From: Candidatus Saccharibacteria bacterium UBA5145 | GTDB taxonomy: Bacteria; Patescibacteriota; Saccharimonadia; Saccharimonadales; UBA4665 | Assembly (NCBI GenBank): GCA_002413865.1 | Contig: DHXX01000012.1 | Span: 20,241 to 84,240, forward strand | DNA length: 64,000 nt | Reading direction: 5' to 3' | Part shown: piece after piece, positions 1 to 64,000 of the stretch | Position numbering within the stretch: position 1 is the first letter of the stretch | Layout of the letters: each line of letters opens with the position of its first letter | Translations under genes and position numbers: made by a program | The notes under the pieces: generated by a model | Database searches by the model: none | What the model saw: the letters and a program-made list of their open reading frames with translations, nothing else | Told to the model about the DNA's origin: nothing

Positions 1-42
1 TTCGCTACGCTCTCTCGACGGGTTCGTATCCCTCGCAAATTA

Positions 43-70
43 AAAAGACCTGCTTTACAGCAGGACTTTT
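43..70. terminator. hairpin terminator-like element (bidirectional)
   Basis: A5 run, stem cctgc/gcagg (49-53/60-64, extendable with one mismatch), 6-nt loop, then a T run. Sits just 3' of tRNA-Ser(GCU). Confidence 0.4.
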
Positions 71-75
71 TAATT

Positions 76-168
76 TGGCGGAGAGAGAGGGATTCGAACC
101 CTCGCGGGAGATTGCTCCCCCCTAATGATTTAGCAAACCATCCCCTTGAGCCACTTGGGTACCTCTCC
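76..168 (-). tRNA. tRNA-Ser (anticodon GCU)
   Basis: The reverse complement folds as a class II tRNA. Acceptor GGAGAGG/TCTCTCC, anticodon arm ATGGT-TTGCTAA-ATCAT, long variable arm, T arm GAGGG-TTCGAAT-CCCTC, encoded CCA. Confidence 0.9.
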
Positions 169-410
169 AGACTGGGCTATTGTACTATACCTTGGCGCTG
201 GGTGCCACGACTAGGGCTATCTTAATAATAAAAATTGTCCTTCTGATAATCTCGTGCTGTGAAGGGTTGGGGTGGGATCGCTCCGTTACACTGCGCTCCG
301 CCACAAAGTCATGCTCGGAGCGAGCTCCTGCGCGTGACTTTGCTCTGCCGAACCCACGGTATGTATCGACTTCGTCGCTACACCGTGGGTTCGGGTCGCA
401 CTGCCAAACT

Positions 411-440
411 AAAATAACCTACCTGGTGGTAGGTTATTTT
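411..440. terminator. perfect 13-bp hairpin terminator
   Basis: aaaataacctacc-tggt-ggtaggttatttt, with A/T runs on both sides. Lies 4 nt 3' of tRNA-Ser(UGA). Confidence 0.6.
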
Positions 441-444
441 AGTT

Positions 445-534
445 TGGCGGAAGGGGTGGGATTCGAACCCACGGTACCATTGCTGGCACGACGGTTTTCA
501 AGACCGTTTCCATCGACCACTCGGACACCCTTCC
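445..534 (-). tRNA. tRNA-Ser (anticodon UGA)
   Basis: The reverse complement has acceptor GGAAGGG/CCCTTCC, anticodon arm ACGGT-CTTGAAA-ACCGT, long variable arm, T arm GTGGG-TTCGAAT-CCCAC and encoded CCA. Confidence 0.9.
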
Positions 535-630
535 ACGGGCGTAACGGAGGTGATTATAGCATGCAATGGCCGAGTAAGCCATTGCGGGATAGTGGGTTGA
601 TGGTAGCTGGAGGGTGGCTCCCGCTCTTCT

Positions 631-707
631 GTCATCCCAGCGCAGGCTGGGACCCAATCAATAATGAATTCTATATCGATTGGATCCCAAATCAAGTTTG
701 GGATGAC
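631..707 (-). repeat. 77-bp GTCATCC-bounded two-hairpin element (type I, inverted copy)
   Basis: The reverse complement aligns almost base for base with 51820-51896, 60264-60341 and 28311-28388. It carries hairpins tcccaaa-cttgat-tttggga and cccagc-NNNN-gctggg. Confidence 0.85.
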
Positions 708-718
708 GGTAGGGGAAC

Positions 719-1381
719 CTAGGCTTGGGCGAAGACGATGGCTTCGACGCGCTTCGCGCCGGCCGCCTTCAGGGCTCGCGCCGCCGCTTGCAGTGTCGCA
801 CCAGTAGTGAGCACGTCGTCGACCAATAATATATGTGCCCCGGTTACGCCGCTGGACTTAACCCGGAAAGCGCCAGTTAATTGCGTTAGTCGCTGGTGGC
901 GCGAAGCACCGACCTGGTGCTGTTGGCCGACGCGGGTCAAACAGGGGAGATAGCGCCGCCCCAACCGGTCTGCTAGCTCCCGAGCCAGCAGCTGGGCCTG
1001 ATCATACCCCCGCTGGCGAACACGTTTGCTCGATGTCGGGACGGGAACAATCAGAATGTGAGCCTCGGCGGCATAGATTGTTGCCAGATATTCGGCAATC
1101 TGGCCGGCCGCCGCTTGGGCGCCCTGAAATTTTAAGCGCCAGACCAGTTCTTTGGCGATAGTTTCGTAATTAGTACCGACGGTCACTCGGTAGAGCGGAC
1201 TCGTCGCGCGGCACGAGCGACAAGTACGGCTCAATTTGGTGACGGCTCGACAACGATAACAACGGGCTGGCAGGCAGGTTAAGGCGCTGCTACAGGCGCG
1301 GCATAACAGAGGCCCTTCGTCGCCGCAGCCGACGCAGCGGTGGGGAGCAATAATAGCGATTAGGCGGTCGAATAAGCTCAT
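719..1381 (-). CDS. comFC: ComF family protein (ComFC-type phosphoribosyltransferase-fold competence protein)
   Basis: N-terminal 4-Cys zinc finger (CVGCG...CRAC...CYRC...CRSC) and C-terminal PRTase motif ILLVDDVLTTGATL. Start taken at MSLFDRL (ATG 1381) rather than the ORF-track start at 1435. Confidence 0.8.
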   Translation of the reverse strand: MSLFDRLIAIIAPHRCVGCGDEGPLLCRACSSALTCLPARCYRCRAVTKLSRTCRSCRATSPLYRVTVGTNYETIAKELVWRLKFQGAQAAAGQIAEYLATIYAAEAHILIVPVPTSSKRVRQRGYDQAQLLARELADRLGRRYLPCLTRVGQQHQVGASRHQRLTQLTGAFRVKSSGVTGAHILLVDDVLTTGATLQAAARALKAAGAKRVEAIVFAQA

Positions 1382-1510
1382 GTTGTGATTATTGTGTTGT
1401 AAATATGTAGTTTGTTCGTTGCACACCTTGAACAACCTAAGCTATACTGTCAGTAAGACAAAAATGCAAGACTCTTAAAGAAGAATTAATCAACCGGAGG
1501 GTAACAGCTT

Positions 1511-1987
1511 ATGGCGCGACGTAATCGCGACGACGATCTTTTGCTTGAAGAAGACGAATTAACAGCGGCTTTTTTGGGTGACGATGATCTCACAGTACCA
1601 ACCGAGACCAACCAACCACAGGCCTCACCAACAACTGATGAGTGGGACGAAGACGATACCGTACCCGGCCAATTGGCAGTCGACGTGTATGAGACTCGCG
1701 AAAAGCTAGTCGTTAAAGCTCGCACCGCGGGCGTTAACAAGCACGACCTCGACGTCAGTATCTCTGACAACCAGTTAACGATTCGCGGCACCCTGAGTGC
1801 CGGCTTGGAAGAAGGCGTCGAAAACTACTTCTTGCAAGAATGTTACTGGGGTGAATTCTCACGGACTATTGCATTGCCCGTACCTGTCAAAGAAGAAGAG
1901 ATTGAAGCCGTTCTAAAAGATGGCGTTCTGACAATCAGCTTCGGCAAAGTCAAGCAAGACACGATCAAGAAGATCCAAGTCTTATAG
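1511..1987 (+). CDS. hsp20: Hsp20/alpha-crystallin family small heat-shock protein
   Basis: Acidic N-terminus, then an alpha-crystallin domain: AVDVYETREKLVVKARTAGV...LTIRGT...GEFSRTIALP...DGVLTISFGK. Confidence 0.85.
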   Translation: MARRNRDDDLLLEEDELTAAFLGDDDLTVPTETNQPQASPTTDEWDEDDTVPGQLAVDVYETREKLVVKARTAGVNKHDLDVSISDNQLTIRGTLSAGLEEGVENYFLQECYWGEFSRTIALPVPVKEEEIEAVLKDGVLTISFGKVKQDTIKKIQVL

Positions 1988-2008
1988 CCGCTTTGGTTTA
2001 ATCGCCTT

Positions 2009-2044
2009 AAATAAGCCCTTACTCTTGTAGGGGCTTATTTTGTT
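2009..2044 (+). terminator. rho-independent terminator of hsp20
   Basis: Perfect 10-bp stem aaataagccc/gggcttattt (2009-2018/2031-2040) running into a T-rich tail. Confidence 0.6.
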
Positions 2045-2102
2045 ACCAAAGAACCCTTCCATTGCCACCCCGCACTCTTCCAACATCCAACCTTTCTTTC
2101 TT

Positions 2103-2214
2103 GTCATCCCAGCGAAAGCTGGGACCCAGTCAATAACTAACTCCTTACAGAGGTTTTTTGGGAGTAGCTACCGCTACAAAAAATATACTGGGTCCCAGCT
2201 TTCGCTGGGATGAC
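2103..2214. repeat. ~112-bp REPIN/MITE-like element (type II)
   Basis: 28-bp terminal inverted repeats gtcatcccagcgaaagctgggacccagt / actgggtcccagctttcgctgggatgac. Each arm is itself a 7-bp hairpin with a GAAA loop. The internal hairpin is gtagc-tacc-gctac. Paralogous copies lie at 56056-56167 (inverted) and 58934-59047. Confidence 0.9.
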
Positions 2215-2243
2215 AATATGGGGGGAAGGGTCTATCGCGAAAG

Positions 2244-2271
2244 CAAAAGAGCCCTTCGCAGGGAAGGGCTC
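2244..2271 (-). terminator. rho-independent terminator of the pilin operon
   Basis: Stem gagcccttc/gaagggctc (2249-2271), followed on the minus strand by TTTT. Lies 29 nt after the stop of the last pilin gene. Confidence 0.6.
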
Positions 2272-2299
2272 TTGAAGTGATGTTGCTGAAGAACTATTA

Positions 2300-2734
2300 C
2301 TAGCTGATGCCGGTAGTTGATGTCGTAGCCGTGTTGATCACGAAGTGAACGATGATTTGGGCTAGAGCCACGATAATAAGGCCAATGATAGCGTATATTA
2401 AGGTGTTCTTGGCGCCAGACACATTGCCGCTGTCACCACCGGAGGTGATGTACTTGAATCCTCCGTAGATAATCATCAGGACGGCCACGATGCCGACGAT
2501 GATCGAGAATATATTGACTATTTTTGAAGCGATGCCACTGAGATCGGTCGTTCCGCTTGTTCCAGCTGTACCACAATTATCGCCAGCCGTTCCGGTGGCG
2601 TTGTTAACTCCCGTACAAAGGCTGCTCTTGATGGTTGCCGAGGCAACACCGCCCAGAACAGGCACTAACATCGGGACCCCCAGCGTCAAACTAGCGACGG
2701 CGACGAGGAAAAAGCTTTTCATTTTTTTAATCAT
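2300..2734 (-). CDS. T4SS pilin-like protein (VirB2/TrbC-type), paralog 1
   Basis: Signal peptide, Cys pair (C..14..C), then a TM-loop-TM hairpin IVGIVAVLMIIYGGFKYITSGGDSGNVSGAKNTLIYAIIGLIIVALAQIIVHFVIN that is shared by all six paralogs. Confidence 0.75.
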   Translation of the reverse strand: MIKKMKSFFLVAVASLTLGVPMLVPVLGGVASATIKSSLCTGVNNATGTAGDNCGTAGTSGTTDLSGIASKIVNIFSIIVGIVAVLMIIYGGFKYITSGGDSGNVSGAKNTLIYAIIGLIIVALAQIIVHFVINTATTSTTGIS

Positions 2735-2797
2735 ATTTACCTTTCTTATGTTTACTTAATTTATACTACAAAAACACTCTTCAAATCAAGCTGCCAT

Positions 2798-3286
2798 CTA
2801 CTTACATCGTCTATCGCTTGCAGAGATCGCAGGGTTAGAGGTGCAGGCGCCGGTGGCTGAATTAACTACAAAGAAGACAATTGCCTGAGCTAACGCTACC
2901 ACCACTAACCCGACGATAGCGTACACTAGCGTGGTTTTGGCACTAGCTATCTTGCTGGCGTCCCCACCAGAGGTGACATATTTAAACCCACTTACGAGAA
3001 CCATAACTACCGCCGCGACACCAACAATAAACGACAGTATGCGGAGTATTGCGGCGATTATATTCGTAATAGCCGTATTGCTAGCAGATCCACAGCCTTG
3101 CGTACTATCGACGCTGTTTAGGCCGTCACAAGCACTACTTTTTAGCGTCGGGGGTGCTGGGGCGGGTGTAGTGGCGGCAAAACTGGGGGAAATGTTTGGC
3201 ATAGCCGCTACCGGCATAGCAAACAGCAAGCCACTTAGGCCTAGGCTGATTGCTAAAAAGTTCAGTAACTTAGTCTTCATATTCAT
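2798..3286 (-). CDS. T4SS pilin-like protein, paralog 2
   Basis: Signal peptide, Pro/Ala linker, Cys pair, then hairpin FIVGVAAVVMVLVSGFKYVTSGGDASKIASAKTTLVYAIVGLVVVALAQAIVFFVVN. There is an extra C-terminal Cys pair. Confidence 0.75.
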   Translation of the reverse strand: MNMKTKLLNFLAISLGLSGLLFAMPVAAMPNISPSFAATTPAPAPPTLKSSACDGLNSVDSTQGCGSASNTAITNIIAAILRILSFIVGVAAVVMVLVSGFKYVTSGGDASKIASAKTTLVYAIVGLVVVALAQAIVFFVVNSATGACTSNPAISASDRRCK

Positions 3287-3294
3287 TCCTTAAA

Positions 3295-3684
3295 TTAGAT
3301 TTTATTAATTACAAACGCAATGATTGATTGGGCGATTATAACCACGACTATACCGATGACTACGTAGAGCACGCCATCGCGCGCAGACTTCACGCCGTTG
3401 GCGTCGCCATTTGAGGTAATCAAACGGAAGCCGCTAACAACCAGCACAACGGTAGCAGCAATCCCTGCTATGAGGGACAGCATGTTTAAGAGCTCTTTCA
3501 GAACAACGATAACGGGGTTTGTCTTTGCTTTAGTCTGGGCACCAACATCGCCACACACAACCGTAGATTTGGCACTACCACTACATGGCTGGAAAACGTC
3601 TACGGCACTGGCCGTACTGGTGACTACCAACACCGGGAAGAGAAGACTGGCTGCGATTGCTAATGCGTATATAAATTTCTTCAT
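3295..3684 (-). CDS. T4SS pilin-like protein, paralog 3
   Basis: Start taken at MKKFIYAL (ATG 3684). Signal peptide, Cys pair CSGSAKSTVVC, hairpin LIAGIAATVVLVVSGFRLITSNGDANGVKSARDGVLYVVIGIVVVIIAQ. Confidence 0.7.
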   Translation of the reverse strand: MKKFIYALAIAASLLFPVLVVTSTASAVDVFQPCSGSAKSTVVCGDVGAQTKAKTNPVIVVLKELLNMLSLIAGIAATVVLVVSGFRLITSNGDANGVKSARDGVLYVVIGIVVVIIAQSIIAFVINKI

Positions 3685-3688
3685 AATT

Positions 3689-4018
3689 CTATAACCGATT
3701 GAGCACAAATGACACAATTAATTCACCGCTAAGGGCAATCACTAGTCCAGCGGTGGCATAGATAATAGTATTGCGCGCTTTCGCCGCTTGTTGGGGGTTA
3801 CTGCCTTCCGTAATAAGACGCAGGCCTCCCCAGATAACAATAATAACTACGGCCACGACAGCAATTATCCCGAATACTATTTGCAAAATACTTTGTAGGT
3901 TGGCCTGACTGGCCGCAATTGTAGGTAGACCCGTATCACAGTTAGCTGCGTCTAGACACTCCACTTTGGCCGTAGCCGCCACTACGCCAATCATGGCTGG
4001 TGAAAGAAGCGTGATCAT
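3689..4018 (-). CDS. T4SS pilin-like protein, paralog 4 (short)
   Basis: Short hydrophobic leader, Cys pair CLDAANC, hairpin IVFGIIAVVAVVIIVIWGGLRLITEGSNPQQAAKARNTIIYATAGLVIAL. Confidence 0.65.
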   Translation of the reverse strand: MITLLSPAMIGVVAATAKVECLDAANCDTGLPTIAASQANLQSILQIVFGIIAVVAVVIIVIWGGLRLITEGSNPQQAAKARNTIIYATAGLVIALSGELIVSFVLNRL

Positions 4019-4022
4019 AGCT

Positions 4023-4445
4023 TTAATTTATCCTTCCCGCCACAAAAGCAATAATGGCAGCGGCCGAAATGGCGAGAGCCAACCCTATCAGGGCGTTGAC
4101 AATCGTGCGCCTTGCCTGAGCGGTCTTATCGGGCTCTCCTTGGCTCAACATGTATGACACCCCGCCATACATCACGAACGCGACCGCCATTAGGGCCGCT
4201 ACACGAATAAGTATTTCAATGATTGCTGCGACGACAAGCCAGGTGTCGGCCAGGCTTGCCAACAGCGGCGTACACATCGGAAGACCGTTTGGATTGGCCA
4301 CAGAAACCGCTACCGTTGGCTGGAGAGTCCCACTCAAGTACTGGTACCAGTGTGGGAAACTCAAGAAACTAGTCACCCCTTTCGGAAAAGTACAAGCATC
4401 ACCGATCTTAGCGGCGACTACCGCAGCAATTACTGGACTGATCAC
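4023..4445 (-). CDS. T4SS pilin-like protein, paralog 5
   Basis: GTG start overlapping the upstream stop (GTGA). Two Cys residues, then hairpin RVAALMAVAFVMYGGVSYMLSQGEPDKTAQARRTIVNALIGLALAISAAAIIAF. Confidence 0.65.
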   Translation of the reverse strand: MISPVIAAVVAAKIGDACTFPKGVTSFLSFPHWYQYLSGTLQPTVAVSVANPNGLPMCTPLLASLADTWLVVAAIIEILIRVAALMAVAFVMYGGVSYMLSQGEPDKTAQARRTIVNALIGLALAISAAAIIAFVAGRIN

Positions 4446-4870
4446 TGGAAGAATCCTGCCGGAATTAGATAGTTCAATATCGCGTAGGCAAATATGAATA
4501 TGAGCAGGGCCGTGATATTGCTCCTGATACGCCCCATCGCCTCGGCCGTCGCCTTTGGATCACCGCGCGACGCGGTGTACTGGATGCCAGCAAAAACCAT
4601 TGAGCCAGTCAGAACTAACCCCACGCCAATGGAAAGAAAACGAATAATCGCAAAGGCCACATCAGTAATTGGATTGCCCTTACCGGTACAGCCGATATTT
4701 ATCGACGTCACAACACTGTTTGGAGCTGCACCACAGACATCACCGGGGGCGGCGGCAGCGGCCGCAAAGCCGGTGACTAGCGGTGTTGCCGAAACATTTG
4801 GGGTTGCCAGAAAACAGAAGCCAAGCACGAACCCTAAAATTATTAAACCGTTTTTATATTTATGAAGCAT
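4442..4870 (-). CDS. T4SS pilin-like protein, paralog 6 (first gene of the operon)
   Basis: Signal peptide MLHKYKNGLIILGFVLGFCFLATPNVSA, Cys pair, hairpin FLSIGVGLVLTGSMVFAGIQYTASRGDPKATAEAMGRIRSNITALLIFIFAY. The alternative ATG at 4879 overlaps the predicted -10 box. Confidence 0.65.
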   Translation of the reverse strand: MLHKYKNGLIILGFVLGFCFLATPNVSATPLVTGFAAAAAAPGDVCGAAPNSVVTSINIGCTGKGNPITDVAFAIIRFLSIGVGLVLTGSMVFAGIQYTASRGDPKATAEAMGRIRSNITALLIFIFAYAILNYLIPAGFFQ

Positions 4871-4878
4871 TAACACCA

Positions 4879-4907
4879 TTTATATTGGATATCTCCGTTT
4901 TTTGCAA
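4879..4907 (-). promoter_or_regulatory. candidate sigma70-type promoter of the pilin operon
   Basis: On the minus strand: TTGCAA (4907-4902), 17-nt spacer, TATAAA (4884-4879). This would give a very short or absent leader for the ATG at 4870. Confidence 0.3.
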
Positions 4908-5147
4908 GCCTAAAGCTCTATTTACAACTTTATCTATGGGTGATGGTCGGCCGCGGAATGTAGCCCATCTTACGAGCTGTATTACTTCAAACTATACTTG
5001 GCCGTCTTGCCAAAATCAACCTTGCACCTGATATAGACGGACCAACCAGTCATGCCAAAAACTAATAGGGCGCTCTATTCCTGTTTCTAGAGTCGACTCA
5101 CCCCTTTTATCACCATATATATGGTTATGCCATCGCCGTTAAATCAT

Positions 5148-5177
5148 TTGACCCGAACCTAACCATTAGTGTTTAAT
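5148..5177 (+). promoter_or_regulatory. candidate sigma70-type promoter of the T4SS machinery operon
   Basis: TTGACC (5148-5153), 18-nt spacer, TTTAAT (5172-5177), about 20 nt before the ATG at 5197. Confidence 0.3.
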
Positions 5178-5196
5178 TAAACTAGTTGGCTTATCT

Positions 5197-8100
5197 ATGA
5201 TATTGAAAATGAAAATCCAGAAAATGAAGAGTCGCAGCCTGTTGGTGTTACTGGCTTTGGTGCCCGTATTGTCTACTGTTATAGTCCTCGGCACACCCGT
5301 CCTAGGGTCGCACGCCGCTGCTGCTACGGCTCCACTTCCGGTTGATGCCCGTGTTTTCTCCCGCCAATCCTACCTTATGATGACTTCTCAATGCGGTTGG
5401 ACCCGAGGCGTAGGAGCGATCCGCGCCGTCGCGGAACCCGGAATACCGTTCACTCCAGCCAATGGGTGGATGGCGACTGATCACAACGGGGCGAACATGA
5501 ACAAGTCTGTTGGTAGCGCTTTCAGAAAGTTCATTCCTATGAATGATGATACTGCGAGAATGGATTGCGATAACGCCGAGGGTTGGGTAGACAAAACCCT
5601 CCAAGTTTGGAATTTTAAAGATCCAATAACTTTCTTATGGGCGGTCCGTGATGCCGGTGGGCTGAACTGGAATAAGGACATGGGTGCCTTCTCGACCAAA
5701 GACGGAAGTAACAGCAATGCGGAAAATGCCGCCATTACTAAAGTCGTCCAAAAAACACCTTTTTCGGGGGCAACGAAAGGCCTCGCTCCCGACGAACAGT
5801 ATTACGACTGGCTAGTCAATTTCGAAACACAGTGTTCGGCAACTTTTTCAAATTCACCGGCCGCCACCAGTACCGAGATAAATGGCATAATGAGCGCCCA
5901 AGCCCTTCTTAACGGCACCCCGACGCCCGGTTATTGGCACTTTGATAAAAGAGTTGGCATAGACGTGGATGTTGGCACCGCTTTGATTGCTAGTGACGGT
6001 GGTTCTAACTGCCCTGAGATAGCCAATCATGTTGGTAACCCTATCCTTATCAATGCTTACGCCGCCTACGTTAAGGCCGGTGGTACGGCACCGGCCGTGA
6101 CTGGCGGTGGAGCTGCGGCCACTTCACCCGACTGTGAGTCGCAGGGTGGTGCGTTGGGCTGGGTACTATGCCCAATAATAGATGGTCTAGCCAAGACTAT
6201 TGACGGCCTCTACAGCACCATGATTCAGCCGCTACTAGTGACTAGGCCAATCGACATTTTAGGCAGTAGCAGCGACCCAACGCATACCTATCAAATCTGG
6301 TCTAACTTTCGCATATATGGCAATATTTTCCTGGTAATCGCGCTGCTGGTGATAGTGTTTGGCCAATCAATTGGTGGTGGCATGATCGAGGCCTACACCG
6401 CCAAGAAGGTCTTGCCGCGCCTATTAGTCGCCGCCGTCATGGTCAACCTATCCATTTATCTTGTCGCTTTCGCCGTTGACCTGACGAACATTTTGGGGAA
6501 CGGCCTAGCCACGATTATTAGCGCCCCCTTTGCCCAAACACCGGGGTTCTTCAAACTCAGCATTAGCGGCACGACGGGTGGCATTGGGCTCACCGCCATA
6601 GTAGGTACTGCCTTTTGGGCCGCCATAAGTGCCGGCCCGCTGTGGACGTTCATCTGGACATTCTTCTTGATGCCGGTTTTGCTGACAGTTCTTGCCATTC
6701 TGGTAACGGTAGTCATCCGGCGCGGTTTGATCATCCTGCTCATAATCGCCAGTCCGGTGGCCTTTGCGTTGTACTGTCTCCCCAACACCGAAAAATATTT
6801 CAAAAAGTGGTGGGATTTATTGATAAAAACGCTGCTTGTCTACCCGATTATTGCCGTCATCTTTGCCATCGCCAACATACTTGCTGTCACCATCAATTCG
6901 ACCAGTCAGAGTGGCGGCATCACCGGAGTCGTTGGCCAGTTCGTGAGTGTCGCGGCGCTAGTGGTGCCACTTTTCCTGATTCCGTTCGCTTTCAAGCTTG
7001 CCGGCGGCGTCATCGGTCAGCTGCACGGTGCCCTAGGTGGGATCAGTAAACGCGGAGCGGAAGCCTACAAGGGCAACGCCAACGACCCCAACAGTCGCCG
7101 CAACAGGGCTCGCAATGGTTTGGAAGACCGAAATATACTGAGCCGGGAACGGGGCGTTAGTAGGGTTGGCGGTCTTCAAAAAGCTGGAGTGACGGACAAT
7201 CAATCAGCCCAAACAGCCAGATGGAAGCGTCGGCTGGGACGGACACTCAGCCCGGTTGGCCGAGTGCTCAACTCGGGCGACCTAGAGGCCAAACGCTCGG
7301 CGCTTACCAAGAAACAGGCCGAATTGCGGGAACAAAAAACAGGCTATGGTCCCGACGACAGTGTGCGTGCTTTCTATGCTAAAAAGGGCGACGACGGCCT
7401 CTGGCGCTCATCAACGAGTGGCAAGGTGTTCTCCGACCTCGACGTCCAAAAAGCCAATTCACTCTACGGTCGCGGGGCGGGTTTATCGGCCTCGCAGGCC
7501 GCCATTAACTACGAACTCGGCAAAGCCGGAAACGACTCAGAATACAATAAGTTTCTGGCGGAGACCCCAGCGATGCTGGAGAAGAAAGGCTACAATCATG
7601 ATGAAATCAATGGCATTATGAAGGGTGTTGGTTATGCCAACCAAGCCAAGCGGCTCGACCTCAAGCACTCTTCGTTTAGCAAGAATGAAGATACTGGATT
7701 ATGGAAGCGCAGGATCGACTACGCCACCATGTCCCAGGACGCCGCCGAGAATTTTGGTTCGTACCCGATATCCAACATGAAGGACTCGCCGCTCTTGGCG
7801 CTCAGTGAAGGCCACACCGCGGCCCAAGGCGCCATCGCTGACGCCGCGCTCATTACCGGCACCGACGATGCATCCAATAAAGCCAGGCAGGACGTCTTCG
7901 ACAAAGCCGGCTTTAAGGCAGCCGCTCTGTCGGACGGCACAAAGATGGGCGGTCAAGCTCTGGCGGAACGGACTATCGCAGACAACAAGACGACCGCCAA
8001 GATTCTGGACACCCGCATGCGCCAGGGCCAGGGCATCGGCAGCATCGGCGACGACGGCACCGTTATTCCCAGCGCTCCCGGTATCGGTAGTGGTGCCAAT

Positions 8101-8202
8101 ATCAGTAGCGGGTCCGGCCATGTCGATGCCGCGATCGCCGACTTTGTTAATCAAGTTAACGGCCCACTACACCCACGACCAGGAGGTCCAATTGCCCCAT
8201 AA
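5197..8202 (+). CDS. VirB6/TrbL-like polytopic T4SS membrane protein (1001 aa) with large extra domains
   Basis: Signal peptide, a ~350-aa Cys-containing extracytoplasmic domain, a block of ~7 TM helices (about aa 375-620), then a ~380-aa hydrophilic tail. It is the first gene of the operon that contains PrgI-like and VirB4. Confidence 0.5.
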   Translation: MILKMKIQKMKSRSLLVLLALVPVLSTVIVLGTPVLGSHAAAATAPLPVDARVFSRQSYLMMTSQCGWTRGVGAIRAVAEPGIPFTPANGWMATDHNGANMNKSVGSAFRKFIPMNDDTARMDCDNAEGWVDKTLQVWNFKDPITFLWAVRDAGGLNWNKDMGAFSTKDGSNSNAENAAITKVVQKTPFSGATKGLAPDEQYYDWLVNFETQCSATFSNSPAATSTEINGIMSAQALLNGTPTPGYWHFDKRVGIDVDVGTALIASDGGSNCPEIANHVGNPILINAYAAYVKAGGTAPAVTGGGAAATSPDCESQGGALGWVLCPIIDGLAKTIDGLYSTMIQPLLVTRPIDILGSSSDPTHTYQIWSNFRIYGNIFLVIALLVIVFGQSIGGGMIEAYTAKKVLPRLLVAAVMVNLSIYLVAFAVDLTNILGNGLATIISAPFAQTPGFFKLSISGTTGGIGLTAIVGTAFWAAISAGPLWTFIWTFFLMPVLLTVLAILVTVVIRRGLIILLIIASPVAFALYCLPNTEKYFKKWWDLLIKTLLVYPIIAVIFAIANILAVTINSTSQSGGITGVVGQFVSVAALVVPLFLIPFAFKLAGGVIGQLHGALGGISKRGAEAYKGNANDPNSRRNRARNGLEDRNILSRERGVSRVGGLQKAGVTDNQSAQTARWKRRLGRTLSPVGRVLNSGDLEAKRSALTKKQAELREQKTGYGPDDSVRAFYAKKGDDGLWRSSTSGKVFSDLDVQKANSLYGRGAGLSASQAAINYELGKAGNDSEYNKFLAETPAMLEKKGYNHDEINGIMKGVGYANQAKRLDLKHSSFSKNEDTGLWKRRIDYATMSQDAAENFGSYPISNMKDSPLLALSEGHTAAQGAIADAALITGTDDASNKARQDVFDKAGFKAAALSDGTKMGGQALAERTIADNKTTAKILDTRMRQGQGIGSIGDDGTVIPSAPGIGSGANISSGSGHVDAAIADFVNQVNGPLHPRPGGPIAP

Positions 8203-8249
8203 ACAGTACCTCTCCAGCACGGAGAACTCAGGGTATCTACAGGTGACAC

Positions 8250-9359
8250 ATGGCATCATATAAAGTTATCCAGAATATCGAGGCCGAAGACAAGATTCTT
8301 GGGCCGTTGACGCTGCGGCAATTCATTTTTGCTTTGATCACCGCTTTCTTTCTATATCTCTGTTTTGTGGTGGTTACTAAGGGCGCTCCTTTCATGTTAG
8401 CCATCTTTCTGCCGCCAGCCCTGTTTACGGGCTTTTTTGCGCTGCCGATCGGCAAGGACCAGCCGACCGAGGTGTGGGCTTTGGCCAAGCTGCGCTTCTT
8501 GTTCAAACCGCGCAAGCGCATTTGGGACCAGAGCGGCGTCAAAGAGCTCGTTACTATAACCGTGCCAAAAAGGGTTGAGATAAATCGGACCAATGGGCTC
8601 AGCCAAGTTGAGGTGCAGAGCCGTTTGAGCGCCCTCGCCAACACCATCGATAGCCGGGGCTGGGCCATTAAAAACGTCAATGTTAATTTGTACAGTCAAC
8701 CGAGCCAGCTAACCATGGGGGGTGAATCTGACCGCTTGATCGATCCGTCGACAATGCCGCAAGCGGTACCGGATTATGACGTCCAGGCGTCCGACGATAT
8801 CCTCGACGAGCGCAGCAACCCCATCGCCCAGCAATTCGACCAGATGATCAACGCCTCGAGTCGGGCCCACCATCAACAACTCGTCAACACTATGAACGGC
8901 GTCCGCGCCGAACCGACCGCCCAGGTGCCAGTCGCGCCCGAGAATTACTGGTTCCTAAACCAAGCGCCGACGCCGCCGTCCGACGGGCAAGCCGTCTTTG
9001 CCCAAGCCCAAGTCGTGCAGCCAGGTCTAGTCGACGACGGAGCCACGCCGCCTGCAACCGCCGCCGAAGAGGCTTTATTAGACAACATCAAGGCCCGTAA
9101 TACGACCCAGCAGGTCTACAGCGCCCACATGAAAACGTTGCAACCACTGGGGGCCCAGTCGGCCAACCCAACCCCCGTTAATCAAGCTCCGGCCGTCGCG
9201 CCGGTACTGCCGCCCAAACCGATGACACCCCCTCCCAATCCTGCTATACTGAACTTGGCAAGTAATAACGACTTAAATGTGGCGACTTTGGCGCGGGAAG
9301 CCTACAAAGTAAAGAATCCTCAGTCGCCGCAGGATGAAGTTGTCATTTCACTACGCTAG
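8250..9359 (+). CDS. PrgI-family (VirB3-like) T4SS membrane protein with a long low-complexity tail
   Basis: The N-terminus MASYKVIQNIEAEDKILGPLTLRQFIFALITAFFLYL is the PrgI signature (..EDKI.GPLT.RQ..) followed by two TM helices. The C-terminal ~230 aa are Pro/Ala/Gln-rich. Confidence 0.7.
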   Translation: MASYKVIQNIEAEDKILGPLTLRQFIFALITAFFLYLCFVVVTKGAPFMLAIFLPPALFTGFFALPIGKDQPTEVWALAKLRFLFKPRKRIWDQSGVKELVTITVPKRVEINRTNGLSQVEVQSRLSALANTIDSRGWAIKNVNVNLYSQPSQLTMGGESDRLIDPSTMPQAVPDYDVQASDDILDERSNPIAQQFDQMINASSRAHHQQLVNTMNGVRAEPTAQVPVAPENYWFLNQAPTPPSDGQAVFAQAQVVQPGLVDDGATPPATAAEEALLDNIKARNTTQQVYSAHMKTLQPLGAQSANPTPVNQAPAVAPVLPPKPMTPPPNPAILNLASNNDLNVATLAREAYKVKNPQSPQDEVVISLR

Positions 9360-9405
9360 TCTTAAAAACAGACTGCGTTCTAGTAATAGGGTGGGCTAAA
9401 AACAT

Positions 9406-10341
9406 ATGAATCCGTCAGATCCAAATCAATCCAACCCTTACCCACAAGGGCCAGCCCCTACGCCCGTTTATCCCAACCCCGGGCAACCGGCTCCACCGGC
9501 CCAAGCTTACCCGGCACCGGCCGGCTACGCCGTCCCCGGGGCTACTACTGCGCCCGGGTCGACCGTCTTTGCGGCCGACGCCACCAGCGCCGTCAACGTC
9601 GCCGCCCCGCGCGCCAACCCCAACAGCACCCAAAACGCCCTTCAGATAGCAGAAGTCCGCGATGGTATCGTCATCATGAACGACGGTTCGTTCCGTTGCG
9701 TCGTCATGGTCAAGAGCATCAACTTCGACCTGATGAGCGGACAAGAACAGGAAGCCGTCGAATACAGCTATCAGGGCTTTCTAAACTCCTTGTACTTTCC
9801 GATTCAGATTTTCTTGCGTTCCCAGAAAATAGACCTCCAACCATATATCGCCAAACTCGACAAAATCCGCACCGAACACGACAACATGCTGCTCGCCCTG
9901 CTGATGGAAGACTACATCGGTTACATCGACGCCCTCAGCCAACAGACCAACATTATGGACAAGAAGTTTTATGTCATTATTCCATTCTTCCCGCTGGCCG
10001 ACGTCAAGCAGACGCTCGCCCAGAGCAAAAACTTCTTTAGCGGTATCGCCACGATGTTTAACAACAAAGAACAGCACGTCACGATCCACGAAGCCGACCT
10101 CGAAAACGCCAAAGCCGAACTGCGCAACCGCGTCCAGGCGGTGCTGTCGGGCTTGCTGCAATGCAGCATCCAAGGACTGCCGCTAGACACCCAGGAACTG
10201 ATCGAATTGTATTACGACACCTATAACCCCGACACCGCTACCCGCCAAGAACTCAAAGATTTTAACCAGATGACGGCCGATATCGTCACTAAAGGGCAGG
10301 GGACGGCCACCCAAGCCCACCTGCAGAGGGAATTACAGTAA
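9406..10341 (+). CDS. VirB4 N-terminal-domain protein (separate ORF)
   Basis: Pro-rich ~75-aa N-terminus. The segment IAEVRDGIVIMNDGSFRCVVMVKSINFDLMSGQEQEAVEYSYQGFLNSLYFPIQIF then matches the N-terminal module of Gram-positive VirB4 proteins (Tn916 Orf16 / PrgJ type). Confidence 0.6.
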   Translation: MNPSDPNQSNPYPQGPAPTPVYPNPGQPAPPAQAYPAPAGYAVPGATTAPGSTVFAADATSAVNVAAPRANPNSTQNALQIAEVRDGIVIMNDGSFRCVVMVKSINFDLMSGQEQEAVEYSYQGFLNSLYFPIQIFLRSQKIDLQPYIAKLDKIRTEHDNMLLALLMEDYIGYIDALSQQTNIMDKKFYVIIPFFPLADVKQTLAQSKNFFSGIATMFNNKEQHVTIHEADLENAKAELRNRVQAVLSGLLQCSIQGLPLDTQELIELYYDTYNPDTATRQELKDFNQMTADIVTKGQGTATQAHLQRELQ

Positions 10342-10350
10342 TGTGCTCAC

Positions 10351-10451
10351 AGTTGAAAGTTATAAAGTTCATAAAGTCGAAAGTATTAGGGGTTCAGGCC
10401 AGGTTTATGCAGCAGCTAACTTTCAACTTTCAAACTTTCAAACTTTCAACT
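10351..10451. repeat. family IV palindromic repeat (AGTTGAAAGTTATAAAGTTCATAAAGT type) inside the operon
   Basis: Left arm agttgaaagttataaagttcataaagtcgaaagt and right arm aactttcaactttcaaactttcaaactttcaact form a long imperfect hairpin. The same family occurs at 22724-22802 and 23169-23195. Confidence 0.8.
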
Positions 10452-10474
10452 AGTGCAACCAAAGGGAGCGCCTA

Positions 10475-12397
10475 ATGGCCTTCGGCAAACAACCCGCCCT
10501 CGACCCAGTCGCCATAGCCCAGGCCCAGCGGGCCCGTGAAGAGGTCGAAGTCCAGGCCGCCTTCCAGAAGGGCGTGACCGCCCTGCGTGACTTCATCGCC
10601 CCCAGTTCGCTCGAGTTCAGTAGTACCCACTTCCAGCTCGGTACCCGCTACGCCCGCACTTATTACGTCTACGGCTACCCGCGCCAACTCTACACCGGCT
10701 GGTTGAGCGGCATGGTCAACCTCGACGAAGTCATCGACATGAGCATGTACGTCTACCCGGTCGAAAGCCAAGTCGTGCTCGAGAACTTGCGCAAAAAGGT
10801 CACCCAGCTCGAGGCCGGCATCCAGATCGACGGCGAAAAGGGCCGTATCCGTGACCCGGGCAAACAGGCCGCTATCATCGACGCCGAAGAGATGCGTGAC
10901 AAGTTACAGGTCGGCGAAGAGCGCTTCTTCCGCTTCGGCCTGTACTTTACGGTTTACGCCAACTCGATCGAAGAATTGGAATTTGTCAGTCACAAAATCG
11001 AGTCAATGCTCGGCCAGCAGTTGGTCTATTCCAAACCGGCCACCAGCCAGCAAGAACAGGGCTTCAACAGCACCGTGCCGCAGATGAACGACCAGCTCCA
11101 AATCCGCCGCAACATGAGCACCGGCGCCCTCAGCACCAGCTTCCCGTTCACTAGCGCCGACCTGACCCAAGACACCGGTATTTTGTACGGCATCAACATG
11201 CATAACTCCGGTTTGGTCATCTTCGACCGCTTTAGTCTGGAGAACGGCAACTCGGTCGTCTTCGCCAAGGCTGGGGCCGGCAAGTCGTTCACCGTCAAGC
11301 TCGAGGCCTTGCGCAGTATGATGTTTGGCACCGAGATCATCATCATCGACCCCGAGAACGAGTACCAGCGGATGTGTGAAGCCGTCGGTGGCGCCTATGT
11401 GCGGCTCAGCCTGAGCTCGGCCACCAGAATCAATCCGTTTGACCTGCCGAAAGTGGTCGACTCCGAAGAAGCCGACAACGCCCTGCGCTCCAATTTGATT
11501 ACCCTCCATGGACTGCTACGCCTGATGATGGGTGGCGCCCAAGCCCAAATGCTCGGCGGCGCTAACGTCATGACACCGGCCCTGGCACCGAGCGAAGAAG
11601 CCGACCTCGACGCCGCCCTGATCGAGACCTACGCCAAAGCCGGTATCACCAATGATCCGTTGACCCACACCGGCCTACCGCCGACCATCGCCGACCTCTA
11701 CGATACGTTGCTGCACATGGGCGGTAACGGTCCGCAGCTGGCCCAACGCTTGCGTAAATACACCAGTGGCACGTTCGCCGGCATCTTCAGCCAGCAATCC
11801 AACATCAACATCAACAACCCGTTAGTCGTCTTTAACATCCGTGACCTCGAAGACGAACTGCGTCCCGTCGCCATGTATATCGTCCTCAACTACATTTGGA
11901 ATAAGACCAAAACCGACCAGCGCCGCCGCATCCTAATCGTCGATGAAGCTTGGCAGCTCATGAAGTATGAAGACTCGGCCAATTTCTTGTTCTCGCTGGC
12001 CAAGCGGGCCCGCAAATACAACCTCGGTATTACCACCATCACCCAAGACGTCGAGGACTTTATGGGTTCACGGATGGGCCGGGCGATCGTCGCCAACGCC
12101 AGCATGCAAATCCTGCTCAAACAGTCACCGACGGCGGTCGATCTATTGAGTACCGTCTTTAAGCTAACCAGCGAAGAGAAGAAGCGCCTCAGTCAATTCC
12201 CGGTCGGCCAGGGACTGTTCTTTGCCGGTCAAAACCACGTCCACATCCAAGTCGTGGCCAGCCCGACCGAGACGGGGCTGATCACGACCGACCCGCAGCA
12301 GCTCCAACAGATGAAGACCGCCAACGAGCAAGGCGAGTTCAACCAACCTCAAGGCACTATCGACCTCAGTAATCGCTTGTACCCTGGTAGCGTATAA
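10475..12397 (+). CDS. virB4: VirB4-family T4SS ATPase (middle and ATPase domains)
   Basis: Walker A VVFAKAGAGKSFT, Walker B RRILIVDEAWQLM, and upstream module IAPSSLEFSSTHFQLGTRYARTYYVYGYPRQLYTGWL typical of VirB4/TrsE. RBS AAGGGAG lies 7 nt before the ATG. Confidence 0.85.
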   Translation: MAFGKQPALDPVAIAQAQRAREEVEVQAAFQKGVTALRDFIAPSSLEFSSTHFQLGTRYARTYYVYGYPRQLYTGWLSGMVNLDEVIDMSMYVYPVESQVVLENLRKKVTQLEAGIQIDGEKGRIRDPGKQAAIIDAEEMRDKLQVGEERFFRFGLYFTVYANSIEELEFVSHKIESMLGQQLVYSKPATSQQEQGFNSTVPQMNDQLQIRRNMSTGALSTSFPFTSADLTQDTGILYGINMHNSGLVIFDRFSLENGNSVVFAKAGAGKSFTVKLEALRSMMFGTEIIIIDPENEYQRMCEAVGGAYVRLSLSSATRINPFDLPKVVDSEEADNALRSNLITLHGLLRLMMGGAQAQMLGGANVMTPALAPSEEADLDAALIETYAKAGITNDPLTHTGLPPTIADLYDTLLHMGGNGPQLAQRLRKYTSGTFAGIFSQQSNININNPLVVFNIRDLEDELRPVAMYIVLNYIWNKTKTDQRRRILIVDEAWQLMKYEDSANFLFSLAKRARKYNLGITTITQDVEDFMGSRMGRAIVANASMQILLKQSPTAVDLLSTVFKLTSEEKKRLSQFPVGQGLFFAGQNHVHIQVVASPTETGLITTDPQQLQQMKTANEQGEFNQPQGTIDLSNRLYPGSV

Positions 12398-12429
12398 TAA
12401 GTTTTGTAATAATGTGGAAATAAACAGTT

Positions 12430-15372
12430 ATGGGCGAACCAGCCTTCAATTTACCCGAGGATGATCGACCGGATATCCGACCAGACCTACCTGGACTCCG
12501 CGCCCTAGAAGGTGGCGGGGAGGGCGATGGTGTACCACGCGGCGAACTCCACTCCGTTAAAGCCGCCGATGATGAATCCGACAACAGCTCTAAAGCTGTT
12601 AGTTCCGGCGGCCTAGCCTCGTCTGAAGCGGGGCTTGGTCTGGCCGCCAAACAACTTGGCAGAGGTTTCACTGGTGGCGCCATCTCAAAAGTAGAGACTG
12701 TCAAAAATCTATTTTGGAGCAGCAAAAACCGACGACGCAGTACCGTTGGCGGGGGGGTAATCGGCGGCCTAGTCGGTATCGGGTTTATGCTGGCCGGTAT
12801 TTCGTCCGGCCCGCTGCAAGCTGTCCATTTGTCCCAGATACTTATGAAGAATTTCCATGGCTCCGAAGAAACCTCGGCTGTTCGCACCCAGGGGCTGTTT
12901 CGGTTTGCGCGGTCCGGGAATGTCGGGGAGACCCGTGTCGGCAAACTTGGCAGCCTAACCTTCGGCAAGACCACGGCCCAACTAAACGATATTGGCATTA
13001 CCTATGAAAGAAGCCCGTTGACGGGCAGCCCTAAAACGGTGACCTTTAATAAGGCCAAAATGGCCGAAAAGTTTCCGGAGCTTAAAAAAATGAACAATAC
13101 CGAAGCCCGCTCCTTTATCGAGAAAACGTTTGATCTTTCGCCTGGAGATCTAAGACAATTTAGCGACGGTATGTACAACGTCAATACCCGGGGCTTCAAC
13201 ATCAGCGCCACGCGGGCCTTAACCGATAAGAGCATGAGCTTGCTCGGCGACGGCAAAATAACAACTGCCGTCAAGTTCCGAGTTTTTAATAAGTTCAATA
13301 ACACTCCGTCACTGCTTCATCCAATCGAGCGCGTAAAAGCCAGCGCCGAGAATACAGCCGGTCACGCCCTTGATGCAAAAAAAGCCGAAGAAGATCGGGC
13401 CAAAGCTAGAGAACCCGCCCCAACCGAAGAAACCGTAAAAGCTAAGGCAAATATAAAGGACAGCCTGAGTGGCTATAAGGGGGCGGCCGCCGGGGCCCTA
13501 CTGGTCACCGCTGGCATGTGTTTAGTGCGCTCGATTGCCGACGATGTCGTTACGGTAAACCAAGCCGCCATTGTAACCCCCGCCGCCATAGAAGCGACTG
13601 ATAAAATAGCGGTCGGGGCCCAGGTCCAAGCGGGGCAGGACGTTAGTATGCCCGCAGTTGGGGCGGTCGTCCAAAACTTCACCAACAACCAGGGTCAGAC
13701 TATCTGGGCCGCCAAAGGTATTCAGGAAACGGCGACTCCGGGTTTAGCGGGCGGGGAAGACATCACTCCGGACTACAAACAAGCCTTCAATAGCAACACC
13801 ACGGCCGATAATATCCGTAGCACCATCGGTGGGGGTGATTTCGGCAAGGTCGCTTGCAGTAAACCCGGCTTAGTTATTCAATTTGCGGCCGGTATTGGAA
13901 TGTTAATTGCCGCTGCCCCGACCGGGGGAGCCACCGCGGCGGCTTATTTCGGGGCCAAAGCCGGGGCTGGACTAATTGCGACGGCTGGGGTGTTCTATAT
14001 GCTCGAACAACAGCTCACCAACCTATTTTCGACTGATGCGATCGCTCCAAAAGTAATGAGTGGGCCGATTGGTGGAAACCTACTAGCCTATGGTGCTCGA
14101 GCGGCGGGCGGTATTGAAGCGCGGTCTTCGGGAGGAATAGCGCTAAGCAACCCCGAATCGGCCATGCTGGAGCAACAGCAACAAACTCAGAGCGTCAAGG
14201 ATTTTCAATCCAGGAGCGTCTTCGCTAGGGTATTTGACGTTCACGATTATCGGTCACTGGCGTCGCGGGCCATCGACACGCAAAGCCCGGACCCTGGCCA
14301 AAACCTTAAAAACATGGCCATCGGTCTAATTAGCGTCAATAAGTGGCTACCAACCATATTATCTTCGATACTTCCGCGAGCGCACGCCGCCAGTACGCCT
14401 TATGACTGGGGTTTCCCGCAGTATGGCATCCCGAGCAGTATAGCCAACGATCCCAAATATGAAGACCCCTATGATAACGCTGATAAAGTTGCGGCCATCC
14501 TCGACCACGACACTACCGACAACTACAAAAACCGCGCCCTGGAATGCTTTGGTGCCACACTAGCTAAAGGCGGTGATGGCTGGAACGTTGTCGCTGAAAA
14601 GGAAGTTAATCCTAGCACCGGGGCCTATACCGGTTCAAGCTGTAGTGATACCAGCGATGACAGCTGGAAAAGGATTATGTTGTTTGTTTTCGATACCCGT
14701 ACTATGGACGCCATCTCTTGTTATCACGGTGACGACGACCAAGCCTGCAGCGATGTCGGCTTTGGTTCTCCGGCCGCAACGACTCCGGGCAGCGGGGGTG
14801 GCGGCTCGACTTCTGGGCCGGTCGCGGAAGGCACGAATTCCCAGCTGGCTCAAAAAATTCTCGACTACAAAAAAACCGGGCAGTATTCTTGCGACAACCC
14901 CGGGGACTGCGCGGACCTGCAAAAAGTAGTCGCCGGACATACGTTGTCGGGTAGCCAAGGCTGCACCGCCCAGACGCTCGACACACATGTTTTGCAGCTG
15001 ATGCTCTACGCCATAGAAGTCGGCAAGTTTAAGATTGGCACTTACTCGTTGTGTGGCGACCATAGCCATGACGGTGCGCACGGCCACTCCGGCGGCTATG
15101 CCGTTGATATTAGTTCTGTCAATGGAGTCGGCGTCAATCAAAATAGCACTCAAGCCAAAACTAATACTCTAGCGCTGGACAAGTTCTTAAATGCTCTACC
15201 AGCCACTCTGACATTGAGCCAGCAAATATCTTACGGCTATGGTAACCACTTCGACGCGGATTTGGCAGCCACCCAGCAGTATGGTAGTAAATTGTGCACC
15301 ACTAGCTGTGTCAGCATCTATACGTTGGGCGTGGAATCGGAACACGAGAATCACATCCATGCCGGCTATTAA
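12430..15372 (+). CDS. T4SS-associated membrane protein with C-terminal LAS-type (M15-like) zinc peptidase domain
   Basis: Disordered N-terminus and several TM segments (GGVIGGLVGIGFMLAGI, GAAAGALLVTAGMCLV, LVIQFAAGIGMLIAAAP...GLIATAGVFYML), then a Gly/Ser linker. C-terminal H-x6-D (HSGGYAVD) and H-x-H (HIH) motifs. Confidence 0.6.
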   Translation: MGEPAFNLPEDDRPDIRPDLPGLRALEGGGEGDGVPRGELHSVKAADDESDNSSKAVSSGGLASSEAGLGLAAKQLGRGFTGGAISKVETVKNLFWSSKNRRRSTVGGGVIGGLVGIGFMLAGISSGPLQAVHLSQILMKNFHGSEETSAVRTQGLFRFARSGNVGETRVGKLGSLTFGKTTAQLNDIGITYERSPLTGSPKTVTFNKAKMAEKFPELKKMNNTEARSFIEKTFDLSPGDLRQFSDGMYNVNTRGFNISATRALTDKSMSLLGDGKITTAVKFRVFNKFNNTPSLLHPIERVKASAENTAGHALDAKKAEEDRAKAREPAPTEETVKAKANIKDSLSGYKGAAAGALLVTAGMCLVRSIADDVVTVNQAAIVTPAAIEATDKIAVGAQVQAGQDVSMPAVGAVVQNFTNNQGQTIWAAKGIQETATPGLAGGEDITPDYKQAFNSNTTADNIRSTIGGGDFGKVACSKPGLVIQFAAGIGMLIAAAPTGGATAAAYFGAKAGAGLIATAGVFYMLEQQLTNLFSTDAIAPKVMSGPIGGNLLAYGARAAGGIEARSSGGIALSNPESAMLEQQQQTQSVKDFQSRSVFARVFDVHDYRSLASRAIDTQSPDPGQNLKNMAIGLISVNKWLPTILSSILPRAHAASTPYDWGFPQYGIPSSIANDPKYEDPYDNADKVAAILDHDTTDNYKNRALECFGATLAKGGDGWNVVAEKEVNPSTGAYTGSSCSDTSDDSWKRIMLFVFDTRTMDAISCYHGDDDQACSDVGFGSPAATTPGSGGGGSTSGPVAEGTNSQLAQKILDYKKTGQYSCDNPGDCADLQKVVAGHTLSGSQGCTAQTLDTHVLQLMLYAIEVGKFKIGTYSLCGDHSHDGAHGHSGGYAVDISSVNGVGVNQNSTQAKTNTLALDKFLNALPATLTLSQQISYGYGNHFDADLAATQQYGSKLCTTSCVSIYTLGVESEHENHIHAGY

Positions 15373-16411
15373 GATTAAACCGATTGGCGGCCAACGCTCC
15401 TGGTTCCTCGCAATAAGTGTCTTGGTTTTGTTGGTGTCGCCTTCGTTGGTCAACGCCCAAGCTTTGACCGGAGCTCAAACCCAAGTCCTTCAAGAGGGCA
15501 TACTCTTCTTTGACACCGAAGTCGCCGGTAGCGCTACTAGCAATAGCGGAACCTCGTCGTGTGCTTTGGCCACCTTACCGGCTATCAGTGACGCTAGCCA
15601 AGTGGCGAGCGCGATTGATAAATTTGTGCAGGATAATGGCGGCAAAGGCTCGCCGTTCGATGGCCTGGGTAGCCACATCGTAGCCGGTTCGCAGCGGGCC
15701 GGAGTCAATCCATTCTTAGTAGCGGCCCAAGCCCTAAAAGAGAGTAGCTTTGGTGTCCATATACCGCCGGGATCTTTTAACGCCTTTGGTCGTTCCGCCA
15801 CCACTGGTCAACCGGCGGTCCAACTCGCTGGTCGGTCGTGGTATAAGTGGTCGTCTTGGGCAGCTAGCGTCGATAGTGCGGACGACGAGCAAAGCCTGAT
15901 AAAATCCGTCTATATCGATGCCGGCTTGATACAAATTATCGACTTAGTTAGCAAGTATGCACCGGCTTCAGACGGTAATAATCCGACTAACTACGCGAAA
16001 CAAATAACCGGCTGGATGCAAGAAATGGCCGCCAATGCCGGCACAGCCGTCGACTGCGGCCAAGGGTCGACCGGTGGGGGCGCGTCAGCACCAGGTAGTC
16101 CAACCGGCAACGCCGCGATCGGCAAGCAACTAGCGGCGGCCAATGGCTGGGGTGATGGCACCCAATGGCAGTGCTTGTATACTCTCTGGCAACATGAATC
16201 GGGCTGGAATGAAAAAGCAGGGAATCCTAGTTCCGGCGCCTATGGCATACCCCAGTCACTACCAGCCAGTAAAATGGCCTCGGCGGGCAGTGATTATAGA
16301 ACAAATCCGGCCACACAAATCAAATGGGGGTTAAGCTATATACAAGGCCGCTACCAAAACCCCTGTAACGCTTGGGCGCTGTGGCAAAGCCGTAATCCGC
16401 ACTGGTATTAA
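15359..16411 (+). CDS. secreted two-domain peptidoglycan hydrolase (GH73 glucosaminidase-like plus lysozyme-like transglycosylase domain)
   Basis: Start taken at MPAIKIK (ATG 15359, 14-nt overlap with the upstream gene). Signal peptide ends SLVNAQA. Motifs VAAQALKESSFG...NAFG and C-terminal LWQHESGWNEKAGNPSSGAYGIPQSLP...QIKWGLSYIQGRY. Confidence 0.65.
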   Translation: MPAIKIKPIGGQRSWFLAISVLVLLVSPSLVNAQALTGAQTQVLQEGILFFDTEVAGSATSNSGTSSCALATLPAISDASQVASAIDKFVQDNGGKGSPFDGLGSHIVAGSQRAGVNPFLVAAQALKESSFGVHIPPGSFNAFGRSATTGQPAVQLAGRSWYKWSSWAASVDSADDEQSLIKSVYIDAGLIQIIDLVSKYAPASDGNNPTNYAKQITGWMQEMAANAGTAVDCGQGSTGGGASAPGSPTGNAAIGKQLAAANGWGDGTQWQCLYTLWQHESGWNEKAGNPSSGAYGIPQSLPASKMASAGSDYRTNPATQIKWGLSYIQGRYQNPCNAWALWQSRNPHWY

Positions 16412-16413
16412 TT

Positions 16414-17781
16414 ATGAATAAGAAACAACTAACCATTTTTGTCTCCGTAGCTACTGTCATCATAGTGATGGCGGTGACACTGTTTAACCACCACGGTACC
16501 TCGTTTTTAAAACCGTCAGGCAATCGAACCCTCTATGCTAGCCAAATAATCGGTCGTAATGTCCAGTTCCCAAATTTAATCGATAATAATACTCTGGAAT
16601 TCTTCACCGGCAGCTCATTTGCGACCATCGATCTCCGAACTTCACAAACCAAAACCTTTACGCCGGAATTCAACCTACCGAACGTTATTGATGTCGTGTG
16701 GAGCAAACAGCAGGTCTTGTTCGAGGTCGGACCTGTTTCCGCCCAGGATGATCTCTATGCCCAAGCCGACCCATCCGCCCAACAGGGGGCCAACTCTTGG
16801 TGGTTGTGGAGCCCAGGACTTAGCCAACCGCAGCAAGTAACTGGTGGGCTGGACGGCACCGTCAATCAAGCTGTTTGGAGCTCAGATGGAAAAGCGATCA
16901 TCGCTCTCACCCAACTCGGCACAGCCGCTAAGCAAACGATTGAGCACCTCAACCCGGCTTCGCTGGCCGTGACTAATAAATTCGCGGTTAGTAATTCCAG
17001 CTTGGTTGGCGATACCGCCCAAGGAGTTTTGGCCCATCAAGACGCCAACTTGGTAGTTTGGAAAGACGGCCAGCGGACGGTTCTGCCAATAACCGCCAAC
17101 ACGACCCGCCAACCCGTCGTCACCGCCGATCACAACGCGGTCATCTACGAAAACAATGCCGCGGAGCTTGACCCAAAAACCAACTCCACCGCCCACGCCG
17201 ATTTGTACATATACGATCTGGCGCTACACAAATCTTATCAATTGCTAAGCGCCGCCCAAAATACCAATAATTACACGACCTTCCAGAAGGGCATTTTAGC
17301 TCTGCCCGCCCCAGCCGATAACCTCAGTCCAGCCCAGTCGAGTACAGCAACGGCCCGCCTGACCACTGGGTCGGCCAGCAAGCAGACGGCCTATAGCTTG
17401 ACAGTGGCCGATCAAGACCTCCAATATATTGGACAGTTGCGCAGCGCCTGGGATATCTCCGGCAATTCCGCGACCGCCTTTGCCACGACCAATACCAATA
17501 ATGATTTAGTGCTCGTTAGTACAAATAAGTCCGTTCAATCTCAAGTCTCGCCTTACCGAGTAGTGTTTGTGGAAAATCCAACCGCCACAGTAACCGTTAA
17601 CGGCTCAGCTATCTACTACCTAGACTACAACGTGGCGACCAATGGTTTAAAGATATTTATCAATAATCCAACCGCCGACGCGCAAGCCGATCGAACCGCA
17701 CTACTAAACAACCTGACCGACTCACTACATGACCCCAACCAGGTCCAAAAAGAGTGGCAAACCAACCAGAATACCGAATAA
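16414..17781 (+). CDS. membrane-anchored beta-rich protein of unknown function (last gene of the T4SS operon)
   Basis: N-terminal TM segment LTIFVSVATVIIVMAVTLF. Repeated blade-like segments (VVWSKQQVLFEV, AVWSSDGKAIIAL, LVVWKDGQRTV, ADLYIYDL) suggest a TolB-like propeller. The start lies 2 nt after the upstream stop. Confidence 0.4.
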   Translation: MNKKQLTIFVSVATVIIVMAVTLFNHHGTSFLKPSGNRTLYASQIIGRNVQFPNLIDNNTLEFFTGSSFATIDLRTSQTKTFTPEFNLPNVIDVVWSKQQVLFEVGPVSAQDDLYAQADPSAQQGANSWWLWSPGLSQPQQVTGGLDGTVNQAVWSSDGKAIIALTQLGTAAKQTIEHLNPASLAVTNKFAVSNSSLVGDTAQGVLAHQDANLVVWKDGQRTVLPITANTTRQPVVTADHNAVIYENNAAELDPKTNSTAHADLYIYDLALHKSYQLLSAAQNTNNYTTFQKGILALPAPADNLSPAQSSTATARLTTGSASKQTAYSLTVADQDLQYIGQLRSAWDISGNSATAFATTNTNNDLVLVSTNKSVQSQVSPYRVVFVENPTATVTVNGSAIYYLDYNVATNGLKIFINNPTADAQADRTALLNNLTDSLHDPNQVQKEWQTNQNTE

Positions 17782-17819
17782 CCCCCTGAGGAGATATTGA
17801 GCTATCCAAAAGCTGGCTA

Positions 17820-18878
17820 TTAGCTCCCCAGCGGGAGGATGTGGCAGGTTTCGGTGAAGTGCTGCAGGACGACGTCGGCGTCGGTCGTCGTGATAAAGGT
17901 TTGGTAGTCTTTGAGATAGTTGGTCAGGGCCCGGCGGCGGGCGCCGTCGAGTTCGCTGAAAACGTCGTCGAGCAGCAGCAGGGGGGCGACGTCGTGGACG
18001 GCCTGCAGTCGGCCGAGTTCGAGGATTTTGAGCGCCAGAACGGCCGTCCGTGTCTCACCGCGCGAAGCCACGTCGGCGGCCGGTCGGTTATCAAACAGTA
18101 CCAGTAAATCTTCGCGGTGCGGGCCGGCCGAGGTAAAGCCACGCAAGCGATCGAGCTCGCTGCTCGCCTCGAGCTTTTTTAATAAGTGACTGTCATAGTT
18201 ATCGGCCGGCCAGCGGCTGTCGTAGACCAAACGCACATCGGTGGCGCTGTGCGATAGGTCGTGGTAGAGCCCGCCGATCTCGGCATTGAGTTCGGTCGTC
18301 AGTTGGCTACGATAGCGCACTATTTGGCCGGCCAGTTCGCTCAAACGAATGTTCCACGGGAAGAGCTGCATGTCTAAGCTCGCGCCGGCTTGTTTGAGCA
18401 GGCTGTTGCGCTGGGCGAGCGTCCGTTTATACTGGCGGCGCAGCGTGCCGTAGCCGCTGACCGTCTGCTCTAACAAATCATCTAAATATACCCGGCGCTG
18501 TTCGGGCGAACCAACCAAGAGTTGCAAATGGTTTGGTTCGAACAAAACGATTGGCAGCCGGTGGGGCAGGGTCAACCGGCTGTAGACCTTACCGTCGAGT
18601 TCGTACGATTTGCCCGGCAGCGGTTCGCGTATCAACTTAACCGTCCGGTTATTGCCCAGTGTGTCCTGGCTGTCGAGCCGAGCCCATGGAGCATCAACCT
18701 GGAGCAGTTCGCTGTCTCGAGCGCGATACGAACTGCCGGTCGCGACCACCAAAATCGCCTCCAGCAAATTAGTTTTACCGCTGGCATTCGGCCCGACGAC
18801 GATATTAATCCCCGGATCAAACTCGAAAATCTCATCGCTGTACGAGCGGAAGTGCTGCGCCCTTAAATTAGCAATCAC
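17820..18878 (-). CDS. recF: DNA replication and repair protein RecF
   Basis: N-terminus LRAQHFRSY...GINIVVGPNASGKTNLLEAI (Walker A) and C-terminal LLLLDDVFSELD (Walker B). Position downstream of dnaN fits. Confidence 0.9.
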   Translation of the reverse strand: MIANLRAQHFRSYSDEIFEFDPGINIVVGPNASGKTNLLEAILVVATGSSYRARDSELLQVDAPWARLDSQDTLGNNRTVKLIREPLPGKSYELDGKVYSRLTLPHRLPIVLFEPNHLQLLVGSPEQRRVYLDDLLEQTVSGYGTLRRQYKRTLAQRNSLLKQAGASLDMQLFPWNIRLSELAGQIVRYRSQLTTELNAEIGGLYHDLSHSATDVRLVYDSRWPADNYDSHLLKKLEASSELDRLRGFTSAGPHREDLLVLFDNRPAADVASRGETRTAVLALKILELGRLQAVHDVAPLLLLDDVFSELDGARRRALTNYLKDYQTFITTTDADVVLQHFTETCHILPLGS

Positions 18879-18991
18879 AGGATAAAACCCTAAAAGGTGT
18901 TAATTCTATATCAATCATATACATGCCAGTATACTAAACTCCTTATTTGTCTTCCTGAACTTTACCCACTCGTCAGCCTAGACCCCCCCTT

Positions 18992-19130
18992 GTCATCCTA
19001 GGGCCTTTTTGTCATCCTGAGCCATAGGCGAAGGATCTGAGTCCTCATAGCGCAGATCCTTCACTCCGTTCAGGATGACGGAATACTTTGTCATCCCAAA
19101 CTTGATTTGGGATCCAATAGATAAGGATTC
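18992..19130. repeat. mosaic cluster of GTCATCC-tagged repeats
   Basis: A lone gtcatcc tag (18992), a complete type III palindrome at 19011-19079, the linker ggaatacttt, then the 5' half of a type I element (gtcatcccaaacttgatttgggatccaat) from 19090. Confidence 0.85.
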
Positions 19131-19283
19131 TTCTATAGTGCTCATTGATCAATTTTCATTTAACAAATTAGTTACCAGGTATCATTTGTCAGATGGCCCG
19201 AGTGTCCGGGTGCAATGGTAAATTAAGAAATTTACAAATAATTTGTTAAATGACAAATGTTGTCTGTGAAATTGCTTTGGGCC

Positions 19284-20375
19284 CTAGCCTTTAAGGGGCA
19301 TGATGACGTGGCGGTAGTCATCGCTCGCCGGGTCACGTAACAGGGTTGGCTCGAGCTTGCCGTTAAAGCCGAAGCTGACTGTATCGCCCGATAGGGCGTT
19401 GAGGGCATCGAGTAAATAACGAGAGTTGAGAGTAATACTGCCGCTACCGGTCACTTTGGCTTCAGCCGTGGCGGTGTTTTCGCCGAGTTGCGAGGCGACC
19501 GAACGAATGCTCAGGCTGCCTGAGTCCTCGTCGACTTCAATCGTCACGCTGCCGGCACTTTCGCGCGCAAACAAGCTAGAGACCTTCGTGACGTTCACAA
19601 AGTCGCTGCGCTTGAGGGTGGCTTCAGACGTAAAGCCGCTCGGAATCAATTTTTGGTAATCGGGGTAGTTGCCGTCGACTAAGCGGGTGACGAGTTCGAC
19701 GTCGCCGACTCGGAACAGCACTTGCTGTTCGTCGTGCGTCACCGAGACGTCGTCGCCACCGTCGCCCAAAATGCGCAACAGGTCGTGCAGGGAAGACGCC
19801 GGGATAAGCAACCGAATAGCTTCTTTGTTGGTGCCCAAGCTCTTTTCGGCCAGGCGGTAACTGTCGGTCGCGGCAATCACCAGCTTATTGTCGATCGTAT
19901 GGAATAGCACCCCTGTTAAGACCGGGCGGGTTTCATCGCTCGAAGCCGCAAAGACGACTTGTTGGAGGCCTTTTTTGAGCAGCGCGCCGTTGACGGTCCA
20001 GGCTTTTCCGCCCGTAATGGCCGGCATGACGGGGAAGTCGTCGGCTACGATGCCGTTGACTACTGAACGGTATTGGTCGGTTGTGACGCGGAGTTTGGTT
20101 TCTTCTAATTCCAGGTTGATAACGCTGCTCGGTAGGCTATTAACGAAGTCTTGCATTAAGCGGGCCGGGACGGTGATCGAGCCTTCGGTGCTAACTTTGG
20201 CGCCAATATAGTGGGTAATGGCGATATCGAGGTTGGTCGCCGATAGGCTCAAGCGATTACTACTTGTTTTGACAAGTACGTTAGCTAGTATTGGTAGTGT
20301 GTTTCGACTATTAGCAACTCGTGCGACTGAACCTAGAGCACGGTTGAGGTTTTCCTGGGTGACTTGCAATTTCAT
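19284..20375 (-). CDS. dnaN: DNA polymerase III beta sliding clamp
   Basis: MKLQVTQENLNRALGSVARVANSRNTLPILANVLVKT... with three-domain length (363 aa). Synteny is dnaA-dnaN-recF. Confidence 0.9.
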   Translation of the reverse strand: MKLQVTQENLNRALGSVARVANSRNTLPILANVLVKTSSNRLSLSATNLDIAITHYIGAKVSTEGSITVPARLMQDFVNSLPSSVINLELEETKLRVTTDQYRSVVNGIVADDFPVMPAITGGKAWTVNGALLKKGLQQVVFAASSDETRPVLTGVLFHTIDNKLVIAATDSYRLAEKSLGTNKEAIRLLIPASSLHDLLRILGDGGDDVSVTHDEQQVLFRVGDVELVTRLVDGNYPDYQKLIPSGFTSEATLKRSDFVNVTKVSSLFARESAGSVTIEVDEDSGSLSIRSVASQLGENTATAEAKVTGSGSITLNSRYLLDALNALSGDTVSFGFNGKLEPTLLRDPASDDYRHVIMPLKG

Positions 20376-20392
20376 ACGGGGCTCCTGACGGG

Positions 20393-20466
20393 TATTAGTA
20401 ATAAGTAGCTTTTTAAATAATTTACTTTGTTATTGTTTTTATTGGCGGTGTGGATAATAGGGATAA
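20393..20466. promoter_or_regulatory. candidate oriC core: AT-rich unwinding-like stretch plus tandem DnaA boxes
   Basis: An AT-rich run at 20393-20447 abuts TGTGGATAA (20449-20457, a perfect complement of TTATCCACA) and TAGGGATAA (20458-20466, 2 mismatches). Confidence 0.5.
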
Positions 20467-20900
20467 GTAGTTGATTAACAGCGGTCAAATAGCTTAAAAT
20501 GCTGGGCACAACTAGGTGGTTAAAACGGGGCTTGGCTGCGCATAAAGCATAGTATTTGTACTCAGCCCACGAACAGCCCCTTCGACTACCTGCGCATAAG
20601 CCCAGGTTATATGCACCGTGAACCAATCCTGTGTACACATGTTGTACCCAGGCGGTGCACAGGTAGTAGGAACTAGAAACTAGGAAATGGGAAGTAGAAA
20701 CTAGCGATTTAGTGTCACTTTTGCTCATTGTTTCGCCTTCCTTTGCCACGGCGTTCACTAACTTAAAGCTATCTTGCAGTCCAGGCACGAAGCCTCGAGA
20801 CGACCTCGCAGTATGCCAGAAATTAGTTAAATTTAAATTAACTAACGCAAAACCGCCCGGCAGCCAACTAATTCCTAATTCCTGCTTCCTATTTCCTACC

Positions 20901-22283
20901 TTAGGCATAGAGCCGCTCTTTAATCTCTGATAGCGTGTGGCGCAACCCAGCGTCTTCGCGCGATTCTTTCTCGATTTTTTCGACCGAGTGGATAGCGGTG
21001 GTGTGGTCTTTGCGCCCCAGTTCGCGGGCAATCTTCGGGAAACTCAAATGCAACTCGCTGCGCAGCATATACATGGCAATTTGACGGGGGACGACGATGT
21101 CTTTGTCGCGTTTCGGACCCATGATTTCTTCCATCGGGATTTGGAAGTGGCGGGCGGTCCGTTCGATGATTTGTTTGGCGCTCAAATGCTTGGGCCGCGT
21201 CTTGCTGACGCCGAGCAGGCTGCTGACGATTTCGAGTGACGGCTCAAGGGCGCGCATTTCACAAAAGGCCAGCAGTTGGTTGAGGGCGCCTTCGAGTTCG
21301 CGGATGTTGGTTTGGACGTTGGTGGCAAGGTACTCGACGACGTCGGTCGGCAAGACCATATCGTGTTCTTGGGCTTTGGTCTGGACGATGGCACAGCGCG
21401 TTTCGAAGTCGGGGTTTTGCATATCGATGCTCATGCCCCAGGCAAAGCGGCTGCGTAAACGCTCCTCGAGGGTGGCGATTTCTTTGGGTGGCTTGTCGGA
21501 ACTGATGATGATCTGGCGATTACCTTGGTGGAGGGCGTTAAAGGTGTGGAAGAATTCTTCTTGCATCTTTTCTTTGCCGGCGATGAACTGGATGTCGTCG
21601 ACGATAAGTACGTCGGCCGTCCGGTAGTAACTGGCAAAATCGGCCGTTTTGCGGAAGCGCAGGGCGTCGACGAACTCCTGCACGAATTGCTCGGTCGAGA
21701 TGTAGAGGACTTTGGCGGCCGGGTTTTGCTTAGAGATGGCGTTGCCGACGGCCTGAATTAGGTGGGTTTTGCCGATACCGACGCCGCCGTACAAAAAGAG
21801 CGGGTTGTACTTGTTGCCTGGCAGCTGGGCGATCGACTGGCAAGCGGCGAAGGCCAGTTCGTTACCGGCCCCGACGATAAAGTTGTCGAAGGTGTAGCGT
21901 TCGTTGATGCCTTGGCGGTAGGAGTGGCTGAAACTGTTGTTGGTGCTGGCCCGAACGGCGCCCGAGCCGGCCGGCTCCTGGTTGGTGGTGGTGACGAAGA
22001 TCGGCTCGTCGAACTGCGGCGCGCGAGTCGTCGTTGAGAGCGGTGAGATTTTATATTCGATGGTAATGGGGTTGAGGCCGTTTTTGGCCAGGGTTACCGA
22101 GATCAGGTCGTTGTACTTGCGCTCCAGCTGCTGCTTGATAAAGACGTTGGGCACCCCAACGGTGACGGTCGTGTCGTCGTGGCTTAGCAGTTGGGTGCTT
22201 TTGAACCATGTCAAAAAATTGCCGCGCGACACCGAGAGCTCAATCTCTCCTAATACTGCCTGCCACAAACTGTCCTTTTGCAT
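20901..22283 (-). CDS. dnaA: chromosomal replication initiator DnaA
   Basis: AAA+ Walker A LFLYGGVGIGKTHL, Walker B VLIVDDIQF, and a C-terminal DNA-binding domain RQIAMYMLRSELHLSFPKIARELGRKDHTTAIHSVEKI. Confidence 0.95.
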   Translation of the reverse strand: MQKDSLWQAVLGEIELSVSRGNFLTWFKSTQLLSHDDTTVTVGVPNVFIKQQLERKYNDLISVTLAKNGLNPITIEYKISPLSTTTRAPQFDEPIFVTTTNQEPAGSGAVRASTNNSFSHSYRQGINERYTFDNFIVGAGNELAFAACQSIAQLPGNKYNPLFLYGGVGIGKTHLIQAVGNAISKQNPAAKVLYISTEQFVQEFVDALRFRKTADFASYYRTADVLIVDDIQFIAGKEKMQEEFFHTFNALHQGNRQIIISSDKPPKEIATLEERLRSRFAWGMSIDMQNPDFETRCAIVQTKAQEHDMVLPTDVVEYLATNVQTNIRELEGALNQLLAFCEMRALEPSLEIVSSLLGVSKTRPKHLSAKQIIERTARHFQIPMEEIMGPKRDKDIVVPRQIAMYMLRSELHLSFPKIARELGRKDHTTAIHSVEKIEKESREDAGLRHTLSEIKERLYA

Positions 22284-22329
22284 CCCGCTCCTTAATGTCT
22301 AACCTAAATATACACCAGCCGGGGTAAAG

Positions 22330-22454
22330 TTTTCCACACCTTTTGTAAAAAGTGTCGGCCGGACCCGCTAAAACACACAATAAGAAGTAATCTTATGCAC
22401 AGCCGCTCGCCCCATCTAGTAATCTGTGGAAAGAATTTGGCGGATGGTGGAAAA
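22330..22454. promoter_or_regulatory. cluster of degenerate DnaA boxes between dnaA and rpmH
   Basis: TTTTCCACA (22330-22338), TTATGCACA (22393-22401), TGTGGAAAG (22425-22433) and GGTGGAAAA (22446-22454). Each has 1-2 mismatches to TTATCCACA. Confidence 0.45.
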
Positions 22455-22465
22455 CTTGGTATTAT
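22437..22465 (+). promoter_or_regulatory. candidate sigma70-type promoter for rpmH-rnpA
   Basis: TTGGCG (22437-22442), 17-nt spacer, TATTAT (22460-22465). The spacer overlaps a DnaA-box-like site. Confidence 0.35.
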
Positions 22466-22580
22466 ACGAGGGTTAAATATTGTCAATTCTACGTATGCAA
22501 GCATCAAAAAACATGCTAGACGGGCAATCTTCTCAGTAGTGGGATTTCATCAAATAAACGAAGTGACGTAAGATAGACCT

Positions 22581-22718
22581 ATGCCTAAAAGAACATTCCA
22601 ACCAAAGAAACGTAGTCGCTCCCGTGAGCACGGCTTTATGAAGCGCATGGCCACCAAAGCCGGTAAGCTCGTTTTGAACCGCCGCCGCAACAAGGGCCGC
22701 GCCCGTTTAACTCATTAG
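22581..22718 (+). CDS. rpmH: 50S ribosomal protein L34
   Basis: Hand translation gives [45 protein letters not shown] (45 aa). It is too short for the ORF track, and its position upstream of rnpA is canonical. Confidence 0.95.
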
Positions 22719-22723
22719 TAAAA

Positions 22724-22802
22724 AGTTATAAAGTTCATAAAGTTGAAAGTTAGCTCGGACTGCAGCCAACTTTTAACTTTATACTTTATGAACTTTATAA
22801 CT
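22724..22802. repeat. family IV long palindrome between rpmH and rnpA
   Basis: agttataaagttcataaagttgaaagtt ...loop... aacttttaactttatactttatgaactttataact: ~28-nt arms in inverted orientation. Confidence 0.85.
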
Positions 22803-22813
22803 CCCGTAGGGAA

Positions 22814-23176
22814 GTGATGATTACAAGGTCGCACCGCTTTCATGGAAACAACAGCCTGCGGGCTGTCTATCGTCGTGCCCAAACACAGCGTGGGACGCTC
22901 GTCAGCCTCAAAACAGTCGCCAATAAGCGCCCCGGAGGCTACCGCGCCGCCGTGGTCGTCAGCCGCAAAGTCAGCAAGTCGGCCGTCGTGCGCAACCGGA
23001 TCCGCCGCCGGATTTACGAAATTATTCGCTCGCACGCAGCTCAGCTCAGCGCCAGTGACCTCGTCCTAACGGTGTTTGGCGAAGAACTAGCGACGCTGCC
23101 CCACGCCCAACTGGAAGCCACCATCATCGACCTCCTAACCAAAGCCGGCGTCCTCAACTCTACCAGAAAGTTATAA
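22814..23176 (+). CDS. rnpA: ribonuclease P protein component
   Basis: Basic protein containing VVVSRKVSKSAVVRNRIRRRIYEIIR (the RNR motif), downstream of rpmH. The start is GTG 22814 or ATG 22817. Confidence 0.85.
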   Translation: MMITRSHRFHGNNSLRAVYRRAQTQRGTLVSLKTVANKRPGGYRAAVVVSRKVSKSAVVRNRIRRRIYEIIRSHAAQLSASDLVLTVFGEELATLPHAQLEATIIDLLTKAGVLNSTRKL

Positions 23177-23195
23177 AGTTCATAAAGTTGAAAGT
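23169..23195 (+). repeat. family IV half-repeat overlapping the rnpA stop codon
   Basis: agttataaagttcataaagttgaaagt is identical to the left arm at 22724-22750. The rnpA TAA (23174-23176) lies inside it. Confidence 0.85.
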
Positions 23196-23238
23196 CAGCT
23201 CGGGCCGCTCAGCCGCCCAGGCCCGCCACCACAACACC

Positions 23239-23314
23239 GTCATTCTGAGCGATAGCGAAGAATCTGAGCTAAGGGTTCTTCGGGGTGAGATCCTTCGCCT
23301 GCGCTCAGGATGAC
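23239..23314. repeat. type III GTCATTC...GGATGAC palindromic element (76 bp)
   Basis: gtcattctgagcgatagcgaagaatctgagc ... gagatccttcgcctgcgctcaggatgac. Paralogs at 19011-19079, 25771-25845, 54300-54372, 58235-58308, 60179-60253 and 60614-60687. Confidence 0.9.
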
Positions 23315-23455
23315 GCCAGGGCGGTAAAGTGAGCTTAAATGGCGAATAGAAATTTGCTAATAATTGCCAAACCAGTAAATGCTGTCTGTGAAATTGTCGC
23401 CCATACCTGTTATAGTAGAGCCTAACGAGAACCCAAAGAGGAGCCAGATAAGACA

Positions 23456-24400
23456 ATGTTTACGACCTTTATAGTCCAGCCAATCTTTAACCTGTTAGTG
23501 TTCATTTATGCCCTTTTGCCGGGTCACAACTTCGGTCTGGCGCTGATTATCTTTACCATCATTATCCGCCTGTTGCTGTGGCCGCTGGTGCGCAAGCAGC
23601 TCCACCAGGCCAAAGCCATGCGCCAGCTCCAGCCCGAGATCAAGAAGATCAAGCTCGCCACCAAAGGCAACCGCACCAAAGAGTCGGCCATGATGATGGA
23701 GCTCTACAAAGAGAAGGGCATCAACCCCCTCGGCACCTTCCCGACGCTGATCGTCCAGATGATCGTCCTGCTCGGCCTCTACAGCGGCCTGCGCAAGGTG
23801 ATCGCCGACCCGCACACTTTCGTGTCCTTTGCTTACCCGGCCCTGCAGCACCTGCCGTGGATTCAGCACCTAGCCGGCAACATCAAGGCCTTCGACAGCT
23901 CACTGTTCGGTGTCGTCGATCTGAGCCGCCCCGCCATCAAGGCCGGCAGCGGCCTCTACCTGCCGGCCTTGATCATCGTCCTCGGTAGCGCCATCGCCCA
24001 GTACTTCCAAAGCAAGCAGCTGATGCCGACCAGCAAAGACCAGCGCGGTCTGCGCGCCATCTTGCGCGACGCCGGCAACGGCAAACAAGCCGATCAGTCA
24101 GAGGTCACCGGTGCGGTCGGCCAGAGCACGATCGTCCTGCTCCCGGTCATGGTCTTCTTCTTTACGGTCAACTTGCCAGCCGCCCTCAGCTTGTATTGGT
24201 TGACCGGTGGAATCGTGGCTTATATTCAGCAGAGTATCGTCCTGAACAAGGACGAAGGCGAGATGGAGAGTATCGCCGATGAACCAACCAAGAAGGACCT
24301 CGGTAGCATCCCCGAAGCCGAAGTCGTGGCCGACGCCCCAAAAAAGGTCATTAACCCCGGCAAAAAGTCCAAAAAACATAAGGCGAGGAGACAGCGATGA
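23456..24400 (+). CDS. yidC: membrane protein insertase YidC (short monoderm type)
   Basis: GLALIIFTIIIRLLLWPLVRKQLHQAKAMRQLQPEIKKI and LPAALSLYWLTGGIVAYIQQ, with a basic C-terminal tail. Synteny is rnpA-yidC-jag. Confidence 0.9.
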   Translation: MFTTFIVQPIFNLLVFIYALLPGHNFGLALIIFTIIIRLLLWPLVRKQLHQAKAMRQLQPEIKKIKLATKGNRTKESAMMMELYKEKGINPLGTFPTLIVQMIVLLGLYSGLRKVIADPHTFVSFAYPALQHLPWIQHLAGNIKAFDSSLFGVVDLSRPAIKAGSGLYLPALIIVLGSAIAQYFQSKQLMPTSKDQRGLRAILRDAGNGKQADQSEVTGAVGQSTIVLLPVMVFFFTVNLPAALSLYWLTGGIVAYIQQSIVLNKDEGEMESIADEPTKKDLGSIPEAEVVADAPKKVINPGKKSKKHKARRQR

Positions 24401-24867
24401 ACCCATCAATCGACGAAGCTACCCAGTTCTCTAAGAAGTTTCTAGAAGATTTGTTGACTTTCTTTGGCCTCAACACCGAAGTCGAAGCGACCGCCGACGG
24501 CGAAGTCATCCAGTTGAACGTCCCCAGCACCAGCCTGAACGGTTTTTTGATCGGCCAGCGCGGCGACAACATGCGCGCCTTGCAGTACCTGACCAGCACG
24601 GCCCTCAAAAACAATGATTTTGAACACGCTCGGGTCAACGTCGACGTCGCCGAGTATAAAAAGCAACGCGCCGACCGCCTGCGCGAAAAGGCCGTCGACT
24701 GGGTCAAGCAGGTCCAGACTAGCGGCGAACCGATGGCCCTCCAGCCGATGAACGCCGCCGACCGCCGCGTCATCCACCAGTTGGCCGTCGAGTACGACTT
24801 GGCCAGCGAGTCGGCCGGCGATGGCCGCGACCGTCACATCGTCCTCAAGCCCTCCAGCAGTGAATAG
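24397..24867 (+). CDS. jag: Jag/KhpB-type RNA-binding protein (KH plus R3H domains)
   Basis: 4-nt overlap with yidC. GFLIGQRGDNMRALQYL (KH-like) and C-terminal R3H motif NAADRRVIHQLAVEYDLASESAGDGRDRHIVL. Confidence 0.85.
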   Translation: MNPSIDEATQFSKKFLEDLLTFFGLNTEVEATADGEVIQLNVPSTSLNGFLIGQRGDNMRALQYLTSTALKNNDFEHARVNVDVAEYKKQRADRLREKAVDWVKQVQTSGEPMALQPMNAADRRVIHQLAVEYDLASESAGDGRDRHIVLKPSSSE

Positions 24868-24940
24868 TAATCAGTAATTAGGAAGTAGGGGAGCTACCGT
24901 AGCTCAATCTATTTCCTATTTCCTAATTACTATTTACTAC
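24866..24940. repeat. family V purine-rich inverted repeat (AGGAAATAGG type), terminator-like
   Basis: agtaatcagtaattaggaagtagg ... ctatttcctatttcctaattactatttactac, directly after the jag stop. Relatives lie at 20663-20704, 20868-20900, 58172-58218 and 62731-62798. Confidence 0.7.
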
Positions 24941-25033
24941 ATCACGCAATTGACAATAAAGCATAACCATGATAGTCTATGGTTAAGTTAAGGCACTTTA
25001 AGCCGGTACTAAAACAAAAAGGAATCAATCATC

Positions 25034-25297
25034 ATGAATAATCAATCAATCTCCGAACTCGGCCTCGTAACTCGCGGCGAGCGAATTCCCGAAGCAGAAT
25101 ATCAGCAGTTCCCCCGCACCCCCGATGACGCTAAGGCCGCGGTGCAAACCGAGATGAGCGGCAAATGGGATTCCCACGAACAAGCCCTGACTTTGCCACC
25201 TGTGGTCACAGAAATAGGTATCAAAGCCGTCGAAACAGAGGCCGTCGTGATCCCCGTGACCATTAATAACAGCGCTGATATCGAAGGCGCTCTCTAA
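25034..25297 (+). CDS. small acidic hypothetical protein (87 aa)
   Basis: ORF preceded by the leader aaaacaaaaaggaatcaa, which is duplicated before the next ORF. Shares GKWD and a C-terminal IE..L with its neighbour. Confidence 0.45.
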   Translation: MNNQSISELGLVTRGERIPEAEYQQFPRTPDDAKAAVQTEMSGKWDSHEQALTLPPVVTEIGIKAVETEAVVIPVTINNSADIEGAL

Positions 25298-25372
25298 GCC
25301 CGGTTTAACCAAGCTCCGTTATCTCGTCTCAATGCCCAACGCTCCCCAAAAAAACAAAAAGGAATCAACGAA

Positions 25373-25642
25373 ATGAAACACCAATCACCCCAATCACACG
25401 AATCGTACCATTCAAACTACGGATTAAAGCACGAAATGTGGGAACGCACCGGAGCCGACGCGCTCGCCGCCTTCAAAGACAACAAAGCCGCCGAGGAAGG
25501 TAAATGGGACGGTGAAGCTCGACCTGGGGGCGACTTTGAAGAAAAGGTTCGAGAGATACCCACCCAGGCCGTCATGGACATGGTAGAAATGTTTCCTCCG
25601 GCAGTCGCTTCCAAGACCACTGGAATCGAAAACACCCTCTAA
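25373..25642 (+). CDS. small acidic hypothetical protein (89 aa), weak paralog of 25034-25297
   Basis: Same leader sequence, GKWD motif, C-terminal IENTL. Followed by a terminator. Confidence 0.45.
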   Translation: MKHQSPQSHESYHSNYGLKHEMWERTGADALAAFKDNKAAEEGKWDGEARPGGDFEEKVREIPTQAVMDMVEMFPPAVASKTTGIENTL

Positions 25643-25695
25643 ACAGGGCCCAACCAACCTTAGCGGTTTAGTCGCATAACCGCTAACTGTAAGAT

Positions 25696-25727
25696 GCGCT
25701 CCTGGACCCAACCCGGAGCGCGTTTTT
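25696..25727 (+). terminator. rho-independent terminator
   Basis: gcgctcc-tggacccaaccc-ggagcgc followed by GTTTTT. Confidence 0.55.
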
Positions 25728-25751
25728 CGTGGACCAATACTTTGCAGTCTC

Positions 25752-25905
25752 GTCATCCTGAACGCCCTTTGTCATCCTGAACGGAGTGAAGGATCTGAGC
25801 CCAACCAAATCAATGCTCAGATGCTTCGCTGATGCTCAGCATGACAAGCTAAAAGATGCTTCGCTGATGCTCAGCATGACGGGGTTCGCTGACGCTTAGC
25901 AGGAT
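25752..25905. repeat. mosaic cluster of GTCATCC-tagged repeats with extra half-units
   Basis: A lone tag at 25752, a type III element at 25771-25845 whose right arm is the variant gctcagatgcttcgctgatgctcagcatgac, then a second copy of that arm (about 25853-25880) and a degenerate third. Confidence 0.8.
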
Positions 25906-25908
25906 TAG

Positions 25909-27006
25909 TTATTTGTCGGTGAGGGCGGTTTTGTAGACGGCCAGGGTTTGCTCGGCCATACGTTTCCAGGAATAGGTGGCCGCTTGGGTGTGGCCGGCCG
26001 CGATTAGGCGGGCGCGCAGGTCTTTATCGGTTATGACTTCGTTGATGGCGTCGGCCATGGCTTGGACGTCGAGCGGGTCAAAGTAGTGGGCGGCGTCGCC
26101 GTAGACTTCGGGCAGGCAGGTGGCGTTGCTGCTAACGACGGGGGCGCCGTGTTGCATGGCTTCCAGCCCCGGCAGTCCAAAACCTTCGCTTAAACTGGGG
26201 AAGACATAGGCCGCGCAGTGCTCATACAGCCAGCGCAGCTCGCCCTCGCTCACAAAGTCGGTGAAGATGACGTTAGCGGTGCCCTTAGCAGCCACCAGCG
26301 CCGCTGTGCGCCGATAATTGGCGTCGGTTTTGCCGGCCAGCACCAGGTGGAGGGCAGGGTGGTTGGCGCGCAGTAAAGTAAAGGCTTCGATCAGGCGCTC
26401 GAGGTTCTTGTGCGGCGTCGGTCTACCCACGTACATAATAAATTGCTTATTTTGCAAACTGGGGAGGGCAGCGGGGGAGGCGACGATCGGGTCGGCCGCC
26501 TCTAAGGTGACGGTAATTTTGCCTGGGGAGACGCCCGCAAACTTGGCCAGGTCGGTTTTGACGAATTCGCTCGGCGTGATGACGGCCAGCGATTTACGCG
26601 CCGCCCGGCGGATAACTTCTTTGTAGATCGACTGTTTGAGCTTGAACACCACCTTGTTCTTAGCCGGATTGTCGAATCTAACAGTGGTCAGGTCGTGAAT
26701 CGTGGTGACGACGCGGCCGCGGTAGAAGACCGGCTGCTGGACCATGCCGAAGTGCACCAGGTCGGGTTTCAAGCGGTCGAGCTGGCGCTTCAAGCCGATT
26801 TGTTCGTCGAAGCTAAACTCGTCATGCGGGCACGCCACCACCTGCCAATGTTCGTTTTTTGTTCGCCAACCCGCCACGTCCTTCGTTCTGAGCAACACCA
26901 CGTAGTCGTTCTCGGTATCGACCTCCGGTAAATAATGCAACAGCCGCTCGATATACTTGCCGGTACTGGTCCGCAGTTCCCTCGCGTCAATCACGATTTT
27001 GCTCAT
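25909..27006 (-). CDS. glycosyltransferase family 1 (GT4-type)
   Basis: C-terminal GT-B motif VFPSLSEGFGLPGLEAMQHGAPVVSSNATCLPEVYGDAA. Confidence 0.85.
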   Translation of the reverse strand: MSKIVIDARELRTSTGKYIERLLHYLPEVDTENDYVVLLRTKDVAGWRTKNEHWQVVACPHDEFSFDEQIGLKRQLDRLKPDLVHFGMVQQPVFYRGRVVTTIHDLTTVRFDNPAKNKVVFKLKQSIYKEVIRRAARKSLAVITPSEFVKTDLAKFAGVSPGKITVTLEAADPIVASPAALPSLQNKQFIMYVGRPTPHKNLERLIEAFTLLRANHPALHLVLAGKTDANYRRTAALVAAKGTANVIFTDFVSEGELRWLYEHCAAYVFPSLSEGFGLPGLEAMQHGAPVVSSNATCLPEVYGDAAHYFDPLDVQAMADAINEVITDKDLRARLIAAGHTQAATYSWKRMAEQTLAVYKTALTDK

Positions 27007-27220
27007 CAGGCTAGGTCTCCAACAGATATTTTAATTAGGGGCATGGCTTAACTATAGCAAAACCTAGTCAGCCGACACCCTACGAAGCCCTGAAATCTTT
27101 GAGAACTTCTCTTAGCGTTCGATGGCGTGACGGGTCTGAGAAGGGTTCTGATTTTATTAGTCGCTGAGACGGCATTGAGTGTACACTTGAGCTAATTACC
27201 TAAACATAAGGATTATTCTA

Positions 27221-27808
27221 ATGAGCAAATTCCGCCAAAACCAAACCGGCAGTGTCGTGATCGTAGTGCTAGCTTTAGTTATCGTGGCCCTGACCGGTGC
27301 CGTGGGCTACTTGGTATACCAAAACCAACACAAGGCAGCGCAAGCTTCGACTCCAACAACCGCCGCCGTTCCTAAAACGACGACCACACCAACCGCACCA
27401 ACCAAAACCACCCCTAGCCCAACCACCTTTAAGGTACCAGAATTAGGGATACAGCTCCTGAACGTTCCGACGACTATTAATGATTTGAACTATGCCGTTA
27501 CAATCAACAGCTCAACCTTATCGAGTGCACTATTTTCGACGATTAGCCTCAGTAACCTAGACAAAGGATGCTCGCCGACCGGGATTGTTTCTAACGGCGC
27601 GCTAGGAAGAAACAAAGGAACTTTTGATGTCAACAACGACGGTCTCTTCACGACTTTTGTTAAGCAGTTCCCCGGCTTCTGGATTTCCTACGAACACCCA
27701 CAAGCGGCCTGTTCGGACAACCCCGCAGCTGAAACGTTGCACGCTTCACAAACAACCATCTTCCAGAAATTGGTCATGAACCCCGCCAACATCGAAGCCA
27801 TCCAGTAG
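27221..27808 (+). CDS. membrane-anchored hypothetical protein with Thr/Pro-rich linker
   Basis: N-terminal TM segment VVIVVLALVIVALTGAVGYLVY, linker TPTTAAVPKTTTTPTAPTKTTPSPTT, and a globular C-terminus with 2 Cys. Confidence 0.5.
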   Translation: MSKFRQNQTGSVVIVVLALVIVALTGAVGYLVYQNQHKAAQASTPTTAAVPKTTTTPTAPTKTTPSPTTFKVPELGIQLLNVPTTINDLNYAVTINSSTLSSALFSTISLSNLDKGCSPTGIVSNGALGRNKGTFDVNNDGLFTTFVKQFPGFWISYEHPQAACSDNPAAETLHASQTTIFQKLVMNPANIEAIQ

Positions 27809-27868
27809 TCAGCCGCCAGTCACATACAACGGTTTTTGTTTCCAGTAACAACGCAGTCCTTATGCGGT

Positions 27869-27900
27869 GTCATCCCAGCGCAGGCTGGGACCCAGTCAAT
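27869..27900 (+). repeat. single GTCATCC hairpin unit overlapping the GIY-YIG stop codon
   Basis: gtgtcatcccagcgcaggctgggacccagtcaat. The TGA of the minus-strand gene (27896-27898) lies inside the unit. Confidence 0.8.
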
Positions 27901-28186
27901 CAAGTAATCCGCTAGAAAGATCTTTCCAGCCCGGATTATTTTCTTCTATCAATTGTAGCTTCCAAATTCGCCTCCAAGCCTTGATATTCTTCTCTCGTCT
28001 AATCGCTTCGTCGACAAGTTCATAAGTTTCGTAGTGCACTAACTCGGTAACATTGTACTTTGTGGTGAAACTGGAATATGATTTTGAACGATGTTCGTCG
28101 ACGCGACGCGCCAAATTATTGGTAATCCTAGTATAAAGCGTTCCGTTGCGCTGGCTAGCTAGGACGTAGACGAAATACTGTTTCAT
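27896..28186 (-). CDS. GIY-YIG nuclease family protein (stand-alone, UPF0213-like)
   Basis: YFVYVLASQRNGTLYTRITNNLARRVDEHR...EAIRREKNIKAWRR matches the GIY-YIG core (Y-V-Y...G-T-L-Y...R...E...N). 96 aa. Confidence 0.8.
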   Translation of the reverse strand: MKQYFVYVLASQRNGTLYTRITNNLARRVDEHRSKSYSSFTTKYNVTELVHYETYELVDEAIRREKNIKAWRRIWKLQLIEENNPGWKDLSSGLLD

Positions 28187-28246
28187 GACAACATAATAGC
28201 GAACGCCAATTAACTAATTATTAAATGGTGTGCTTCCGCACGAATA

Positions 28247-28409
28247 TTGACTGGGTCCCAGCTGGAGCCTGTGCTGAACTTGTTTCAGTGCTGGGATGAC
28301 ACCGTACTTTGTCATCCCAAACTTGATTGGGGATCCAGTCAGTATAAGGATTCTATTTTGACTGGGTCCCAGCGTTCGCTGGGATGACAAGAGGTAGTAC
28401 TGGGATGAC
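28247..28409. repeat. mosaic cluster of GTCATCC-tagged repeats
   Basis: A variant inverted unit (ttgactgggtcccagctggagc...ctgggatgac), the linker accgtacttt, a full type I element at 28311-28388, then an extra tgggatgac tag. Confidence 0.85.
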
Positions 28410-28418
28410 AATGTGCAG

Positions 28419-29471
28419 TTAGGGTTTGCCAGTAAGTTTCCACCAGCGGGCGCGCAGCGATCGGAGAGCTTTGGCGTTGGGCGGTAGGTCGTGGGTTAGG
28501 ATGCTCCAGATGTAAGCATCAGACACGGTGCGCGTTTTTTGGATGCGGCGGCGGGTACCGATGTTCTTGATCAGTAGCAGGGTGCCACGGGTGTCGCCTT
28601 GCAGGGCGATCCAGCCTTGGCCACGGCTGATGGCGCGCAGAAAGAACAGGGTCTGGGCGATCGTGAAGCGCCAGCCGACCCGCCACAAATATTTCCGCGG
28701 CATATTCTTAAACAGCACCAACTGCTGGTTCTTCATCGTCTGGTAGGTGGTAAAGCCCTTTAACTTGCGGCTGGTGGCACCGATCTGGTGGTAGGCTACC
28801 GCGGCGGGTACGTAGCGCACCTGCCAGCCGGCCAGCTGAGACCGGAAGCTGAGGTCGACATCTTCGTAGTAGGCAAAGAAATCCTCGTCAAACAGCCCGA
28901 TTTTCTTCAGCATGCTCACCCGGTACAGGCTGGCGCCGCCACTGGCCCCAAAAATGTCGGTTTGGTGCTCATGCTGCTTGGCGTCGGCCTCGCCGCGCCC
29001 ACGCGGATAGGGCAGGCCCCAGACGGTATACTGGTCGCCGGTGCTGTCGACGTGTTTGTTATCGATGCTCATGAAGGCGCAGGTGGCGATCCCGACGCTG
29101 TCGTCGTCCATAGAGCCGACCAGACCAGCCAGCCAGTCTTTGTCGGCCACGGCGTCGTTATTGAACAGCGCCACATAGTCGCAGCCTTGCTCGATGGCGT
29201 AGCGGATACCGACGTTGACGCCCCCGGCAAAGCCGAGATTCTTGGGCTGGGCCAAGACGGTGACACCAGGGTAGTGCTCGGCCAAAAACTCCACCGAACC
29301 ATCGGTCGAGCCGTTCTCTACCACAACGGTCAGATGCTTCTGGGTCTGGGCCATCAGCGAGTCCAAACAGGCTTTCAAGACGGCTTTCCCGTCCCAGTTC
29401 GGAACGACAACAGCTATCTGAGAGCCTGTTTGTACTTTTTTTTCGGCCTTGATACGTTCGACTTCAGTCAT
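28419..29471 (-). CDS. glycosyltransferase family 2 (rhamnosyltransferase-like)
   Basis: IAVVVPNWDGKAVLKACLDSLMAQT...VVVENGSTDGS...FNNDAV...DEDFFAYYEDVDLSFR (GT-A fold, DxD and ED motifs). Confidence 0.85.
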   Translation of the reverse strand: MTEVERIKAEKKVQTGSQIAVVVPNWDGKAVLKACLDSLMAQTQKHLTVVVENGSTDGSVEFLAEHYPGVTVLAQPKNLGFAGGVNVGIRYAIEQGCDYVALFNNDAVADKDWLAGLVGSMDDDSVGIATCAFMSIDNKHVDSTGDQYTVWGLPYPRGRGEADAKQHEHQTDIFGASGGASLYRVSMLKKIGLFDEDFFAYYEDVDLSFRSQLAGWQVRYVPAAVAYHQIGATSRKLKGFTTYQTMKNQQLVLFKNMPRKYLWRVGWRFTIAQTLFFLRAISRGQGWIALQGDTRGTLLLIKNIGTRRRIQKTRTVSDAYIWSILTHDLPPNAKALRSLRARWWKLTGKP

Positions 29472-29497
29472 TTCTTCCTCTATAATACCGCAAGACG

Positions 29498-30298
29498 ATG
29501 AGACAATACGTATCTAAACAAAACCGAGCCTTATTGAGCGAGCTCGTCCGTACCGACTTCAAGCTCCGCTACCAGGGCTCCGCCCTCGGCTACGCCTGGT
29601 CCCTCCTCCGCCCACTGCTGTTGTTCGTGATCCTTTACGTTGTCTTCGTGAAGTTTTTGAAACTCGGCAACGGCATACCACACTATCCTGTCTATTTATT
29701 GTTCGGTATCGTACTGTGGAACTTCTTTAACGAGATGACGGTTATGAGCCTGGGATCGATAGTCGGCCGGGGTGACCTGATTCGTAAAATCCGTATACCG
29801 CGCTGGATAATCGTTTTCAGCAGCAGCCTATCGGCGCTCATCAACCTAGGCCTTAACTTGGTAGTTATTCTCGTCTTTATGTTAGTCAATCACGTTGATC
29901 TGTACCGCACAGCGCTGTGGCTGCCGTTAATACTTATCGAAATTTATTTATTCGCCCTTGGGCTTTCGTTGTTCCTGTCGGCCGCATTCGTAAAGTTCCG
30001 CGACATCGGCTATATCTGGGAAGTTATTATGCAGGCAGGTTTTTACCTGACGCCAATCCTCTACCCGTTATCCAGAATAACTAACGTAACACTGCAAAAG
30101 CTCCTCCTGTTAAACCCAATGGCCCAGGCCATCCAGGACGCACGCTACAGTACTATTACCCATGAAACCGGTACAATTTGGCAGGTTTTTGACGGTGGGT
30201 GGTATTATCTGATTCCGTTTATCATCGTCGCGGCCACGCTAGTTGGCGGTCTGCTGTACTTTAAGAGTCAGGCCGACAGCTTCGCGGAGAATATATAG
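29498..30298 (+). CDS. ABC-2 type polysaccharide/teichoic-acid export permease (Wzm/TagG-like)
   Basis: 266 aa with six predicted TM helices. N-terminal LVRTDFKLRYQGSALGYAWSLLRPLL is the ABC-2 signature. The start of the ATPase gene abuts its stop. Confidence 0.85.
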   Translation: MRQYVSKQNRALLSELVRTDFKLRYQGSALGYAWSLLRPLLLFVILYVVFVKFLKLGNGIPHYPVYLLFGIVLWNFFNEMTVMSLGSIVGRGDLIRKIRIPRWIIVFSSSLSALINLGLNLVVILVFMLVNHVDLYRTALWLPLILIEIYLFALGLSLFLSAAFVKFRDIGYIWEVIMQAGFYLTPILYPLSRITNVTLQKLLLLNPMAQAIQDARYSTITHETGTIWQVFDGGWYYLIPFIIVAATLVGGLLYFKSQADSFAENI

Positions 30299-31480
30299 AT
30301 GGATAATGAAACTGCAATCAAGGTAGACCATGTCAGTAAGACCTTTAAGCTTCCTCACGAAAAGAACAACTCCATCAAGGGTGTAGTTGTAAATTTTTAT
30401 AAACGCAAAAAAACATTTGAGACCCAGCAAGTCCTCAAAGACGTTTCGTTTGAAATAAACAAAGGTGAGTTCTTCGGTATTGTCGGTCGCAACGGCAGCG
30501 GTAAGAGTACTTTACTCAAAATGATAGCCGGCATATATGCTCCCAGTGAGGGAAATATTCATGTGAATGGCAAAATTACGCCTTTTATCGAGCTCGGCGT
30601 GGGCTTCAGTCCCGAATTAACCGGTCGCGAAAATGTTTTTCTTAATGGCGCTCTCTTGGGGTTCAACCGCAAAGAGATGGCAGCTATGTACGAAGATATT
30701 GTCGCATTTGCAGAAATTGAAAAATTTATGGATCAAAAGCTCAAGAACTATTCATCGGGCATGCAAGTACGACTTGCATTCTCGATTGCTATTAGGGCGC
30801 GTAGCTCAATATTGCTGCTGGATGAAGTGCTCGCAGTGGGAGATGAAGCATTCCAAAGAAAATGTTTTAACTATTTTGAAACACTTAAACGGAATAAAAA
30901 AACTGTAATAATTGTTACCCATGACATGTCCGCCGTAGAGCGTTTCTGTAGCCGGGCAATGTTCATTGAAGACGGTGAGATTAAACTTATAGGTAAGCCA
31001 AACACCGTTGCGGCTGCTTACAGCCGAAGCAATGACGAGAACTATAAAATCGCAAAAGTAGAGAAAATTGTCGAAGAAGTTCCGCAAGAAACATACGGCC
31101 TGACCATAACAACTAAAAACGACAGAGGCATCAGTACTAACAAGTTTACCTCTAATGATTTAATGACAGTTTCTCTAGCTTGGGATAACCCAGAGGTTAA
31201 CAACGCAAGCGTAACTATTATCAGACAAAGTGGAGAATGTATGTTTGGGACAGGCACATACCAAGACAAATTTGAGTTCAGTCTTCACGATAAGGTTGAT
31301 TATGAAGTTGCTCTTAACCTTCAAGAGGGCGAGTATTATCTTCAAGTTGGTCTGGGGCGCGAGGGGCAAGTAAAACCGGTTGTATTAATAAACAATGGGC
31401 CGAGTTTTGTAGTTAATAGAGACAAGTCCGATTCGCGATGGGATGGATTCACAAAACTGAAGCATGAGTGGAAACAGTAG
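30299..31480 (+). CDS. ABC transporter ATP-binding protein (Wzt/TagH-like) with C-terminal glycan-binding-type extension
   Basis: Walker A GIVGRNGSGKSTLLK, signature YSSGMQVRLAF, Walker B ILLLDEVLAVGD, plus a ~150-aa beta-rich C-terminal domain. Confidence 0.85.
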   Translation: MDNETAIKVDHVSKTFKLPHEKNNSIKGVVVNFYKRKKTFETQQVLKDVSFEINKGEFFGIVGRNGSGKSTLLKMIAGIYAPSEGNIHVNGKITPFIELGVGFSPELTGRENVFLNGALLGFNRKEMAAMYEDIVAFAEIEKFMDQKLKNYSSGMQVRLAFSIAIRARSSILLLDEVLAVGDEAFQRKCFNYFETLKRNKKTVIIVTHDMSAVERFCSRAMFIEDGEIKLIGKPNTVAAAYSRSNDENYKIAKVEKIVEEVPQETYGLTITTKNDRGISTNKFTSNDLMTVSLAWDNPEVNNASVTIIRQSGECMFGTGTYQDKFEFSLHDKVDYEVALNLQEGEYYLQVGLGREGQVKPVVLINNGPSFVVNRDKSDSRWDGFTKLKHEWKQ

Positions 31481-31482
31481 AA

Positions 31483-33810
31483 ATGTCCCAAAAGACATTA
31501 GCGTCTCCCATCTCAAACAAAGGTACTCTGGATGTTAGTGTAAATATTACCGCACATAAAGAAGGCTATTATATTCACAAGACAATAAAGGCAGCGGTGG
31601 AGTGTTGTGAGTACGCCAGAGTTCATGGATCTATCAGCTCGACGATACAAATTCATTTAGATAACCCTGATTCTTTAACCGAGCGAATCGTCGAACGCGC
31701 GATCACAAAATACCCCAACATAATAAAATATAAAAATAATTTTGGTGATCCATCCGTATCAAGAAATTTCCTGATTTCCAAATCGAAAAGTTCTTACATT
31801 CTATTTTGGGACGGAGACGATTTGTTTACGGAGAATTATATCTATGAGTCATATCGAGTGGCCAGATCTTATAAACATCCGTGCGTAGTATCCGCTAAGA
31901 ACATTATAAAATTTAATAATAATGTCGATCCGGTTGTCTATATGGCAGAATCAACACTCGATAAACCCGAAATTAAGTCTGCATTTTTCGAGACTAACCT
32001 ATACATATCACAAAACTTTGTGAGCACAGAGGTGTACAAGACCTGTAAATATGAATCTAATAACGACAACTACGGTTTTGAAGACTGGCACTGGAACACA
32101 AAGGTAATAAACGCGGGTTATGAATTCCTTGTTGCGCCGAATACATCATTTTTTTACAGGCAGAAGCCCGACGACAAATCACTTCTTAAAAAGCACACAA
32201 CATCTAATACCGTTCTTCGCCAATCAAGCTTATTTAAACCCGTCAAATTTCAGACGTTAACCCATAAAGAATATTACCGTGCCTCACCGCCAAAAATTGA
32301 AATTGCATACCAAAGCCCTATAAAAACTAAGGGCAGAGAAGTTCTGAATCGGATATCCCCAAACAACGGTGCCTTTTATCGTGGTGCAAAATTGACTTAT
32401 CGTACTATTCAAACCTCTGTAGCTCCGGCACTTCATCATCTAAGAAGTAAAACTAGTACATCACGCGAAGATTATTCTGCTATACAAAAGCCCCAAACGG
32501 AAACTCATAATAACAATAGTGGGGTGAAAAAATTTTTTGTAATAGAAGAAGAAGTAAAGTTTTGGAATAAGCTTAATAAGATCGAACCATTATTGTATTT
32601 CAGTAAATCTGTAATAGCAGGACTCCATGAATACAAATACACTTTTGAGCACAGTTTAGCTAGTGCGTATTATCTATTTTGTAAAACTTACGCAAAAAAG
32701 AAATTTACCGACATAATTTTTGTTCCATGGATAAACAAAGGTGGTGCAGACTTGGCAATTTTAGATTTGGCAAGGGTTCTAACGTCAAATGGAAGATTTG
32801 TGCTGCTAATCACGACTAGTGGCGTAGAGTCGCAATGGTATCAGGAAGCTGCAAGTATCAAGGGGCTAACAATCATACAGAGTCATGACAAAATATTTAA
32901 TGACTTAGACCATCTTAATATTAAACTTTTGTTTTTGCGTATTATTCAAAATTGGGGCATCAAAAGCGTTACGGTAATGAATTCTTCTATTGGTTTTGAG
33001 CTTCTCAATAGATACGGTAGGGCTATTAAAGATGCTGGGTGTAGAACCATAGTCCATAATTTTGCCTTTCCTGAAGACAACGGCCTAATGATCGAAGCGT
33101 TTCCTTCGTTTTCAGCTAGCCTAGAATTTATCGACTTTGTTATTGTAGATTCTTTGCAGCACAAACAATTAATCGAAGAAATATACGGGCTCCCAGATGA
33201 AATCATTACAAAGATACCTCTACCTATGACCGAAGGTCTGATTCAAAAAAATAGCAACCCCACAAAGAAAATATTATTCGCTAACCGTTTGGCGCGCGAA
33301 AAGCAACCCCAGGTAGCACTTGAGGTTGCCCGGAAACTTGCAAATGCCGGTATTCACATGGATATCTACGGTACTAAAGACGAGCAATTCTGTAATGAGA
33401 TTAAGTTTGATGAAGTAGTCGCAGATATCCAAAATGTCAGTTATAAAAAATCTTTCAATGGCTCAAAAGTATTGAATTTCGATGATTATGACATCTGTTT
33501 TATGCCCTCGCTGTACGAAGGCATACCACGGATTGCTCTGGACTCCATAAAGGCTAATCTTTTTGTAGTCTGTACTTCTGTAGGGGGGTTGCCGGAAATA
33601 GTAATGGACGGAGAAAACGGAATATTATTACCGTCCAATGCAACCGCAGACGATTTTGCTGATGCAATAATGAAATATTACAAAACCCCATCGCTTCAAG
33701 ATATTAAAAAAAGAAAAAGCTTTAATAGTAAGATTGTTGGGTTGCATTCTTACGAATATCATAAAACGCTTCTAGAGGGTATATACCTGGATAAGAACGA
33801 GGGCCGATAA
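31483..33810 (+). CDS. fused glycosyltransferase (N-terminal GT2-like, C-terminal GT1/GT4-like)
   Basis: N-terminal VSVNITAHKEGYYIHKTI...FWDGDDLF (GT-A) and C-terminal FMPSLYEGIPRIALDSIKANLFVVCTSVGGLPEIV (GT-B EX7E region). The ATG at 31483 is preferred over the GTG at 31468. Confidence 0.7.
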   Translation: MSQKTLASPISNKGTLDVSVNITAHKEGYYIHKTIKAAVECCEYARVHGSISSTIQIHLDNPDSLTERIVERAITKYPNIIKYKNNFGDPSVSRNFLISKSKSSYILFWDGDDLFTENYIYESYRVARSYKHPCVVSAKNIIKFNNNVDPVVYMAESTLDKPEIKSAFFETNLYISQNFVSTEVYKTCKYESNNDNYGFEDWHWNTKVINAGYEFLVAPNTSFFYRQKPDDKSLLKKHTTSNTVLRQSSLFKPVKFQTLTHKEYYRASPPKIEIAYQSPIKTKGREVLNRISPNNGAFYRGAKLTYRTIQTSVAPALHHLRSKTSTSREDYSAIQKPQTETHNNNSGVKKFFVIEEEVKFWNKLNKIEPLLYFSKSVIAGLHEYKYTFEHSLASAYYLFCKTYAKKKFTDIIFVPWINKGGADLAILDLARVLTSNGRFVLLITTSGVESQWYQEAASIKGLTIIQSHDKIFNDLDHLNIKLLFLRIIQNWGIKSVTVMNSSIGFELLNRYGRAIKDAGCRTIVHNFAFPEDNGLMIEAFPSFSASLEFIDFVIVDSLQHKQLIEEIYGLPDEIITKIPLPMTEGLIQKNSNPTKKILFANRLAREKQPQVALEVARKLANAGIHMDIYGTKDEQFCNEIKFDEVVADIQNVSYKKSFNGSKVLNFDDYDICFMPSLYEGIPRIALDSIKANLFVVCTSVGGLPEIVMDGENGILLPSNATADDFADAIMKYYKTPSLQDIKKRKSFNSKIVGLHSYEYHKTLLEGIYLDKNEGR

Positions 33811-33811
33811 A

Positions 33812-34780
33812 ATGGCTAAATGTATAGTTTTTGGAGCAACGGGCTTTATAGGCAGCCACTTAGTTAAGAAGCTGCTTGCGGATGGGCATGAGGTTACTAC
33901 CTTTGGCCGCAGAAAATATGATCCTGAAGCTCCAGATAATACAAAGTTAACACAAATTATCGGGGACTTTCTAAACGGATCTGATATAGACAACGCAGTT
34001 GCCGGGAATGAATATGTTTTTCATTTCGTGACGCTTACGAATCCGGTTAGTTCCGACTCGGATCCGTTTATTGATATTGAAACGAACGTAAAAATGACGA
34101 TTGTACTTCTAGAGGCTTGTGTGAAGCACGGCGTTAAGCGAGTAATTTACCCCTCAAGCGGGGGCTCTGTATATGGAGACGCAAAAAGAAGCCGGCATAA
34201 GGAAACCGACCCCACTAATCCGATGTCACCTTATGCAATTGGTAAAAATACCGTCGAGAATTACTTGCGCTATTACCACCTTAAGTACAACTTGGACTAC
34301 CTATGCCTCAGGGTTTCAAATGTCTATGGTGAAGGACAAGAGCTTGGCGGCAGCAACCACGGAATCGTTGCCGTATTCCTCAATTTAATTTCAAACAGCG
34401 CTAAACTTAGTATATTTGGTGACGGTTCTATGGGCAGGGATTACATATATGTTGAGGACTTCGTAACTCTAGTTGCCCGAATATTCGATATTAAAAAGTT
34501 GAACTACACTACATACAATATCGGTTCGGGCGAAGGCAGGAGTATATTGGATGTTGTTTCGACAATTGAAAACACTGTCGGCATAAAAGCAAAGCTAGAA
34601 TTCTTGCCAGCCCCCAAATCATTTGTACAAGCTGTCGTCCTTGACTGTAGTCGCGCACAGAATGAATTTGGAGAGTTTATGTCTGTGCCATTCGAAGATG
34701 GCGTGCGCGCAACATGGGACTATATGTCGAACAAAAAACATCCCGACAATGGCGACCCACTTTTAAGGGACGAAAATTGA
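33812..34780 (+). CDS. NAD-dependent sugar epimerase/dehydratase (SDR family)
   Basis: Rossmann motif VFGATGFIGSHLVKKL and catalytic YAIGK (YxxxK). Confidence 0.8.
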   Translation: MAKCIVFGATGFIGSHLVKKLLADGHEVTTFGRRKYDPEAPDNTKLTQIIGDFLNGSDIDNAVAGNEYVFHFVTLTNPVSSDSDPFIDIETNVKMTIVLLEACVKHGVKRVIYPSSGGSVYGDAKRSRHKETDPTNPMSPYAIGKNTVENYLRYYHLKYNLDYLCLRVSNVYGEGQELGGSNHGIVAVFLNLISNSAKLSIFGDGSMGRDYIYVEDFVTLVARIFDIKKLNYTTYNIGSGEGRSILDVVSTIENTVGIKAKLEFLPAPKSFVQAVVLDCSRAQNEFGEFMSVPFEDGVRATWDYMSNKKHPDNGDPLLRDEN

Positions 34781-34808
34781 TAGACAAAGTAATGAATCGG
34801 AGCAAATA

Positions 34809-36647
34809 TTGAAGAAAATTGCAAAGAGTGCTGCACGACTTACAGTGTTGAATATTAGAAAAGCGATTGCAAAAAACCCTCGTTTAAAAAACTCCATTAA
34901 ACGCGTAATAATTGCACAATTAGCGTCATCGAAAAACAAAAATACCCACATTGACTGGCTTAGTAAAAATTTGCCGGACTTCATCGACCTTATCGGCTTA
35001 AAAGCCTCGAGTGACGAATTGAGATTCAGACCACTAATCTCCATTATTGTCCCGACTTACGACACTGACATCGATTTTCTGCACGAATGCATCGATTCTG
35101 TCCGGGCACAGGTTTATGAGAATTGGGAGCTTTGCATCGTCGATGACGCATCGCCAAGCAGTGAAGTCCGCAAAGAAATTCAAGCGTACGCTGAAGCCGA
35201 CGAGCGCATCAAGTACAAATTTCTTAAGACCAATCGCCACATTGCCGGCGCGACCAATGCCGCCATTGAGCTCGCGACAGGAGATTTCATAAGCCTGCTT
35301 GATCATGACGATATTCTGTGGCCCAATGCTTTGTACGAAGTCGTTAAGGCGTTGAACAAAGACAAAACACTCGATCTCATATATACCGACGAAGACAAGA
35401 TAACCGAGGATCGCCACGAACACATCGGGGCATTCTTTAAGCCTGATTGGAACCCGGATTTCCTAAAAAGCGTCAACTATATCACGCACTTTGCGACCCT
35501 AAGTAAAGGGGTACTTACAAAAGTTGGCGGGTTGCGCGAGGACTACAACGGCGCCCAGGACTGGGATTTGTTTTTGCGGGTGACCGACGCCACTTCAAAA
35601 GTTCACCACATACCGAAAGTCGTTTACAGCTGGCGAGTCCACGATGGGTCGACGGCCAAAGACACCAACGCTAAGCCGTACGTCGTCGAGGCGCAACGTC
35701 GTGCGCTCACTGATGACTTGGGGAGAAAGGGAATTACCGACGCCAAGGTCGAGCGGGATAAAAAACATACCGGCTACTGGAATGTGACCTACCCCGTGAA
35801 GGGCGCACCACTCATCTCGATCGTCATCCCCAGCAAGAACCAATACAAAGTAGTTAAACGCTGCATTGACTCAATCTATGCAAAGACAACTTATGCTAAT
35901 TTTGAAATAGCTCTTGTTGATACGGGCAGTACCGATAAGAAGGTTTTGAAGTGGTATCAGAAGCTGCAAAATCAGCACAGTAACTTTACGCTCGTGAATT
36001 GGCCCGAGCAGCCCTTTAGCTATTCGCGAAGTTGCAATAAGGGAGCCGAGATTGCAAAGGGTGAGTTGCTAGTAATGCTCAACAATGACACCGAAGTTTT
36101 AACTCCAAATTGGCTCGAGCTGATGGCGGGTGACGCCCAGCGCAAAGAGATTGGAGCCGTTGGCTGTCTGTTATTCTTCCCCGATAAGATTCACATCCAA
36201 CATGCCGGCGTCGGGGTTGGTTTGGGCGGTGTGGCGGCGAATTCTTTCTCGATGATGACCCTATCGCAGCCCATGACCCAAACCCAGCACCTGATGCTGA
36301 ACACCAAGCACAACATGACGGTAGTAACGGCCGCCTGTCTAATGATTCGCAAGGAACTATTCACTACAATCGGTGGCTTTGACGACGCTCTGCGGGTCAC
36401 CTACAATGACGTCGACCTCTGCTTAAGGATTTACGACGCTGGATATCAAAACCTCTATACGCCGCACGTGCGTTTGCTGCACCATGAATCAATCAGTGTT
36501 GGCTTGCCGGGTGAGATCAAGAAGCGCGACACGACAGAATTCCGGGCCGCCAAAAACCTATTCATTAAACGCTGGGCCAAATACGTTGAGCATGACCCTA
36601 ATCTCAATCCCAATCTGAATAAAGATAACGCTTTTTACGACGTATAG
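34809..36647 (+). CDS. glycosyltransferase with two tandem GT2 domains
   Basis: Two GT-A N-terminal motifs: ISIIVPTYDTDIDFLHECIDSVRAQ...IVDDASP and ISIVIPSKNQYKVVKRCIDSIYAKT...LNNDTEV. TTG start with GGAG 8 nt upstream, and no in-frame ATG nearby. Confidence 0.7.
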   Translation: MKKIAKSAARLTVLNIRKAIAKNPRLKNSIKRVIIAQLASSKNKNTHIDWLSKNLPDFIDLIGLKASSDELRFRPLISIIVPTYDTDIDFLHECIDSVRAQVYENWELCIVDDASPSSEVRKEIQAYAEADERIKYKFLKTNRHIAGATNAAIELATGDFISLLDHDDILWPNALYEVVKALNKDKTLDLIYTDEDKITEDRHEHIGAFFKPDWNPDFLKSVNYITHFATLSKGVLTKVGGLREDYNGAQDWDLFLRVTDATSKVHHIPKVVYSWRVHDGSTAKDTNAKPYVVEAQRRALTDDLGRKGITDAKVERDKKHTGYWNVTYPVKGAPLISIVIPSKNQYKVVKRCIDSIYAKTTYANFEIALVDTGSTDKKVLKWYQKLQNQHSNFTLVNWPEQPFSYSRSCNKGAEIAKGELLVMLNNDTEVLTPNWLELMAGDAQRKEIGAVGCLLFFPDKIHIQHAGVGVGLGGVAANSFSMMTLSQPMTQTQHLMLNTKHNMTVVTAACLMIRKELFTTIGGFDDALRVTYNDVDLCLRIYDAGYQNLYTPHVRLLHHESISVGLPGEIKKRDTTEFRAAKNLFIKRWAKYVEHDPNLNPNLNKDNAFYDV

Positions 36648-36706
36648 ACGCCAAAATCGGTCACGATTGTTTAACTACTCGTATTTGGGATTGCTAAGAG
36701 AATAGG

Positions 36707-38305
36707 TTAGGAGGATTTCTCTTCGTGGTATTCTTTTTCAACGTTTACGTCCCATATGTTGTCCTTGTCTTTGCGCCCTGCAATGATATTCTGGACCGAA
36801 GTCATTGCGGTTAGCATTGAATGGTCCTGGTTGTTGTAACGATGCATACCGTTACGACCAACTAGGAATAGATTCTCGAAAGAATCAGTAAATTTACGGA
36901 CTTCGCTAAAGCGGCTGTAGGTACCAAAGTATGCTGGGTATGTCTTCTTGATTCGGATAACCGTGCTATCGATGACGTCTTTTTCGTCTATAACACCGAT
37001 ACTTGCCAGCTCTTTGATGCCAAACGCAGACATATCCTTGTCTTTCTTAGTCCAGAACTCATCCCCTTCGTTCACGAAGTATTCCATACCAACCCAAACG
37101 TTGTCGCTATTTTTGACGAGATAGGGGCTCCAGTTATTGAAGATTTGTAAACGTCCAACCTTAACATTAGGTTCCTGAATATAAATCCAGTTGTCAGGTA
37201 CGACGTTATTCTTAGTTTTTCGTTCAGTCTCGTTTTTTATTTTAAGTTTTTTCATAAGTAAACCGACAGTTATAAAATCTCGATATGGTAGGCCGGCGGC
37301 CACTTCTTTTACGTTTTTTGGAACTTTAATGCCTTCAAACGAGGCGATAAGTTCGTTAACTGGCATGGTTGAAAAGAAATAATCACCCGAAATCTTTTTA
37401 GTTTTTCCGGTCTCAGTGTCTAAAACATCAACGGCTAAGATCTTACCTTTTTCAGCATGAATCTTGGTAATAGCACGGTTTTTCGTAACTATACCGCCTT
37501 TTTTCTGGATGATCTTTGTAACTGTTTTCCACATGTGACCAGGTCCAAGCTTAGGGTAGAGAAAGTACTCAATCAGACTTGTCTCGGTATCTTTTTGTGA
37601 GATATCACCCTTACGCTTGGGGGTGACTGCTTTCTTCAGAGCGTGAGTGACTGCTTTAGTGACTGATAAACCTTTTACTCGTTGTGCTCCCCAGTCGGCC
37701 GCGATTTCAGAGCAGGGAACACCCCAGACTTTCTCGGTGTAGTCGCGAAAGAAGGTGTTATAAAGCTCTCGGCCAAAACGGTTTACATAAAAGTCTTCCA
37801 AAGATTTCTCTGGAATTGGCTTGATTCGTGCTTTGACGTAGCTGACTCCCATTTTTGCAATTCTGCCGACACCTAGGTTTTTGATGGTCGATGCTTCCAG
37901 GGTGATTGGATAATTAAAGAATTGCCCGCCATAGAATATACGGCTCAGGCGGCTCCTGACTAGCATTACATCGTTAGTTTTTGTTGGGTCTGCACCATCG
38001 CCGCCGGCTATTTCTCTAGACTTGCCCTGATAATTGAGCGTGAATGATTTCGAAGCGTCTGTCTTCTCGATTGGCAATATATTGTGCCACCACTGCATAA
38101 CTGTATCTGATTTGCTGAAGAAGCGGTGCCCACCAATATCTATACGATTGCCTTTATAATTAACGGTTTTCGATATGCCGCCGATTGCCGGTGAAGCCTC
38201 AAATACAAGGGGCATGATGTTGGACTTATGTAGCAACTCATAAGCGGCCGTAAGGCCTGCGGGACCAGCACCAATGATGATAGCTGTCTTTTGTTTAGAT
38301 TTCAT
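36707..38305 (-). CDS. FAD/NAD(P)-binding oxidoreductase (amine-oxidase / UDP-galactopyranose-mutase-like fold)
   Basis: Dinucleotide-binding motif [20 protein letters not shown]. Start taken at MKSKQK (ATG 38305, GGAG RBS), 13 nt after the gtrA-like stop. Confidence 0.65.
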
Positions 38306-38318
38306 TTGGAACTCCTGG

Positions 38319-38732
38319 TTAACTAAATATAAATTTTTTACGAGCGCCAAAATTCCAGAAATAGACAATAACGGTAGCAATCACCTTTGAAGTAACATAA
38401 TAAAGAACTAGGCCACTAACTAAAGCCCACATTATCAAATCCGTTAGGCCTAAACCAATCAGCCCGATTATAGAGAAGATAATGAAGTCACGCCATTGAT
38501 TCTGTGAGCTTGAGTGGTGAAAAACCCAATAAATGCTTAAGCCATAGTTTAATAGCAAGCCTGCTACAAAGGAAATGGAAGCGGCTAGAAGGTAATTGAT
38601 GTGAGCGTATTGTACCAGTATCACAAGCCCGACAAAATCTACAGCGAGTGCTGCAACGGACACAATACCGTAGCGCAAAAACTGCACACGTAAATCGGTA
38701 GACCTATGGATAAGTAGATTTTTTAGCCTCAT
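38319..38732 (-). CDS. GtrA family membrane protein
   Basis: 137 aa, four TM helices, N-terminal [24 protein letters not shown] and central [10 protein letters not shown], typical of the GtrA-like family. Confidence 0.75.
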
Positions 38733-38777
38733 CGATTGGATTGTATCATACTATGCCACTACTGTAATCTATGCCCC

Positions 38778-39080
38778 TTATGTAATGTATAATGATCTGT
38801 AATTCATGAATAAACCAAAACTTTCAAGTTTATTATGCCACTCTAACTCGGTATCGCGCACACCAATAACCCGGTGTAATTCGTCGATCTGGGCTTGGCT
38901 AACGTTGGCACCGTTCTTCTTGCGTTTATTCGTGAATTGCTCGGGCAAAGCTTGCTTGGCAGCATCGCGCCATTTAGTAATTTGAGTGGGATGAACCTCA
39001 TACTGAGTGGCTACTTGGTTAATGTTTTTATCACCTGCCAGAGCCGCCAAAGCGACTGTAGTACGTATATGTTTTCGCAT
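38778..39080 (-). mobile_element. orphan IS3-family OrfA (HTH transposase N-terminal ORF); IS remnant
   Basis: ALAALAGDKNINQVATQYEVHPTQITKWRDAAKQALPEQF...QIDELHRVIGVRDTELEW resembles IS3 OrfA (HTH plus leucine-zipper region). No OrfB/DDE ORF follows. Confidence 0.6.
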
Positions 39081-39198
39081 ACTGCAATCTACTTATGGTT
39101 CGATAGTCAACCAAGCCTACCGGCTCGCTACTACCTATAGTATGTCCAGAAAAGAGATTTTAACGGGCTTTGTGGTTTTAGTCGACCACTATACTGCA

Positions 39199-40713
39199 CT
39201 ACCGATTAGGTACTAAGTATAGAAAGTATACTTCGTCATCTTTAGCAGCTGATCGATTGAATTTAGCTATAAATTTTACCTTTTTTGCTTGGTAGGCATT
39301 AAATTGAAAAGGGCTTATCAACAAAACATCGCTATTTTTGTCATGTGCAATTTTTACCGAAACATCAATTTCTCGATTAAAAGTGTTAGGTTGTTGCCTT
39401 CTTAAGTCCCATATAACAAAACTACCCCATCTTGCAGACTGAGGGTAATAGGCAGTTTTATTTAAATAACCTAAGACAGGCGAGGTATTATAATCTAAGT
39501 AGCCAACTATAGGTAAACTTTCCAGGTTACTAGATTTTATATAATTAGCTGCTGTCTTTGCGTCCGAAAATGGAAAGTTTATATCTTGATAGACAGCTAC
39601 ACCACCTGCGATAAACTGCAATGATATCAATAGAGTGATAATTATCTGCTGGTATAGGATTAGTCCCTTACCCGTTTTATACTTCTTCTGCTCTGCAAAT
39701 AACAGCCAAACACATGCAAAAAACAAAATATACAAATAGCCGTGATGCCGCAGTGATGCTAAATACTTTAGCTCAAAAAAACTAATTAGTATCGCTGAGC
39801 CAACTATATATGTAGCTAATATTTTAATATTTCTTGAGAAGAAAATCACGGCTGCAACAATTAGTGAGCTTGACAGCAAAACAAGGTCGTTGACTCTCGT
39901 TACAAAGTTACTGCCCCAAAATGTTGCAATACGTTGGGGTATTGGAGCATAGCTTTCCCAAACTGTTGCAATTGCGTATCCAATCCCAGTAGATTTGGGG
40001 CCAACGACAGGTACTTCGTCAGAAGGTGGCCTGACTTGAGCGTAACAAAGAAGTAGCCCAACTATACTAATCAGTCCCACTAGAACGAGTGGCGACCAGC
40101 TACGATTTTCCTTACTGGTGCTCAATAAGAAATTCCATAATACGTATATTATCAATGCAGGGACTAATAGCACAGCGATTGAGTTTGATTGCGTAATTAA
40201 AAATATGCTAAGACCAATAGCTAAGTAGTTCTTATGTTCTGCTGTCATTAGAACGCAAAAAATAATAACGAATAATACTCCTAGTCCGTAGCTACGAGCT
40301 ATTATTCCGTACTCATAAAAAGAAAAGTATCCAAATGCGATTAAGATTTTCTGTATTCTATTAAATGGGGAATATCTTGCTATAAGGTAGACTGAGGCTG
40401 TAGCTATTGCAATACTAATTAGCTGCATGGCTATAGGGTTGCTCGTGAATCTTGATAAGCAAAAAAGTAATAAATGCCACAGAGGAGGCGACCCTTCATA
40501 CCGTATATTATGAAAAAGGTTAATTGGGTTTGTGCTATGAACTGCAATTAGCCAAGCTTGAAGTTCATCCCGCCACATTTCATGGAAATGCATTACTGCG
40601 AGTTCGCATATAAAAAATATTGAAGTTAGGCTTAATGTAAATCGTGTATTTTTTACATATTCAACGAGAGTGATACGAATTGTCTTATATTTTTTGCTGT
40701 AGAGATAGTGCAT
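39199..40713 (-). CDS. polytopic membrane protein, putative GT-C-type glycosyltransferase
   Basis: 504 aa with ~12 TM helices in the N-terminal two-thirds, an acidic first-loop motif (WRDELQAW), and a soluble C-terminal ~130 aa. Very AT-rich by eye. Confidence 0.4.
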   Translation of the reverse strand: MHYLYSKKYKTIRITLVEYVKNTRFTLSLTSIFFICELAVMHFHEMWRDELQAWLIAVHSTNPINLFHNIRYEGSPPLWHLLLFCLSRFTSNPIAMQLISIAIATASVYLIARYSPFNRIQKILIAFGYFSFYEYGIIARSYGLGVLFVIIFCVLMTAEHKNYLAIGLSIFLITQSNSIAVLLVPALIIYVLWNFLLSTSKENRSWSPLVLVGLISIVGLLLCYAQVRPPSDEVPVVGPKSTGIGYAIATVWESYAPIPQRIATFWGSNFVTRVNDLVLLSSSLIVAAVIFFSRNIKILATYIVGSAILISFFELKYLASLRHHGYLYILFFACVWLLFAEQKKYKTGKGLILYQQIIITLLISLQFIAGGVAVYQDINFPFSDAKTAANYIKSSNLESLPIVGYLDYNTSPVLGYLNKTAYYPQSARWGSFVIWDLRRQQPNTFNREIDVSVKIAHDKNSDVLLISPFQFNAYQAKKVKFIAKFNRSAAKDDEVYFLYLVPNR

Positions 40714-40736
40714 TAAACTTTTGGGAACAGAGTTAT

Positions 40737-42527
40737 TTACGGTTGATACCAGGCATTACCTTCCGCGCGGAAGGTGCCGTTATTAACGAGGACCGATTTT
40801 TCCCACGCATCGGTTGTAAAGAAGTGTTCGTAAGATTTTGGATTATATAGTCGATATACGGGTGCACCTGCGTTCGACGGATTGCCATACCAAGCGATAC
40901 CTTCATCTTGCCAGCCGGAAGTACTTATAAGTACCGATTTTTCCCAGGCATCCGCCGTAAAGAGATGTGACCCGAGAGCGGGGTTATATAATCGATAAAC
41001 GGGGGCAGAAGTGCTCGTTTGACTAGCCCGCCAAGCAGCGCCTTCATAGGTGTAGCCGGCTTGGATCATCTGGTCGCGTTCGTAGACATCTTCGGTCCAG
41101 AAGTGTGTGCTGCCAGCCATGTTGCCAAATCGATAGACTAGCTCCTGTCCGGCTGGCGGGGCAACTTCTTGGCGGACCGTACTAATAGAAGTAAAAGCCA
41201 CGCCTTCATAGTTATAGCCTTGGGCAATCAAGTAATCACGATCTGCAATGCTGGCCACCCATTTGTGAATTTGCATCGTTGGGGAATACAATCGAAATAC
41301 TGGGTAACCGGTATTGGTATTGCCTGGGTCGGCATAGAAATCTACGCCCCGACCAGTATATCCAATTGCCACTAGGCCATCATACTCTGCCTTGCTGGCA
41401 GTAATGAAGCCATCCCCAGCAGGTGAATCAAGTAGGTACACAGGTATATTCCCAGTCAGCGGCACCACGTTACCGTAGAAGGCAATGCCTTGATAGTCGT
41501 AGACGGAGTTGTCGACGAGATCTTGCCTGAGGGCAACTGAAGATGTGTAATAGGGTTTTCCTGTCGGGCTGGTCAGGAACCAGATACAAGATCGGGTCGT
41601 GTTGGTCGCCACGGTACAGCCAGGCATAGGTACTGATTTAGTACTGCCAAACCACTGCGTGAAAATATTGTAAAAACTCTGATTCCCCGGGAAGTGCGGG
41701 GTATACCAATAGAGTGCCGCGGTCGCGCCGCTTTGTACTTGAACAGCGGTGCTATCGATAGTCAATAGGCCGTCGTGATAGGTTGCCGCTGCGCTCGGAC
41801 AGACCGCAAAAGTACCGGCAGTGGTCGGACCGCCATAACAAGACTGCGGGTCATCTGAATTGTCCCAATTACCTTTGATTACTGCCCAGCTAACGTTGCC
41901 GTGAGAACGTTGCTCCCCAAATCTAAGCAGCCACGTCGCCCGAATAACCTGCTCGGTAAAGCCGGCTTTGAGGGGGCTGTTAACGCAAGTGTTGGTGACG
42001 GAGTTAACGGGTGTGCCGTGAGAATAAAATAATGGCGTCGATAAAGTCCCAGGGTCGGTGCCGTTGGTGTAGGTGTAAGTATGGCTGGCGGTGTCCGAAT
42101 CGGTACAGGCATAACCCGCGACCGCCGACAAGGCCAAGGCGCTACACCCGTAGGGGCCGTTGCCAACCACCGTGCCTTCCTCTTTCTGAAGCGTAGACAG
42201 AAGAACCTGCGGGTTCAGCCCATAGGCTTGGGCGGCATCGTAGATTACCTGGCCGGCCGAGACAGGGGCTCCATAGAGATAGCCGTTCGTCGGGTTGTAG
42301 CCCGTGGGATCAGGGGCGCTAAAGCCATTGTTAGTGCTAATGCAGCTGCTGGGAAAACCGTTGAGAAAGGTGTCGATCTGGCCCGCGTTCATCGAGTTAA
42401 AATTATTAAAAACAGAGTCATCGATGATGTCGTTCTGGTCGAAAGTGTAAGCGTGGGCTGTGCCCGAGACTCCCAGACTAATTAGTACGGCTAAAACCGC
42501 CAGGGAATAGAGTTTTCGCTTGATCAT
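40737..42527 (-). CDS. secreted protein with ~45-aa PVYRLYNP...H.FT...E...G...EG.AWY repeats
   Basis: Signal peptide ends GTAHA. The N-terminal domain contains AAQAYGLNPQVLLSTLQKEEG. The C-terminus has five or six repeats (PVYRLYNPALGSHLFTADAWEKSVL..., PVYRLYNPKSYEHFFTTDAWEKSVL...). Confidence 0.55.
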   Translation of the reverse strand: MIKRKLYSLAVLAVLISLGVSGTAHAYTFDQNDIIDDSVFNNFNSMNAGQIDTFLNGFPSSCISTNNGFSAPDPTGYNPTNGYLYGAPVSAGQVIYDAAQAYGLNPQVLLSTLQKEEGTVVGNGPYGCSALALSAVAGYACTDSDTASHTYTYTNGTDPGTLSTPLFYSHGTPVNSVTNTCVNSPLKAGFTEQVIRATWLLRFGEQRSHGNVSWAVIKGNWDNSDDPQSCYGGPTTAGTFAVCPSAAATYHDGLLTIDSTAVQVQSGATAALYWYTPHFPGNQSFYNIFTQWFGSTKSVPMPGCTVATNTTRSCIWFLTSPTGKPYYTSSVALRQDLVDNSVYDYQGIAFYGNVVPLTGNIPVYLLDSPAGDGFITASKAEYDGLVAIGYTGRGVDFYADPGNTNTGYPVFRLYSPTMQIHKWVASIADRDYLIAQGYNYEGVAFTSISTVRQEVAPPAGQELVYRFGNMAGSTHFWTEDVYERDQMIQAGYTYEGAAWRASQTSTSAPVYRLYNPALGSHLFTADAWEKSVLISTSGWQDEGIAWYGNPSNAGAPVYRLYNPKSYEHFFTTDAWEKSVLVNNGTFRAEGNAWYQP

Positions 42528-43120
42528 GGCTTTATCTCGAGGTTGGTAGCGTCGGTGCCCGTTTTGGTCTGTCCATTAAGCGTGGCAACAGCACTCACTT
42601 GCCAGGTGCCAGGTGTAAGTCCAATGCTATTCGGTGTCCAGCTAGGCCAGTAAGCAGAGCCGCCACTGTCAGTAGTTTCAGAAGATAAATATCGAGTCAG
42701 GGTACCGGACGTAAACGCGATTTTGCAAGTCGCACCTACTGTCGTGTTACAGACCGATGAGAGTGCCGTGCTGGATGGTACGTTGGCATGGGCACTCACG
42801 AAATTACCAAATGGAGTGATCAAGTCGGCAGTGGTGACGGTATTGCTTTTTGTGTCGCCGGGTTGGCTGGTGTTGGCCGACCCAGAAGGGGTCGAAGCCG
42901 GTGTCCCTGAATTTTGTTGGCTTGAATTGGTGGTAGCGGTCTTTTCGCCTTTGGTCGACTGACCAGCGCTGACAGCTGGCTTTGTGGGGCTGTTTTTGTG
43001 AAAGAGATGGGTCGTGTTGGTCAATTCAAGCACCGCTAAAACTGCTGCAAGCGCCAGCAACAGGGCTGCCACAATGAAAAGAGGGCGTTTATAGGGAGAT
43101 GGTTTTTTGTATGTATACAT
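42524..43120 (-). CDS. membrane-anchored Ser/Thr-rich hypothetical protein
   Basis: TM segment LFIVAALLLALAAVLAVL, a low-complexity S/T/Q region, and a beta-rich C-terminus. 4-nt overlap with the downstream gene. Confidence 0.45.
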   Translation of the reverse strand: MYTYKKPSPYKRPLFIVAALLLALAAVLAVLELTNTTHLFHKNSPTKPAVSAGQSTKGEKTATTNSSQQNSGTPASTPSGSANTSQPGDTKSNTVTTADLITPFGNFVSAHANVPSSTALSSVCNTTVGATCKIAFTSGTLTRYLSSETTDSGGSAYWPSWTPNSIGLTPGTWQVSAVATLNGQTKTGTDATNLEIKP

Positions 43121-43265
43121 GATGTTTATTTTAGTTTATTTGTATAACAAGTATAAGCTTTTTAAGCAATTCGAGCAAGTCGGTAAGCGCCAACCAACAG
43201 ATTAATACAACGAATTAGTCAATAAAATAAAGGACATAAACATGATATGATGACCACCAAGAGTT

Positions 43266-44732
43266 ATGAAATTACCAGTCAGACCGTTTGCCAGAATTGT
43301 GCGTTGGCTCGCCAGCAGCCCGATCAAGTTTTTTGTCGTCACTTCATTAGTATTTGGTTTTGCGTTTATAATCCTAGTTCCACCTTTCCAGATTCCTGAC
43401 GAGTTTACCCACTTTACGCGCTCTTACGAAGTGAGCGAGCTAAAAACTGGACACGGACAATACCAAAAGAAGCTATATGTTAAGGGCAGCGAATTGCCAA
43501 AAAGTATCTTGCTTACTTACAACAAGACTTGGTTGCACCACAAACAAGGTACGCCAGACGTGCCCCAGGCACAAAAGTATTCCTGGAACCAGACGTCGGC
43601 ATCCTTAAATATCCCACTAAATAAATCAATCGTTAGCTTTTATAACACCGGCGCTGTGCCGGCATATGTTCCTCCGGTTTACGTGCCCCAAGCAATCATT
43701 ATAAAAGTACTAAGCTTGATGAATGCACCTGTCATTGTAATGCTGTATGCAACGCGCCTTGTCGGCTTACTGATATGGATATCATTGGCGGTGCTTGCTC
43801 TGCGGGTAATGCCCCCTACGAAACGAAGGCTAGCGTTAGCGAGCGTACTTCTACTGCCGATGTTCATAGCTCAAGCGTCGGTGAGTACAGACCCGCTTCT
43901 TACGGGTACGACCGTGTTATATCTGGTATTCATAACAAACATGCTCATCAATAAAGAGGTTCTGACGAAGAAAAAACTTATTCTCCTGACGGTGCTTCTA
44001 CTTATTATGGTCATGGCAAAACCGGTGTACATCGCATTCGGTATATTACTGTTCGCTACTCGCACAAGACAGAGTGCTCTCAAGGGTTTTATTATAAAAA
44101 CTCTCGGCATTGCTACTCCATTTATACTTTATTGCTTGTGGTCGGCACTTACCAAGGATCACGGCGGTCCTCTATATATTGACGCTATCGCCAGTAGCCA
44201 CGCCGACCCATCAATGCAAGTTGGCTATCTCGTGCCGAATATATTTAATTTCTTTGAACCATTTGTAAACACGCTGCTACTCGGATGGGGCGACGGTATA
44301 TACGTGTCGGTCATAGGGGATTTTGGTAAGCTAGACACTCCGCTGCCACTTTTCTTTATCGCCTTAGGCTACACGCTTACTTTGATAGCTGTATTTGTGG
44401 GAGTAGATGAAAAAGAAGATGAGCGTGACGCGCGAGCTTTCTGCGCTAGAAAAAGCAGCATACTGTTCGCGTTACTCACTTCGCTGATTTTTATAGTCGG
44501 TGTTTATCTAGCTATGTATGTTTACTCAACCCCACCACACGAAAGAGTCGTTACGGGCGTACAGGGCAGGTATCTACTACCGCTTCTGCCGCTACTGACA
44601 CTATTTGTCGCAAAGAGCTGGGTTACGATGAGAGAGACCGCCTACGACTTAATAATGACCTCGTTGCCACTTATTTTGCTCGTCGTATCGACAATAGTCA
44701 TATTCCTTAGATTCTACGTGTTATATCCTTAA
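43266..44732 (+). CDS. DUF2142-like polytopic membrane protein
   Basis: N-terminal FIILVPPFQIPDEFTHFTRSYEVSE matches the DUF2142 opening motif (PP.Q.PDE..H..R.Y..S). About 11 TM helices. Confidence 0.55.
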   Translation: MKLPVRPFARIVRWLASSPIKFFVVTSLVFGFAFIILVPPFQIPDEFTHFTRSYEVSELKTGHGQYQKKLYVKGSELPKSILLTYNKTWLHHKQGTPDVPQAQKYSWNQTSASLNIPLNKSIVSFYNTGAVPAYVPPVYVPQAIIIKVLSLMNAPVIVMLYATRLVGLLIWISLAVLALRVMPPTKRRLALASVLLLPMFIAQASVSTDPLLTGTTVLYLVFITNMLINKEVLTKKKLILLTVLLLIMVMAKPVYIAFGILLFATRTRQSALKGFIIKTLGIATPFILYCLWSALTKDHGGPLYIDAIASSHADPSMQVGYLVPNIFNFFEPFVNTLLLGWGDGIYVSVIGDFGKLDTPLPLFFIALGYTLTLIAVFVGVDEKEDERDARAFCARKSSILFALLTSLIFIVGVYLAMYVYSTPPHERVVTGVQGRYLLPLLPLLTLFVAKSWVTMRETAYDLIMTSLPLILLVVSTIVIFLRFYVLYP

Positions 44733-44861
44733 AGGGTTGCTTATTGGGTTCGACACTATCTATTTTGGTGGAGCATGCACAATGCTTGGCCGCATAGATT
44801 AATAGTTACCCATGGCACTTATACCTTGACAGCACGTAATCAGGGGTGTATACTAATTAGT

Positions 44862-45740
44862 ATGAAAGCTATGAAATACACCATAACAGACCTGAGAGCG
44901 GATTTTCCAGACGACGCTGCTTGTTTGGGATGGCTGAAAGACTACTTGTTTCCTGACGGTATCAGTTGCCCGACCGAAAACAAGGTCACGCCCCACCATA
45001 AACTTAGTAAGCGCAAAGCTTACTCTTGTGAGTTATGTGGTCATCACACTTACCCTACCGCTAATACTATCTTTCATAAGTCCTCTACGCCACTGACACT
45101 ATGGTTCTACGCTATCTACTTTATGACCGCCACCCGTGCAGGGATTAGCGCTAAACAGCTTGAACGTGAGCTAGGCGTGACTTATAAGACCGCATGGCGT
45201 ATGTTCCACCAAATCCGCTCTATGATGGGTGACGATAGCGAGCTGTCTGGCGAGGTTGAAGTTGATGAAACTTATATACACCCTGACCCATCTAAGAATA
45301 GCCGCCTTAAATCTGAATCGGGCAAACGCTACCACAACAGCCAAGTAATATTTGGCATGGTTGAGCGTGGCGGCAAGGCTAGAGTAAAGCACGTAAAGAG
45401 TGCTGGTAAGCGCGTACTAGTGCCTGAGATACAAAAAGGCATTAAAGTTGGATCTACAGTTTTTAGTGATGAGTGGAAAGCTTACGACAAGTTACCTATG
45501 TATGGCTATCCACATGAGAGTATTAAACACTCTGCTAATCAATACGTTGCTGGGCGTATCCATACACAGAACGTCGATAACTTATGGTCAAACATGAAAC
45601 GTGGCATTAAGGGCGTGTACCGCCATGTGGACGCTCAGTATTTGCAAGCATACGTCGATGAGTACGCATTTCGCTACTCACACCGAAATGATTTTCAACC
45701 TATGTTTTGGGCTTTGATTGGGCAAGTGGCCAAGAAGTAA
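44862..45740 (+). mobile_element. IS1595-family transposase (ISXO2-like DDE domain), apparently intact
   Basis: N-terminal zinc-ribbon Cys residues (CPTENK...CELCGH), DDSELSGEVEVDETYI, FGMVERGGKARVKHV, FSDEWKAYDKL, IHTQNVDNLWSNMKRGIKGVYRHV...YVDEYAFRYSHRN. I could not delimit terminal inverted repeats. Confidence 0.8.
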
Positions 45741-46470
45741 GCAGTAGCGTAATAGACATAGTTTTTATGCTTATGGTACAATTATATTACTAATGAATGT
45801 ACGACTGTAGGGGCGCCAGAAGTAACATTATATGAAAACAAAATATTTGACACAAACATCTAAAGCTGCTATTTTTAGTTTCTCAATGTGGGAAATTAAA
45901 AAGAGCCGCTTTACCGAGTAATGCGACTCTTTAAGAACTTGTAGAAGAGTTCTAAACTAGCGTTAGCTGCCTGTTCCTATGGAATGGGCAGTTTTCGTTG
46001 TGAGTAACAAACGGAAAACATTTCAATCCATAGTCAGCTGCTCGCAGCACCTTGCCGTTAGGCAGGCGTCGCGTCGCGCTGAAGTGAACAGGGCAGCCGC
46101 AAGTGATTTTTCTCACGGGCGTGCTCCAAATTTTTAAATAACGTGACAACCATTGGTCATGCTTACGTTGATACGGTTTTTGTTTTAATTCCTCTTTGGA
46201 TCTGCGCTAACTCGGATTGTCATCCCCGCTGTTTATTTCCAACAAAAAAGTCCCATACCAATATCTGGCATGGGCGTGTGTTTATTACGCCGATAGGCAT
46301 ATGGTCTTTTGGGACCCATGCCAGATATCGAAACAGGACTAGATTATTAACACAATTTAACCCACGGCGACCAAGCCATAAAAGCGTTGTGTGCGAAGCC
46401 CAAAACTAGACTTATACGACATACTTTAAAGCATTAGCGTCGTTTTTGCAAGGCAATCGTGATGTGCTAT

Positions 46471-46847
46471 TTACTTACTTTTCTTGCGAGCGACTTTTTT
46501 TAATACCTTAAAGAACTGAGATTTGCTAGGTGGCGTGACGGGTTTATCCATGCTTCCAGTATACGCCGCTTTAACCAATGGACAATCATAAACGGCTACC
46601 TTATCCAGTCCTTTGGCTGGTAAGCCAATGGCCCCGAAACGAATGCTGATGGGACCTTTTCTATACCGGCTTTTGATAAACGACGGCAGATACAGGAGGG
46701 GCAAAGCAGGCCAGCACCGCCCTCCGTACCAACGCCGGGGCCAAAAGGGGTTATTTTGTTCCATGCCCAGTTAGGGATAAGTAGGTCTGGAAAGCCCGGC
46801 TCACCGTATGGTATTTTACAGTCAAAACACTCAGCTTTAGGTATCAT
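46471..46847 (-). pseudogene. possible frameshifted small Cys-rich gene
   Basis: Two overlapping minus-strand ORFs (46596-46847 and 46471-46764) in adjacent frames. The first has a GGTGG RBS and CxxC...CxxC. Joined near 46640 they would give a ~125-aa product with a basic tail. Confidence 0.25.
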
Positions 46848-46877
46848 GAACCCACCTAAGTTTTAAGGAGTATAGCA

Positions 46878-47030
46878 ATGGCAAAAGTTTCACCGTTTCA
46901 TTCAAAACTACCAGAAACAGACGTGTACCACGATAATAGCTCGTGTACACTTGGCGACAATATCGAAAGCTACAACCGGATAGCTGGTACTGGCGGCCTT
47001 CGTAAGTGTAGCCAATGCGCCACCCTATAA
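46878..47030 (+). CDS. small conserved-looking CxxC protein (50 aa)
   Basis: Hand translation gives MAKVSPFHSKLPETDVYHDNSSCTLGDNIESYNRIAGTGGLRKCSQCATL. AAGGAG RBS lies 7 nt upstream and a strong terminator follows. Not in the ORF track because it is under 60 aa. Confidence 0.6.
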   Translation: MAKVSPFHSKLPETDVYHDNSSCTLGDNIESYNRIAGTGGLRKCSQCATL

Positions 47031-47048
47031 CTGGCAAGTACTGAGGAT

Positions 47049-47086
47049 AAAACGCCGGCAGTGAAAATCGCCGGCGTTTTATTTTA
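47049..47086 (+). terminator. rho-independent terminator
   Basis: aacgccggc (47051-47059) pairs with gccggcgtt (47070-47078), followed by TTTTATTTTAT. Confidence 0.7.
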
Positions 47087-47232
47087 TATAAGTTACGTGC
47101 TCTCATGGTATAAGTGCCATACCCATGAGTCGATTGAGTTGCGTTGCCGTGTGGGCTCCGGTCTGCTGCGGCGTAGAGTAGGGGCTGACGATGGGATATT
47201 AGAACAGGCGAATACTGGCTAGCTAAAAGAGG

Positions 47233-48549
47233 CTATTGCCCGTTCCAATACTGGGCGATCATTCCAATCCCTGCGACTAAGTTGTTGTCCCAATTGCCGC
47301 CAGCAGGCAGACCCGAGACTGTTCCGTTGACCGTAAAGTTTGCGCCGTTTTGGGTACTTCCGTTGGTTCTCGTAGCCGTTAGTCCATGGAAGTTGAAATC
47401 GGTTGTATTCCAGGTACCGTTAAGGCCGCAATAGGTGGGGCAAGTGTCGCCGACTGCAACCTGTGTATTTGTAAATGTATCATTGACCGAATCACCGTTA
47501 AGACGGGCATTACCTTCGACGTTGAAGAACAGTCTAGGTATGAGATTGACGGATATGTTTGCAACCGGTGTTGCTCCTTCGTAAAATACGGCCGTTTGTT
47601 CACCTTTCCACCATTTGAGGGTTACCGGGTTGTTCCCGGCTGCTGCTGGGCCAAGGTATTGATAGGTAAAGACGCCGTTCTGGACGCGTTCCCAAATATA
47701 GTAGGGATTACCCTGAGACTCCGGTGCCCCGGTATCTGATTGAATACCGATCGAGATAGCATTGTTACTAGCGTCGTGGGCATTGATATACGCCGAGTGG
47801 CCGGTCCCGGTTCCTGCTTGAGACAGCGTAGCACTATAAGTTAAGTAGGGGCTACTTGCCGGTATGACGATGGGGTCAGCCACTACCGAGCCTGGTGAGA
47901 AGTTGATTCCGCTAAAAGTTGTGTCGGCGATATCGCCGGTGTTACGCCCGGCTCCCAAGAACGAGATGGACGGGTTAGTGGCCGCGACCGGGTATGGGCC
48001 GAGAGTTACATTGTTATCAATCGTGACGCTAATTCCTCCGGGACCCCAGTTAAAGGCGAACAGGTGTGAAGTGCCAGTGATAGCACCGCCCGGCCAATAG
48101 CCACCGATTGGCTGGCCGTTCGCCGAGCCTTCGATCATTATGGTCATGCCGTTTGGCGATACTCCCGGATCATGGATCAAACCAAAGGCCACAAAGTTTG
48201 CCGGGTCATTCCAGAACTGCACAAGACCTTTGTAGCCCGTACCGCTGCCGTAGGCACATGCTCCCGGACAATATGAACCATTTAGCACGACATTGAGCGA
48301 GCCAGATGACGCTGCGCGCCAGTTAGTCGTCGAGCCGGATTGGTAGTTGACGCCGCCGGTGCCCCAAGCACCTGAAGTTGCGCGCTGACCCCACGAGTGT
48401 GCGGAATCGTCATACGTCCCTTTTGTTGCGAATAGGCCTTGGTCCCAGCTATGGGGGACTAGTAGTGTCGTGTCCGCAGATACCGCAGGCGAGATAATCC
48501 CTATGGCGAAAATATTGATGAATAAAGCTAGAAAAAGTTTTTGTTTCAT
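47233..48549 (-). CDS. secreted hypothetical protein (beta-rich, Gly/Asn/Thr-rich)
   Basis: Start taken at MKQKLFLALFINIFAIGIISPAVSA (ATG 48549), a clear signal peptide. I recognise no catalytic motif. Confidence 0.5.
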   Translation of the reverse strand: MKQKLFLALFINIFAIGIISPAVSADTTLLVPHSWDQGLFATKGTYDDSAHSWGQRATSGAWGTGGVNYQSGSTTNWRAASSGSLNVVLNGSYCPGACAYGSGTGYKGLVQFWNDPANFVAFGLIHDPGVSPNGMTIMIEGSANGQPIGGYWPGGAITGTSHLFAFNWGPGGISVTIDNNVTLGPYPVAATNPSISFLGAGRNTGDIADTTFSGINFSPGSVVADPIVIPASSPYLTYSATLSQAGTGTGHSAYINAHDASNNAISIGIQSDTGAPESQGNPYYIWERVQNGVFTYQYLGPAAAGNNPVTLKWWKGEQTAVFYEGATPVANISVNLIPRLFFNVEGNARLNGDSVNDTFTNTQVAVGDTCPTYCGLNGTWNTTDFNFHGLTATRTNGSTQNGANFTVNGTVSGLPAGGNWDNNLVAGIGMIAQYWNGQ

Positions 48550-48709
48550 ACTATTAAGCGTAAGTATAATAGCTTTTGAATCTAAAATACAGCGAAGACC
48601 ACACGAACAGACAATATAACAACGCATGGAATGGCTCATTCAATAGTTTGAGTCACTCGTGCTGAGCTGGTTATCTACTAAGCTTTGTAGTTTCATGTAG
48701 ACTAAAAAC

Positions 48710-49108
48710 ATGATCTTGAAAGATAAACATTTTAGAATCTTACGTTTTTTAGTTTCTGGTGGTTTGGCGGCTATAGTTGAGGGAAGTTCGTTTTTATTAC
48801 TCCATCACTTGAAACTACCAATAATTCTTGCAAATACGGTCAGCTTTTTATGTGGATTAATTGTGAGTTTTCTTATGAATAAGTTGTGGGTGTTTGCCAA
48901 TAAGGGTGACACCTCACTTCAGCTCATCCTTTATTTTACCCTTGCCGGAGTAAACCTCGTCCTGAGTAATCTTATAATCTGGCTGCTGGTGAACGAGACG
49001 CCCGCCGCTCCGCTAATTGCAAAGATATTTACGATGATAGTTATTGCAGCGTGGAATTATGCATTTTTTTCGAAACTTATTTTTAAAGACCGCCATATAG
49101 ATGCCTAG
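48710..49108 (+). CDS. GtrA family membrane protein (second copy)
   Basis: FRILRFLVSGGLAAIVEGSSFLLL...ANTVSFLCGLIVSFLMNKLWVF, four TM helices, 132 aa. Confidence 0.75.
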   Translation: MILKDKHFRILRFLVSGGLAAIVEGSSFLLLHHLKLPIILANTVSFLCGLIVSFLMNKLWVFANKGDTSLQLILYFTLAGVNLVLSNLIIWLLVNETPAAPLIAKIFTMIVIAAWNYAFFSKLIFKDRHIDA

Positions 49109-49467
49109 TTCTTATTGTCTTTCGACAGCCTGATTGAAAGTTCCTGATGTAAATCTTGGACGCGTCGTTCCAAAGCTTCAAGTTTGATGCGCGAACGATT
49201 CGCTATAAATAGCACCAGTATGATGCCAGTAATTTGCATGACATCGAATAAACTGAGCGGCTCTGTATGGGTGAGGCTATTCGAGAACAAAAAATCGTAA
49301 ATAAGTTTGGTGGATGCAATGCCGGTAAAGATTACGAGCCAAATTATAATCTGGCCGATGAGCTTTTTCTTGGGGTACTTTCCCATCTTGTAATCAACCA
49401 GAGCGCTTAAGAGCGCAGCTATAACGAGGGGGGTGTTCAATAGTACAAGTATCAAATACCTACTCAC
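49105..49467 (-). CDS. DUF2304-like small membrane protein
   Basis: 120 aa with three TM helices and a C-terminal coiled-coil (LEALERRVQDLHQEL). Overlaps the upstream GT2 by 8 nt, the usual GT2-DUF2304 pairing. Confidence 0.55.
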   Translation of the reverse strand: MSRYLILVLLNTPLVIAALLSALVDYKMGKYPKKKLIGQIIIWLVIFTGIASTKLIYDFLFSNSLTHTEPLSLFDVMQITGIILVLFIANRSRIKLEALERRVQDLHQELSIRLSKDNKN

Positions 49468-50176
49468 TGAACATCTCCACGATCCGTCTTCTTAATAAGA
49501 CTTTAACGATATTGAAACCATTCCAGTTGTTTTGGCCCTTAGCACTGGAGTATTCCGTATAGATAGCTTTGATTGGAAATTCATCAATATTTAACCTGAT
49601 TTGTTTGGCGCGCCACAACATTTCGGAGCAAAACTCGTAGCCGCTCGTTTTCCACTTCAGCCCGGACAGGGCGCGCTTGGAGAACACGCGGAGGCCGGAC
49701 TGCGAGTCGGTGACGTTAATACCAAACAATACGTAAGTAATGAAGCTTAGGCCTGTATTGCCGAGAATCTTAACGCGCGACATGCCGGCTTTGTTCATCA
49801 GGCGGCTGCCAATCAGCAGATCAACCTCGCTCTTGGCTAATATGTAGAGGCCTTTTAAGACATCTTCGGCGGCGTGCTGGCCGTCGGCATCGGAAGTGGT
49901 GGCCATGTCAAAATCATTTTGATAGGCGTAGCTGAGGCCGGTGGCGGTGGCGCCACCGCTGCCGGTATTGAGGATGTGCTTGATGACGTAGGCACCGGCC
50001 TTTTGGGCTTCAGCAATGGTATTATCCCGAGAAGCATCATCGACGACGATAATTCTATAGTCGTAGCCAGAATTCTTGAAAGTAGCATGCAAATCACTGA
50101 TGACGCTGCCAATAACCGTACCTTCATTGTAGGCGGGGATAACCAGGGCGACCTTCTTTATAGTGTGACTCGACAT
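49460..50176 (-). CDS. GT2 polyprenyl-phosphate hexose synthase-like glycosyltransferase (DPM1/GtrB-like)
   Basis: VALVIPAYNEGTVIGSVISDL...IIVVDDASRDNT...TSDADGQH...DSQSGLRVF (GT-A with DAD motif). 238 aa. Confidence 0.8.
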   Translation of the reverse strand: MSSHTIKKVALVIPAYNEGTVIGSVISDLHATFKNSGYDYRIIVVDDASRDNTIAEAQKAGAYVIKHILNTGSGGATATGLSYAYQNDFDMATTSDADGQHAAEDVLKGLYILAKSEVDLLIGSRLMNKAGMSRVKILGNTGLSFITYVLFGINVTDSQSGLRVFSKRALSGLKWKTSGYEFCSEMLWRAKQIRLNIDEFPIKAIYTEYSSAKGQNNWNGFNIVKVLLRRRIVEMFSE

Positions 50177-50179
50177 ACT

Positions 50180-50365
50180 CTAGTTTAATTTTAGCAAATA
50201 TTTGCCATATCCGCTCTTATTCAGGGGTTCGGCTATGGTCTCGAGTTGGTCTTTGGTGATAAAGCCTTGGCGGAAAGCGGCTTCTTCGATACAACCGATC
50301 TTGATGCCGGTACGCTTTTCGATGACGCGGAGGGAAGATAGGCTAGCCGGAGTTTTAACAATCAA
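50180..50365 (-). pseudogene. 3' remnant of a second glucose-1-phosphate thymidylyltransferase gene (rfbA')
   Basis: The ORF tail [49 protein letters not shown] aligns with the C-terminus of the full rfbA at 51952-52809 ([49 protein letters not shown]). Homology stops near 50335. Confidence 0.8.
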
Positions 50366-50430
50366 GCGCTAACGAATTACATAGAAAATCACATAGTACT
50401 GAAACTGTTAACATAGAATTCACATGGCTT

Positions 50431-50455
50431 GGATCCCAGCCTGCGCTGGGATGAC
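50431..50455 (-). repeat. single GTCATCC hairpin unit
   Basis: ggatcccagcctgcgctgggatgac is the reverse complement of gtcatcccagcgcaggctgggatcc. Confidence 0.8.
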
Positions 50456-50499
50456 GGGACGCACAACACGTGGGTTAGGCTAGGGCTTTGAGCTGGTAC

Positions 50500-51648
50500 C
50501 TAGTCATCATCAGCCGTAAAAAGCGATACGTAGCGATCGTACACGTATTTCTGGCCGTACGTACCGGCTTCGTCGCGCGGCTTCAGAATATCAAGCTCAA
50601 TCAGCCGATTAATGACTTTATAAGCTCCCGGTCGCGAAAACCCCGTCCACTTAACAATGTCGGCGACACCGACGGTGGGCAGGCTATACAGTTGCCTGAC
50701 GACGTTTATGACTGTCGGGGCGGCGACTTTTCCAAGGCCTTGAGCTTTGCGCATGTCCGCTTCGCGTAACCTCGTCACCTGTTGGCAAGTGTGGATAGCC
50801 GACTGGGCAATTTCAATGATGCCATCTATAAAAAACTCAACCCAGGGAAGTATCTGGCTGGGCTCGGCGTGGTAGGCATCGAGGCGCTCGTAATAAACTG
50901 CTTGGTGTTTTTTGAAGTATGCGGACAAGTATAAAAGGGGCATTTCGAGCAATTTTTCGTGCCATAAGTACATCGTAACCAACATCCGACCGGTGCGCCC
51001 ATTACCATCGGCAAACGGGTGGATGGTCTCAAATTGGGCGTGCAACATAGCTGCTTTAACAAGCGGCAGGTAATCGTCTTCGGCATGAATGAAGACCTCT
51101 AAATCATTCAGCGATTGGTGCATTTCGTGAACTGGCGGTGGCACAAAGCTGGCATTGCCCGGGCGTGTCCCGCCGATCCAGTTTTGCGAATGTCTAAATT
51201 CTCCGGGATAGGCATTGTGAGTGCTGCGCGCCCCGAGCATGAGTTTTCCGTGCAGTTCCGTTATTAAACGCAGGTTAAAGGGGAACGTTTTAGCCCGATG
51301 TAAACCATAGTTAAGCGCATCTATATAGTGCAAAATGTCGTCGACATCGGCCGGCAGACCAGTGCCACGCTCGACGTTGGCCGCCTCGATGGCGTCCATC
51401 ATCGTCGCTTTGGTACCCTCTATTTGGCTAGATGAAGAAGCGTCCTTCCTAACAAACATCTCTAAAAAGTAGTCTCTATCTGGCAGCAACTCGGCTATGC
51501 CATCTAATTTGCCCAATAGCCGAATGGCTTCGGTGTGCTTGACTACCAATTCTCGGCTGAGCGGGATGCCGACTACTGGCGGAAAAGGGCTCGGGATAAA
51601 AGCCTTGAAGCCAGCCGTCTGTTGGACATACGTTCCGATATCACTCAT
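50500..51648 (-). CDS. fic: Fic family protein (AMPylase-type) with N-terminal Fic_N-like region and C-terminal wHTH
   Basis: Fic motif HPFADGNGRTGR, upstream inhibitory-helix motif SSQIEG ([ST]xxxE[GN]), and a C-terminal DNA-binding-like segment IVKWTGFSRPGAYKVINRLIELDIL. Confidence 0.85.
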   Translation of the reverse strand: MSDIGTYVQQTAGFKAFIPSPFPPVVGIPLSRELVVKHTEAIRLLGKLDGIAELLPDRDYFLEMFVRKDASSSSQIEGTKATMMDAIEAANVERGTGLPADVDDILHYIDALNYGLHRAKTFPFNLRLITELHGKLMLGARSTHNAYPGEFRHSQNWIGGTRPGNASFVPPPVHEMHQSLNDLEVFIHAEDDYLPLVKAAMLHAQFETIHPFADGNGRTGRMLVTMYLWHEKLLEMPLLYLSAYFKKHQAVYYERLDAYHAEPSQILPWVEFFIDGIIEIAQSAIHTCQQVTRLREADMRKAQGLGKVAAPTVINVVRQLYSLPTVGVADIVKWTGFSRPGAYKVINRLIELDILKPRDEAGTYGQKYVYDRYVSLFTADDD

Positions 51649-51653
51649 TGCTT

Positions 51654-51724
51654 TGTTTACATCCTATTAACTAATGTAAACAATATAGCACTTTTTGTTT
51701 ACATTAACAATAGCAATGTAAACA
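51654..51724. promoter_or_regulatory. two TGTTTACAT-N11-ATGTAAACA inverted-repeat operators upstream of fic
   Basis: Boxes at 51654-51662, 51674-51682, 51696-51704 and 51716-51724. There are two perfect 9-bp inverted pairs, each with an 11-nt spacer, starting 6 nt upstream of the fic start codon. Confidence 0.6.
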
Positions 51725-51753
51725 CCTTGCTTAGAGTCAGTTCACTCGCCGCC

Positions 51754-51916
51754 GTCATCCCAAATCACTAACGCTGTCATTCCAAACTCTCAACCCCGTC
51801 ATCCCAAACTCTCAACCCCGTCATCCCAAACTTGATTTGGGATCCAATCGATATAGAACTCATTATTGACTGGGTCCCAGCTTTCGCTGGGATGACAACG
51901 AGGGTGCTGGGATGAC
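51754..51916. repeat. mosaic cluster: three 22-nt half-units, a full type I element, then an extra tag
   Basis: gtcatYccaaa... units start at 51754, 51776 and 51798 (22-nt period). The full 77-bp element is at 51820-51896, followed by gctgggatgac ending at 51916. Confidence 0.9.
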
Positions 51917-51951
51917 TAAGGGGTGGCCCAGGACGGCAAATGGCTCGCCGG

Positions 51952-52809
51952 TTAGTTGAGGCGGAGGAGATATTTTCCGTAACCGCTCTTTTGGAGGGGT
52001 TCGGCTAGGGTTTTGAGCTCGGCGGTGGTGATGAAACCTTGGCGGTAGGCGGCTTCTTCGATACAGCCGATTTTGATGCCGGTGCGCTTTTCGATAACCC
52101 GGATGTATTCGCTGGCGTCGTTCATTGATCCAAAGGTGCCGGTATCGAGCCAGGCCGAACCGCGCTCCATGGTCTGGACTTTTAGCTTGCCGCGCTTGAG
52201 ATATTCTTCGTTGACGCTGGTGATTTCTAGTTCGCCGCGGTCGCTCGGCTGGATGTTCTTGGCGATCTCGACGACGTCGTTATCATAAAAGTAGAGGCCG
52301 ACGACGGCGAAGTTGGATTTGGGCTGGGCTGGCTTTTCTTCGATCGAGACGGCGTGGTTTTGGGCGTCGAACTCGACGACACCGTAGCGGGCCGGGTCGG
52401 AAACTTCGTAAGCAAAGACAGTGCCGCCATCGGGGTCGGAACAGCCTTTCAGACTAGCGCCGAAAGCCTCGCCGTAGAAGATGTTGTCACCGAGGATCAG
52501 GGCGACCTTATCGTCGCCGATAAAGTCTTCGCCGATTATAAAGGCCTGGGCCAGGCCGTCGGGCGAGGGCTGGGCGGCGTACTGCAGCTTGATGCCGAGC
52601 TCGCTGCCGTCACCGAGCAGGCGCTGGAACTGGGATTGGTCGTCGGGCGTGGTGATAATCAGGATGTCGCGGATACCGGCTTGCAGCAGCGTGCTGAGCG
52701 GGTAGTAGATCATCGGCTTGTCGTAGATCGGCATCAGCTGCTTGGAGATGCCTTTGGTAATGGGGTAGAGACGGCTGCCTGAACCGCCGGCTAAGATTAT
52801 GCCTTTCAC
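51952..52809 (-). CDS. rfbA: glucose-1-phosphate thymidylyltransferase
   Basis: [41 protein letters not shown] start at 52809 overlaps the rfbD stop (GTGA), with GGAG upstream. The ORF-track ATG at 52854 would add 15 non-conserved residues. Confidence 0.9.
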
Positions 52810-53684
52810 TTCGCTAACTCCTTCTGAATATATGTGCTTAAGTCTTCGTGCCAATCGTGTCCAGTATACCCAGTCGCTGCTAGTTTGCTGAGGTCCATGA
52901 TGCTGTTGAGCGGTCGGGGGGCGATACCGTCTTTGCCGGCGTAGTATTCGGCGGTCGAGGTATCGGTGACTGCTAGGTCATAACCGGCGACTGTGAAGAT
53001 GAGGCGGGTAATGTCGGCCCAGCTGGCCGGCTCGCCGCTGTTGGTGGCGTTGTAGGTACCGTAGGCGGCGTTGGTGGTAACGAGGTGGTCAATTATGGCG
53101 ACGAGCTCGCTAGTGAAGGTCAGGCGGCCGATTTGGTCGCTGACGACGGTCGGGGCGATGCCGCGCTGGCCGAGGCCCAGCATGATGCCGACGAAGTTCT
53201 TGCCCTCGCCGATCACCCAGGTGGCGCGCAGCAGGTAGTGCTTAGGGGCGAGGGCCACGGCGATATCGCCGGCGGCTTTGCTTTGGCCGTAGACGCTGAG
53301 TGGGCTGTAGTCTTCAGTCTCGGTGTGCGGGTTGAGGGTGCCGTCAAAAACGTAATCGCTCGAGATGTGGACGAGGGTGATGTCGTTTAGTGATGCAATC
53401 TGCGCCAGGTTGGCGGCGCCATTTGCGTTGATTTTCCAGGCCAGTGGGCGACCATCGGCGGTTTCGGCACCGTCGACGTTGGTATAAGCGGCAGCGTTGA
53501 TGATAGTTTTGACGCTCGACCAGTCAAAGTCGGCCAATTGCTGGGCGGCGGTGATGTCGAGCAGGTTGCTATCGACGGCTTGGGCGGCGGGGTACTTGGC
53601 TTGCAGGGCGCGGCCCAGTTGGCCGTTGGCACCGATGATTAACAGGCCGGCTTGGTCCACTCTAAAACTCCATCGGAATGACAT
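52806..53684 (-). CDS. rfbD: dTDP-4-dehydrorhamnose reductase
   Basis: [14 protein letters not shown] Rossmann motif, YGQSKAAGD (YxxxK), ~285 aa. The start may be GTG 53660 (just after the rfbC stop) rather than 53684. Confidence 0.85.
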
Positions 53685-54231
53685 CTTTTAATAAGGGGTG
53701 GGCGGCGTCTTTGGCTGAAAAAATGGCCTGGGCTTGGGCAATCGGCCAAGCAATGTCGAGGGCCGGGTCAAAGGCGTTGACGAAGGTGTATTTGGCTTCC
53801 GGCGACCAGTGGGCGTTGACGAGATAGGTGTAGTTGACGCCCTCGTCGAGGGTTTGGTAGCCGTTGGCGACGCCGCGTGGTACGTAGACGGCGGTGCCGG
53901 GGTTGATCTCGAGCGTTAGGCTTTGGCCGAAGGTCGGGCCTTTACGCAGGTCGACCCAAGCGCCAAAGACGCGGCCGTTGGCGACCGAGATATATTTGTC
54001 CCACGGTTCGGCGTGCAAGCCGCGGGTGACGCCGACTTCGACGTTATATGAAAAGTTGTTCTGGACGACATCGAAGGGCGGTAGGCCGAGAGCTTCCAGC
54101 TTGGCTTTTTGGTAGTTTTCTTTGAACCAACCGCGTTCGTCGCCGTGGACGGGCAGCTCAATTTTATAAAAGCCGGGGATGACCGTCTCGCTGACGCGCA
54201 GTTCGTTGTAATCGGCCGGGTCAAAACTCAT
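53662..54231 (-). CDS. rfbC: dTDP-4-dehydrorhamnose 3,5-epimerase
   Basis: 189-aa cupin: GDERGWFKENY...RGLHAEPWDKYISV...GRVFGAWVDLR. Sits within the rfb operon. Confidence 0.8.
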   Translation of the reverse strand: MSFDPADYNELRVSETVIPGFYKIELPVHGDERGWFKENYQKAKLEALGLPPFDVVQNNFSYNVEVGVTRGLHAEPWDKYISVANGRVFGAWVDLRKGPTFGQSLTLEINPGTAVYVPRGVANGYQTLDEGVNYTYLVNAHWSPEAKYTFVNAFDPALDIAWPIAQAQAIFSAKDAAHPLLKDVIPMEF

Positions 54232-54299
54232 TAGTACGATTGTACCATTTACTGACGGCTACCCGGTGTCAATTATCGTCAGGGCAACCCCCTGTAGTT

Positions 54300-54435
54300 G
54301 TCATTCTGAGCAAAGCGAAGAATCTGAGCTGTTGTTGGTAGCGCAGATCCTTCGCCTGCGGCTCAGGATGACGGAGGTGGCGGCTCAGGATGACGGCGTA
54401 CTTTGTCGTCCCAAACTTGGTTTGGGTCCAATCGA
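54300..54435. repeat. mosaic cluster of GTCATCC-tagged repeats
   Basis: A type III element at 54300-54372, an extra ggctcaggatgac, the linker ggcgtacttt, then a degenerate 5' half of type I (gtcgtcccaaacttggtttgggtccaatcgataagg). Confidence 0.85.
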
Positions 54436-54463
54436 TAAGGTCTCTATTTGTAGTTCAGCCAGC

Positions 54464-54979
54464 TTAGCTCGGGAACAAACGCTGCAATGCTTGGATGCCG
54501 AGCTGGATATCTTGGTCGTGTAGTAGTGATAGGTCGAGCCCGCACAGCGGTAATGACTGGATGCCGGCGACGTCGTCGCGAGGGGTGAGTGCCGCAGTGG
54601 TGGTCAGCCGGGTCCAAAAGAAGACGGTGATGACGGGCAATACTTCGCCCTTGAACGGGTACTGGCCGGCGCCACTGGTTAAGTAGCGCAGAGGCTCATA
54701 ATCGGCTGGGGTGAGCGCTAATTCTTCGGTTAGTTCGCGGCTGGCGGCGGCCTCGAAGGTCTCATCACCGTCCAGGAATCCGCCAAACGAATCGAGCATG
54801 CCCTTATGCGGCTCGATGCCGCGGACGGCCAGCAGGACGCGGTTATCGGCGGTTACAAAGAAGACACCGACCGTCGGCGTGGCATTGGCATAAATCGGGT
54901 GTTGATTGGCGCACTGGAAGGCGTGCGGCCCGGTCGGCGTGAGGGGTGTGCCGCAGCGGCGGCAAGCGGTCATCTCCAT
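54464..54979 (-). CDS. NUDIX hydrolase with N-terminal zinc-ribbon
   Basis: CRRCG...FQCANQH, then the NUDIX box GGFLDGDETFEAAASRELTEELAL (G-x5-E-x7-REUxEE). Confidence 0.8.
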   Translation of the reverse strand: MEMTACRRCGTPLTPTGPHAFQCANQHPIYANATPTVGVFFVTADNRVLLAVRGIEPHKGMLDSFGGFLDGDETFEAAASRELTEELALTPADYEPLRYLTSGAGQYPFKGEVLPVITVFFWTRLTTTAALTPRDDVAGIQSLPLCGLDLSLLHDQDIQLGIQALQRLFPS

Positions 54980-54988
54980 GAGTCGGCG

Positions 54989-56020
<1,032 letters not shown>

Positions 56021-56055
56021 TCACCACTTAAGTTATAGACTTTCAACTTATCACT

Positions 56056-56167
56056 GTCATCCCAGCGAAAGCTGGGACCCAGTATATATCTTGTAGCGTT
56101 AGCTACTCCAAAAGAGCTACATAAAGGAACTTGTTATTGACTGGGTCCCAGCTTTCGCTGGGATGAC
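56056..56167. repeat. type II REPIN/MITE-like element (inverted copy)
   Basis: Same 28-bp TIRs as 2103-2214. The interior gtagcgttagctac is the reverse complement of the internal hairpin of the other copies. Flanked by family IV fragments at 56027-56054 and 56208-56230. Confidence 0.9.
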
Positions 56168-56315
56168 AGCAGCAGGCGTGGAATGATGAGAGAGGGGTGG
56201 CTGCAGCCAACTTTATAACTTTCAACTTGCTAAACTCTTCCCCCGAACCGAGCTTCTGCCATGCCTTATGCCGGCCGCTCTGGTATGATGAACGGATGAT
56301 TAGAAGACTCCAAAA

Positions 56316-57395
56316 GTGAAAATTATCGTGACAGCTGGCGGCCAAGGCACCAAGATGTGGCCCTATTCGCGTCAGGATAAGCCCAAGCAATTCCAGTCGA
56401 TCATCGGCGACGTATCGTCCTACGAACAGACAATCAAGACTCTTCTCAAGGAGTTTACGCCCGAGGATATCTACATATCGACCAAGCGTAAGTTTATCAA
56501 GTACGTCTCCGAACAATCGCCCCAAATTCCGCTCAAGAACTATATCGTCGAGCCCGATGTCGCTAAGGACCGCGGGCCGGGCGAGGGCCTGGCCTTTGTG
56601 CGCCTCAGTATCAATCATCCGAATGAACCGTTTTTTATCGTCCAAGCTGATTGCCTGCGCGACCCCGAAGAAGGCTTCTTGCAGATGATACGCGAAGCCG
56701 AAGCGCTCGTTACCGAGCACAAGCAGCTGGTGACGGGCGGCATCAAGGCAACGGAGCCCGACATGGGCGTCGATTACCTGCGACTCGGCGCCGGCGTGCC
56801 CAAGACGCGCGAGGGTTATATGATCGACAAATTCCTATTCCGCCGTAGCAATGTCCGCGAAACACGTAAGCTGATCGGTAATTTCCACGTGGTGGCCCAC
56901 TGTAACCACACTTGCTGGTATCCCGAGCTAATGCTGGAAGCCTACAAGCAATACCGCCCCGACTGGTACGAGGCGCTCATGAAGATCAAAGACTGCATGG
57001 ACAAACCGGGCGAGAACGAAGCCATCGAGAAAATATACGCCGAGATGGAAAAAGGTCCGACCGAAGATGTCACGAATCATGTCATGAACAGTGGCAAAGC
57101 CATGGTGATTCTGCTGCCCTACAACTGGACCGATGTCGGGACCTGGGGGTCGGTGTATGACTTCTTCGAAGACGGCGTCGACAACTACGAAGACGGCAAC
57201 GTCATTGCCGTCGGCACCACGGGTTCACTGATCAAGACTAGCAACAAGAACAAGCTGATTGCCGTCGCCGGACTGCAGGATATGATCGTGGTCGATACCG
57301 AGGACGCGCTGCTCGTAATCCCCAAAGATGACATCGATAAAATCAAAGAGTTGCAGAAAATACTAGCCGAGCGTAGTGAAACCGAATATCTATAA
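56316..57395 (+). CDS. sugar-phosphate nucleotidyltransferase (mannose-1-phosphate guanylyltransferase-like)
   Basis: N-terminal KIIVTAGGQGTKMWPYSRQDKPKQF (G-x-G-T-R/K-x-W-P signature of ManC/CpsB-type NTPs). GTG start. Confidence 0.65.
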   Translation: MKIIVTAGGQGTKMWPYSRQDKPKQFQSIIGDVSSYEQTIKTLLKEFTPEDIYISTKRKFIKYVSEQSPQIPLKNYIVEPDVAKDRGPGEGLAFVRLSINHPNEPFFIVQADCLRDPEEGFLQMIREAEALVTEHKQLVTGGIKATEPDMGVDYLRLGAGVPKTREGYMIDKFLFRRSNVRETRKLIGNFHVVAHCNHTCWYPELMLEAYKQYRPDWYEALMKIKDCMDKPGENEAIEKIYAEMEKGPTEDVTNHVMNSGKAMVILLPYNWTDVGTWGSVYDFFEDGVDNYEDGNVIAVGTTGSLIKTSNKNKLIAVAGLQDMIVVDTEDALLVIPKDDIDKIKELQKILAERSETEYL

Positions 57396-57413
57396 AGCAC
57401 AAGGAGTATTGAA

Positions 57414-58166
57414 GTGAAAAAAGTTATAGCATTTGATTTGGATGATACCTTGGCGATTACCAAGTCACCAATCGACGACCGGATGGGGGTGCTGCTGACC
57501 CGGCTGCTTGATAAGTTTGACGTTTGTATTATTTCAGGCGGTAAGTTCGAACAGTTTAAGAAGCAAGTCATTGACCGCCTGCAGGCCACGCCGCAGCAGC
57601 TGAGCCATATGCACCTGATGCCGACCTGTGGGACGCGCTACTACCGGTATGACGAGGTTACCAGCGAATGGGCGCAACAATATGCCGAAGATTTAACCGA
57701 GCAGCAAAAGACAACGATCACGGCGGCTCTCGAAAAAGCTGCCAAAGAGCTTGGCTATTGGGAAGCGGCACCGGCCGGGGAGATCATCGAAGACCGCGGT
57801 AGCCAGATCACCTATTCGGCGCTGGGCCAGCAGGCCACCGCCGCGGCTAAATACGCCTGGGATCCAGACGGTACTAAGAAACAGAAGTTGCGGGCTTTGG
57901 CCGCCAAAGAGCTGATCGACCTAGAAGTGCGCGCCGGCGGTACGACGTCGATTGACGTGACGCGCATCGGTATTGATAAGGCTTACGGTATGCACAAGCT
58001 CATCCAAGAGCTACAGATTAGCAAAGAGGACATCCTATTCTTGGGCGATAAGCTCCAGGAGGGCGGCAACGACTACCCCGTGAAGGCCATGGGCATCGAC
58101 AGCCTAGAGGTCGATCGCTGGGAAGACACGGCGCTGGCGCTGGAGGCTATCCTGCACGTCCTTTAG
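57414..58166 (+). CDS. HAD-IIB superfamily hydrolase (phosphomannomutase/sugar-phosphatase-like)
   Basis: Motif I AFDLDDTLA, motif IV-like FLGDKLQEGGNDYP. GTG start with AAGGAG 7 nt upstream. Confidence 0.65.
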   Translation: MKKVIAFDLDDTLAITKSPIDDRMGVLLTRLLDKFDVCIISGGKFEQFKKQVIDRLQATPQQLSHMHLMPTCGTRYYRYDEVTSEWAQQYAEDLTEQQKTTITAALEKAAKELGYWEAAPAGEIIEDRGSQITYSALGQQATAAAKYAWDPDGTKKQKLRALAAKELIDLEVRAGGTTSIDVTRIGIDKAYGMHKLIQELQISKEDILFLGDKLQEGGNDYPVKAMGIDSLEVDRWEDTALALEAILHVL

Positions 58167-58234
58167 GGTATGTAGTTAGATAGTGAAATAGTGGATAGGA
58201 AATAGGAAATAGGAATAGCTTCAGCAGCAGCATT

Positions 58235-58308
58235 GTCATCCTGAACGGAGTGAAGGATCTACCCTAGACAAGTCCAAGCTCAGATCCTTCGCTTACGCTC
58301 AGAATGAC
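58235..58308. repeat. type III palindromic element (74 bp)
   Basis: gtcatcctgaacggagtgaaggatct ... gctcagatccttcgcttacgctcagaatgac. Confidence 0.9.
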
Positions 58309-58370
58309 GAAGAGCCAAAGTCCGAGATAACTTTCAACTTTATAAACTTAGATAGGGGCAGAGGATTTCA

Positions 58371-58886
58371 ATGAGTAACGATGACATCCAAAAGACAGCA
58401 GAACTGCTTAAGAAGCTCGAGCCGGGCTTTTTGCCGTTTCCGATATTTGAACAGGTGGCCCGGCTGGTGGCCCTACCAATTGTTGAATTTATCCCGCTGC
58501 GCCGCAGTAACGGCCAAACCGAGGTCTTGCTGATCGCCCGACCCGACGACGACGTCTTGTTTCCTGGCTTGTTGCACACGCCGGGGACGGTGGTGCGGGC
58601 CACTGATATTTCCCGTGAGGGCGGCACCGATTGGGTGCCTTTTGAGCGTATTCTGCGCGAAGAATTGTTCGATACCGAAGTCGGTCCCCCGCACTTTTTC
58701 GGCAGCCAACTTCACGCCAGCAAACGCGGCGCCGAACAGGCCCAACTCTATTGGGTAGAAGTATTGGCGGCGCCAAAAATCGGCGAATTTTACGCCGTCG
58801 ATCAACTACCGACCGGCCTCATCGAGTCGCAGCTCATTTTTATCAACGAAGCCGTCAAGCACTTCGACCGCCACCACTCCGCCTGA
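58371..58886 (+). CDS. hypothetical protein, possibly a NUDIX-fold with degenerate box
   Basis: TEVLLIARPDDDVLFPGLLHTPGTVVRA...FERILREELF loosely follows the NUDIX layout but lacks the full REUxEE motif. Confidence 0.35.
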   Translation: MSNDDIQKTAELLKKLEPGFLPFPIFEQVARLVALPIVEFIPLRRSNGQTEVLLIARPDDDVLFPGLLHTPGTVVRATDISREGGTDWVPFERILREELFDTEVGPPHFFGSQLHASKRGAEQAQLYWVEVLAAPKIGEFYAVDQLPTGLIESQLIFINEAVKHFDRHHSA

Positions 58887-58933
58887 GCCGGTCAGACCGT
58901 TCGGTCAACCATTGTCACGTTCGGTTAACTATT

Positions 58934-59068
58934 GTCATCCCAGCGAAAGCTGGGACCCAGTCAATCAAACAATCCTTTTTATAAGCTTTTAGTAGAGTAG
59001 CTAGCGCTACAAAATATGTACTGGGTCCCAGCTTTCGCTGGGATGACATAGGAGGGGGCTGGGATGAC
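58934..59068. repeat. type II REPIN/MITE-like element plus an extra tag
   Basis: 58934-59047 has the same TIRs and internal gtagctagcgctac hairpin as 2103-2214. It is followed by gctgggatgac ending at 59068. Confidence 0.9.
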
Positions 59069-59074
59069 AGGGTG

Positions 59075-60103
59075 TTAGGGTTTGCCGCTGGCGTAGCCGT
59101 CGGGGTTCTGTGATTGCCAACGCCAGGCGTCGCGGCAGGCGTCTTGGATTGTTAGTTCGGCCTGCCAGCCGAGTTCGGCACGAGCGAGCGCCGGGTCGGC
59201 GTAACAACTGGCGATATCGCCGGGGCGGCGGGCGACTATTTCGTAGGCAATTTCCTTGCCGGAAGCCATCTTAAAGGCAGTTATCATTTCTAAGACCGAA
59301 GTACCTTGCCCGGTGCCGATATTGTAGGCTTTGTAGACATTGGGGTGATCGAGATGGGCCAGGGCGGCGACGTGGGCCCGGGCCAAGTCGACGACGTGGA
59401 TGTAATCGCGGACGCCGGTGCCGTCGGGGGTGGCGTAATCGTCGCCGTAAACCCGCAGCCGCTTAAGCTTGCCGACGGCCACTTGGCTAATATAGGGCAC
59501 GAGGTTATTCGGCGGACCGTTGGGGTCTTCGCCGATGGTACCGGAGGCGTGGGCGCCGATCGGGTTGAAATAGCGGAGCGACGTGATGTTCCAATTTTCA
59601 TGGGTCTGGCTGACATCCTCGAGGATTTGCTCGATCATCAACTTGGTCTGGCCGTAGGGGTTGGTGGCCGATTTGCGGGCTGACTCGGTTATGGGCAGCA
59701 CCTCGGGGTCGCCGTAAACGGTGGCCGACGAGCTGAAGACTAGTTTAGTGACGGCAAACTGCTGCATGACTTCCAGTAGGGTGAGCGTTGATTCCAGATT
59801 ATTTTGGTAGTAGTAGAGGGCTTTGAGGCTTGATTCGCCAACCGCTTTCAGGCCGGCAAAGTGAATCACGGCGTCAAAGCTATGAGCTTTGAAGACCGCC
59901 TGCAACTGGGCGCTGTCGCGCACATCGAATTCGTGGAACTCGATGGTTTGGCCGGTAATCAACTCGACACGTTTTAACGACTCGACGCTGCTGTTGGCTA
60001 AATTATCGACCACTACTACCTCGTGGCCGCTGCTAAGTAGTTCGACGATGGTGTGCGAGCCGATATAGCCGGCACCGCCGGTAACTAGGATGGTTTGTTT
60101 CAT
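59075..60103 (-). CDS. galE: UDP-glucose 4-epimerase
   Basis: [36 protein letters not shown]. 342 aa. Confidence 0.9.
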   Translation of the reverse strand: MKQTILVTGGAGYIGSHTIVELLSSGHEVVVVDNLANSSVESLKRVELITGQTIEFHEFDVRDSAQLQAVFKAHSFDAVIHFAGLKAVGESSLKALYYYQNNLESTLTLLEVMQQFAVTKLVFSSSATVYGDPEVLPITESARKSATNPYGQTKLMIEQILEDVSQTHENWNITSLRYFNPIGAHASGTIGEDPNGPPNNLVPYISQVAVGKLKRLRVYGDDYATPDGTGVRDYIHVVDLARAHVAALAHLDHPNVYKAYNIGTGQGTSVLEMITAFKMASGKEIAYEIVARRPGDIASCYADPALARAELGWQAELTIQDACRDAWRWQSQNPDGYASGKP

Positions 60104-60136
60104 ACGTCTATTCTACCTGAGTCTCAAACTACTACT

Positions 60137-60341
60137 GTCATCCCAACGTTGTCAGCCCAAACCACCTTTCCCGTAATTGTCATTCTGAGCAAAGCGAAGA
60201 ATCTGAGCCGTGACTAGATGAGCTCAGATCCTTCGCCGTCGGCTCAGGATGACAGTGCACCTTGTCATCCCAAACTTGATTTGGGATCCAATCGATATAA
60301 AGATTCTTTATTGACTGGGTCCCAGCTTTCGCTGGGATGAC
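60137..60341. repeat. mosaic cluster: degenerate tags, type III, type I
   Basis: gtcatcccaacgttgtcagcccaaacc, then type III at 60179-60253, the linker agtgcacctt, then type I at 60264-60341. Confidence 0.9.
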
Positions 60342-60364
60342 GGGGAGGACAAAGGGGGCGGACG

Positions 60365-60538
60365 TTATCGAGTTTTAGGAACCAGCTTGTCGGTAGCGGC
60401 TTGAACCGAGGCGGTTTTAAGTTCGATAGCTAGGCGATTTAGCTCAAGCTTAGTCGTGATTTGATCGAATCGGGCGTTCATATTCTTAAACTCAGCCTGC
60501 AGATAGTTGAACAGTTTGGTATATTCGTCTTGGCTCAT
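60365..60538 (-). CDS. small coiled-coil hypothetical protein (57 aa)
   Basis: Hand translation gives MSQDEYTKLFNYLQAEFKNMNARFDQITTKLELNRLAIELKTASVQAATDKLVPKTR. It is the only open frame between two repeat clusters. No clear RBS was checked. Confidence 0.35.
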   Translation of the reverse strand: MSQDEYTKLFNYLQAEFKNMNARFDQITTKLELNRLAIELKTASVQAATDKLVPKTR

Positions 60539-60613
60539 CGTAGATACATTGTACCACTGGTCAGTGGCCGACCAATGCTATTTTAACCTCAAGTTAAGGT
60601 TACCCCCACAGTT

Positions 60614-60790
60614 GTCATTCTGAGCGCGTGCGAAGAATCTGAGCCGTAGCTTTATGGGCTCAGATCCTTCACTCCGTTCAGGATGACAGGGGGGAGTGGG
60701 ATGACGACGGGGCGCTGGGATGACAATGCTGGGCGCTGGGATGACAATGCTGGGCGCTGGGATGACAATGCTGGGGGCTGGGAGGACTGG
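60614..60790. repeat. type III element followed by a 21-nt tandem array of half-units
   Basis: Type III at 60614-60687. Then gctgggatgacaatgctgggc repeats three times (60714-60776), with degenerate units on both sides. Confidence 0.9.
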
Positions 60791-60805
60791 GTCTTGGGGC
60801 TCGGG

Positions 60806-62632
<1,827 letters not shown>

Positions 62633-62804
62633 GCTTGTCTCCTTGCATTTAAGCCCGTTGTTGGGCAATAACCTATCGGTTTGAAACGATTGCTTGTCCG
62701 GATCTTAGTATACCAGCCGCTTGGGGGCTAGAAATTAGGAAATAGGAAAGAGTAGTAAGTGCCATGGTCGACCTAATCCCTAATCCCTAGTTACTTTTAG
62801 GTGC

Positions 62805-64000
62805 TCAGGGAATGATGAAGCGGCTGACGGCCTTTTGGGCTAGGGTGTTGAGGTTGGTTGAAAAAGTGTTGTCGGCCCAGCGCCAACCCGGCTGGTTGTA
62901 ATAGATAAACGTCAGGGCGCCGCCACCTTGCAAAAACAGCAGCAATACCACCGCCAAGAGGACGATTTTGGGGATGGGCTTGGCGGCCAGTAAGCGCTGC
63001 CAACCGAGCCCGAGCAGCAGGGCGACGGGTAGGATAACCGGGAAGAGGTAGCGGCTGTTGATGCCAAACTTTTGGCCGGTCTGCAGGTAGTCCAAGTAGT
63101 TACGCAGGAACAACACGGCCACATAAAAGACGGCGATACCGACCAGCAACCCGAGGGCCGGATAGCGCCGCAGCAATTGGCGGTGGTAGCGGATGACCGC
63201 CAGCGAGCCGACGATGAACACTACTAGGGCGGCAATCGTAATGCCGGGCAGCGGCGCGACGTTGACGTACATGGCGTCGGCGTGTGAGCCGCCGCTATTG
63301 CTGTAAAAAGCGTATTTGAACATGCGATAGCCCCAACCGGCGACGTAGCGGGCGGGGTCGGGGGTGGTGTTGTTGGTATTTTCGGCAATATAACTGCGCA
63401 ACCAGGTGCCGTTGGCCTTACAACGCTCGATGCTTAGGACGTTGCCACAAGGGGGAATCGGGTTGTGGTACTTAATGACATTGACGCCGTAAGCGTGGAC
63501 AAATAAACCGCTCGCCAAGACAATCAGACCGACGCTGGCTATGGTGTAGATTCGTTTGGTGGAGCGCCAGCTGTCCAGCAGGCCATTGCCAAATTGGGCG
63601 GGCGATCGATTGAGTCGATAAAATTTCCACAGCAAGAAACTAAAGTAGGTAATCATGGCCACCAATATTGGCAAGAACTCAAACTGGGCCAGGCTGGCCA
63701 ACAGGCCGACCGCTAGGGCTATCAACAGACGGCGGCTGTCGATTTGCTTGGTCGTAACGAAGCGCTCGCGAACTTGTAGCGTCAAAAGCAGGCCGAGGGC
63801 CGCTAACGGTAAAAGTAGGTTATCGTAATTAATCTGGGCCGCTAGGAAGGGTACGAGCGGCGTTAGCACGAAGAATAATAGTGTGACGTGGACGATGGCC
63901 GGTGACGCCTTGGTGGCGAGCAATAGCTTGCGGAACAGCACCAGCGCCACCGCAAACAGCAGAATGCCGACGATGCGCAGGCCGACGATCTCGATAAACT
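62805..64000 (-). CDS. polytopic membrane protein, putative GT-C-type glycosyltransferase (5' end outside the window)
   Basis: More than 10 TM helices. The frame stays open and hydrophobic from 63950 to the window edge (..FIEIVGLRIVGILLFAVALVLF..), so the listed start is probably internal. Confidence 0.45.
   Translation of the reverse strand, partial: FIEIVGLRIVGILLFAVALVLFRKLLLATKASPAIVHVTLLFFVLTPLVPFLAAQINYDNLLLPLAALGLLLTLQVRERFVTTKQIDSRRLLIALAVGLLASLAQFEFLPILVAMITYFSFLLWKFYRLNRSPAQFGNGLLDSWRSTKRIYTIASVGLIVLASGLFVHAYGVNVIKYHNPIPPCGNVLSIERCKANGTWLRSYIAENTNNTTPDPARYVAGWGYRMFKYAFYSNSGGSHADAMYVNVAPLPGITIAALVVFIVGSLAVIRYHRQLLRRYPALGLLVGIAVFYVAVLFLRNYLDYLQTGQKFGINSRYLFPVILPVALLLGLGWQRLLAAKPIPKIVLLAVVLLLFLQGGGALTFIYYNQPGWRWADNTFSTNLNTLAQKAVSRFIIP

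Follow-up and report, generated by a model that had tools for sequence, protein, structure and literature searches.

Probable Ssn-related repeats and a candidate GIY-YIG partner nuclease in a Saccharibacteria genome

The window is a 64,000-nucleotide stretch of DNA from Candidatus Saccharibacteria bacterium UBA5145. It contains 15 clusters of short tagged palindromes, which occupy 1,780 of its 8,095 intergenic bases (~22%) and were all found where an initial annotation had placed them, with the hairpins it described. Counting both strands of the window, there are 47 matches to the tag GTCATCC, compared with 5.75 ± 2.43 (maximum 14) in dinucleotide-preserving shuffles, and GTCATYC has 55 matches on both strands versus 12.7 expected. 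On a gene map transferred from gene calls of matching public contigs, the intergenic share of the window is 12.6%. On this map, 40 of the 47 GTCATCC tags are wholly intergenic (binomial p = 3e-29), with a density of 4.94 per kb between genes versus 0.13 per kb within them (38-fold). The 7 in-gene tags are isolated, lack hairpins, and are at chance level in number. A gene 3′ end adjoins 14 of the 15 clusters, and one cluster sits between divergent gene starts. As initially annotated, copies lie between coding sequences or overlap only a stop codon, which for 27869-27900 is that of a GIY-YIG nuclease gene. Many of the modules sit near cell-surface glycan and nucleotide-sugar genes. They are not confined to the window: repeats extend upstream on the same contig (L092) and are present in the related genomes L086, L088, and L089. 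A ComF-like gene is located at 719-1381.

Each module is composed of an unpaired (C/T)GTC tag, an 8-9 bp stem starting with AT, a short loop, and a tail starting with C. The CGTC-tagged REP superfamily (Di Nocera 2013, BMC Genomics; PMC3733652) was renamed NTS (the name used in Neisseria) or Ssn-related motifs (SRM) by Chenal et al. (Nat Commun 2025; PMC11893778). Searching with the degenerate SRM pattern of that study gives 10 matches in the window, compared with 0.33 ± 0.58 in shuffles. There are three stem classes in the window: class A, which has a 4-nt loop and opens its stem with an A.C mismatch, is the only one that fits this pattern. Class B, with a CCCAAA/TTTGGG stem and a 5-nt loop, and class C both fall outside it. 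In the latter, a tandem G.A/A.G mismatch is invariant within a 9-bp stem (ATYCTGARC/GYGAAGRAT); the loop is 3-5 nt long and the tail is CTG. The atcct-N11-aggat and attct-N12-agaat hairpins first reported are present but are better read as a 9-bp stem with such a tandem mismatch. Similarly, the description of modules as tag plus stem stands, but many are half modules only, which combine the tag and the 5′ stem arm with ~10 nt and recur in tandem with a period of 19-22 nt (Table 1).

Table 1. Repeat modules, dimers, arrays, and the ssn gene by position in the window
Feature	Position	Strand	Basis or remark
A-B′ heterodimer, 77 bp	631..707	.	class A on + strand at 631; class B on - strand, end 707
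A-A′ homodimer, 112 bp, inverted class A pair, tags outward	2103..2214	.	SRM pattern and hairpin scan
single class C half module, 19 nt	18992..19010	+	
C-C′ heterodimer	19011..19079	.	
solitary class B module and part of dimer spacer	19090..19130	+	
C-C′ heterodimer between rnpA and yidC	23239..23314	.	
single class C half module, 19 nt	25752..25770	+	
C-C′ heterodimer, then duplicated C′ arm (25854-25880) and decayed copy (25881-25905)	25771..25905	.	repeat family D7
class A module, 3′ end of ssn (TGTCATCCCAGCGCAGGCTGGGACCCAGTCAAT)	27868..27900	+	fits published SRM pattern
ssn gene, predicted 96-aa single-domain GIY-YIG nuclease	27896..28186	-	Pfam PF01541, E = 7.9e-13
class A module, 60 nt upstream of ssn start codon	28247..28300	-	sequence read
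B-A′ heterodimer, 78 bp	28311..28388	.	repeat family D8
single half module, 21 nt	28389..28409	-	
solitary class A module	50431..50455	-	
half-module array, 3 x 22 nt (GTCATYCCAAAY + 10 nt), directly 5′ of full class B module	51754..51819	+	repeat family D14
B-A′ heterodimer, 77 bp	51820..51896	.	ssDNA fold -15.6 kcal/mol, z = -4.3
single half module, 20 nt	51897..51916	-	
C-C′ heterodimer	54300..54372	.	ssDNA fold -19.7 kcal/mol, z = -5.5
single class C half module, 22 nt	54373..54394	-	
degenerate class B module, tag changed to GTCGT	54405..54435	+	repeat family D2
A-A′ homodimer, 112 bp	56056..56167	.	SRM pattern; WsnRNA46 (RF02625) 43-46 bits, both strands
C-C′ heterodimer	58235..58308	.	
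A-A′ homodimer, 114 bp	58934..59047	.	SRM pattern; Rfam comparison
half-module array 5′ of class A module, just past epimerase gene stop codon	59048..59068	-	
decayed half modules (GTCATCCCAACG.., GTCAGCCCAAAC..) 5′ of class C module	60137..60178	+	
C-C′ heterodimer	60179..60253	.	
B-A′ heterodimer, 78 bp	60264..60341	.	96% identical copy at other site in relative L088
C-C′ heterodimer	60614..60687	.	
half-module array, ~5 units of 18-21 nt (GTCATCCCAGCG + filler), 5′ of class C module	60688..60790	-	repeat family D3

The stems covary. Among 93 distinct 28-mers picked by tag and tail alone, 94.2% of stem cells are paired versus 81.3% in shuffles, and stem pairs changed on both sides number 85 versus 17.7 ± 3.5, a value reached in 0 of 500 shuffles. 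Together, the tag excess, the intergenic location, and these compensatory changes bear out the tagged palindromes proposed in the initial annotation. The three outcomes that it had named as refuting (equal tag frequency inside genes, stems without covariation, and confinement to the window) are thus all contradicted. The three positions of the CCA tail are conserved in 79, 71, and 78 of 80 distinct modules that were picked by a hairpin criterion beside ssn homologues. Folded as single-stranded DNA, dimer 2103..2214 reaches -42.5 kcal/mol (z = -12.3). No stable hairpin is predicted for an isolated class C arm as DNA (-1.9 kcal/mol, z = +0.7), under an energy model that is poor for tandem G.A pairs.

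In other species, Ssn is described as a ~95-aa single-domain GIY-YIG endonuclease that binds the hairpin on the tag strand of single-stranded DNA and cleaves that strand a few nucleotides to the 5′ side of the tag. It is inactive on duplex DNA, RNA, and the complementary strand, and it recognizes both sequence and shape, such that altering the stem while keeping the hairpin abolishes activity. In N. meningitidis, Ssn restricts transformation (PMC11893778).

The initial annotation missed the partner gene, the 96-aa GIY-YIG open reading frame between clusters 27869-27900 and 28247-28409. An Ssn HMM built from a homologue alignment (A1, 28 proteins) and searched against all six-frame open reading frames of the window matches this frame alone (E = 9e-47). 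Its AlphaFold2 model (pLDDT 92) adopts a GIY-YIG fold, and fold comparison with the PDB ranks the UPF0213 proteins BH0048 and EF2693 first and Slx1 next. Tyr-7, Tyr-18, Arg-28, His-32, Glu-65, and Asn-84, which are invariant in the family alignment, are kept in the window protein. Because an arginine replaces the near-invariant Gly-20 of the YIG motif, the enzyme may be impaired. The gene is bracketed by two inverted class A modules in an SRM-ssn-SRM layout, with its TGA stop, read on the minus strand, inside the tail of module 27868..27900. Module 28247..28300 has a loop enlarged to 27 nt that contains CTGAAACAAGTTCAG; in relative L089, the class A module at the matching position is of the ordinary form, with GAAA as its loop. 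The protein is predicted to be the cognate partner of the repeats and a member of the Ssn family.

The association between gene and repeat spans many phyla. Within 250 nt of 80 ssn homologues, a GTCAT hairpin in matching orientation occurs upstream in 53, downstream in 57, and on both sides in 44, against a background of 0.195 modules per kb. With the published SRM pattern as the criterion, 38 of these homologues are flanked; with the strict Neisseria NTS consensus, 5 are. Class B lies beside ssn in another Saccharibacteria genome (L013), class C lies on both sides of it in L113 and L115, and a C-like module adjoins it in L085. Since published stem changes that keep the hairpin abolish activity, and since the single ssn gene of the window is flanked by class A modules only, classes B and C may need another Ssn or be orphans.

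The repeats are very probably Ssn-related motifs with ssn at 27896-28186 as their partner. The remaining copies, packed into intergenic DNA, are dimers without a gene or single modules. In the single-stranded state, the tag strand would fold into a hairpin bound by Ssn, which would then cut this strand shortly before the tag, on its 5′ side. Ssn may thereby mark loci in this organism, with cleavage of module-bearing single-stranded DNA such as arises in natural transformation. Because cleavage would shorten the available homology, recombination would be limited at these loci, as in Neisseria meningitidis. For transformation, the proposal is carried over from a single distant species; Saccharibacteria are naturally competent (PMC10633639).

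A second proposal concerns why the repeats exist and is compatible with the SRM/Ssn identification. The ssn unit is possibly, if less plausibly, an active selfish element, an IS-like transposon encoding a GIY-YIG nuclease; MITE-like derivatives of it would make up the gene-less dimers, and dispersal rather than any benefit to the host would explain their abundance. The SRM-ssn-SRM layout recalls an insertion sequence, as the authors of PMC11893778 remark. The unit is present at a GT2/GT4 intergenic site in the window and L089, absent from that site in relative L088, and found in a different genomic context in L086. Two diverged units in one MAG (L026, L056) are homologous only from module to module, and L088 has modules at sites empty in the window and vice versa. 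Conserved internal sequence is common to dimers (families D8 and D12), and a piece of one module type lies within the loop of another. However, GIY-YIG nucleases cut hydrolytically without a covalent intermediate and cannot alone perform strand transfer of the HUH-transposase type. Near-identical copies of the unit in different contexts were not found, and flanking sequences of filled and empty sites fail to align, so that no target-site signature is definable. Stability also weighs against this proposal: C-C′ dimer 23239..23314 is kept at the same site in L088, where shared genes are ~84% identical in nucleotides.

Assemblies that are 99.9-100% identical have array copy number as their sole difference and do not differ by insertions, which likewise argues against active transposition. 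Tag-side half-module arrays differ in copy number between these near-identical strains. At array 60688..60790, the window shares an interval of 120 nt between fixed anchors with L120, L121, and L123; the interval in L119 is 99 nt. Array 59048..59068 has 1 unit in the window and L123, and 3 units in L119, L120, L121, L122, and L124. If the repeats are Ssn targets, cutting and repair at replication forks could, speculatively, cause module spread and turnover as a side effect, with arrays on the cut side growing and shrinking.

The predominance of gene 3′ ends beside the clusters would also suit modules that act mainly as RNA, serving as 3′-end hairpins for termination, mRNA stability, or small RNAs, and Di Nocera et al. 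argued that many REPs are transcribed. The Rfam model of Wolbachia small RNA 46 (WsnRNA46, RF02625) comprises two GTCATCC...CTGGGAT.CCAG modules in inverted orientation, and the A-A′ dimers of the window align with it end to end on both strands. These alignments score 42-46 bits, below the gathering score of 65.3, and the internal sequence is unrelated. No T runs follow module hairpins in the window, and terminator-like sites are not enriched (16 versus 11.4 ± 4.1 expected). Both orientations occur, a cluster sits between divergent starts, and an RNA function would not account for the conserved unpaired tag and tail or for the close association with a nuclease that fails to bind RNA. A primarily RNA-based role is therefore improbable.

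The initial annotation likened the repeats to REP/REPIN elements that are moved by RAYT (Y1 HUH) transposases, a reading that would place the RAYT gene in another part of the genome. Its grammar holds in part, in that oriented tagged palindromes, often in inverted pairs, are REP-like, but a RAYT/GTAG REPIN identity is not supported. REPINs (Nunvar 2010; Bertels and Rainey 2011) and the window repeats both feature intergenic, high-copy palindromes in inverted doublets, a single-copy partner gene with repeats on its flanks, and recognition of a single-stranded DNA hairpin. They differ in the tag, which is (C/T)GTCAT here rather than GTAG, and in the enzyme, a Y1 HUH transposase with a covalent intermediate there and a hydrolytic GIY-YIG nuclease here. 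As first noted, the window has no RAYT gene: no Y1 transposase is among the Pfam matches listed for genes called on its matching contigs. A published survey of many genomes found no RAYT or tyrosine transposase gene flanked by CGTC-tagged repeats (PMC3733652), and in the present analysis GTCAT modules flank GIY-YIG genes at 44 of 80 loci. A RAYT partner is thus very unlikely. Still less credible is an origin of the modules as MITEs of a DDE transposon such as the IS1595-family element of the window (transposase gene at 44775-45740), as no module lies within ~4.7 kb of it, the nearest GTCATCC (46219) is isolated and lacks a hairpin, and module ends are conserved across phyla with ssn and not with any DDE gene.

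The repeat/enzyme system was already described in 2013 and 2025, and the modest additions made here are a Saccharibacterium host, repeats filling ~22% of intergenic DNA, the tandem G.A mismatch of class C, and tag-side half-module arrays of varying copy number. CGTC REPs, including Neisseria dRS3 and Rickettsia RPE-4 and RPE-6, have AT-initial stems, 4-5 nt loops, and a CCA tail, and form dimers without an associated transposase (PMC3733652). The window modules share the CGTC tag (often TGTC), AT-initial stems 8-9 bp long, a loop size in that range (4 nt in class A, 5 nt in class B), the CCA tail, a predominance of inverted dimers with common heterodimers, and a location downstream of genes. 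They depart from CGTC REPs in the A.C pair that opens class A stems and in the CTG tail and internal G.A pairs of class C. Saccharibacteria are not among the five phyla of that survey (Proteobacteria, Chlorobi, Bacteroidetes, Spirochaetes, and Thermotogae), which named no dedicated enzyme, unlike PMC11893778 and the present analysis.

Relative to SRM/NTS with SsnA (PMC11893778), the window has the same oriented hairpin with a 5′ CGTCAT/TGTCAT tag and a C after the palindrome, a class A that fits the degenerate SRM pattern, and a ~95-aa single-domain GIY-YIG partner with the motif on both flanks. In both systems, repeats are almost all intergenic, grouped near surface-related genes, and abundant in a symbiont; genomes with >300 SRMs are enriched in symbionts (PMC11893778). 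In contrast, Patescibacteria, to which the Saccharibacterium host belongs, are absent from the main text of that study, as are tandem half-module arrays and strain copy-number variation. The window also combines three stem classes, of which B and C lie outside the published pattern, and its predicted Ssn protein has an arginine at the YIG glycine.

The tagged hairpin repeats (modules) of the window and the ssn gene that they flank are a member of the described SRM/Ssn system, in which Ssn, a single-domain GIY-YIG ssDNA endonuclease of about 95 aa, is paired with an Ssn-related motif (SRM). The ssn ORF, which the initial annotation missed between clusters 27869-27900 and 28247-28409, is the only such GIY-YIG ORF in the window. 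The gene is intact and has the canonical layout: read on the ssn strand, the unit opens with a class A module whose loop measures 27 nt, continues through a 60-nt spacer and the ORF from ATG to TGA, and closes with an inverted class A module whose tail contains the TGA stop codon. The AlphaFold2 model of Ssn (pLDDT 92) adopts a GIY-YIG fold; among solved structures it best matches the UPF0213 proteins BH0048 and EF2693 and, after them, the nuclease domain of Slx1. The homologue alignment has Y7, Y18, R28, H32, E65, and N84 without exception, and the window protein, which is matched by no NCBIfam model, keeps all six. At codon 20 (28127-28129), the window protein has LYTR where nearly all homologues have LY(I/T)G, which replaces the YIG glycine with arginine. 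The closest relatives (P0002-P0004) keep the glycine, while the distant homologue P0083 also has arginine. Judged from its sequence, Ssn may be impaired or altered in activity.

The module tag is strongly enriched and predominantly intergenic. GTCATCC occurs 47 times on both strands, compared with 5.75 +/- 2.43 expected from dinucleotide-preserving shuffles of the window, and the relaxed form GTCATYC occurs 55 times compared with 12.7 expected. On a gene map assembled from gene calls on matching public contigs, intergenic DNA makes up just 12.6% of the window yet wholly contains 40 of the 47 GTCATCC tags, giving densities of 4.94/kb in intergenic DNA and 0.13/kb in genes (p = 3e-29). The seven tags within genes are isolated and lack a hairpin. 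The intergenic placement claimed by the initial annotation is thus confirmed, and its 15 clusters held up, in position and hairpin, when each was read individually. Together the clusters occupy 1,780 of the 8,095 intergenic bases, and a gene 3′ end adjoins 14 of the 15. Two small public ORF calls run across module clusters and probably reflect translation of repeat sequence rather than true genes. Several database Ssn homologues carry N- or C-terminal extensions such as VIPAKAGTQ, DPRLCEDD, and LAQDD, which are likely read-through of flanking modules.

Modules fall into three classes that differ by stem, and they mostly begin with TGTC, with CGTC in some window copies. The prevailing arrangement is an inverted dimer with its tags outward, in which a prime marks the inverted arm. 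All seven C-C' dimers have a stem change between their two arms. This change is compensatory in six of them, the exception being the arm at 58308 (T.G). A 10-nt linker of conserved sequence, RNNGYACYTT, connects a class B tag to the end of a C' or A' module, so that composite blocks, for example a C-C' dimer with B-A' after it, are found repeatedly as units. The 27-nt loop of the module upstream of ssn contains CTGAAACAAGTTCAG, the reverse complement of the stem-loop in the ssn-flanking modules of another Saccharibacteria MAG (L007, 3870-4000). A solitary 91% identical copy of this enlarged-loop module lies at another site in the relative L088 (15212-15267, reverse-complement coordinates). By its sequence, the enlarged-loop module looks like a module fragment nested inside the loop of another.

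Modules, the ssn gene, and other features of the window
Feature	Position (nt)	Strand	Description
Class A module			(T/C)GTC-ATCCCAGC-GAAA/GCAG-GCTGGGAC-CCAGTCAAT; 8-bp stem, A.C mismatch at first pair, 4-nt loop, CCA tail
Class B module			TGTC-ATCCCAAA-CTTGA-TTTGGGAT-CCAATCGAT; 8-bp stem, 5-nt loop, CCA tail
Class C module			TGTC-ATYCTGARC-loop(3-5)-GYGAAGRAT-CTGAGC; 9-bp stem with invariant mid-stem tandem G.A/A.G (two G.A pairs), 3-5-nt loop, CTG tail (first C alone kept)
A-A' homodimers			three, about 112 bp
B-A' heterodimers			four, 77-78 bp
C-C' dimers			seven, about 75 bp
ssn ORF	27896-28186	-	96 aa; Pfam PF01541, E = 7.9e-13, sole Pfam match
Modules flanking ssn	28300-28247 and 27868-27900	inverted	class A
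Enlarged-loop module upstream of ssn	28255-28300	-	27-nt loop
Half-module sites	51754-51819, 60688-60790, 59048-59068, 28389-28409, 51897-51916, 54373-54394, 18992-19010, 25752-25770
Linker RNNGYACYTT	19073-19096, 28294-28317, 54388-54411, 60247-60270		10 nt
Small ORF call	18993-19145	-	50 aa
Small ORF call	54266-54523	+	85 aa
T4SS-pilin-like genes	2300-4879	-	six, small, tandem
T4SS-like block	5197-17781	+	TrbL / PrgI / TraC-like / VirB4-like ATPase / lytic transglycosylase
IS1595-family transposase	44775-45740
139-nt direct repeat	50193-50331 and 51965-52103		82% identity
Fic/DOC gene	50500-51648
GGAAATAGGAA-type repeats	24862-24950, 58193-58215, 62726-62748, 20657-20693		purine-rich
AAAGTTATAAAGTTCATAAAGTTGAAAGT-type repeats	10339-10437, 22722-22763, 23167-23208, 56215-56236, 58327-58348		near gene starts

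The pairing of module and gene extends across many phyla. A homologue search with one genome per species returned at least 581 confirmed hits, and 80 loci were kept; the locus search used a narrower alignment, a 28-protein alignment being too diverse. Within 250 nt of the ssn homologue, a GTCAT hairpin is found upstream in forward orientation at 53 of the 80 loci, downstream in reverse orientation at 57, and on both sides at 44, over a background elsewhere in the same loci of 0.195 modules/kb (both strands). Stems vary with lineage (TCCCGC/GCGGGA, TCCTGC/GCAGGA, TCCGGC/GCCGGA, TCCCGA-CTTGA-TCGGGA), with tag and CCA tail constant. GTC is invariant in 80 distinct ssn-flanking modules, as it is in six modules from the window; in 79 of the 80 the tail starts with C, and GTC is preceded by T in 55, by C in 21, by A in 3, and by G in 1. 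In another Saccharibacteria MAG (L013), ssn has class B immediately upstream. Class C lies on both sides of ssn at two loci (L113, L115), and a third (L085) has a C-like module beside the gene. With class A in the window, each class is thus associated with ssn somewhere.

Covariation supports the stems. To avoid circularity, 93 distinct 28-mers were selected by tag and tail alone; 94.2% of their cells are paired compared with 81.3% in column shuffles. Two-sided pair changes number 85 compared with 17.7 +/- 3.5, and the observed values were reached in none of 500 shuffles. Pairing falls to 18-50% in slid registers. In class C, at least four of the five free pairs are kept in 31 of 33 sites selected by framework alone, and the first free pair occurs in three Watson-Crick states.

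In Neisseria, the motif (NTS) reads CGTCATTCCCGCGMAVGCGGGAATCYRG; like related SRMs, NTS flanks the gene encoding SsnA, a single-domain GIY-YIG protein of 94 aa that belongs to CDD family cd10448 (Chenal et al. 2025, PMC11893778). SsnA of four species binds the motif solely as ssDNA and on one strand only, cuts a few nucleotides upstream of it, and ignores duplex DNA and RNA (PMC11893778). N. meningitidis SsnA reduces transformation by motif-carrying DNA, and SRMs are searched for with the sequence HGTCWYN(0-2)YYVSBRHN(0-5)WNVSBRGN(0-2)RNCYNB (PMC11893778). The repeat family was defined earlier as CGTC-tagged REPs, in which the terminal CGTC, often changed to TGTC, precedes an AT-starting 8-9-bp stem with a 4-5-nt loop and a CCA tail (Di Nocera et al. 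2013, PMC3733652). These REPs are mostly inverted dimers downstream of genes, and include Neisseria dRS3 and Rickettsia RPE-4 and RPE-6; the survey found "no dedicated transposase" for them (PMC3733652).

The window system shares with SRM/NTS-Ssn a hairpin core, a conserved orienting 5′ flank, a C straight after the palindrome, a single-domain GIY-YIG partner (96 aa here, about 94 aa there), and an inverted motif on both sides of ssn. It shares with the CGTC-tagged REPs an unpaired (C/T)GTC terminus, 8-9-bp stems, and, in classes A and B, 4-5-nt loops (3-5 nt in class C). The CCA tail is common to classes A and B, whereas class C has CTG, and the REP stem starts with A-T and T-A pairs, whereas the first pair of class A is mismatched. 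The published SRM sequence has 10 matches in the window compared with 0.33 +/- 0.58 in 100 dinucleotide shuffles; all 10 are class A, and classes B and C lie outside the pattern. The same degenerate pattern flanks 38 of the 80 homologue loci, while the strict Neisseria NTS consensus flanks five, whose homologues are 50-59% identical to the window Ssn. The enrichment and flanking of the SRM pattern place the window system in the SRM/Ssn family. Some features are noteworthy here, namely the Saccharibacteria host, the dense occurrence of the repeats, the stem of class C, and the hypervariable arrays of half modules.

The initial annotation had likened the repeats to REP/REPIN elements with a RAYT (Y1 HUH) transposase as partner. 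The REP-like form stands, as the elements are tagged inverted palindromes, but the partner enzyme does not: the tag is (C/T)GTCAT rather than GTAG, and the flanked gene encodes a GIY-YIG nuclease. In agreement with the absence of a RAYT gene from the window noted in the initial annotation, no Y1 transposase family is among the Pfam matches for genes called in the window. Rfam RF02625 (WsnRNA46, a Wolbachia small RNA), whose model is also an inverted pair of such modules, aligns with the A-A' dimers over their whole length; the best scores, 45.9 and 43.2 bits, lie below its gathering threshold of 65.3 bits. At gathering thresholds, Rfam finds only two tRNA-Ser genes in the window, and a literature search by literal module sequences returned primer matches only. 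Intrinsic terminators are rejected because the modules lack T runs and terminator-like sites are not enriched, and a link to the IS1595 transposase is rejected because modules are absent near it.

Comparison with relatives shows turnover of modules and ssn units. A relative with an 85% identical Ssn (L089) has a clean 410-bp A-ssn-A' unit at the same intergenic site between GT2 and GT4 genes. In L088 (about 84% nucleotide identity), this site has no ssn unit and only a decayed C-C' dimer, and in L086, from the same sample and with a 79% identical Ssn, the unit lies among other genes. L088 also has B-A' and C-C' dimers where the window sites are empty, and a C-C' dimer lies between rnpA and yidC in both genomes; the alignment of L088 to the window is too poor at filled and empty sites to give insertion boundaries or a target site. 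Four loci 99.9-100% identical to the window (L001-L004) show no module insertion or loss and are therefore uninformative on mobility, and what look like indels in L092 are stretches of masked N. When all ssn units were compared with one another, no near-identical units turned up in different contexts, and there is thus no direct evidence of recent transposition.

Half modules, each composed of a tag, the 5′ half of a stem, and about 10 nt, form head-to-tail repeats in the window, where the period is 19-22 nt. Similar arrays lie beside modules in L086 and, in other phyla, in L020, L073, L099, L110, and L114; over all these arrays the period is 13-32 nt, depending on lineage. In every case seen, in the window and in the inspected loci from other phyla, the array is on the tag side of a full module. 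Half-module arrays are also the sole differing sites among assemblies of this organism that are at least 99.9% identical. The array after the epimerase stop codon has one or three units, each allele occurring in at least two independent assemblies, and the array at 60688-60790 spans either 120 nt or 99 nt.

Plain slippage is one candidate explanation for these arrays, and a footprint of cutting and repair is another. The arrays lie on the reported Ssn cut side and are the sole sites varying between near-identical strains. On a bolder reading, which we regard as improbable, they are traces of Ssn cutting and repair that still go on; the SRM-ssn-SRM unit and the dimers would then form a mobile system that is active and depends on the hydrolytic GIY-YIG enzyme. 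GIY-YIG nucleases are hydrolytic and are not known to carry out strand transfer on their own. If the cut-and-repair reading were true, repeats would be propagated by an ssDNA GIY-YIG nuclease in a mode unlike HUH "peel and paste" transposition, and classes B and C would mark further, uncatalogued nuclease specificities. The hypervariable arrays provide a testable handle on how the repeats multiply.

By analogy with the characterised enzymes, the window Ssn would recognise at least the class A hairpin in ssDNA and nick 5′ of the tag. Natural competence is documented in Saccharibacteria (PMC10633639), and a ComF-like gene is present in the window; for these reasons, the most likely host-level effect would be restriction of incoming single strands at module loci. 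Modules are concentrated around nucleotide-sugar and glycosyltransferase genes at 50-62 kb, a placement that resembles the reported clustering around surface genes in Neisseria. A low-GC glycan island at about 29.5-50.4 kb (GC 0.38-0.49 compared with about 0.53-0.57 around it) carries ABC transporter, glycosyltransferase, GtrA, DUF2142, and IS1595-family transposase genes; it contains zero modules and is bracketed by clusters 28247-28409 and 50431-50455. Ssn activity depends on stem sequence (PMC11893778), and a single class A-flanked ssn coexists here with classes B and C. The genome may hold a second ssn outside the window.

These findings place a recently characterised system of hairpin repeats and a site-specific ssDNA nuclease in a Saccharibacterium, a reduced-genome epibiont, where the repeats occupy about a fifth of the intergenic DNA. 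Genetics in Saccharibacteria currently relies on competence. Because these bacteria are competent and competence is the route for their genetics, module-directed cleavage of incoming single strands could affect genome evolution at surface-glycan loci as well as the efficiency of engineered allelic exchange. The occurrence of classes B and C beside ssn genes elsewhere suggests that the published search motif undercounts the family. Both classes point to additional nuclease specificities, which could serve as ssDNA tools.

The window also contains dnaA, dnaN, rnpA, yidC, and type IV secretion-like genes. At 90% identity, its DnaN falls into one cluster with a protein attributed by name to a Candidatus Saccharibacteria MAG. 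Assemblies with this locus include ENA ERZ27248559 (contig k119_32814), GCA_002405365.1, GCA_002404125.1, and GCA_002427855.1. The T4SS-like genes adjoin dnaN and dnaA, and the spacer between dnaN and the ATPase gene holds modules in the window and a 23S rRNA intervening-sequence protein gene in L088. A 139-nt direct repeat brackets the Fic/DOC gene and two module clusters, its second copy overlapping the 3′ end of the RmlA gene; it may be a duplication from insertion of the Fic gene. Two further families of short intergenic repeats are unrelated to the tag, and those of the AAAGTTATAAAGTTCATAAAGTTGAAAGT type may be promoter or operator elements.

Follow-up and report, generated by a model that had tools for sequence, protein, structure and literature searches.

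T4SSs can work without a VirD4-type coupling protein (T4CP), as do H. pylori ComB, archaeal Ced, Bordetella Ptl, and Brucella VirB, among which ComB and Ced import DNA, and in F-type systems VirB4/TraC is the sole ATPase for pilus building. In Southlakia epibionticum ML1, the T4SS cluster SEML1_0004-0019 is essential by Tn-seq, pilins included, and carries no recognizable coupling or relaxase protein (PMC10633639). Phylum-wide, Patescibacteria T4SSs have been described as having MPF-FATA ancestry, TrsD, pilin arrays of 2-11, and proximity to dnaA, and a VirB4-associated, essential TrsD homologue was reported in ML1 by Quinonero-Coronel et al. (PMC12102498). Since the ML1 cluster is essential (Wang 2023) and the Patescibacteria class has been described (PMC12102498), the finding presented here is not new; the conclusion of a nonconjugative chromosomal T4SS, conserved in Saccharibacteria/Patescibacteria and needed by them to grow on host bacteria, is already in print (PMC12102498, PMC10633639, and PMC12857230).

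The window, i.e., the whole 64-kb stretch of DNA analyzed, carries at positions 2300-17781 six VirB2-type pilin genes on the minus strand facing a seven-gene plus-strand operon (Table 1). From first to last, the products of this operon are VirB6/TrbL-like, PrgI/VirB3, and TrsD-like proteins, then VirB4, a membrane protein of 980 aa that ends with a LAS/VanY-like peptidase, a GH73+SLT glycosidase, and an anchored beta-rich protein. The locus is flanked by tRNA-Ser/comFC/hsp20 on one side and by recF-dnaN-dnaA on the other, with 3.1 kb between dnaA and its last gene, and its GC content (0.48-0.57) lies inside the range of the window. The gene calls of an initial annotation (pilins, VirB6-like, PrgI, VirB4, LAS, GH73, and beta-rich) were confirmed overall, together with its core-gene flanks and native composition. 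Its description of the spacing, with gaps of 50 nt or less or overlaps apart from one of 133 nt, agreed with the plus strand (47, 46, 133, 32, -14, and 2 nt) but not with the pilin genes (75, 8, 4, 4, and -4 nt), where one gap is 75 nt. Between the operons, the single sigma-70-like match (minus strand, 5019-4991) is no more than chance would give, so promoters in this region are presumed.

Table 1. Features of the T4SS locus, in window coordinates
Feature	Coordinates	Strand	Evidence and remarks
Terminator-like hairpin closing the pilin operon	2247..2273	-	11-bp stem, 6 G-C pairs, then T-rich tail; just 3' of pilin 1; pattern match only
Pilin 1, VirB2/TrbC-like, 140 aa	2300..2722	-	PF18895 E 6.7e-16, TrbC E 4.6e-5; longest ORF to 2734
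Pilin 2, 162 aa	2798..3286	-	PF18895 E 1.2e-11; Cys53/Cys65 loop and C-terminal Cys pair
Pilin 3, 129 aa	3295..3684	-	PF18895 E 3.3e-7; Cys34/Cys44; longest ORF to 3717
Pilin 4, 109 aa	3689..4018	-	PF18895 E 2e-11; Cys21/Cys27
Pilin 5, 140 aa	4023..4445	-	PF18895 E 3.1e-7
Pilin 6, 142 aa	4442..4870	-	PF18895 E 4.4e-6, 27.1 bits vs. cut-off 26.6; longest ORF to 4879
Divergent intergenic region	4871..5223		353-nt gap between both operons; promoters presumed
Extended VirB6/TrbL-like polytopic membrane protein, 992 aa	5224..8202	+	Precomputed PF19590 TrbL_3 and topology
PrgI/VirB3-like protein, 369 aa, long Pro/Gln-rich C-terminal extension	8250..9359	+	PF12666 E 1.1e-10, aa 6-91
TrsD-like protein, VirB4 N-terminal domain as its own gene, 311 aa	9406..10341	+	Remote NCBIfam matches, precomputed PF26593 TraC-like
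Gap of 133 nt with palindromic repeat element	10342..10474		Units AAAGTTNAT / AACTTTCA pair into a long hairpin
VirB4 ATPase, 640 aa	10475..12397	+	conju_CD1110 E 1e-106; P-loop_TraG E 6e-28; AAA_10; Walker A
Membrane protein, 980 aa	12430..15372	+	Conserved trunk aa ~100-780, Gly/Ser linker, LAS/VanY-like metallopeptidase module aa ~796-980
Bifunctional glycosidase, secreted or anchored, 350 aa, GH73-like and SLT/APF-type domain	15359..16411	+	SLT, Glucosaminidase, AggPromo_Cterm
N-terminally anchored beta-rich protein, 455 aa	16414..17781	+	TM segment aa 3-27; low-confidence model

The locus is orthologous, gene for gene, to SEML1_0004-0019 of ML1. Both share flanks and order, namely dnaA-dnaN-recF; exported beta-rich protein(s), a lysozyme-like protein, a protein of about 1000 aa whose C-terminal domain is of the Hedgehog/DD-peptidase (LAS) type, VirB4, a 293-aa protein in the TrsD position, PrgI, and VirB6-like; six pilins; and hsp20-comFC-tRNA-Ser. 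However, ML1 has two large VirB6-like proteins around a non-essential NTF2-like protein, whereas a single VirB6-like gene and no NTF2-like gene are present in the window; two exported proteins of ~210-250 aa stand in ML1 where the window has one of 455 aa; and the lysozyme protein of ML1 combines two lysozyme-like domains with a Cys protease, three in all, instead of GH73+SLT. The locus is a member of the Patescibacteria T4SS class (Quinonero-Coronel 2025; PMC12102498), with which it shares a conserved VirB4 near MPF-FATA (as read from the conju_CD1110 score and identity rather than from a tree), a separate TrsD-like gene beside virB4, PrgI/VirB3 and VirB6 close to virB4 (VirB6 through precomputed TrbL_3 and topology), a VirB2-like pilin array, and a chromosomal position near dnaA/dnaN, free of relaxase and T4CP genes in the window. 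Nothing essential differs, but the conserved trunk with swappable modules considered below is not described for that class.

Profile searches assigned the pilins, PrgI, and VirB4, whereas in a direct Pfam scan the VirB6-like protein matched only TrbL (E 0.38, profile positions 31-209 of 215) and a PDB sequence search gave no match. PF19590 TrbL_3 is precomputed for the identical protein and for most of the homologues listed for it, and 5-6 hydrophobic TM segments are found at aa 360-598; its probable identity as VirB6 thus draws on precomputed matches, topology, and the structure-based annotation that has been published for the ML1 orthologue, and the direct scan did not reproduce it. The PrgI/VirB3-like protein has two TM segments, and no VirB8-like protein was found in the locus. 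VirB4 reached 358 bits against NCBIfam conju_CD1110 (cut-off 325) over profile positions 174-733. The TrsD-like ORF matched VirB4_plasma (E 5e-6), TrsD (E 4.6e-5), and CD1110 positions 9-100 (E 8e-5), all far under curated cut-offs; with 23.3 bits against a cut-off of 200 for the TrsD/TraD family NF041427, it is a remote homologue below the NCBI membership threshold. The two ORFs therefore correspond to complementary halves of the CD1110 VirB4 profile, which bears out part of the initial reading of a "split VirB4." The two-gene arrangement is kept in 79/80 related loci, usually with the stop codon of one gene overlapping the start codon of the next in another frame; it is a conserved TrsD-like gene plus virB4, and is better so named, rather than a product of decay. 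The only functional Walker A in positions 2300-17781 is AKAGAGKS at aa 264 of VirB4; a second string match, GSLTFGKT in the 980-aa protein, is absent from the family consensus. The initial annotation likewise had VirB4 as the sole Walker-A protein of these 15.5 kb, and on this motif evidence VirB4 is the only ATPase of the locus.

We then compared the locus with 80 related Saccharimonadales loci from a species-representative genome collection. The order comFC-hsp20-pilins / VirB6-PrgI-TrsD-VirB4-... / recF-dnaN-dnaA recurs in all 80, with the position between hsp20 and recF-dnaN-dnaA identical throughout. VirB4 is 85-94% identical across these genomes and has at least 579 genome matches, almost all labelled Saccharibacteria/Patescibacteria. 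Its median identity (87%) exceeds that of DnaA (73%) and DnaN (70%), VirB4 being higher than both in 47/47 loci. Median identity is 71% for TrsD, 51% for PrgI, 36-50% for the pilins, 31% for VirB6, and 28% for the trunk of the 980-aa protein, while the glycosidase and beta-rich protein are mostly undetectable in related loci. This drop from the cytoplasmic motor to the surface parts is consistent with an invariant motor whose outer parts face the host.

The same comparison bears on whether the locus could be the remnant of an ICE or other conjugative element, decaying after integration, with its mobility genes outside the window or recently lost. A VirB4 of the conjugative CD1110 family, with its N-terminal domain on a separate ORF and a repeat-bearing gap ahead of virB4, would suit such an origin. 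However, the position is the same in 80 genomes, every ORF is intact, VirB4 is more conserved than DnaA, its split is conserved rather than degenerative, and the ML1 orthologue is essential. No T4CP, relaxase, or integrase was found among ORFs of at least 150 aa scanned across the 64-kb window, nor any att-like direct repeats bracketing the locus. None of the marks of a conjugative MPF-FATA element or ICE was found: no relaxase (MOB)/oriT, VirD4/TcpA, or integrase/att in that window, and no patchy distribution across the 80 genomes. Distant VirD4 homologues do occur in many Patescibacteria according to published work, and a coupling protein of this kind may lie elsewhere in the genome. We consider the remnant reading close to refuted.

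The locus does resemble the Firmicutes MPF-FATA T4SSs (Tn916/CTn2 CD1110, pGO1 TrsD/TrsE, and ICEBs1) in its VirB4 family and, as in pGO1, in a separate TrsD-like N-terminal domain. It would also be collinear with Tn916 and ICEBs1, in which VirB3-like, VirB4, large membrane protein, and cell-wall hydrolase follow one another. Unlike these systems, it lacks relaxase, T4CP, and integrase in the window, is chromosomal, origin-proximal, and essential, and has VirB2 pilins, which the Gram-positive systems do not; moreover, no homology was detected between the large protein after VirB4 and the locus's VirB6-like family. In our judgment, the system is likely to be vertically inherited and derived from monoderm MPF-FATA CD1110/Tn916-like conjugation machinery, no longer tied to a relaxase, a coupling protein, or element mobility and having gained six pilins. 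The earlier view of a domesticated, monoderm-type, nonconjugative system is supported by the 80-locus synteny, VirB4 conservation, absence of mobility genes and att repeats from the window, and ML1 essentiality.

All six pilin ORFs reached the gathering score of Pfam T4SS_pilin (PF18895; 26.6 bits), with 27.1-58.6 bits. Pilin 1 has a signal peptide, a Cys36/Cys50 loop, and two hydrophobic helices, and the array position of pilin 5 is among the best kept across related loci. Among 33 complete intervals, 26 contain six-gene arrays and 15 show the best-match order 1-2-3-4-5-6. A two-Cys loop is present in 108/191 pilins (median spacing 11), and the exposed N-terminal regions are variable. Such variable, mostly two-Cys N-termini fit a surface-exposed, host-facing part, and conserved VirB2, VirB3, VirB4, and VirB6 are a pilus biogenesis set, so a VirB2-type filament might simply hold the epibiont to its host, cargo-free. 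Yet type IV pili already serve host adhesion in Saccharibacteria, and six non-redundant, individually essential pilins together with extreme VirB4 conservation exceed what adhesion would seem to need; we regard a purely adhesive role as unlikely.

Downstream of VirB4, the trunk of the 980-aa protein recurs in 53/63 loci and 1055 representative proteins, and Pfam, NCBIfam, and PDB searches with it gave no match. The last ~190 aa of the protein form an LAS-like module (HxxGxAxD at residue 886, HxH at residue 975), whose family profile matched DD-carboxypeptidase structures at E 0.012-0.03; in the ML1 orthologue, the C-terminal domain was classed as Hedgehog/DD-peptidase (PMC10633639). Pfam VanY matched 14/64 related C-terminal tails and 7/44 representative homologues, though the window protein itself had no Pfam match. 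The AF2 model had a mean pLDDT of 74.8, mostly >90 in the peptidase module, and whole-model Foldseek was uninformative. The glycosidase has a hydrophobic N-terminal segment, an SLT domain that passes its threshold (E 6e-10; 39.1 bits vs. 21.3), AggPromo_Cterm (E 8e-33), and a Glucosaminidase PF01832 match (26.8 bits, E 9e-6) below the gathering score of 30.2, likely a divergent GH73. The 455-aa protein has just 4 close homologues among 5.8 billion clusters; its AF2 model (mean pLDDT 49) matched TolB and S9-peptidase propellers in Foldseek (E ~1e-6) with TM-scores of merely 0.2-0.4, and it is possibly, and tentatively, propeller-like.

Across related loci, the two proteins after VirB4 bear variable modules: VanY, M23, CHAP, EEP, lipase, GDPD, alginate lyase, amidases, Phage_lysozyme2, NlpC/P60, and GH3. 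The type of module does not follow how the trunks are related, a pattern seen in polymorphic effectors, and the domain matches identify these proteins as carriers of swappable envelope-degrading modules. No description of such modules beside VirB4 was found in a literature search, making them a possible addition to the known system. Their variability and incongruence also speak for an exporter of effectors into or onto the host, akin to bacteria-killing or effector-translocating T4SSs, with these hydrolase-bearing proteins among the candidates and nutrients entering via other transporters; indeed, Wang 2023 says that the ML1 system "may instead export proteins" (PMC10633639). However, the locus has no coupling protein for recruiting cytoplasmic substrates, no translocation signal is known, and the hydrolase-bearing proteins contain hydrophobic segments, N-terminal or internal, that suggest Sec insertion or anchoring and not translocation by the T4SS. 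Effector export is a rather improbable reading.

From these component identities we infer a mechanism that we consider, as an overall explanation, probable. VirB4, its N-terminal domain supplied by the TrsD-like protein, would dock on PrgI/VirB3 and on a platform formed by the VirB6-like protein in the cytoplasmic membrane and pull Sec-inserted pilins from the membrane, polymerizing them into a pilus or tube of several non-redundant pilins. Peptidoglycan of the epibiont, and probably that of the host, would be opened by the GH73/SLT glycosidase together with the 980-aa protein and its C-terminal peptidase module, although these hydrolases may act on the epibiont's own wall only, and the tube would reach or penetrate the host envelope. 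Transfer between epibiont and host would then proceed with no coupling protein involved; we favor import of macromolecules from the host (nucleic acids or nucleotides) over effector export. Strain OT8, a cultured representative of the phylum, shows tubular structures that may be T4SS pili and seemingly penetrate the host, and it takes up host RNA (bioRxiv 10.64898/2026.06.21.733656). Our preference for import draws only on analogy and on circumstantial data from another lineage.

Import could also mean natural transformation by a ComB-like or Ced-like system. Both ComB and Ced are DNA importers related to T4SSs that use a VirB4-type ATPase but no VirD4; comFC adjoins the locus, and VirB4 weakly matches the CedB P-loop profile (E 2e-15). 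However, the CedB score is 56 bits where the cut-off is 700, and the locus has neither a ComB7/9/10 core nor CedA/CedB; ComB, Ptl, and Brucella VirB belong to diderms and include VirB7/9/10, absent here, and Ced is archaeal, the VirB4-type ATPase alone being common to all. ComB-like uptake, one of the roles first suggested for this locus, is further weakened because ML1 transformation needs comEC, whose deletion abolishes competence and leaves viability unaffected (PMC12857230), while the T4SS is essential. We deem it very unlikely.

At the TrsD/virB4 junction, stop and start overlap in most related loci without the 133-nt gap, and by this comparison the gap is an inserted palindromic repeat particular to the genome in hand. 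Its hairpin has a predicted energy of -38.8 kcal/mol (z -3.15), and related copies of the repeat lie elsewhere in the window at 22722-22802, 23167-23208, and about 56200-56228.

The ORF listing and profile searches bore out the gene list proposed in the initial annotation for the T4SS (type IV secretion system) locus, in which six minus-strand pilin genes face a seven-gene plus-strand operon. All six pilin ORFs reached the gathering score of the Pfam T4SS_pilin family (PF18895), and in each product the N-terminus resembles a signal peptide and two hydrophobic helices lie at the C-terminal end. The PrgI/VirB3-like gene was likewise confirmed. For the VirB6-like protein, our own Pfam scan gave TrbL at E 0.38 and no more, no significant match was obtained in Pfam and NCBIfam with the full protein or its sub-regions, and no PDB sequence was matched by the single sequence or the family profile; we therefore kept the VirB6/TrbL-like label on the basis of precomputed TrbL_3 matches to an identical protein, together with its TM segments. 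The call of a GH73/lysozyme-like protein stood in part: the SLT domain was significant, while the GH73 score fell below threshold. Plus-strand packing was as tight as claimed, with intergenic gaps of 47, 46, 133, 32, -14, and 2 nt, and the flanks are indeed core genes (two tRNA-Ser genes, comFC, and hsp20 on the left; recF-dnaN-dnaA on the right). A PHROGs search of the unlabeled proteins returned one terminase match (E 4e-4), which we judged spurious.

Features of the T4SS locus and of its surroundings in the window
Feature	Position	Strand	Evidence or remark
180-aa ORF	180-722	+	overlaps opposite-strand tRNA-Ser (445-534)
Hairpin-like sequences, one after each tRNA-Ser gene	36-104; 405-473		similar to each other
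42-nt repeat with internal hairpin (TGTCATCCCAGCG..GCTGGGACCC)	630-671; 2102-2143		copies 86% identical
Six pilin genes	2300-4879	-	T4SS_pilin
T4SS core operon	5224-17781	+	
VirB6/TrbL-like protein	5224-8202	+	precomputed TrbL_3 on identical protein; 5-6 TM segments
PrgI/VirB3	8250-9359	+	E 1.1e-10
TrsD-like protein	9406-10341	+	VirB4/TrsD profile matches
VirB4	10475-12397	+	CD1110-family model, 358 bits vs cut-off 325
980-aa protein: trunk + LAS/VanY-like module	12430-15372	+	
GH73-like + SLT glycosidase	15359-16411	+	profile searches
N-terminally anchored beta-rich protein, 455 aa	16414-17781	+	
Perfect DnaA box	20449		
dnaA	20901-22283		
Palindromic element copies	10350-10452; 22722-22802; 23167-23208; about 56200-56228; possibly 58333-58350		REP/MITE-like
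Wzm/Wzt-type ABC exporter genes	29498-31480		left edge of low-GC island
Low-GC island	30000-41000		GC 0.38-0.42 vs about 0.50-0.57 in surroundings
IS1595-family transposase	44775-45740		27 kb from T4SS
Fic/DOC-family protein	50500-51648		

The window is part of a Saccharimonadales (Saccharibacteria/TM7, Patescibacteria) chromosome. The VirB4 of the locus showed 85-94% identity to sequences in the best 80 of at least 579 matching stretches in a species-representative genome collection, almost all of them labeled Saccharibacteria, Saccharimonadales, or Patescibacteria; a metagenomic contig of 356,883 bp carries the locus in identical form. We used these 80 related loci to examine the "split VirB4" of the initial annotation. 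For the 311-aa ORF the match covers CD1110 VirB4 profile positions 9-100 and TrsD profile positions 23-142, and for the 640-aa ORF it covers CD1110 profile positions 174-733, so that the two ORFs complement each other as parts of one full-length VirB4. Of the 80 loci, 79 show the split; in most of these, trsD and virB4 are read in different frames, with the stop codon of the first overlapping or almost touching the start codon of the second. The two complementary ORFs were thus correctly recognized, but they form a conserved TrsD + VirB4 gene pair, and the kept split, the complementary profiles, and the conservation of both ORFs rule out the 133-nt gap as a mark of VirB4 decay. The 311-aa ORF is the TrsD homologue of Quinonero-Coronel et al. 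(2025; PMC12102498), who reported that no other T4SS component is as abundant near patescibacterial virB4 genes.

Wherever the contig was long enough to be read, gene order was kept across the related loci as comFC-hsp20-pilins / VirB6-PrgI-TrsD-VirB4-(three or four variable genes) / recF-dnaN-dnaA. Relative to the window proteins, median identity was 87% for VirB4, 73% for DnaA, 71% for TrsD, 70% for DnaN, 51% for PrgI, 36-50% for the pilins, 31% for VirB6, and 28% for the 980-aa protein, and the glycosidase and beta-rich protein were mostly undetectable by tblastn. VirB4 exceeded both DnaA and DnaN in identity in 47/47 loci holding all three genes. The locus is vertically inherited, with a motor under strong purifying selection and extracytoplasmic parts that turn over rapidly.

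Mobility functions are absent locally. Large ORFs elsewhere in the 64-kb window code for glycosyltransferases, a Wzm/Wzt-type ABC exporter, rhamnose-pathway enzymes, an IS1595 transposase, a Fic protein, and GlmS; no VirD4/TcpA ATPase, relaxase, VirB11, or integrase was found among them. The reported lack of a coupling protein thus holds for this window and is a statement about this window only. No direct repeats bracket the locus, in keeping with the lack of att-like boundaries noted initially, and its GC content (0.48-0.57) lies inside the range of the window, as expected of core-like composition. VirB4 carries the sole functional Walker A motif of the locus, as had been proposed, with its lysine at K270; the 980-aa protein contains another string of this type, which was dropped since it is not conserved in that protein family.

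The system as such is already known. The locus matches gene for gene the cluster SEML1_0004-0019 of Southlakia epibionticum ML1, whose order is dnaA, dnaN, recF, two exported beta-rich proteins, a lysozyme-like protein, a 1113-aa protein ending in a DD-peptidase domain, VirB4, a 293-aa protein, PrgI, VirB6-like proteins, six pilins, hsp20, comFC, and tRNA-Ser, and whose genes are nearly all essential by Tn-seq (Wang et al. 2023; PMC10633639). The same authors remarked on unusual pilins and on the lack of coupling and relaxase proteins that could be recognized, and suggested a role other than DNA transfer. Across the phylum, this class is described as having MPF-FATA ancestry, TrsD, PrgI, VirB6, and arrays of 2-11 VirB2 pilins, as lying near dnaA/dnaN, and as possibly serving import; only 109 relaxase homologues were found, and VirD4 homologues are mostly distant from virB4, the one in ML1 not having been found essential (PMC12102498). 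A 2025 review calls it the first T4SS demonstrated to be essential to the survival of the bacterium that carries it (PMC12857230). The present locus is an ordinary, complete member, a clean example that adds nothing conceptually new to the published picture; the new content is modest and consists of a conservation gradient put into numbers and of polymorphic modules carried by the two proteins that follow VirB4. The proposal of a non-conjugative chromosomal T4SS is supported by fixed gene order, a conserved motor, the lack of local mobility genes, and essential orthologues, and the alternative that the locus is the remnant of an integrative conjugative element is essentially excluded.

We then analyzed the proteins encoded after virB4. 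The first position-equivalent gene always encodes an 800-1700-aa protein, followed by a 390-1100-aa protein and then by one ~450-aa or two ~200-aa proteins. The first of these proteins begins with a conserved trunk of ~780 aa, found in 53/63 loci and in 1055 representative proteins, which contains invariant Cys residues and matched no Pfam or NCBIfam family and no PDB sequence or fold; when PDB was searched by Foldseek with the whole 980-aa model, no match had an E value under 1. A reading of the trunk as a second, ConG/Orf15-like VirB6 was dropped (hhalign probability against the VirB6 alignment, 0.45%). After the trunk comes a Gly/Ser linker, disordered in the AF2 model at residues 780-795, and then a ~190-aa module that varies between genomes. 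Among 64 trunk tails, Pfam matched VanY (14), Peptidase_M23 (5), Exo_endo_phos (4), and CHAP (2), with single cases of Alginate_lyase2, Y_phosphatase3, Amidase_2, GDPD, Beta-lactamase2, Lipase_GDSL_2, NlpC/P60, Amidase_5, and PTP-SAK. When 28 trunks aligned to their end were considered, the 24 with tails long enough fell into 8 unrelated clusters. The closest trunk relative of the window protein (49.6% identity) carries a different tail, while the tail family of the window is also found on trunks of only 27-29% identity, an incongruence that points to shuffling of modules between relatives. Judged by its motifs (HxxGxAxD at 886, HxH at 975), the window's own module is LAS/VanY-like; its family profile matched DD-carboxypeptidase structures at E 0.012-0.03, and the matching domain of the ML1 orthologue was classed as Hedgehog/DD-peptidase (PMC10633639). 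The putative LAS peptidase of the initial annotation is limited to the terminal module of a larger conserved protein. Modules of the second gene were similarly diverse (n = 64: Phage_lysozyme2 40, NlpC/P60 11, CHAP 10, Amidase_3 8, Peptidase_C39_2 8, GDSL lipase 8, GH3 5, and others). We did not find this polymorphism described in the key papers on the system or by full-text literature search.

With component identities established, a working scheme can be outlined. VirB4 and TrsD, acting on PrgI and VirB6, would polymerize a multi-pilin tube, which would cross the wall where the two modular hydrolase proteins had opened it and allow coupling-protein-independent exchange at the host interface. 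Ultrasmall Patescibacteria cannot make their own nucleotides, and the T4SS is a leading candidate route by which they draw on host resources. A 2026 preprint describes, for a different cultivated representative of the phylum, tubular structures that may be T4SS pili and seem to enter the host, along with uptake of host RNA, whose route its authors leave open (bioRxiv 10.64898/2026.06.21.733656). We tentatively favor import of host macromolecules, which seems to us likelier than the other functions considered: effector export is a weaker candidate, a role in adhesion only is improbable, and DNA uptake of the transformation type is very improbable. It is possible, if rather speculative, that the trunk protein and glycosidase form a T4SS-coupled polymorphic "envelope drill". 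Its interchangeable C-terminal modules, which include peptidoglycan peptidases/amidases, lipases, phosphodiesterases, an EEP nuclease/phosphatase, and an alginate lyase, would fit the envelope chemistry of the host of each lineage and set host range, and the six-pilin tube would import host cytoplasmic nucleic acids. Hydrolase modules shuffled among close relatives and a motor conserved above DnaA both offer a handle for experiments on host specificity and mechanism.

Pilin arrays contained six genes in 26/33 complete intervals, and best-match order was 1-2-3-4-5-6 in 15/33, with positions 5 and 6 the most stable. Since the six ML1 pilins are also individually essential by Tn-seq (PMC10633639), this conservation favors non-redundant structural roles over simple antigenic-variation cassettes. 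In a survey of the window ORFs and 33 related loci (n = 191 pilin ORFs), 108 had exactly two Cys between signal peptide and hydrophobic core, typically spaced 8-13 residues apart (median 11); the pattern suggests that a disulfide bond closes a loop in the N-terminal part that the mature pilin exposes. Most of the six window pilins have a two-Cys loop in their exposed N-terminal region.

At the other end of the locus, the structure prediction for the 455-aa protein was of low confidence, its alignment holding four sequences. Its last ~80 aa recur in ~200-aa proteins encoded at the equivalent position in other genomes (loci L001, L020, L036, L039, L045, L046, L047, L078, and L080), which often have two small genes in place of one, suggesting gene fusion or fission at the operon end. 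The core operon points towards dnaA, an orientation kept in all related loci and ML1. Plus-strand GC skew is negative to about 19 kb and positive past about 41 kb, consistent with an origin close to dnaA; the core operon should then be transcribed head-on to the fork leaving the origin, and the pilin operon would be co-directional with it. In the window as a whole, DnaA boxes were no more numerous than expected by chance, one box being perfect.

The repeat noted in the 133-nt gap proved to be a palindromic element of AAAGTTNAT/AACTTTCA units (RNA fold -38.8 kcal/mol, z -3.15). An Rfam scan of 1-24 kb returned two tRNAs and nothing else, so the gap is not a known RNA family. This small element, with 8-9-nt units (AAAGTTNAT ... 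AACTTTNA), occurs at several intergenic sites; besides the copy that separates the TrsD-like gene from virB4, another separates dnaA from rnpA. Similar elements are rare in related genomes (match in 6/80 loci). Promoter and terminator counts were not above those of shuffles. Copies of a 42-nt repeat flank the comFC-hsp20 pair; neither this repeat nor the hairpin-like sequences after the tRNA-Ser genes bracket the T4SS locus. The 180-aa ORF overlapping a tRNA-Ser gene is almost certainly not a gene.

Further along the window, the low-GC island holds genes for glycosyltransferases, an epimerase, an amine-oxidase-like protein, and a DUF5648 protein, and is probably a horizontally acquired surface-polysaccharide cluster. 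The IS1595-family transposase, the only mobility-type gene found within the window, and the Fic/DOC-family protein both lie among polysaccharide genes.

Follow-up and report, generated by a model that had tools for sequence, protein, structure and literature searches.

Seven elements of about 75 bp, each made of two inverted arms, recur within the 64-kb stretch of DNA analysed here (hereafter the window), which raises the question of what kind of repeat they represent and how they came to multiply in a genome of ~1.1 Mb (98% complete; relatives up to phylum level have genomes of 0.4-2.1 Mb). An earlier note on this DNA, made from the letters alone, had described them as long palindromes of a family that it supposed to be widespread and unexplained. 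We found all seven copies that it had claimed, each with a left arm on the plus strand and a complementary right arm on the minus strand, and all of them intergenic, lying between long open reading frames. The head motif of the arms, GTCATYCTGARC, occurs 19 times in the window with at most one mismatch, against 0.59 occurrences expected from shuffled sequence, and this number was reached in none of 100 shuffles. As the window carries dnaA, rpmH, rnpA and yidC, the copy at 23239 could be placed in the rnpA-yidC spacer. The members of this family, which we call A, and the pieces next to them are the following.

19011-19079: A-family doublet; left arm 19011-19036 (+), GTCATCCTGAGCCATAGGCGAAGGAT; right arm 19056-19079 (-), GTCATCCTGAACGGAGTGAAGGAT; then a C-family hairpin
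23239-23314: A-family doublet in the rnpA-yidC spacer; arms 23239-23263 (+, ATTCT type) and 23290-23314 (-, ATCCT type)
25752-25763: partial head copy beside the 25771-25845 doublet, absent from the earlier note
25771-25845: A-family doublet; arms 25771-25794 (+) and 25821-25845 (-, ATGCT/AGCAT variant)
25856-25880 (-): extra solo A arm, the eighth and unpaired, GTCATGCTGAGCATCAGCGAAGCAT, duplicating the right arm
54300-54372: A-family doublet; arms 54300-54323 (+) and 54347-54372 (-)
54383-54394: repeated partial head after the 54300-54372 doublet, then a C-family hairpin; absent from the earlier note
58235-58308: A-family doublet; arms 58235-58258 (+) and 58284-58308 (-)
60179-60253: A-family doublet; arms 60179-60202 (+) and 60228-60253 (-)
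60614-60687: A-family doublet; arms 60614-60638 (+) and 60664-60687 (-); directly followed by a 21-nt-period array of GCTGGGATGAC heads

Translated, GTCATTCTGAGCGAAGCGAAGAATCTG gives VILSEAKNL, the spurious peptide that the earlier note names for such strings, and the A repeats account for a common source of spurious ORFs of this type in annotations. A public 85-aa gene call that crosses the 54300 doublet (L233 1657-1914, window ~54270-54520) is an example of these 'VILSEAKNL/FAQDD'-type ORFs.

Anatomy of the arm and of the doublet

The repeating unit is an oriented hairpin arm of 24-27 nt, and not the 75-bp palindrome. The arm follows the formula Y-GTC-AT-y-CT-GA-r-C-(loop)-G-y-GA-AG-r-AT-C, usually continued by a TGAGC tail, in which ATyCT pairs with AGrAT and rC with Gy, and an invariant tandem G·A/A·G (5'-GA/3'-AG) lies between the two stems. 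The segment described earlier as 'N6-9' is indeed present inside each arm, but it is really the inner 2-bp stem plus a loop of 3-5 nt, often GAA or GCA.

This structure is maintained by covariation within the arm. When 52 distinct 25-nt arms were placed on the structure ...(((((..((...))..)))))., 98.4% of the cells were paired, as compared with 23-50% when the structure was slid along the arms; both sides had changed in 38 cells, and the observed score was reached in none of 500 shuffles. In a pooled set of 274 arms, drawn from this genome and from the listed cross-phylum loci, the pair that position 6 forms is C-G in 155 arms, T-A in 97 and G-C in 11, with seven wobbles and four mismatches, and the pair at position 11 is G-C in 236 and A-T in 33. 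The same set has a C directly after the stem in 271 arms and a C or T before GTCAT in 264. Variable positions form Watson-Crick pairs within the arm in 40/44 and 43/44 cases, and G·T wobbles within arms are rare (~2% of cells). A lone A arm, folded as single-stranded DNA, is predicted at -1.9 kcal/mol, no better than shuffles, a value which has to be read in light of the folding model, since this credits neither sheared G·A pairs nor GNA loops.

Two such arms make up each ~75-bp element; their tails face each other and the GTCAT heads point outward. The genome contains 22 doublets together with solo or truncated arms, ~50 arms in all by looser patterns. The genes on either side of a doublet are mostly co-directional or convergent, and the doublet lies 15-250 nt past the end of an ORF. 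The spacer between the arms measures 19-27 nt, usually begins with CTGAGC and ends with G(C/T)(T/G)CAG. The two arms of a doublet are as a rule unlike: they share the base at position 6 in 3 of the 22 doublets (9.6 expected by chance), have equal length in five and are identical in one. Most doublets combine one ATTCT/GAGC arm (X, GTCATTCTGAGCGAAGCGAAGAATCTGAGC) with one ATCCT/GAAC arm (Y, GTCATCCTGAACGGAGTGAAGGATCTGAGC), and the spacers, once oriented from X to Y, have a common ...TGGAATTGATTG... core; their similarity of -0.98 compares with -2.05 (sd 0.15) in shuffles and was reached in none of 300. Homologous spacers between consistently different arm types indicate that the doublets were copied as whole units from a master doublet. 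Relative to transcription, Y comes first in eight doublets and X in two, which is not significant, and no target-site duplication was found at any of the 22 doublets of the genome.

For the whole doublet as single-stranded DNA, the prediction is a single long hairpin with imperfect pairing, at -14 to -23 kcal/mol (z -3 to -5.6), so that the fold put forward in the earlier note is thermodynamically possible according to the model. Covariation of the two arms to keep this pairing, the lack of which would by the note's own terms refute its reading, is absent across the 22 doublets. The conserved structure therefore sits within each arm, and the long hairpin, physically plausible as it may be, is not what evolution preserves.

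Small GIY-YIG genes and the hairpins around them

Five small GIY-YIG ORFs are present in the genome, and four of them lie between hairpins with the heads outward; those first needed here are listed together with the hairpins of the gene in the window.

C7:9067-9348 (contig C7, outside the window): A-type GIY-YIG gene, 94 aa, with A arms on both sides, heads outward
27896-28186 (-): B-type GIY-YIG (Ssn-like) gene, 96 aa, single-domain
27869-27893 (+) and 28364-28388 (-): B hairpins, TGTCATCCCAGCG(C/A)A(G/C)GCTGGGACCCAG, flanking the 27896-28186 gene

The gene on contig C7 has the layout GTCATCCTGAGCGAAGCGAAGGATCTGAGC...gene...GCGCAGATTCTTCGCTTTGCTCAGAATGAC, and its 94-aa product is a single-domain protein (Pfam PF01541, 52.2 bits, residues 2-76) with YVY and YVG motifs, Tyr17 and Glu64. 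The last two residues coincide with positions mutated in SsnA, a nuclease for which the mutants Y17A and E64A were described (PMC11893778). In length and in its single domain, the protein also agrees with the Ssn family (CDD cd10448), whose members are GIY-YIG proteins of ~90-150 aa. NCBIfam gave only a weak match of this protein to a group-I-intron endonuclease, and a PDB sequence search gave no match.

Three GIY-YIG paralogues, including that of the window, are flanked in the same heads-outward manner by hairpins of a second family, B (TGTCATCCCAGCGAAAGCTGGGACCCAG), instead of A arms. In the window, the cassette at 27869-28388 consists of a B hairpin (+), the 96-aa gene (-), a C hairpin and a B hairpin (-). 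The B family comprises three such cassettes and ~42 hairpins in the genome, mostly in heads-outward doublets. It has the GTCATCC head in common with A, as does a third family, C (TTTGTCATCCCAAACTTGATTTGGGATCCAAT), and hairpins of both families join A doublets into mosaics in the window, for instance at 60179-60342, where an A doublet is followed by a C hairpin and an inverted B hairpin.

The fifth small GIY-YIG gene (79 aa), which belongs to another subtype, closely follows a tRNA gene on another contig (C10:77.9-78.3 kb). Before it stand, in tandem, three copies of CCTACTTCGCTAAAGCTTCGTAGGATTGATAATCC, which is a hairpin without the GTCAT head. A separate palindromic repeat of ~85 nt, AAAGTTATAAAGTTCATAAAGTTGAAAGT...ACTTTCAACTTTAT, is found in the window at 22718-22805 and 23166-23196 and at ~30 sites of the genome, on both strands; it is missing at the rpmH-rnpA spacer of congeners.

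Distribution among relatives and across phyla

An association with a nuclease family, for which a check had been proposed, was found at three levels: at the locus on contig C7, in metagenome loci and in the genomes of the phylum. For the second level we took 80 metagenome loci encoding homologues 54-67% identical to the C7 protein. A strict A arm lies within 400 nt of the gene in 30 of these, and a perfect hairpin of the general tandem-GA pattern (GTCAT-xyz-GA-rs-loop-s'r'-GA-z'y'x'-AT) in 49, on both sides in 28. There are 115 matches to this pattern in 56.8 kb near the gene and four in 99.8 kb further off, a density ~50-fold higher near the gene, and the reversed-sequence control gave no matches in these loci. 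The flanking heads point mostly outward (upstream + 37, downstream - 41). The stem code xyz varies between loci (TCT, CCT, TCC, CCC, TTC), the two flanking arms agree in it at 17 of 22 loci, and the codes cluster on the protein tree, with 19 changes as compared with 26.2 in shuffles, none of 200 of which was as low. Genes found beside plain Watson-Crick hairpins fall, together with the B-type protein, into a clade of their own that has weak support.

Within the phylum, A arms are present in 81 of 401 genomes, and the reversed-pattern control gave none in any of them. The gene occurs in 44 of the 49 genomes with at least three arms (90%) as compared with 111 of the 352 others (32%; Fisher 3e-15, with shared ancestry ignored); the arm-poor genomes with a homologue probably have other hairpin types. 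The gene sits directly between a plus and a minus arm in three genomes (G190, G329, G396), and in a fourth (G318) it is 3 nt away from an arm.

The spread over many phyla, which the earlier note had suggested, was borne out when 185,579 species genomes were scanned for the exact pattern, which returned at least 112 loci. The named hosts among the matches listed span ~13 phyla, namely Bacteroidota, Acidobacteriota, Bacillota, Nitrospirota, Planctomycetota, Chloroflexota, Armatimonadota, Actinomycetota, Pseudomonadota, Desulfobacterota, a Victivallales lineage, Binatota and CPR. A GIY-YIG ORF is near the arm in 3 of the 112 cross-phylum loci among the matches listed, so most arm copies lie far from any GIY-YIG gene, and for this reason the association was tested from the gene side. 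The only gene that recurs between arms is the GIY-YIG gene. A contig of a Lachnospiraceae MAG (L051, positions 1-250) carries at least seven head-to-tail A arms with a 35-nt period, running off the contig end; no array of this kind was seen in the window's genome.

Among its relatives, the family is restricted to the species of the window. The search pattern, which 44 arms of this genome match, found no A arms in 40 relatives, eight of them of the same genus, and B arms were likewise found in none. One relative (G002) alone among the 40 has a close homologue of the GIY-YIG protein, and its rnpA-yidC spacer carries a different hairpin family, GTCATGCCGGGCTTGCCCCGGTATCCAG. The same spacer is without the A doublet in another genome of the genus (G003) and in a strain contig (L229); the exact boundary of the insertion at 23239 cannot be read in the latter because the remainder of the spacer differs as well. 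The 25771 doublet is fixed in all strains recovered, that at 58235 is identical in eight strain contigs and that at 54300 is unchanged in strain contigs. A look-up by exact protein gave no further match. No clean empty site was found among the same-genus genomes, whose spacers are too diverged, and the strain contigs, so that, with target duplications also missing, mobility is indirectly supported only. For a reduced genome of 1.1 Mb, the ~90 A and B hairpins, all acquired after it had parted from its congeners, represent a notable load of recently gained DNA. In addition, two strain contigs (L227 and L226) show a 116-bp length difference downstream of a jag/R3H-like gene (window ~24770-24920), unrelated to the A family.

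Relation to Ssn nucleases and to other repeat systems

The gene of SsnA, a GIY-YIG enzyme of 94 aa with a single domain, is flanked by the motif NTS, CGTCATTCCCGCGMAVGCGGGAATCYRG (Chenal et al., Nat Commun 2025, PMC11893778). Binding of SsnA to this oriented hairpin requires single-stranded DNA, and the cut falls a few nt upstream; the three nucleotides before the palindrome are important for cutting and the C after it is the most important base for binding, and the Neisseria enzyme does not touch RNA (PMC11893778). The A arm and NTS/SRM are alike in being oriented hairpins of ~25-30 nt with a (C/T)GTCAT head, a stem starting with AT and an invariant C after the stem, in lying between genes in tens to hundreds of copies with a patchy distribution across phyla, and in having a single-domain GIY-YIG gene of ~94 aa with the motif on both sides. 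Differences lie in the invariant tandem G·A/A·G, the 3-5-nt loop and the CTGAGC tail of the A arm, and in that the A copies are mostly gene-less doublets of unlike arms, in a host genome of ~1.1 Mb. As the arms adjoin a tiny GIY-YIG gene here and in many phyla, we assign the elements to this class of nuclease and hairpin repeat, and the family held to be unexplained thus fits the Ssn nuclease/Ssn-related-motif class published in 2025 (PMC11893778).

The A family is a tandem-G·A hairpin variant of the Ssn/SRM class, with the same system logic, that published definitions miss. The published SRM pattern, HGTCWYN(0-2)YYVSBRHN(0-5)WNVSBRGN(0-2)RNCYNB, is a search tool built from 29 genomes (PMC11893778) and does not define function. 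On the genome studied here it gave 40 matches, none of them A or C; these are almost all B hairpins, with three unrelated chance matches. At the 80 loci of the A-type clade, it finds a motif near four genes as compared with 49 for the tandem-GA pattern. Since it misses almost all tandem-GA loci, surveys that use it undercount the system. A literature search with the sequence strings returned unrelated primers only, and among the follow-up papers on Ssn we found none that covers the tandem-GA variant.

The CGTC-tagged REPs, which include dRS3 of Neisseria and RPE-4/-6 of Rickettsia (Di Nocera, De Gregorio & Rocco 2013, PMC3733652), also resemble the A arms, with a terminal CGTC/TGTC tag, an AT-first stem of 8-9 positions and a short tail. 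In both, inverted dimers of unlike arms are frequent, mosaic clusters occur and there is no association with a transposase; the loop of the CGTC-tagged REPs has 4-5 nt as compared with 3-5 nt in A arms. The tandem-GA type falls outside the four CGTC-REP families of that survey because more than one stem mismatch was discarded there (PMC3733652).

We consider it probable that the elements of the window are gene-less tail-to-tail doublets of an oriented hairpin repeat, the cognate motif of an Ssn-type single-domain GIY-YIG nuclease, and this reading has to be weighed against three others. The general build of the doublets, with two inverted palindromic units around a spacer, intergenic, in mosaic clusters and copied as units, is that of REP/REPIN elements mobilised by RAYT, a Y1 tyrosine transposase of the IS200/IS605 type, and both systems include a single-copy gene flanked by the repeat. 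In REPINs, however, this gene is the HuH Y1 transposase and the head is GTAG, whereas in the A system a GIY-YIG nuclease lies between the arms and the head is GTCAT. No match to Y1_Tnp (PF01797) was obtained in the 98%-complete genome by a search that was positive in six control genomes, and a REPIN/RAYT identity, which we rejected for this genome, is very improbable. We give equally little credit to an ordinary MITE, which would have the terminal inverted repeats of a DDE-type insertion sequence and be mobilised in trans by the transposase of that sequence. The inverted ends of ~25 bp, the size of ~75 bp, the many copies and their absence from relatives would suit such an element, but none of the 22 doublets has a target-site duplication, the GIY-YIG gene is the only one recurrent between arms, and the arms also occur singly and in head-to-tail arrays (L051) and fold on themselves with an internal covariation for which terminal inverted repeats have no need. 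Both readings thus fail for want of the enzyme and of the target duplication.

A role in RNA, by which transcribed doublet hairpins would terminate transcription or stabilise the upstream mRNA, as for classic REPs, agrees with the position of the doublets after ORF ends and with the predicted stability of the long hairpin, and many REPs have been argued to act as RNA (Di Nocera et al., PMC3733652). On the other side, the hairpins are not followed by a T-run and no doublet was called terminator-like as a unit, for which reasons an intrinsic terminator was rejected. In the entire window, Rfam models at their gathering thresholds matched two tRNAs only and none of the doublets. The rarity of G·T wobbles within arms and the lack of covariation maintaining the long hairpin also speak against RNA, and such a role would leave both the conserved unpaired head and tail and the link to the nuclease unexplained. 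We regard it as improbable, albeit less so than the two transposase readings.

If the elements are cognate motifs of an Ssn-type nuclease, the analogy with SsnA and NTS suggests how the system may work. The arm hairpin would form in single-stranded DNA, as arises in replication, DNA uptake or repair, where the 94-aa nuclease would bind the hairpin together with the head and tail of this one strand and would place a nick a few nucleotides to the 5' side of GTCAT. The gene sits between two arms with heads outward (arm-ssn-arm), and the 75-bp doublet repeats this layout in gene-less form. Since the two arms stand in inverted order, a doublet or cassette would offer one recognisable arm per strand, and the cuts would fall on opposite strands at its two outer flanks. 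It is as whole units that the gene-less doublets have multiplied in the lineage of the window. A bolder proposal, which we find possible and yet on balance doubtful, is that mixed-arm doublets are non-autonomous mobile elements spread in trans by an Ssn-type nuclease, the tandem-GA hairpins forming a separate specificity class. If true, this would amount to bacterial mobile DNA without transposase or target duplication in more than ten phyla.

To our knowledge, no site-specific nucleases other than the Ssn enzymes are confined to single-stranded DNA, and the range of Ssn specificities is wanted for ssDNA tools. The GTCAT head with its tandem-G·A hairpin is a new, well-defined and very widespread candidate site, paired with putative cognate 94-aa enzymes in dozens of loci.

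Finally, arrays with a period of 21-22 nt that repeat only the 12-nt head and ~10 variable nucleotides lie directly outside full arms at 51752-51832, 60681-60787 and on contig C7 at ~8.8-9.1 kb, with heads GTCATCCCAAACT, GCTGGGATGAC and GCTCAGAATGAC. Such head-only arrays, located where an Ssn-type nuclease would be expected to cut, may, as a speculation, be scars of repair.
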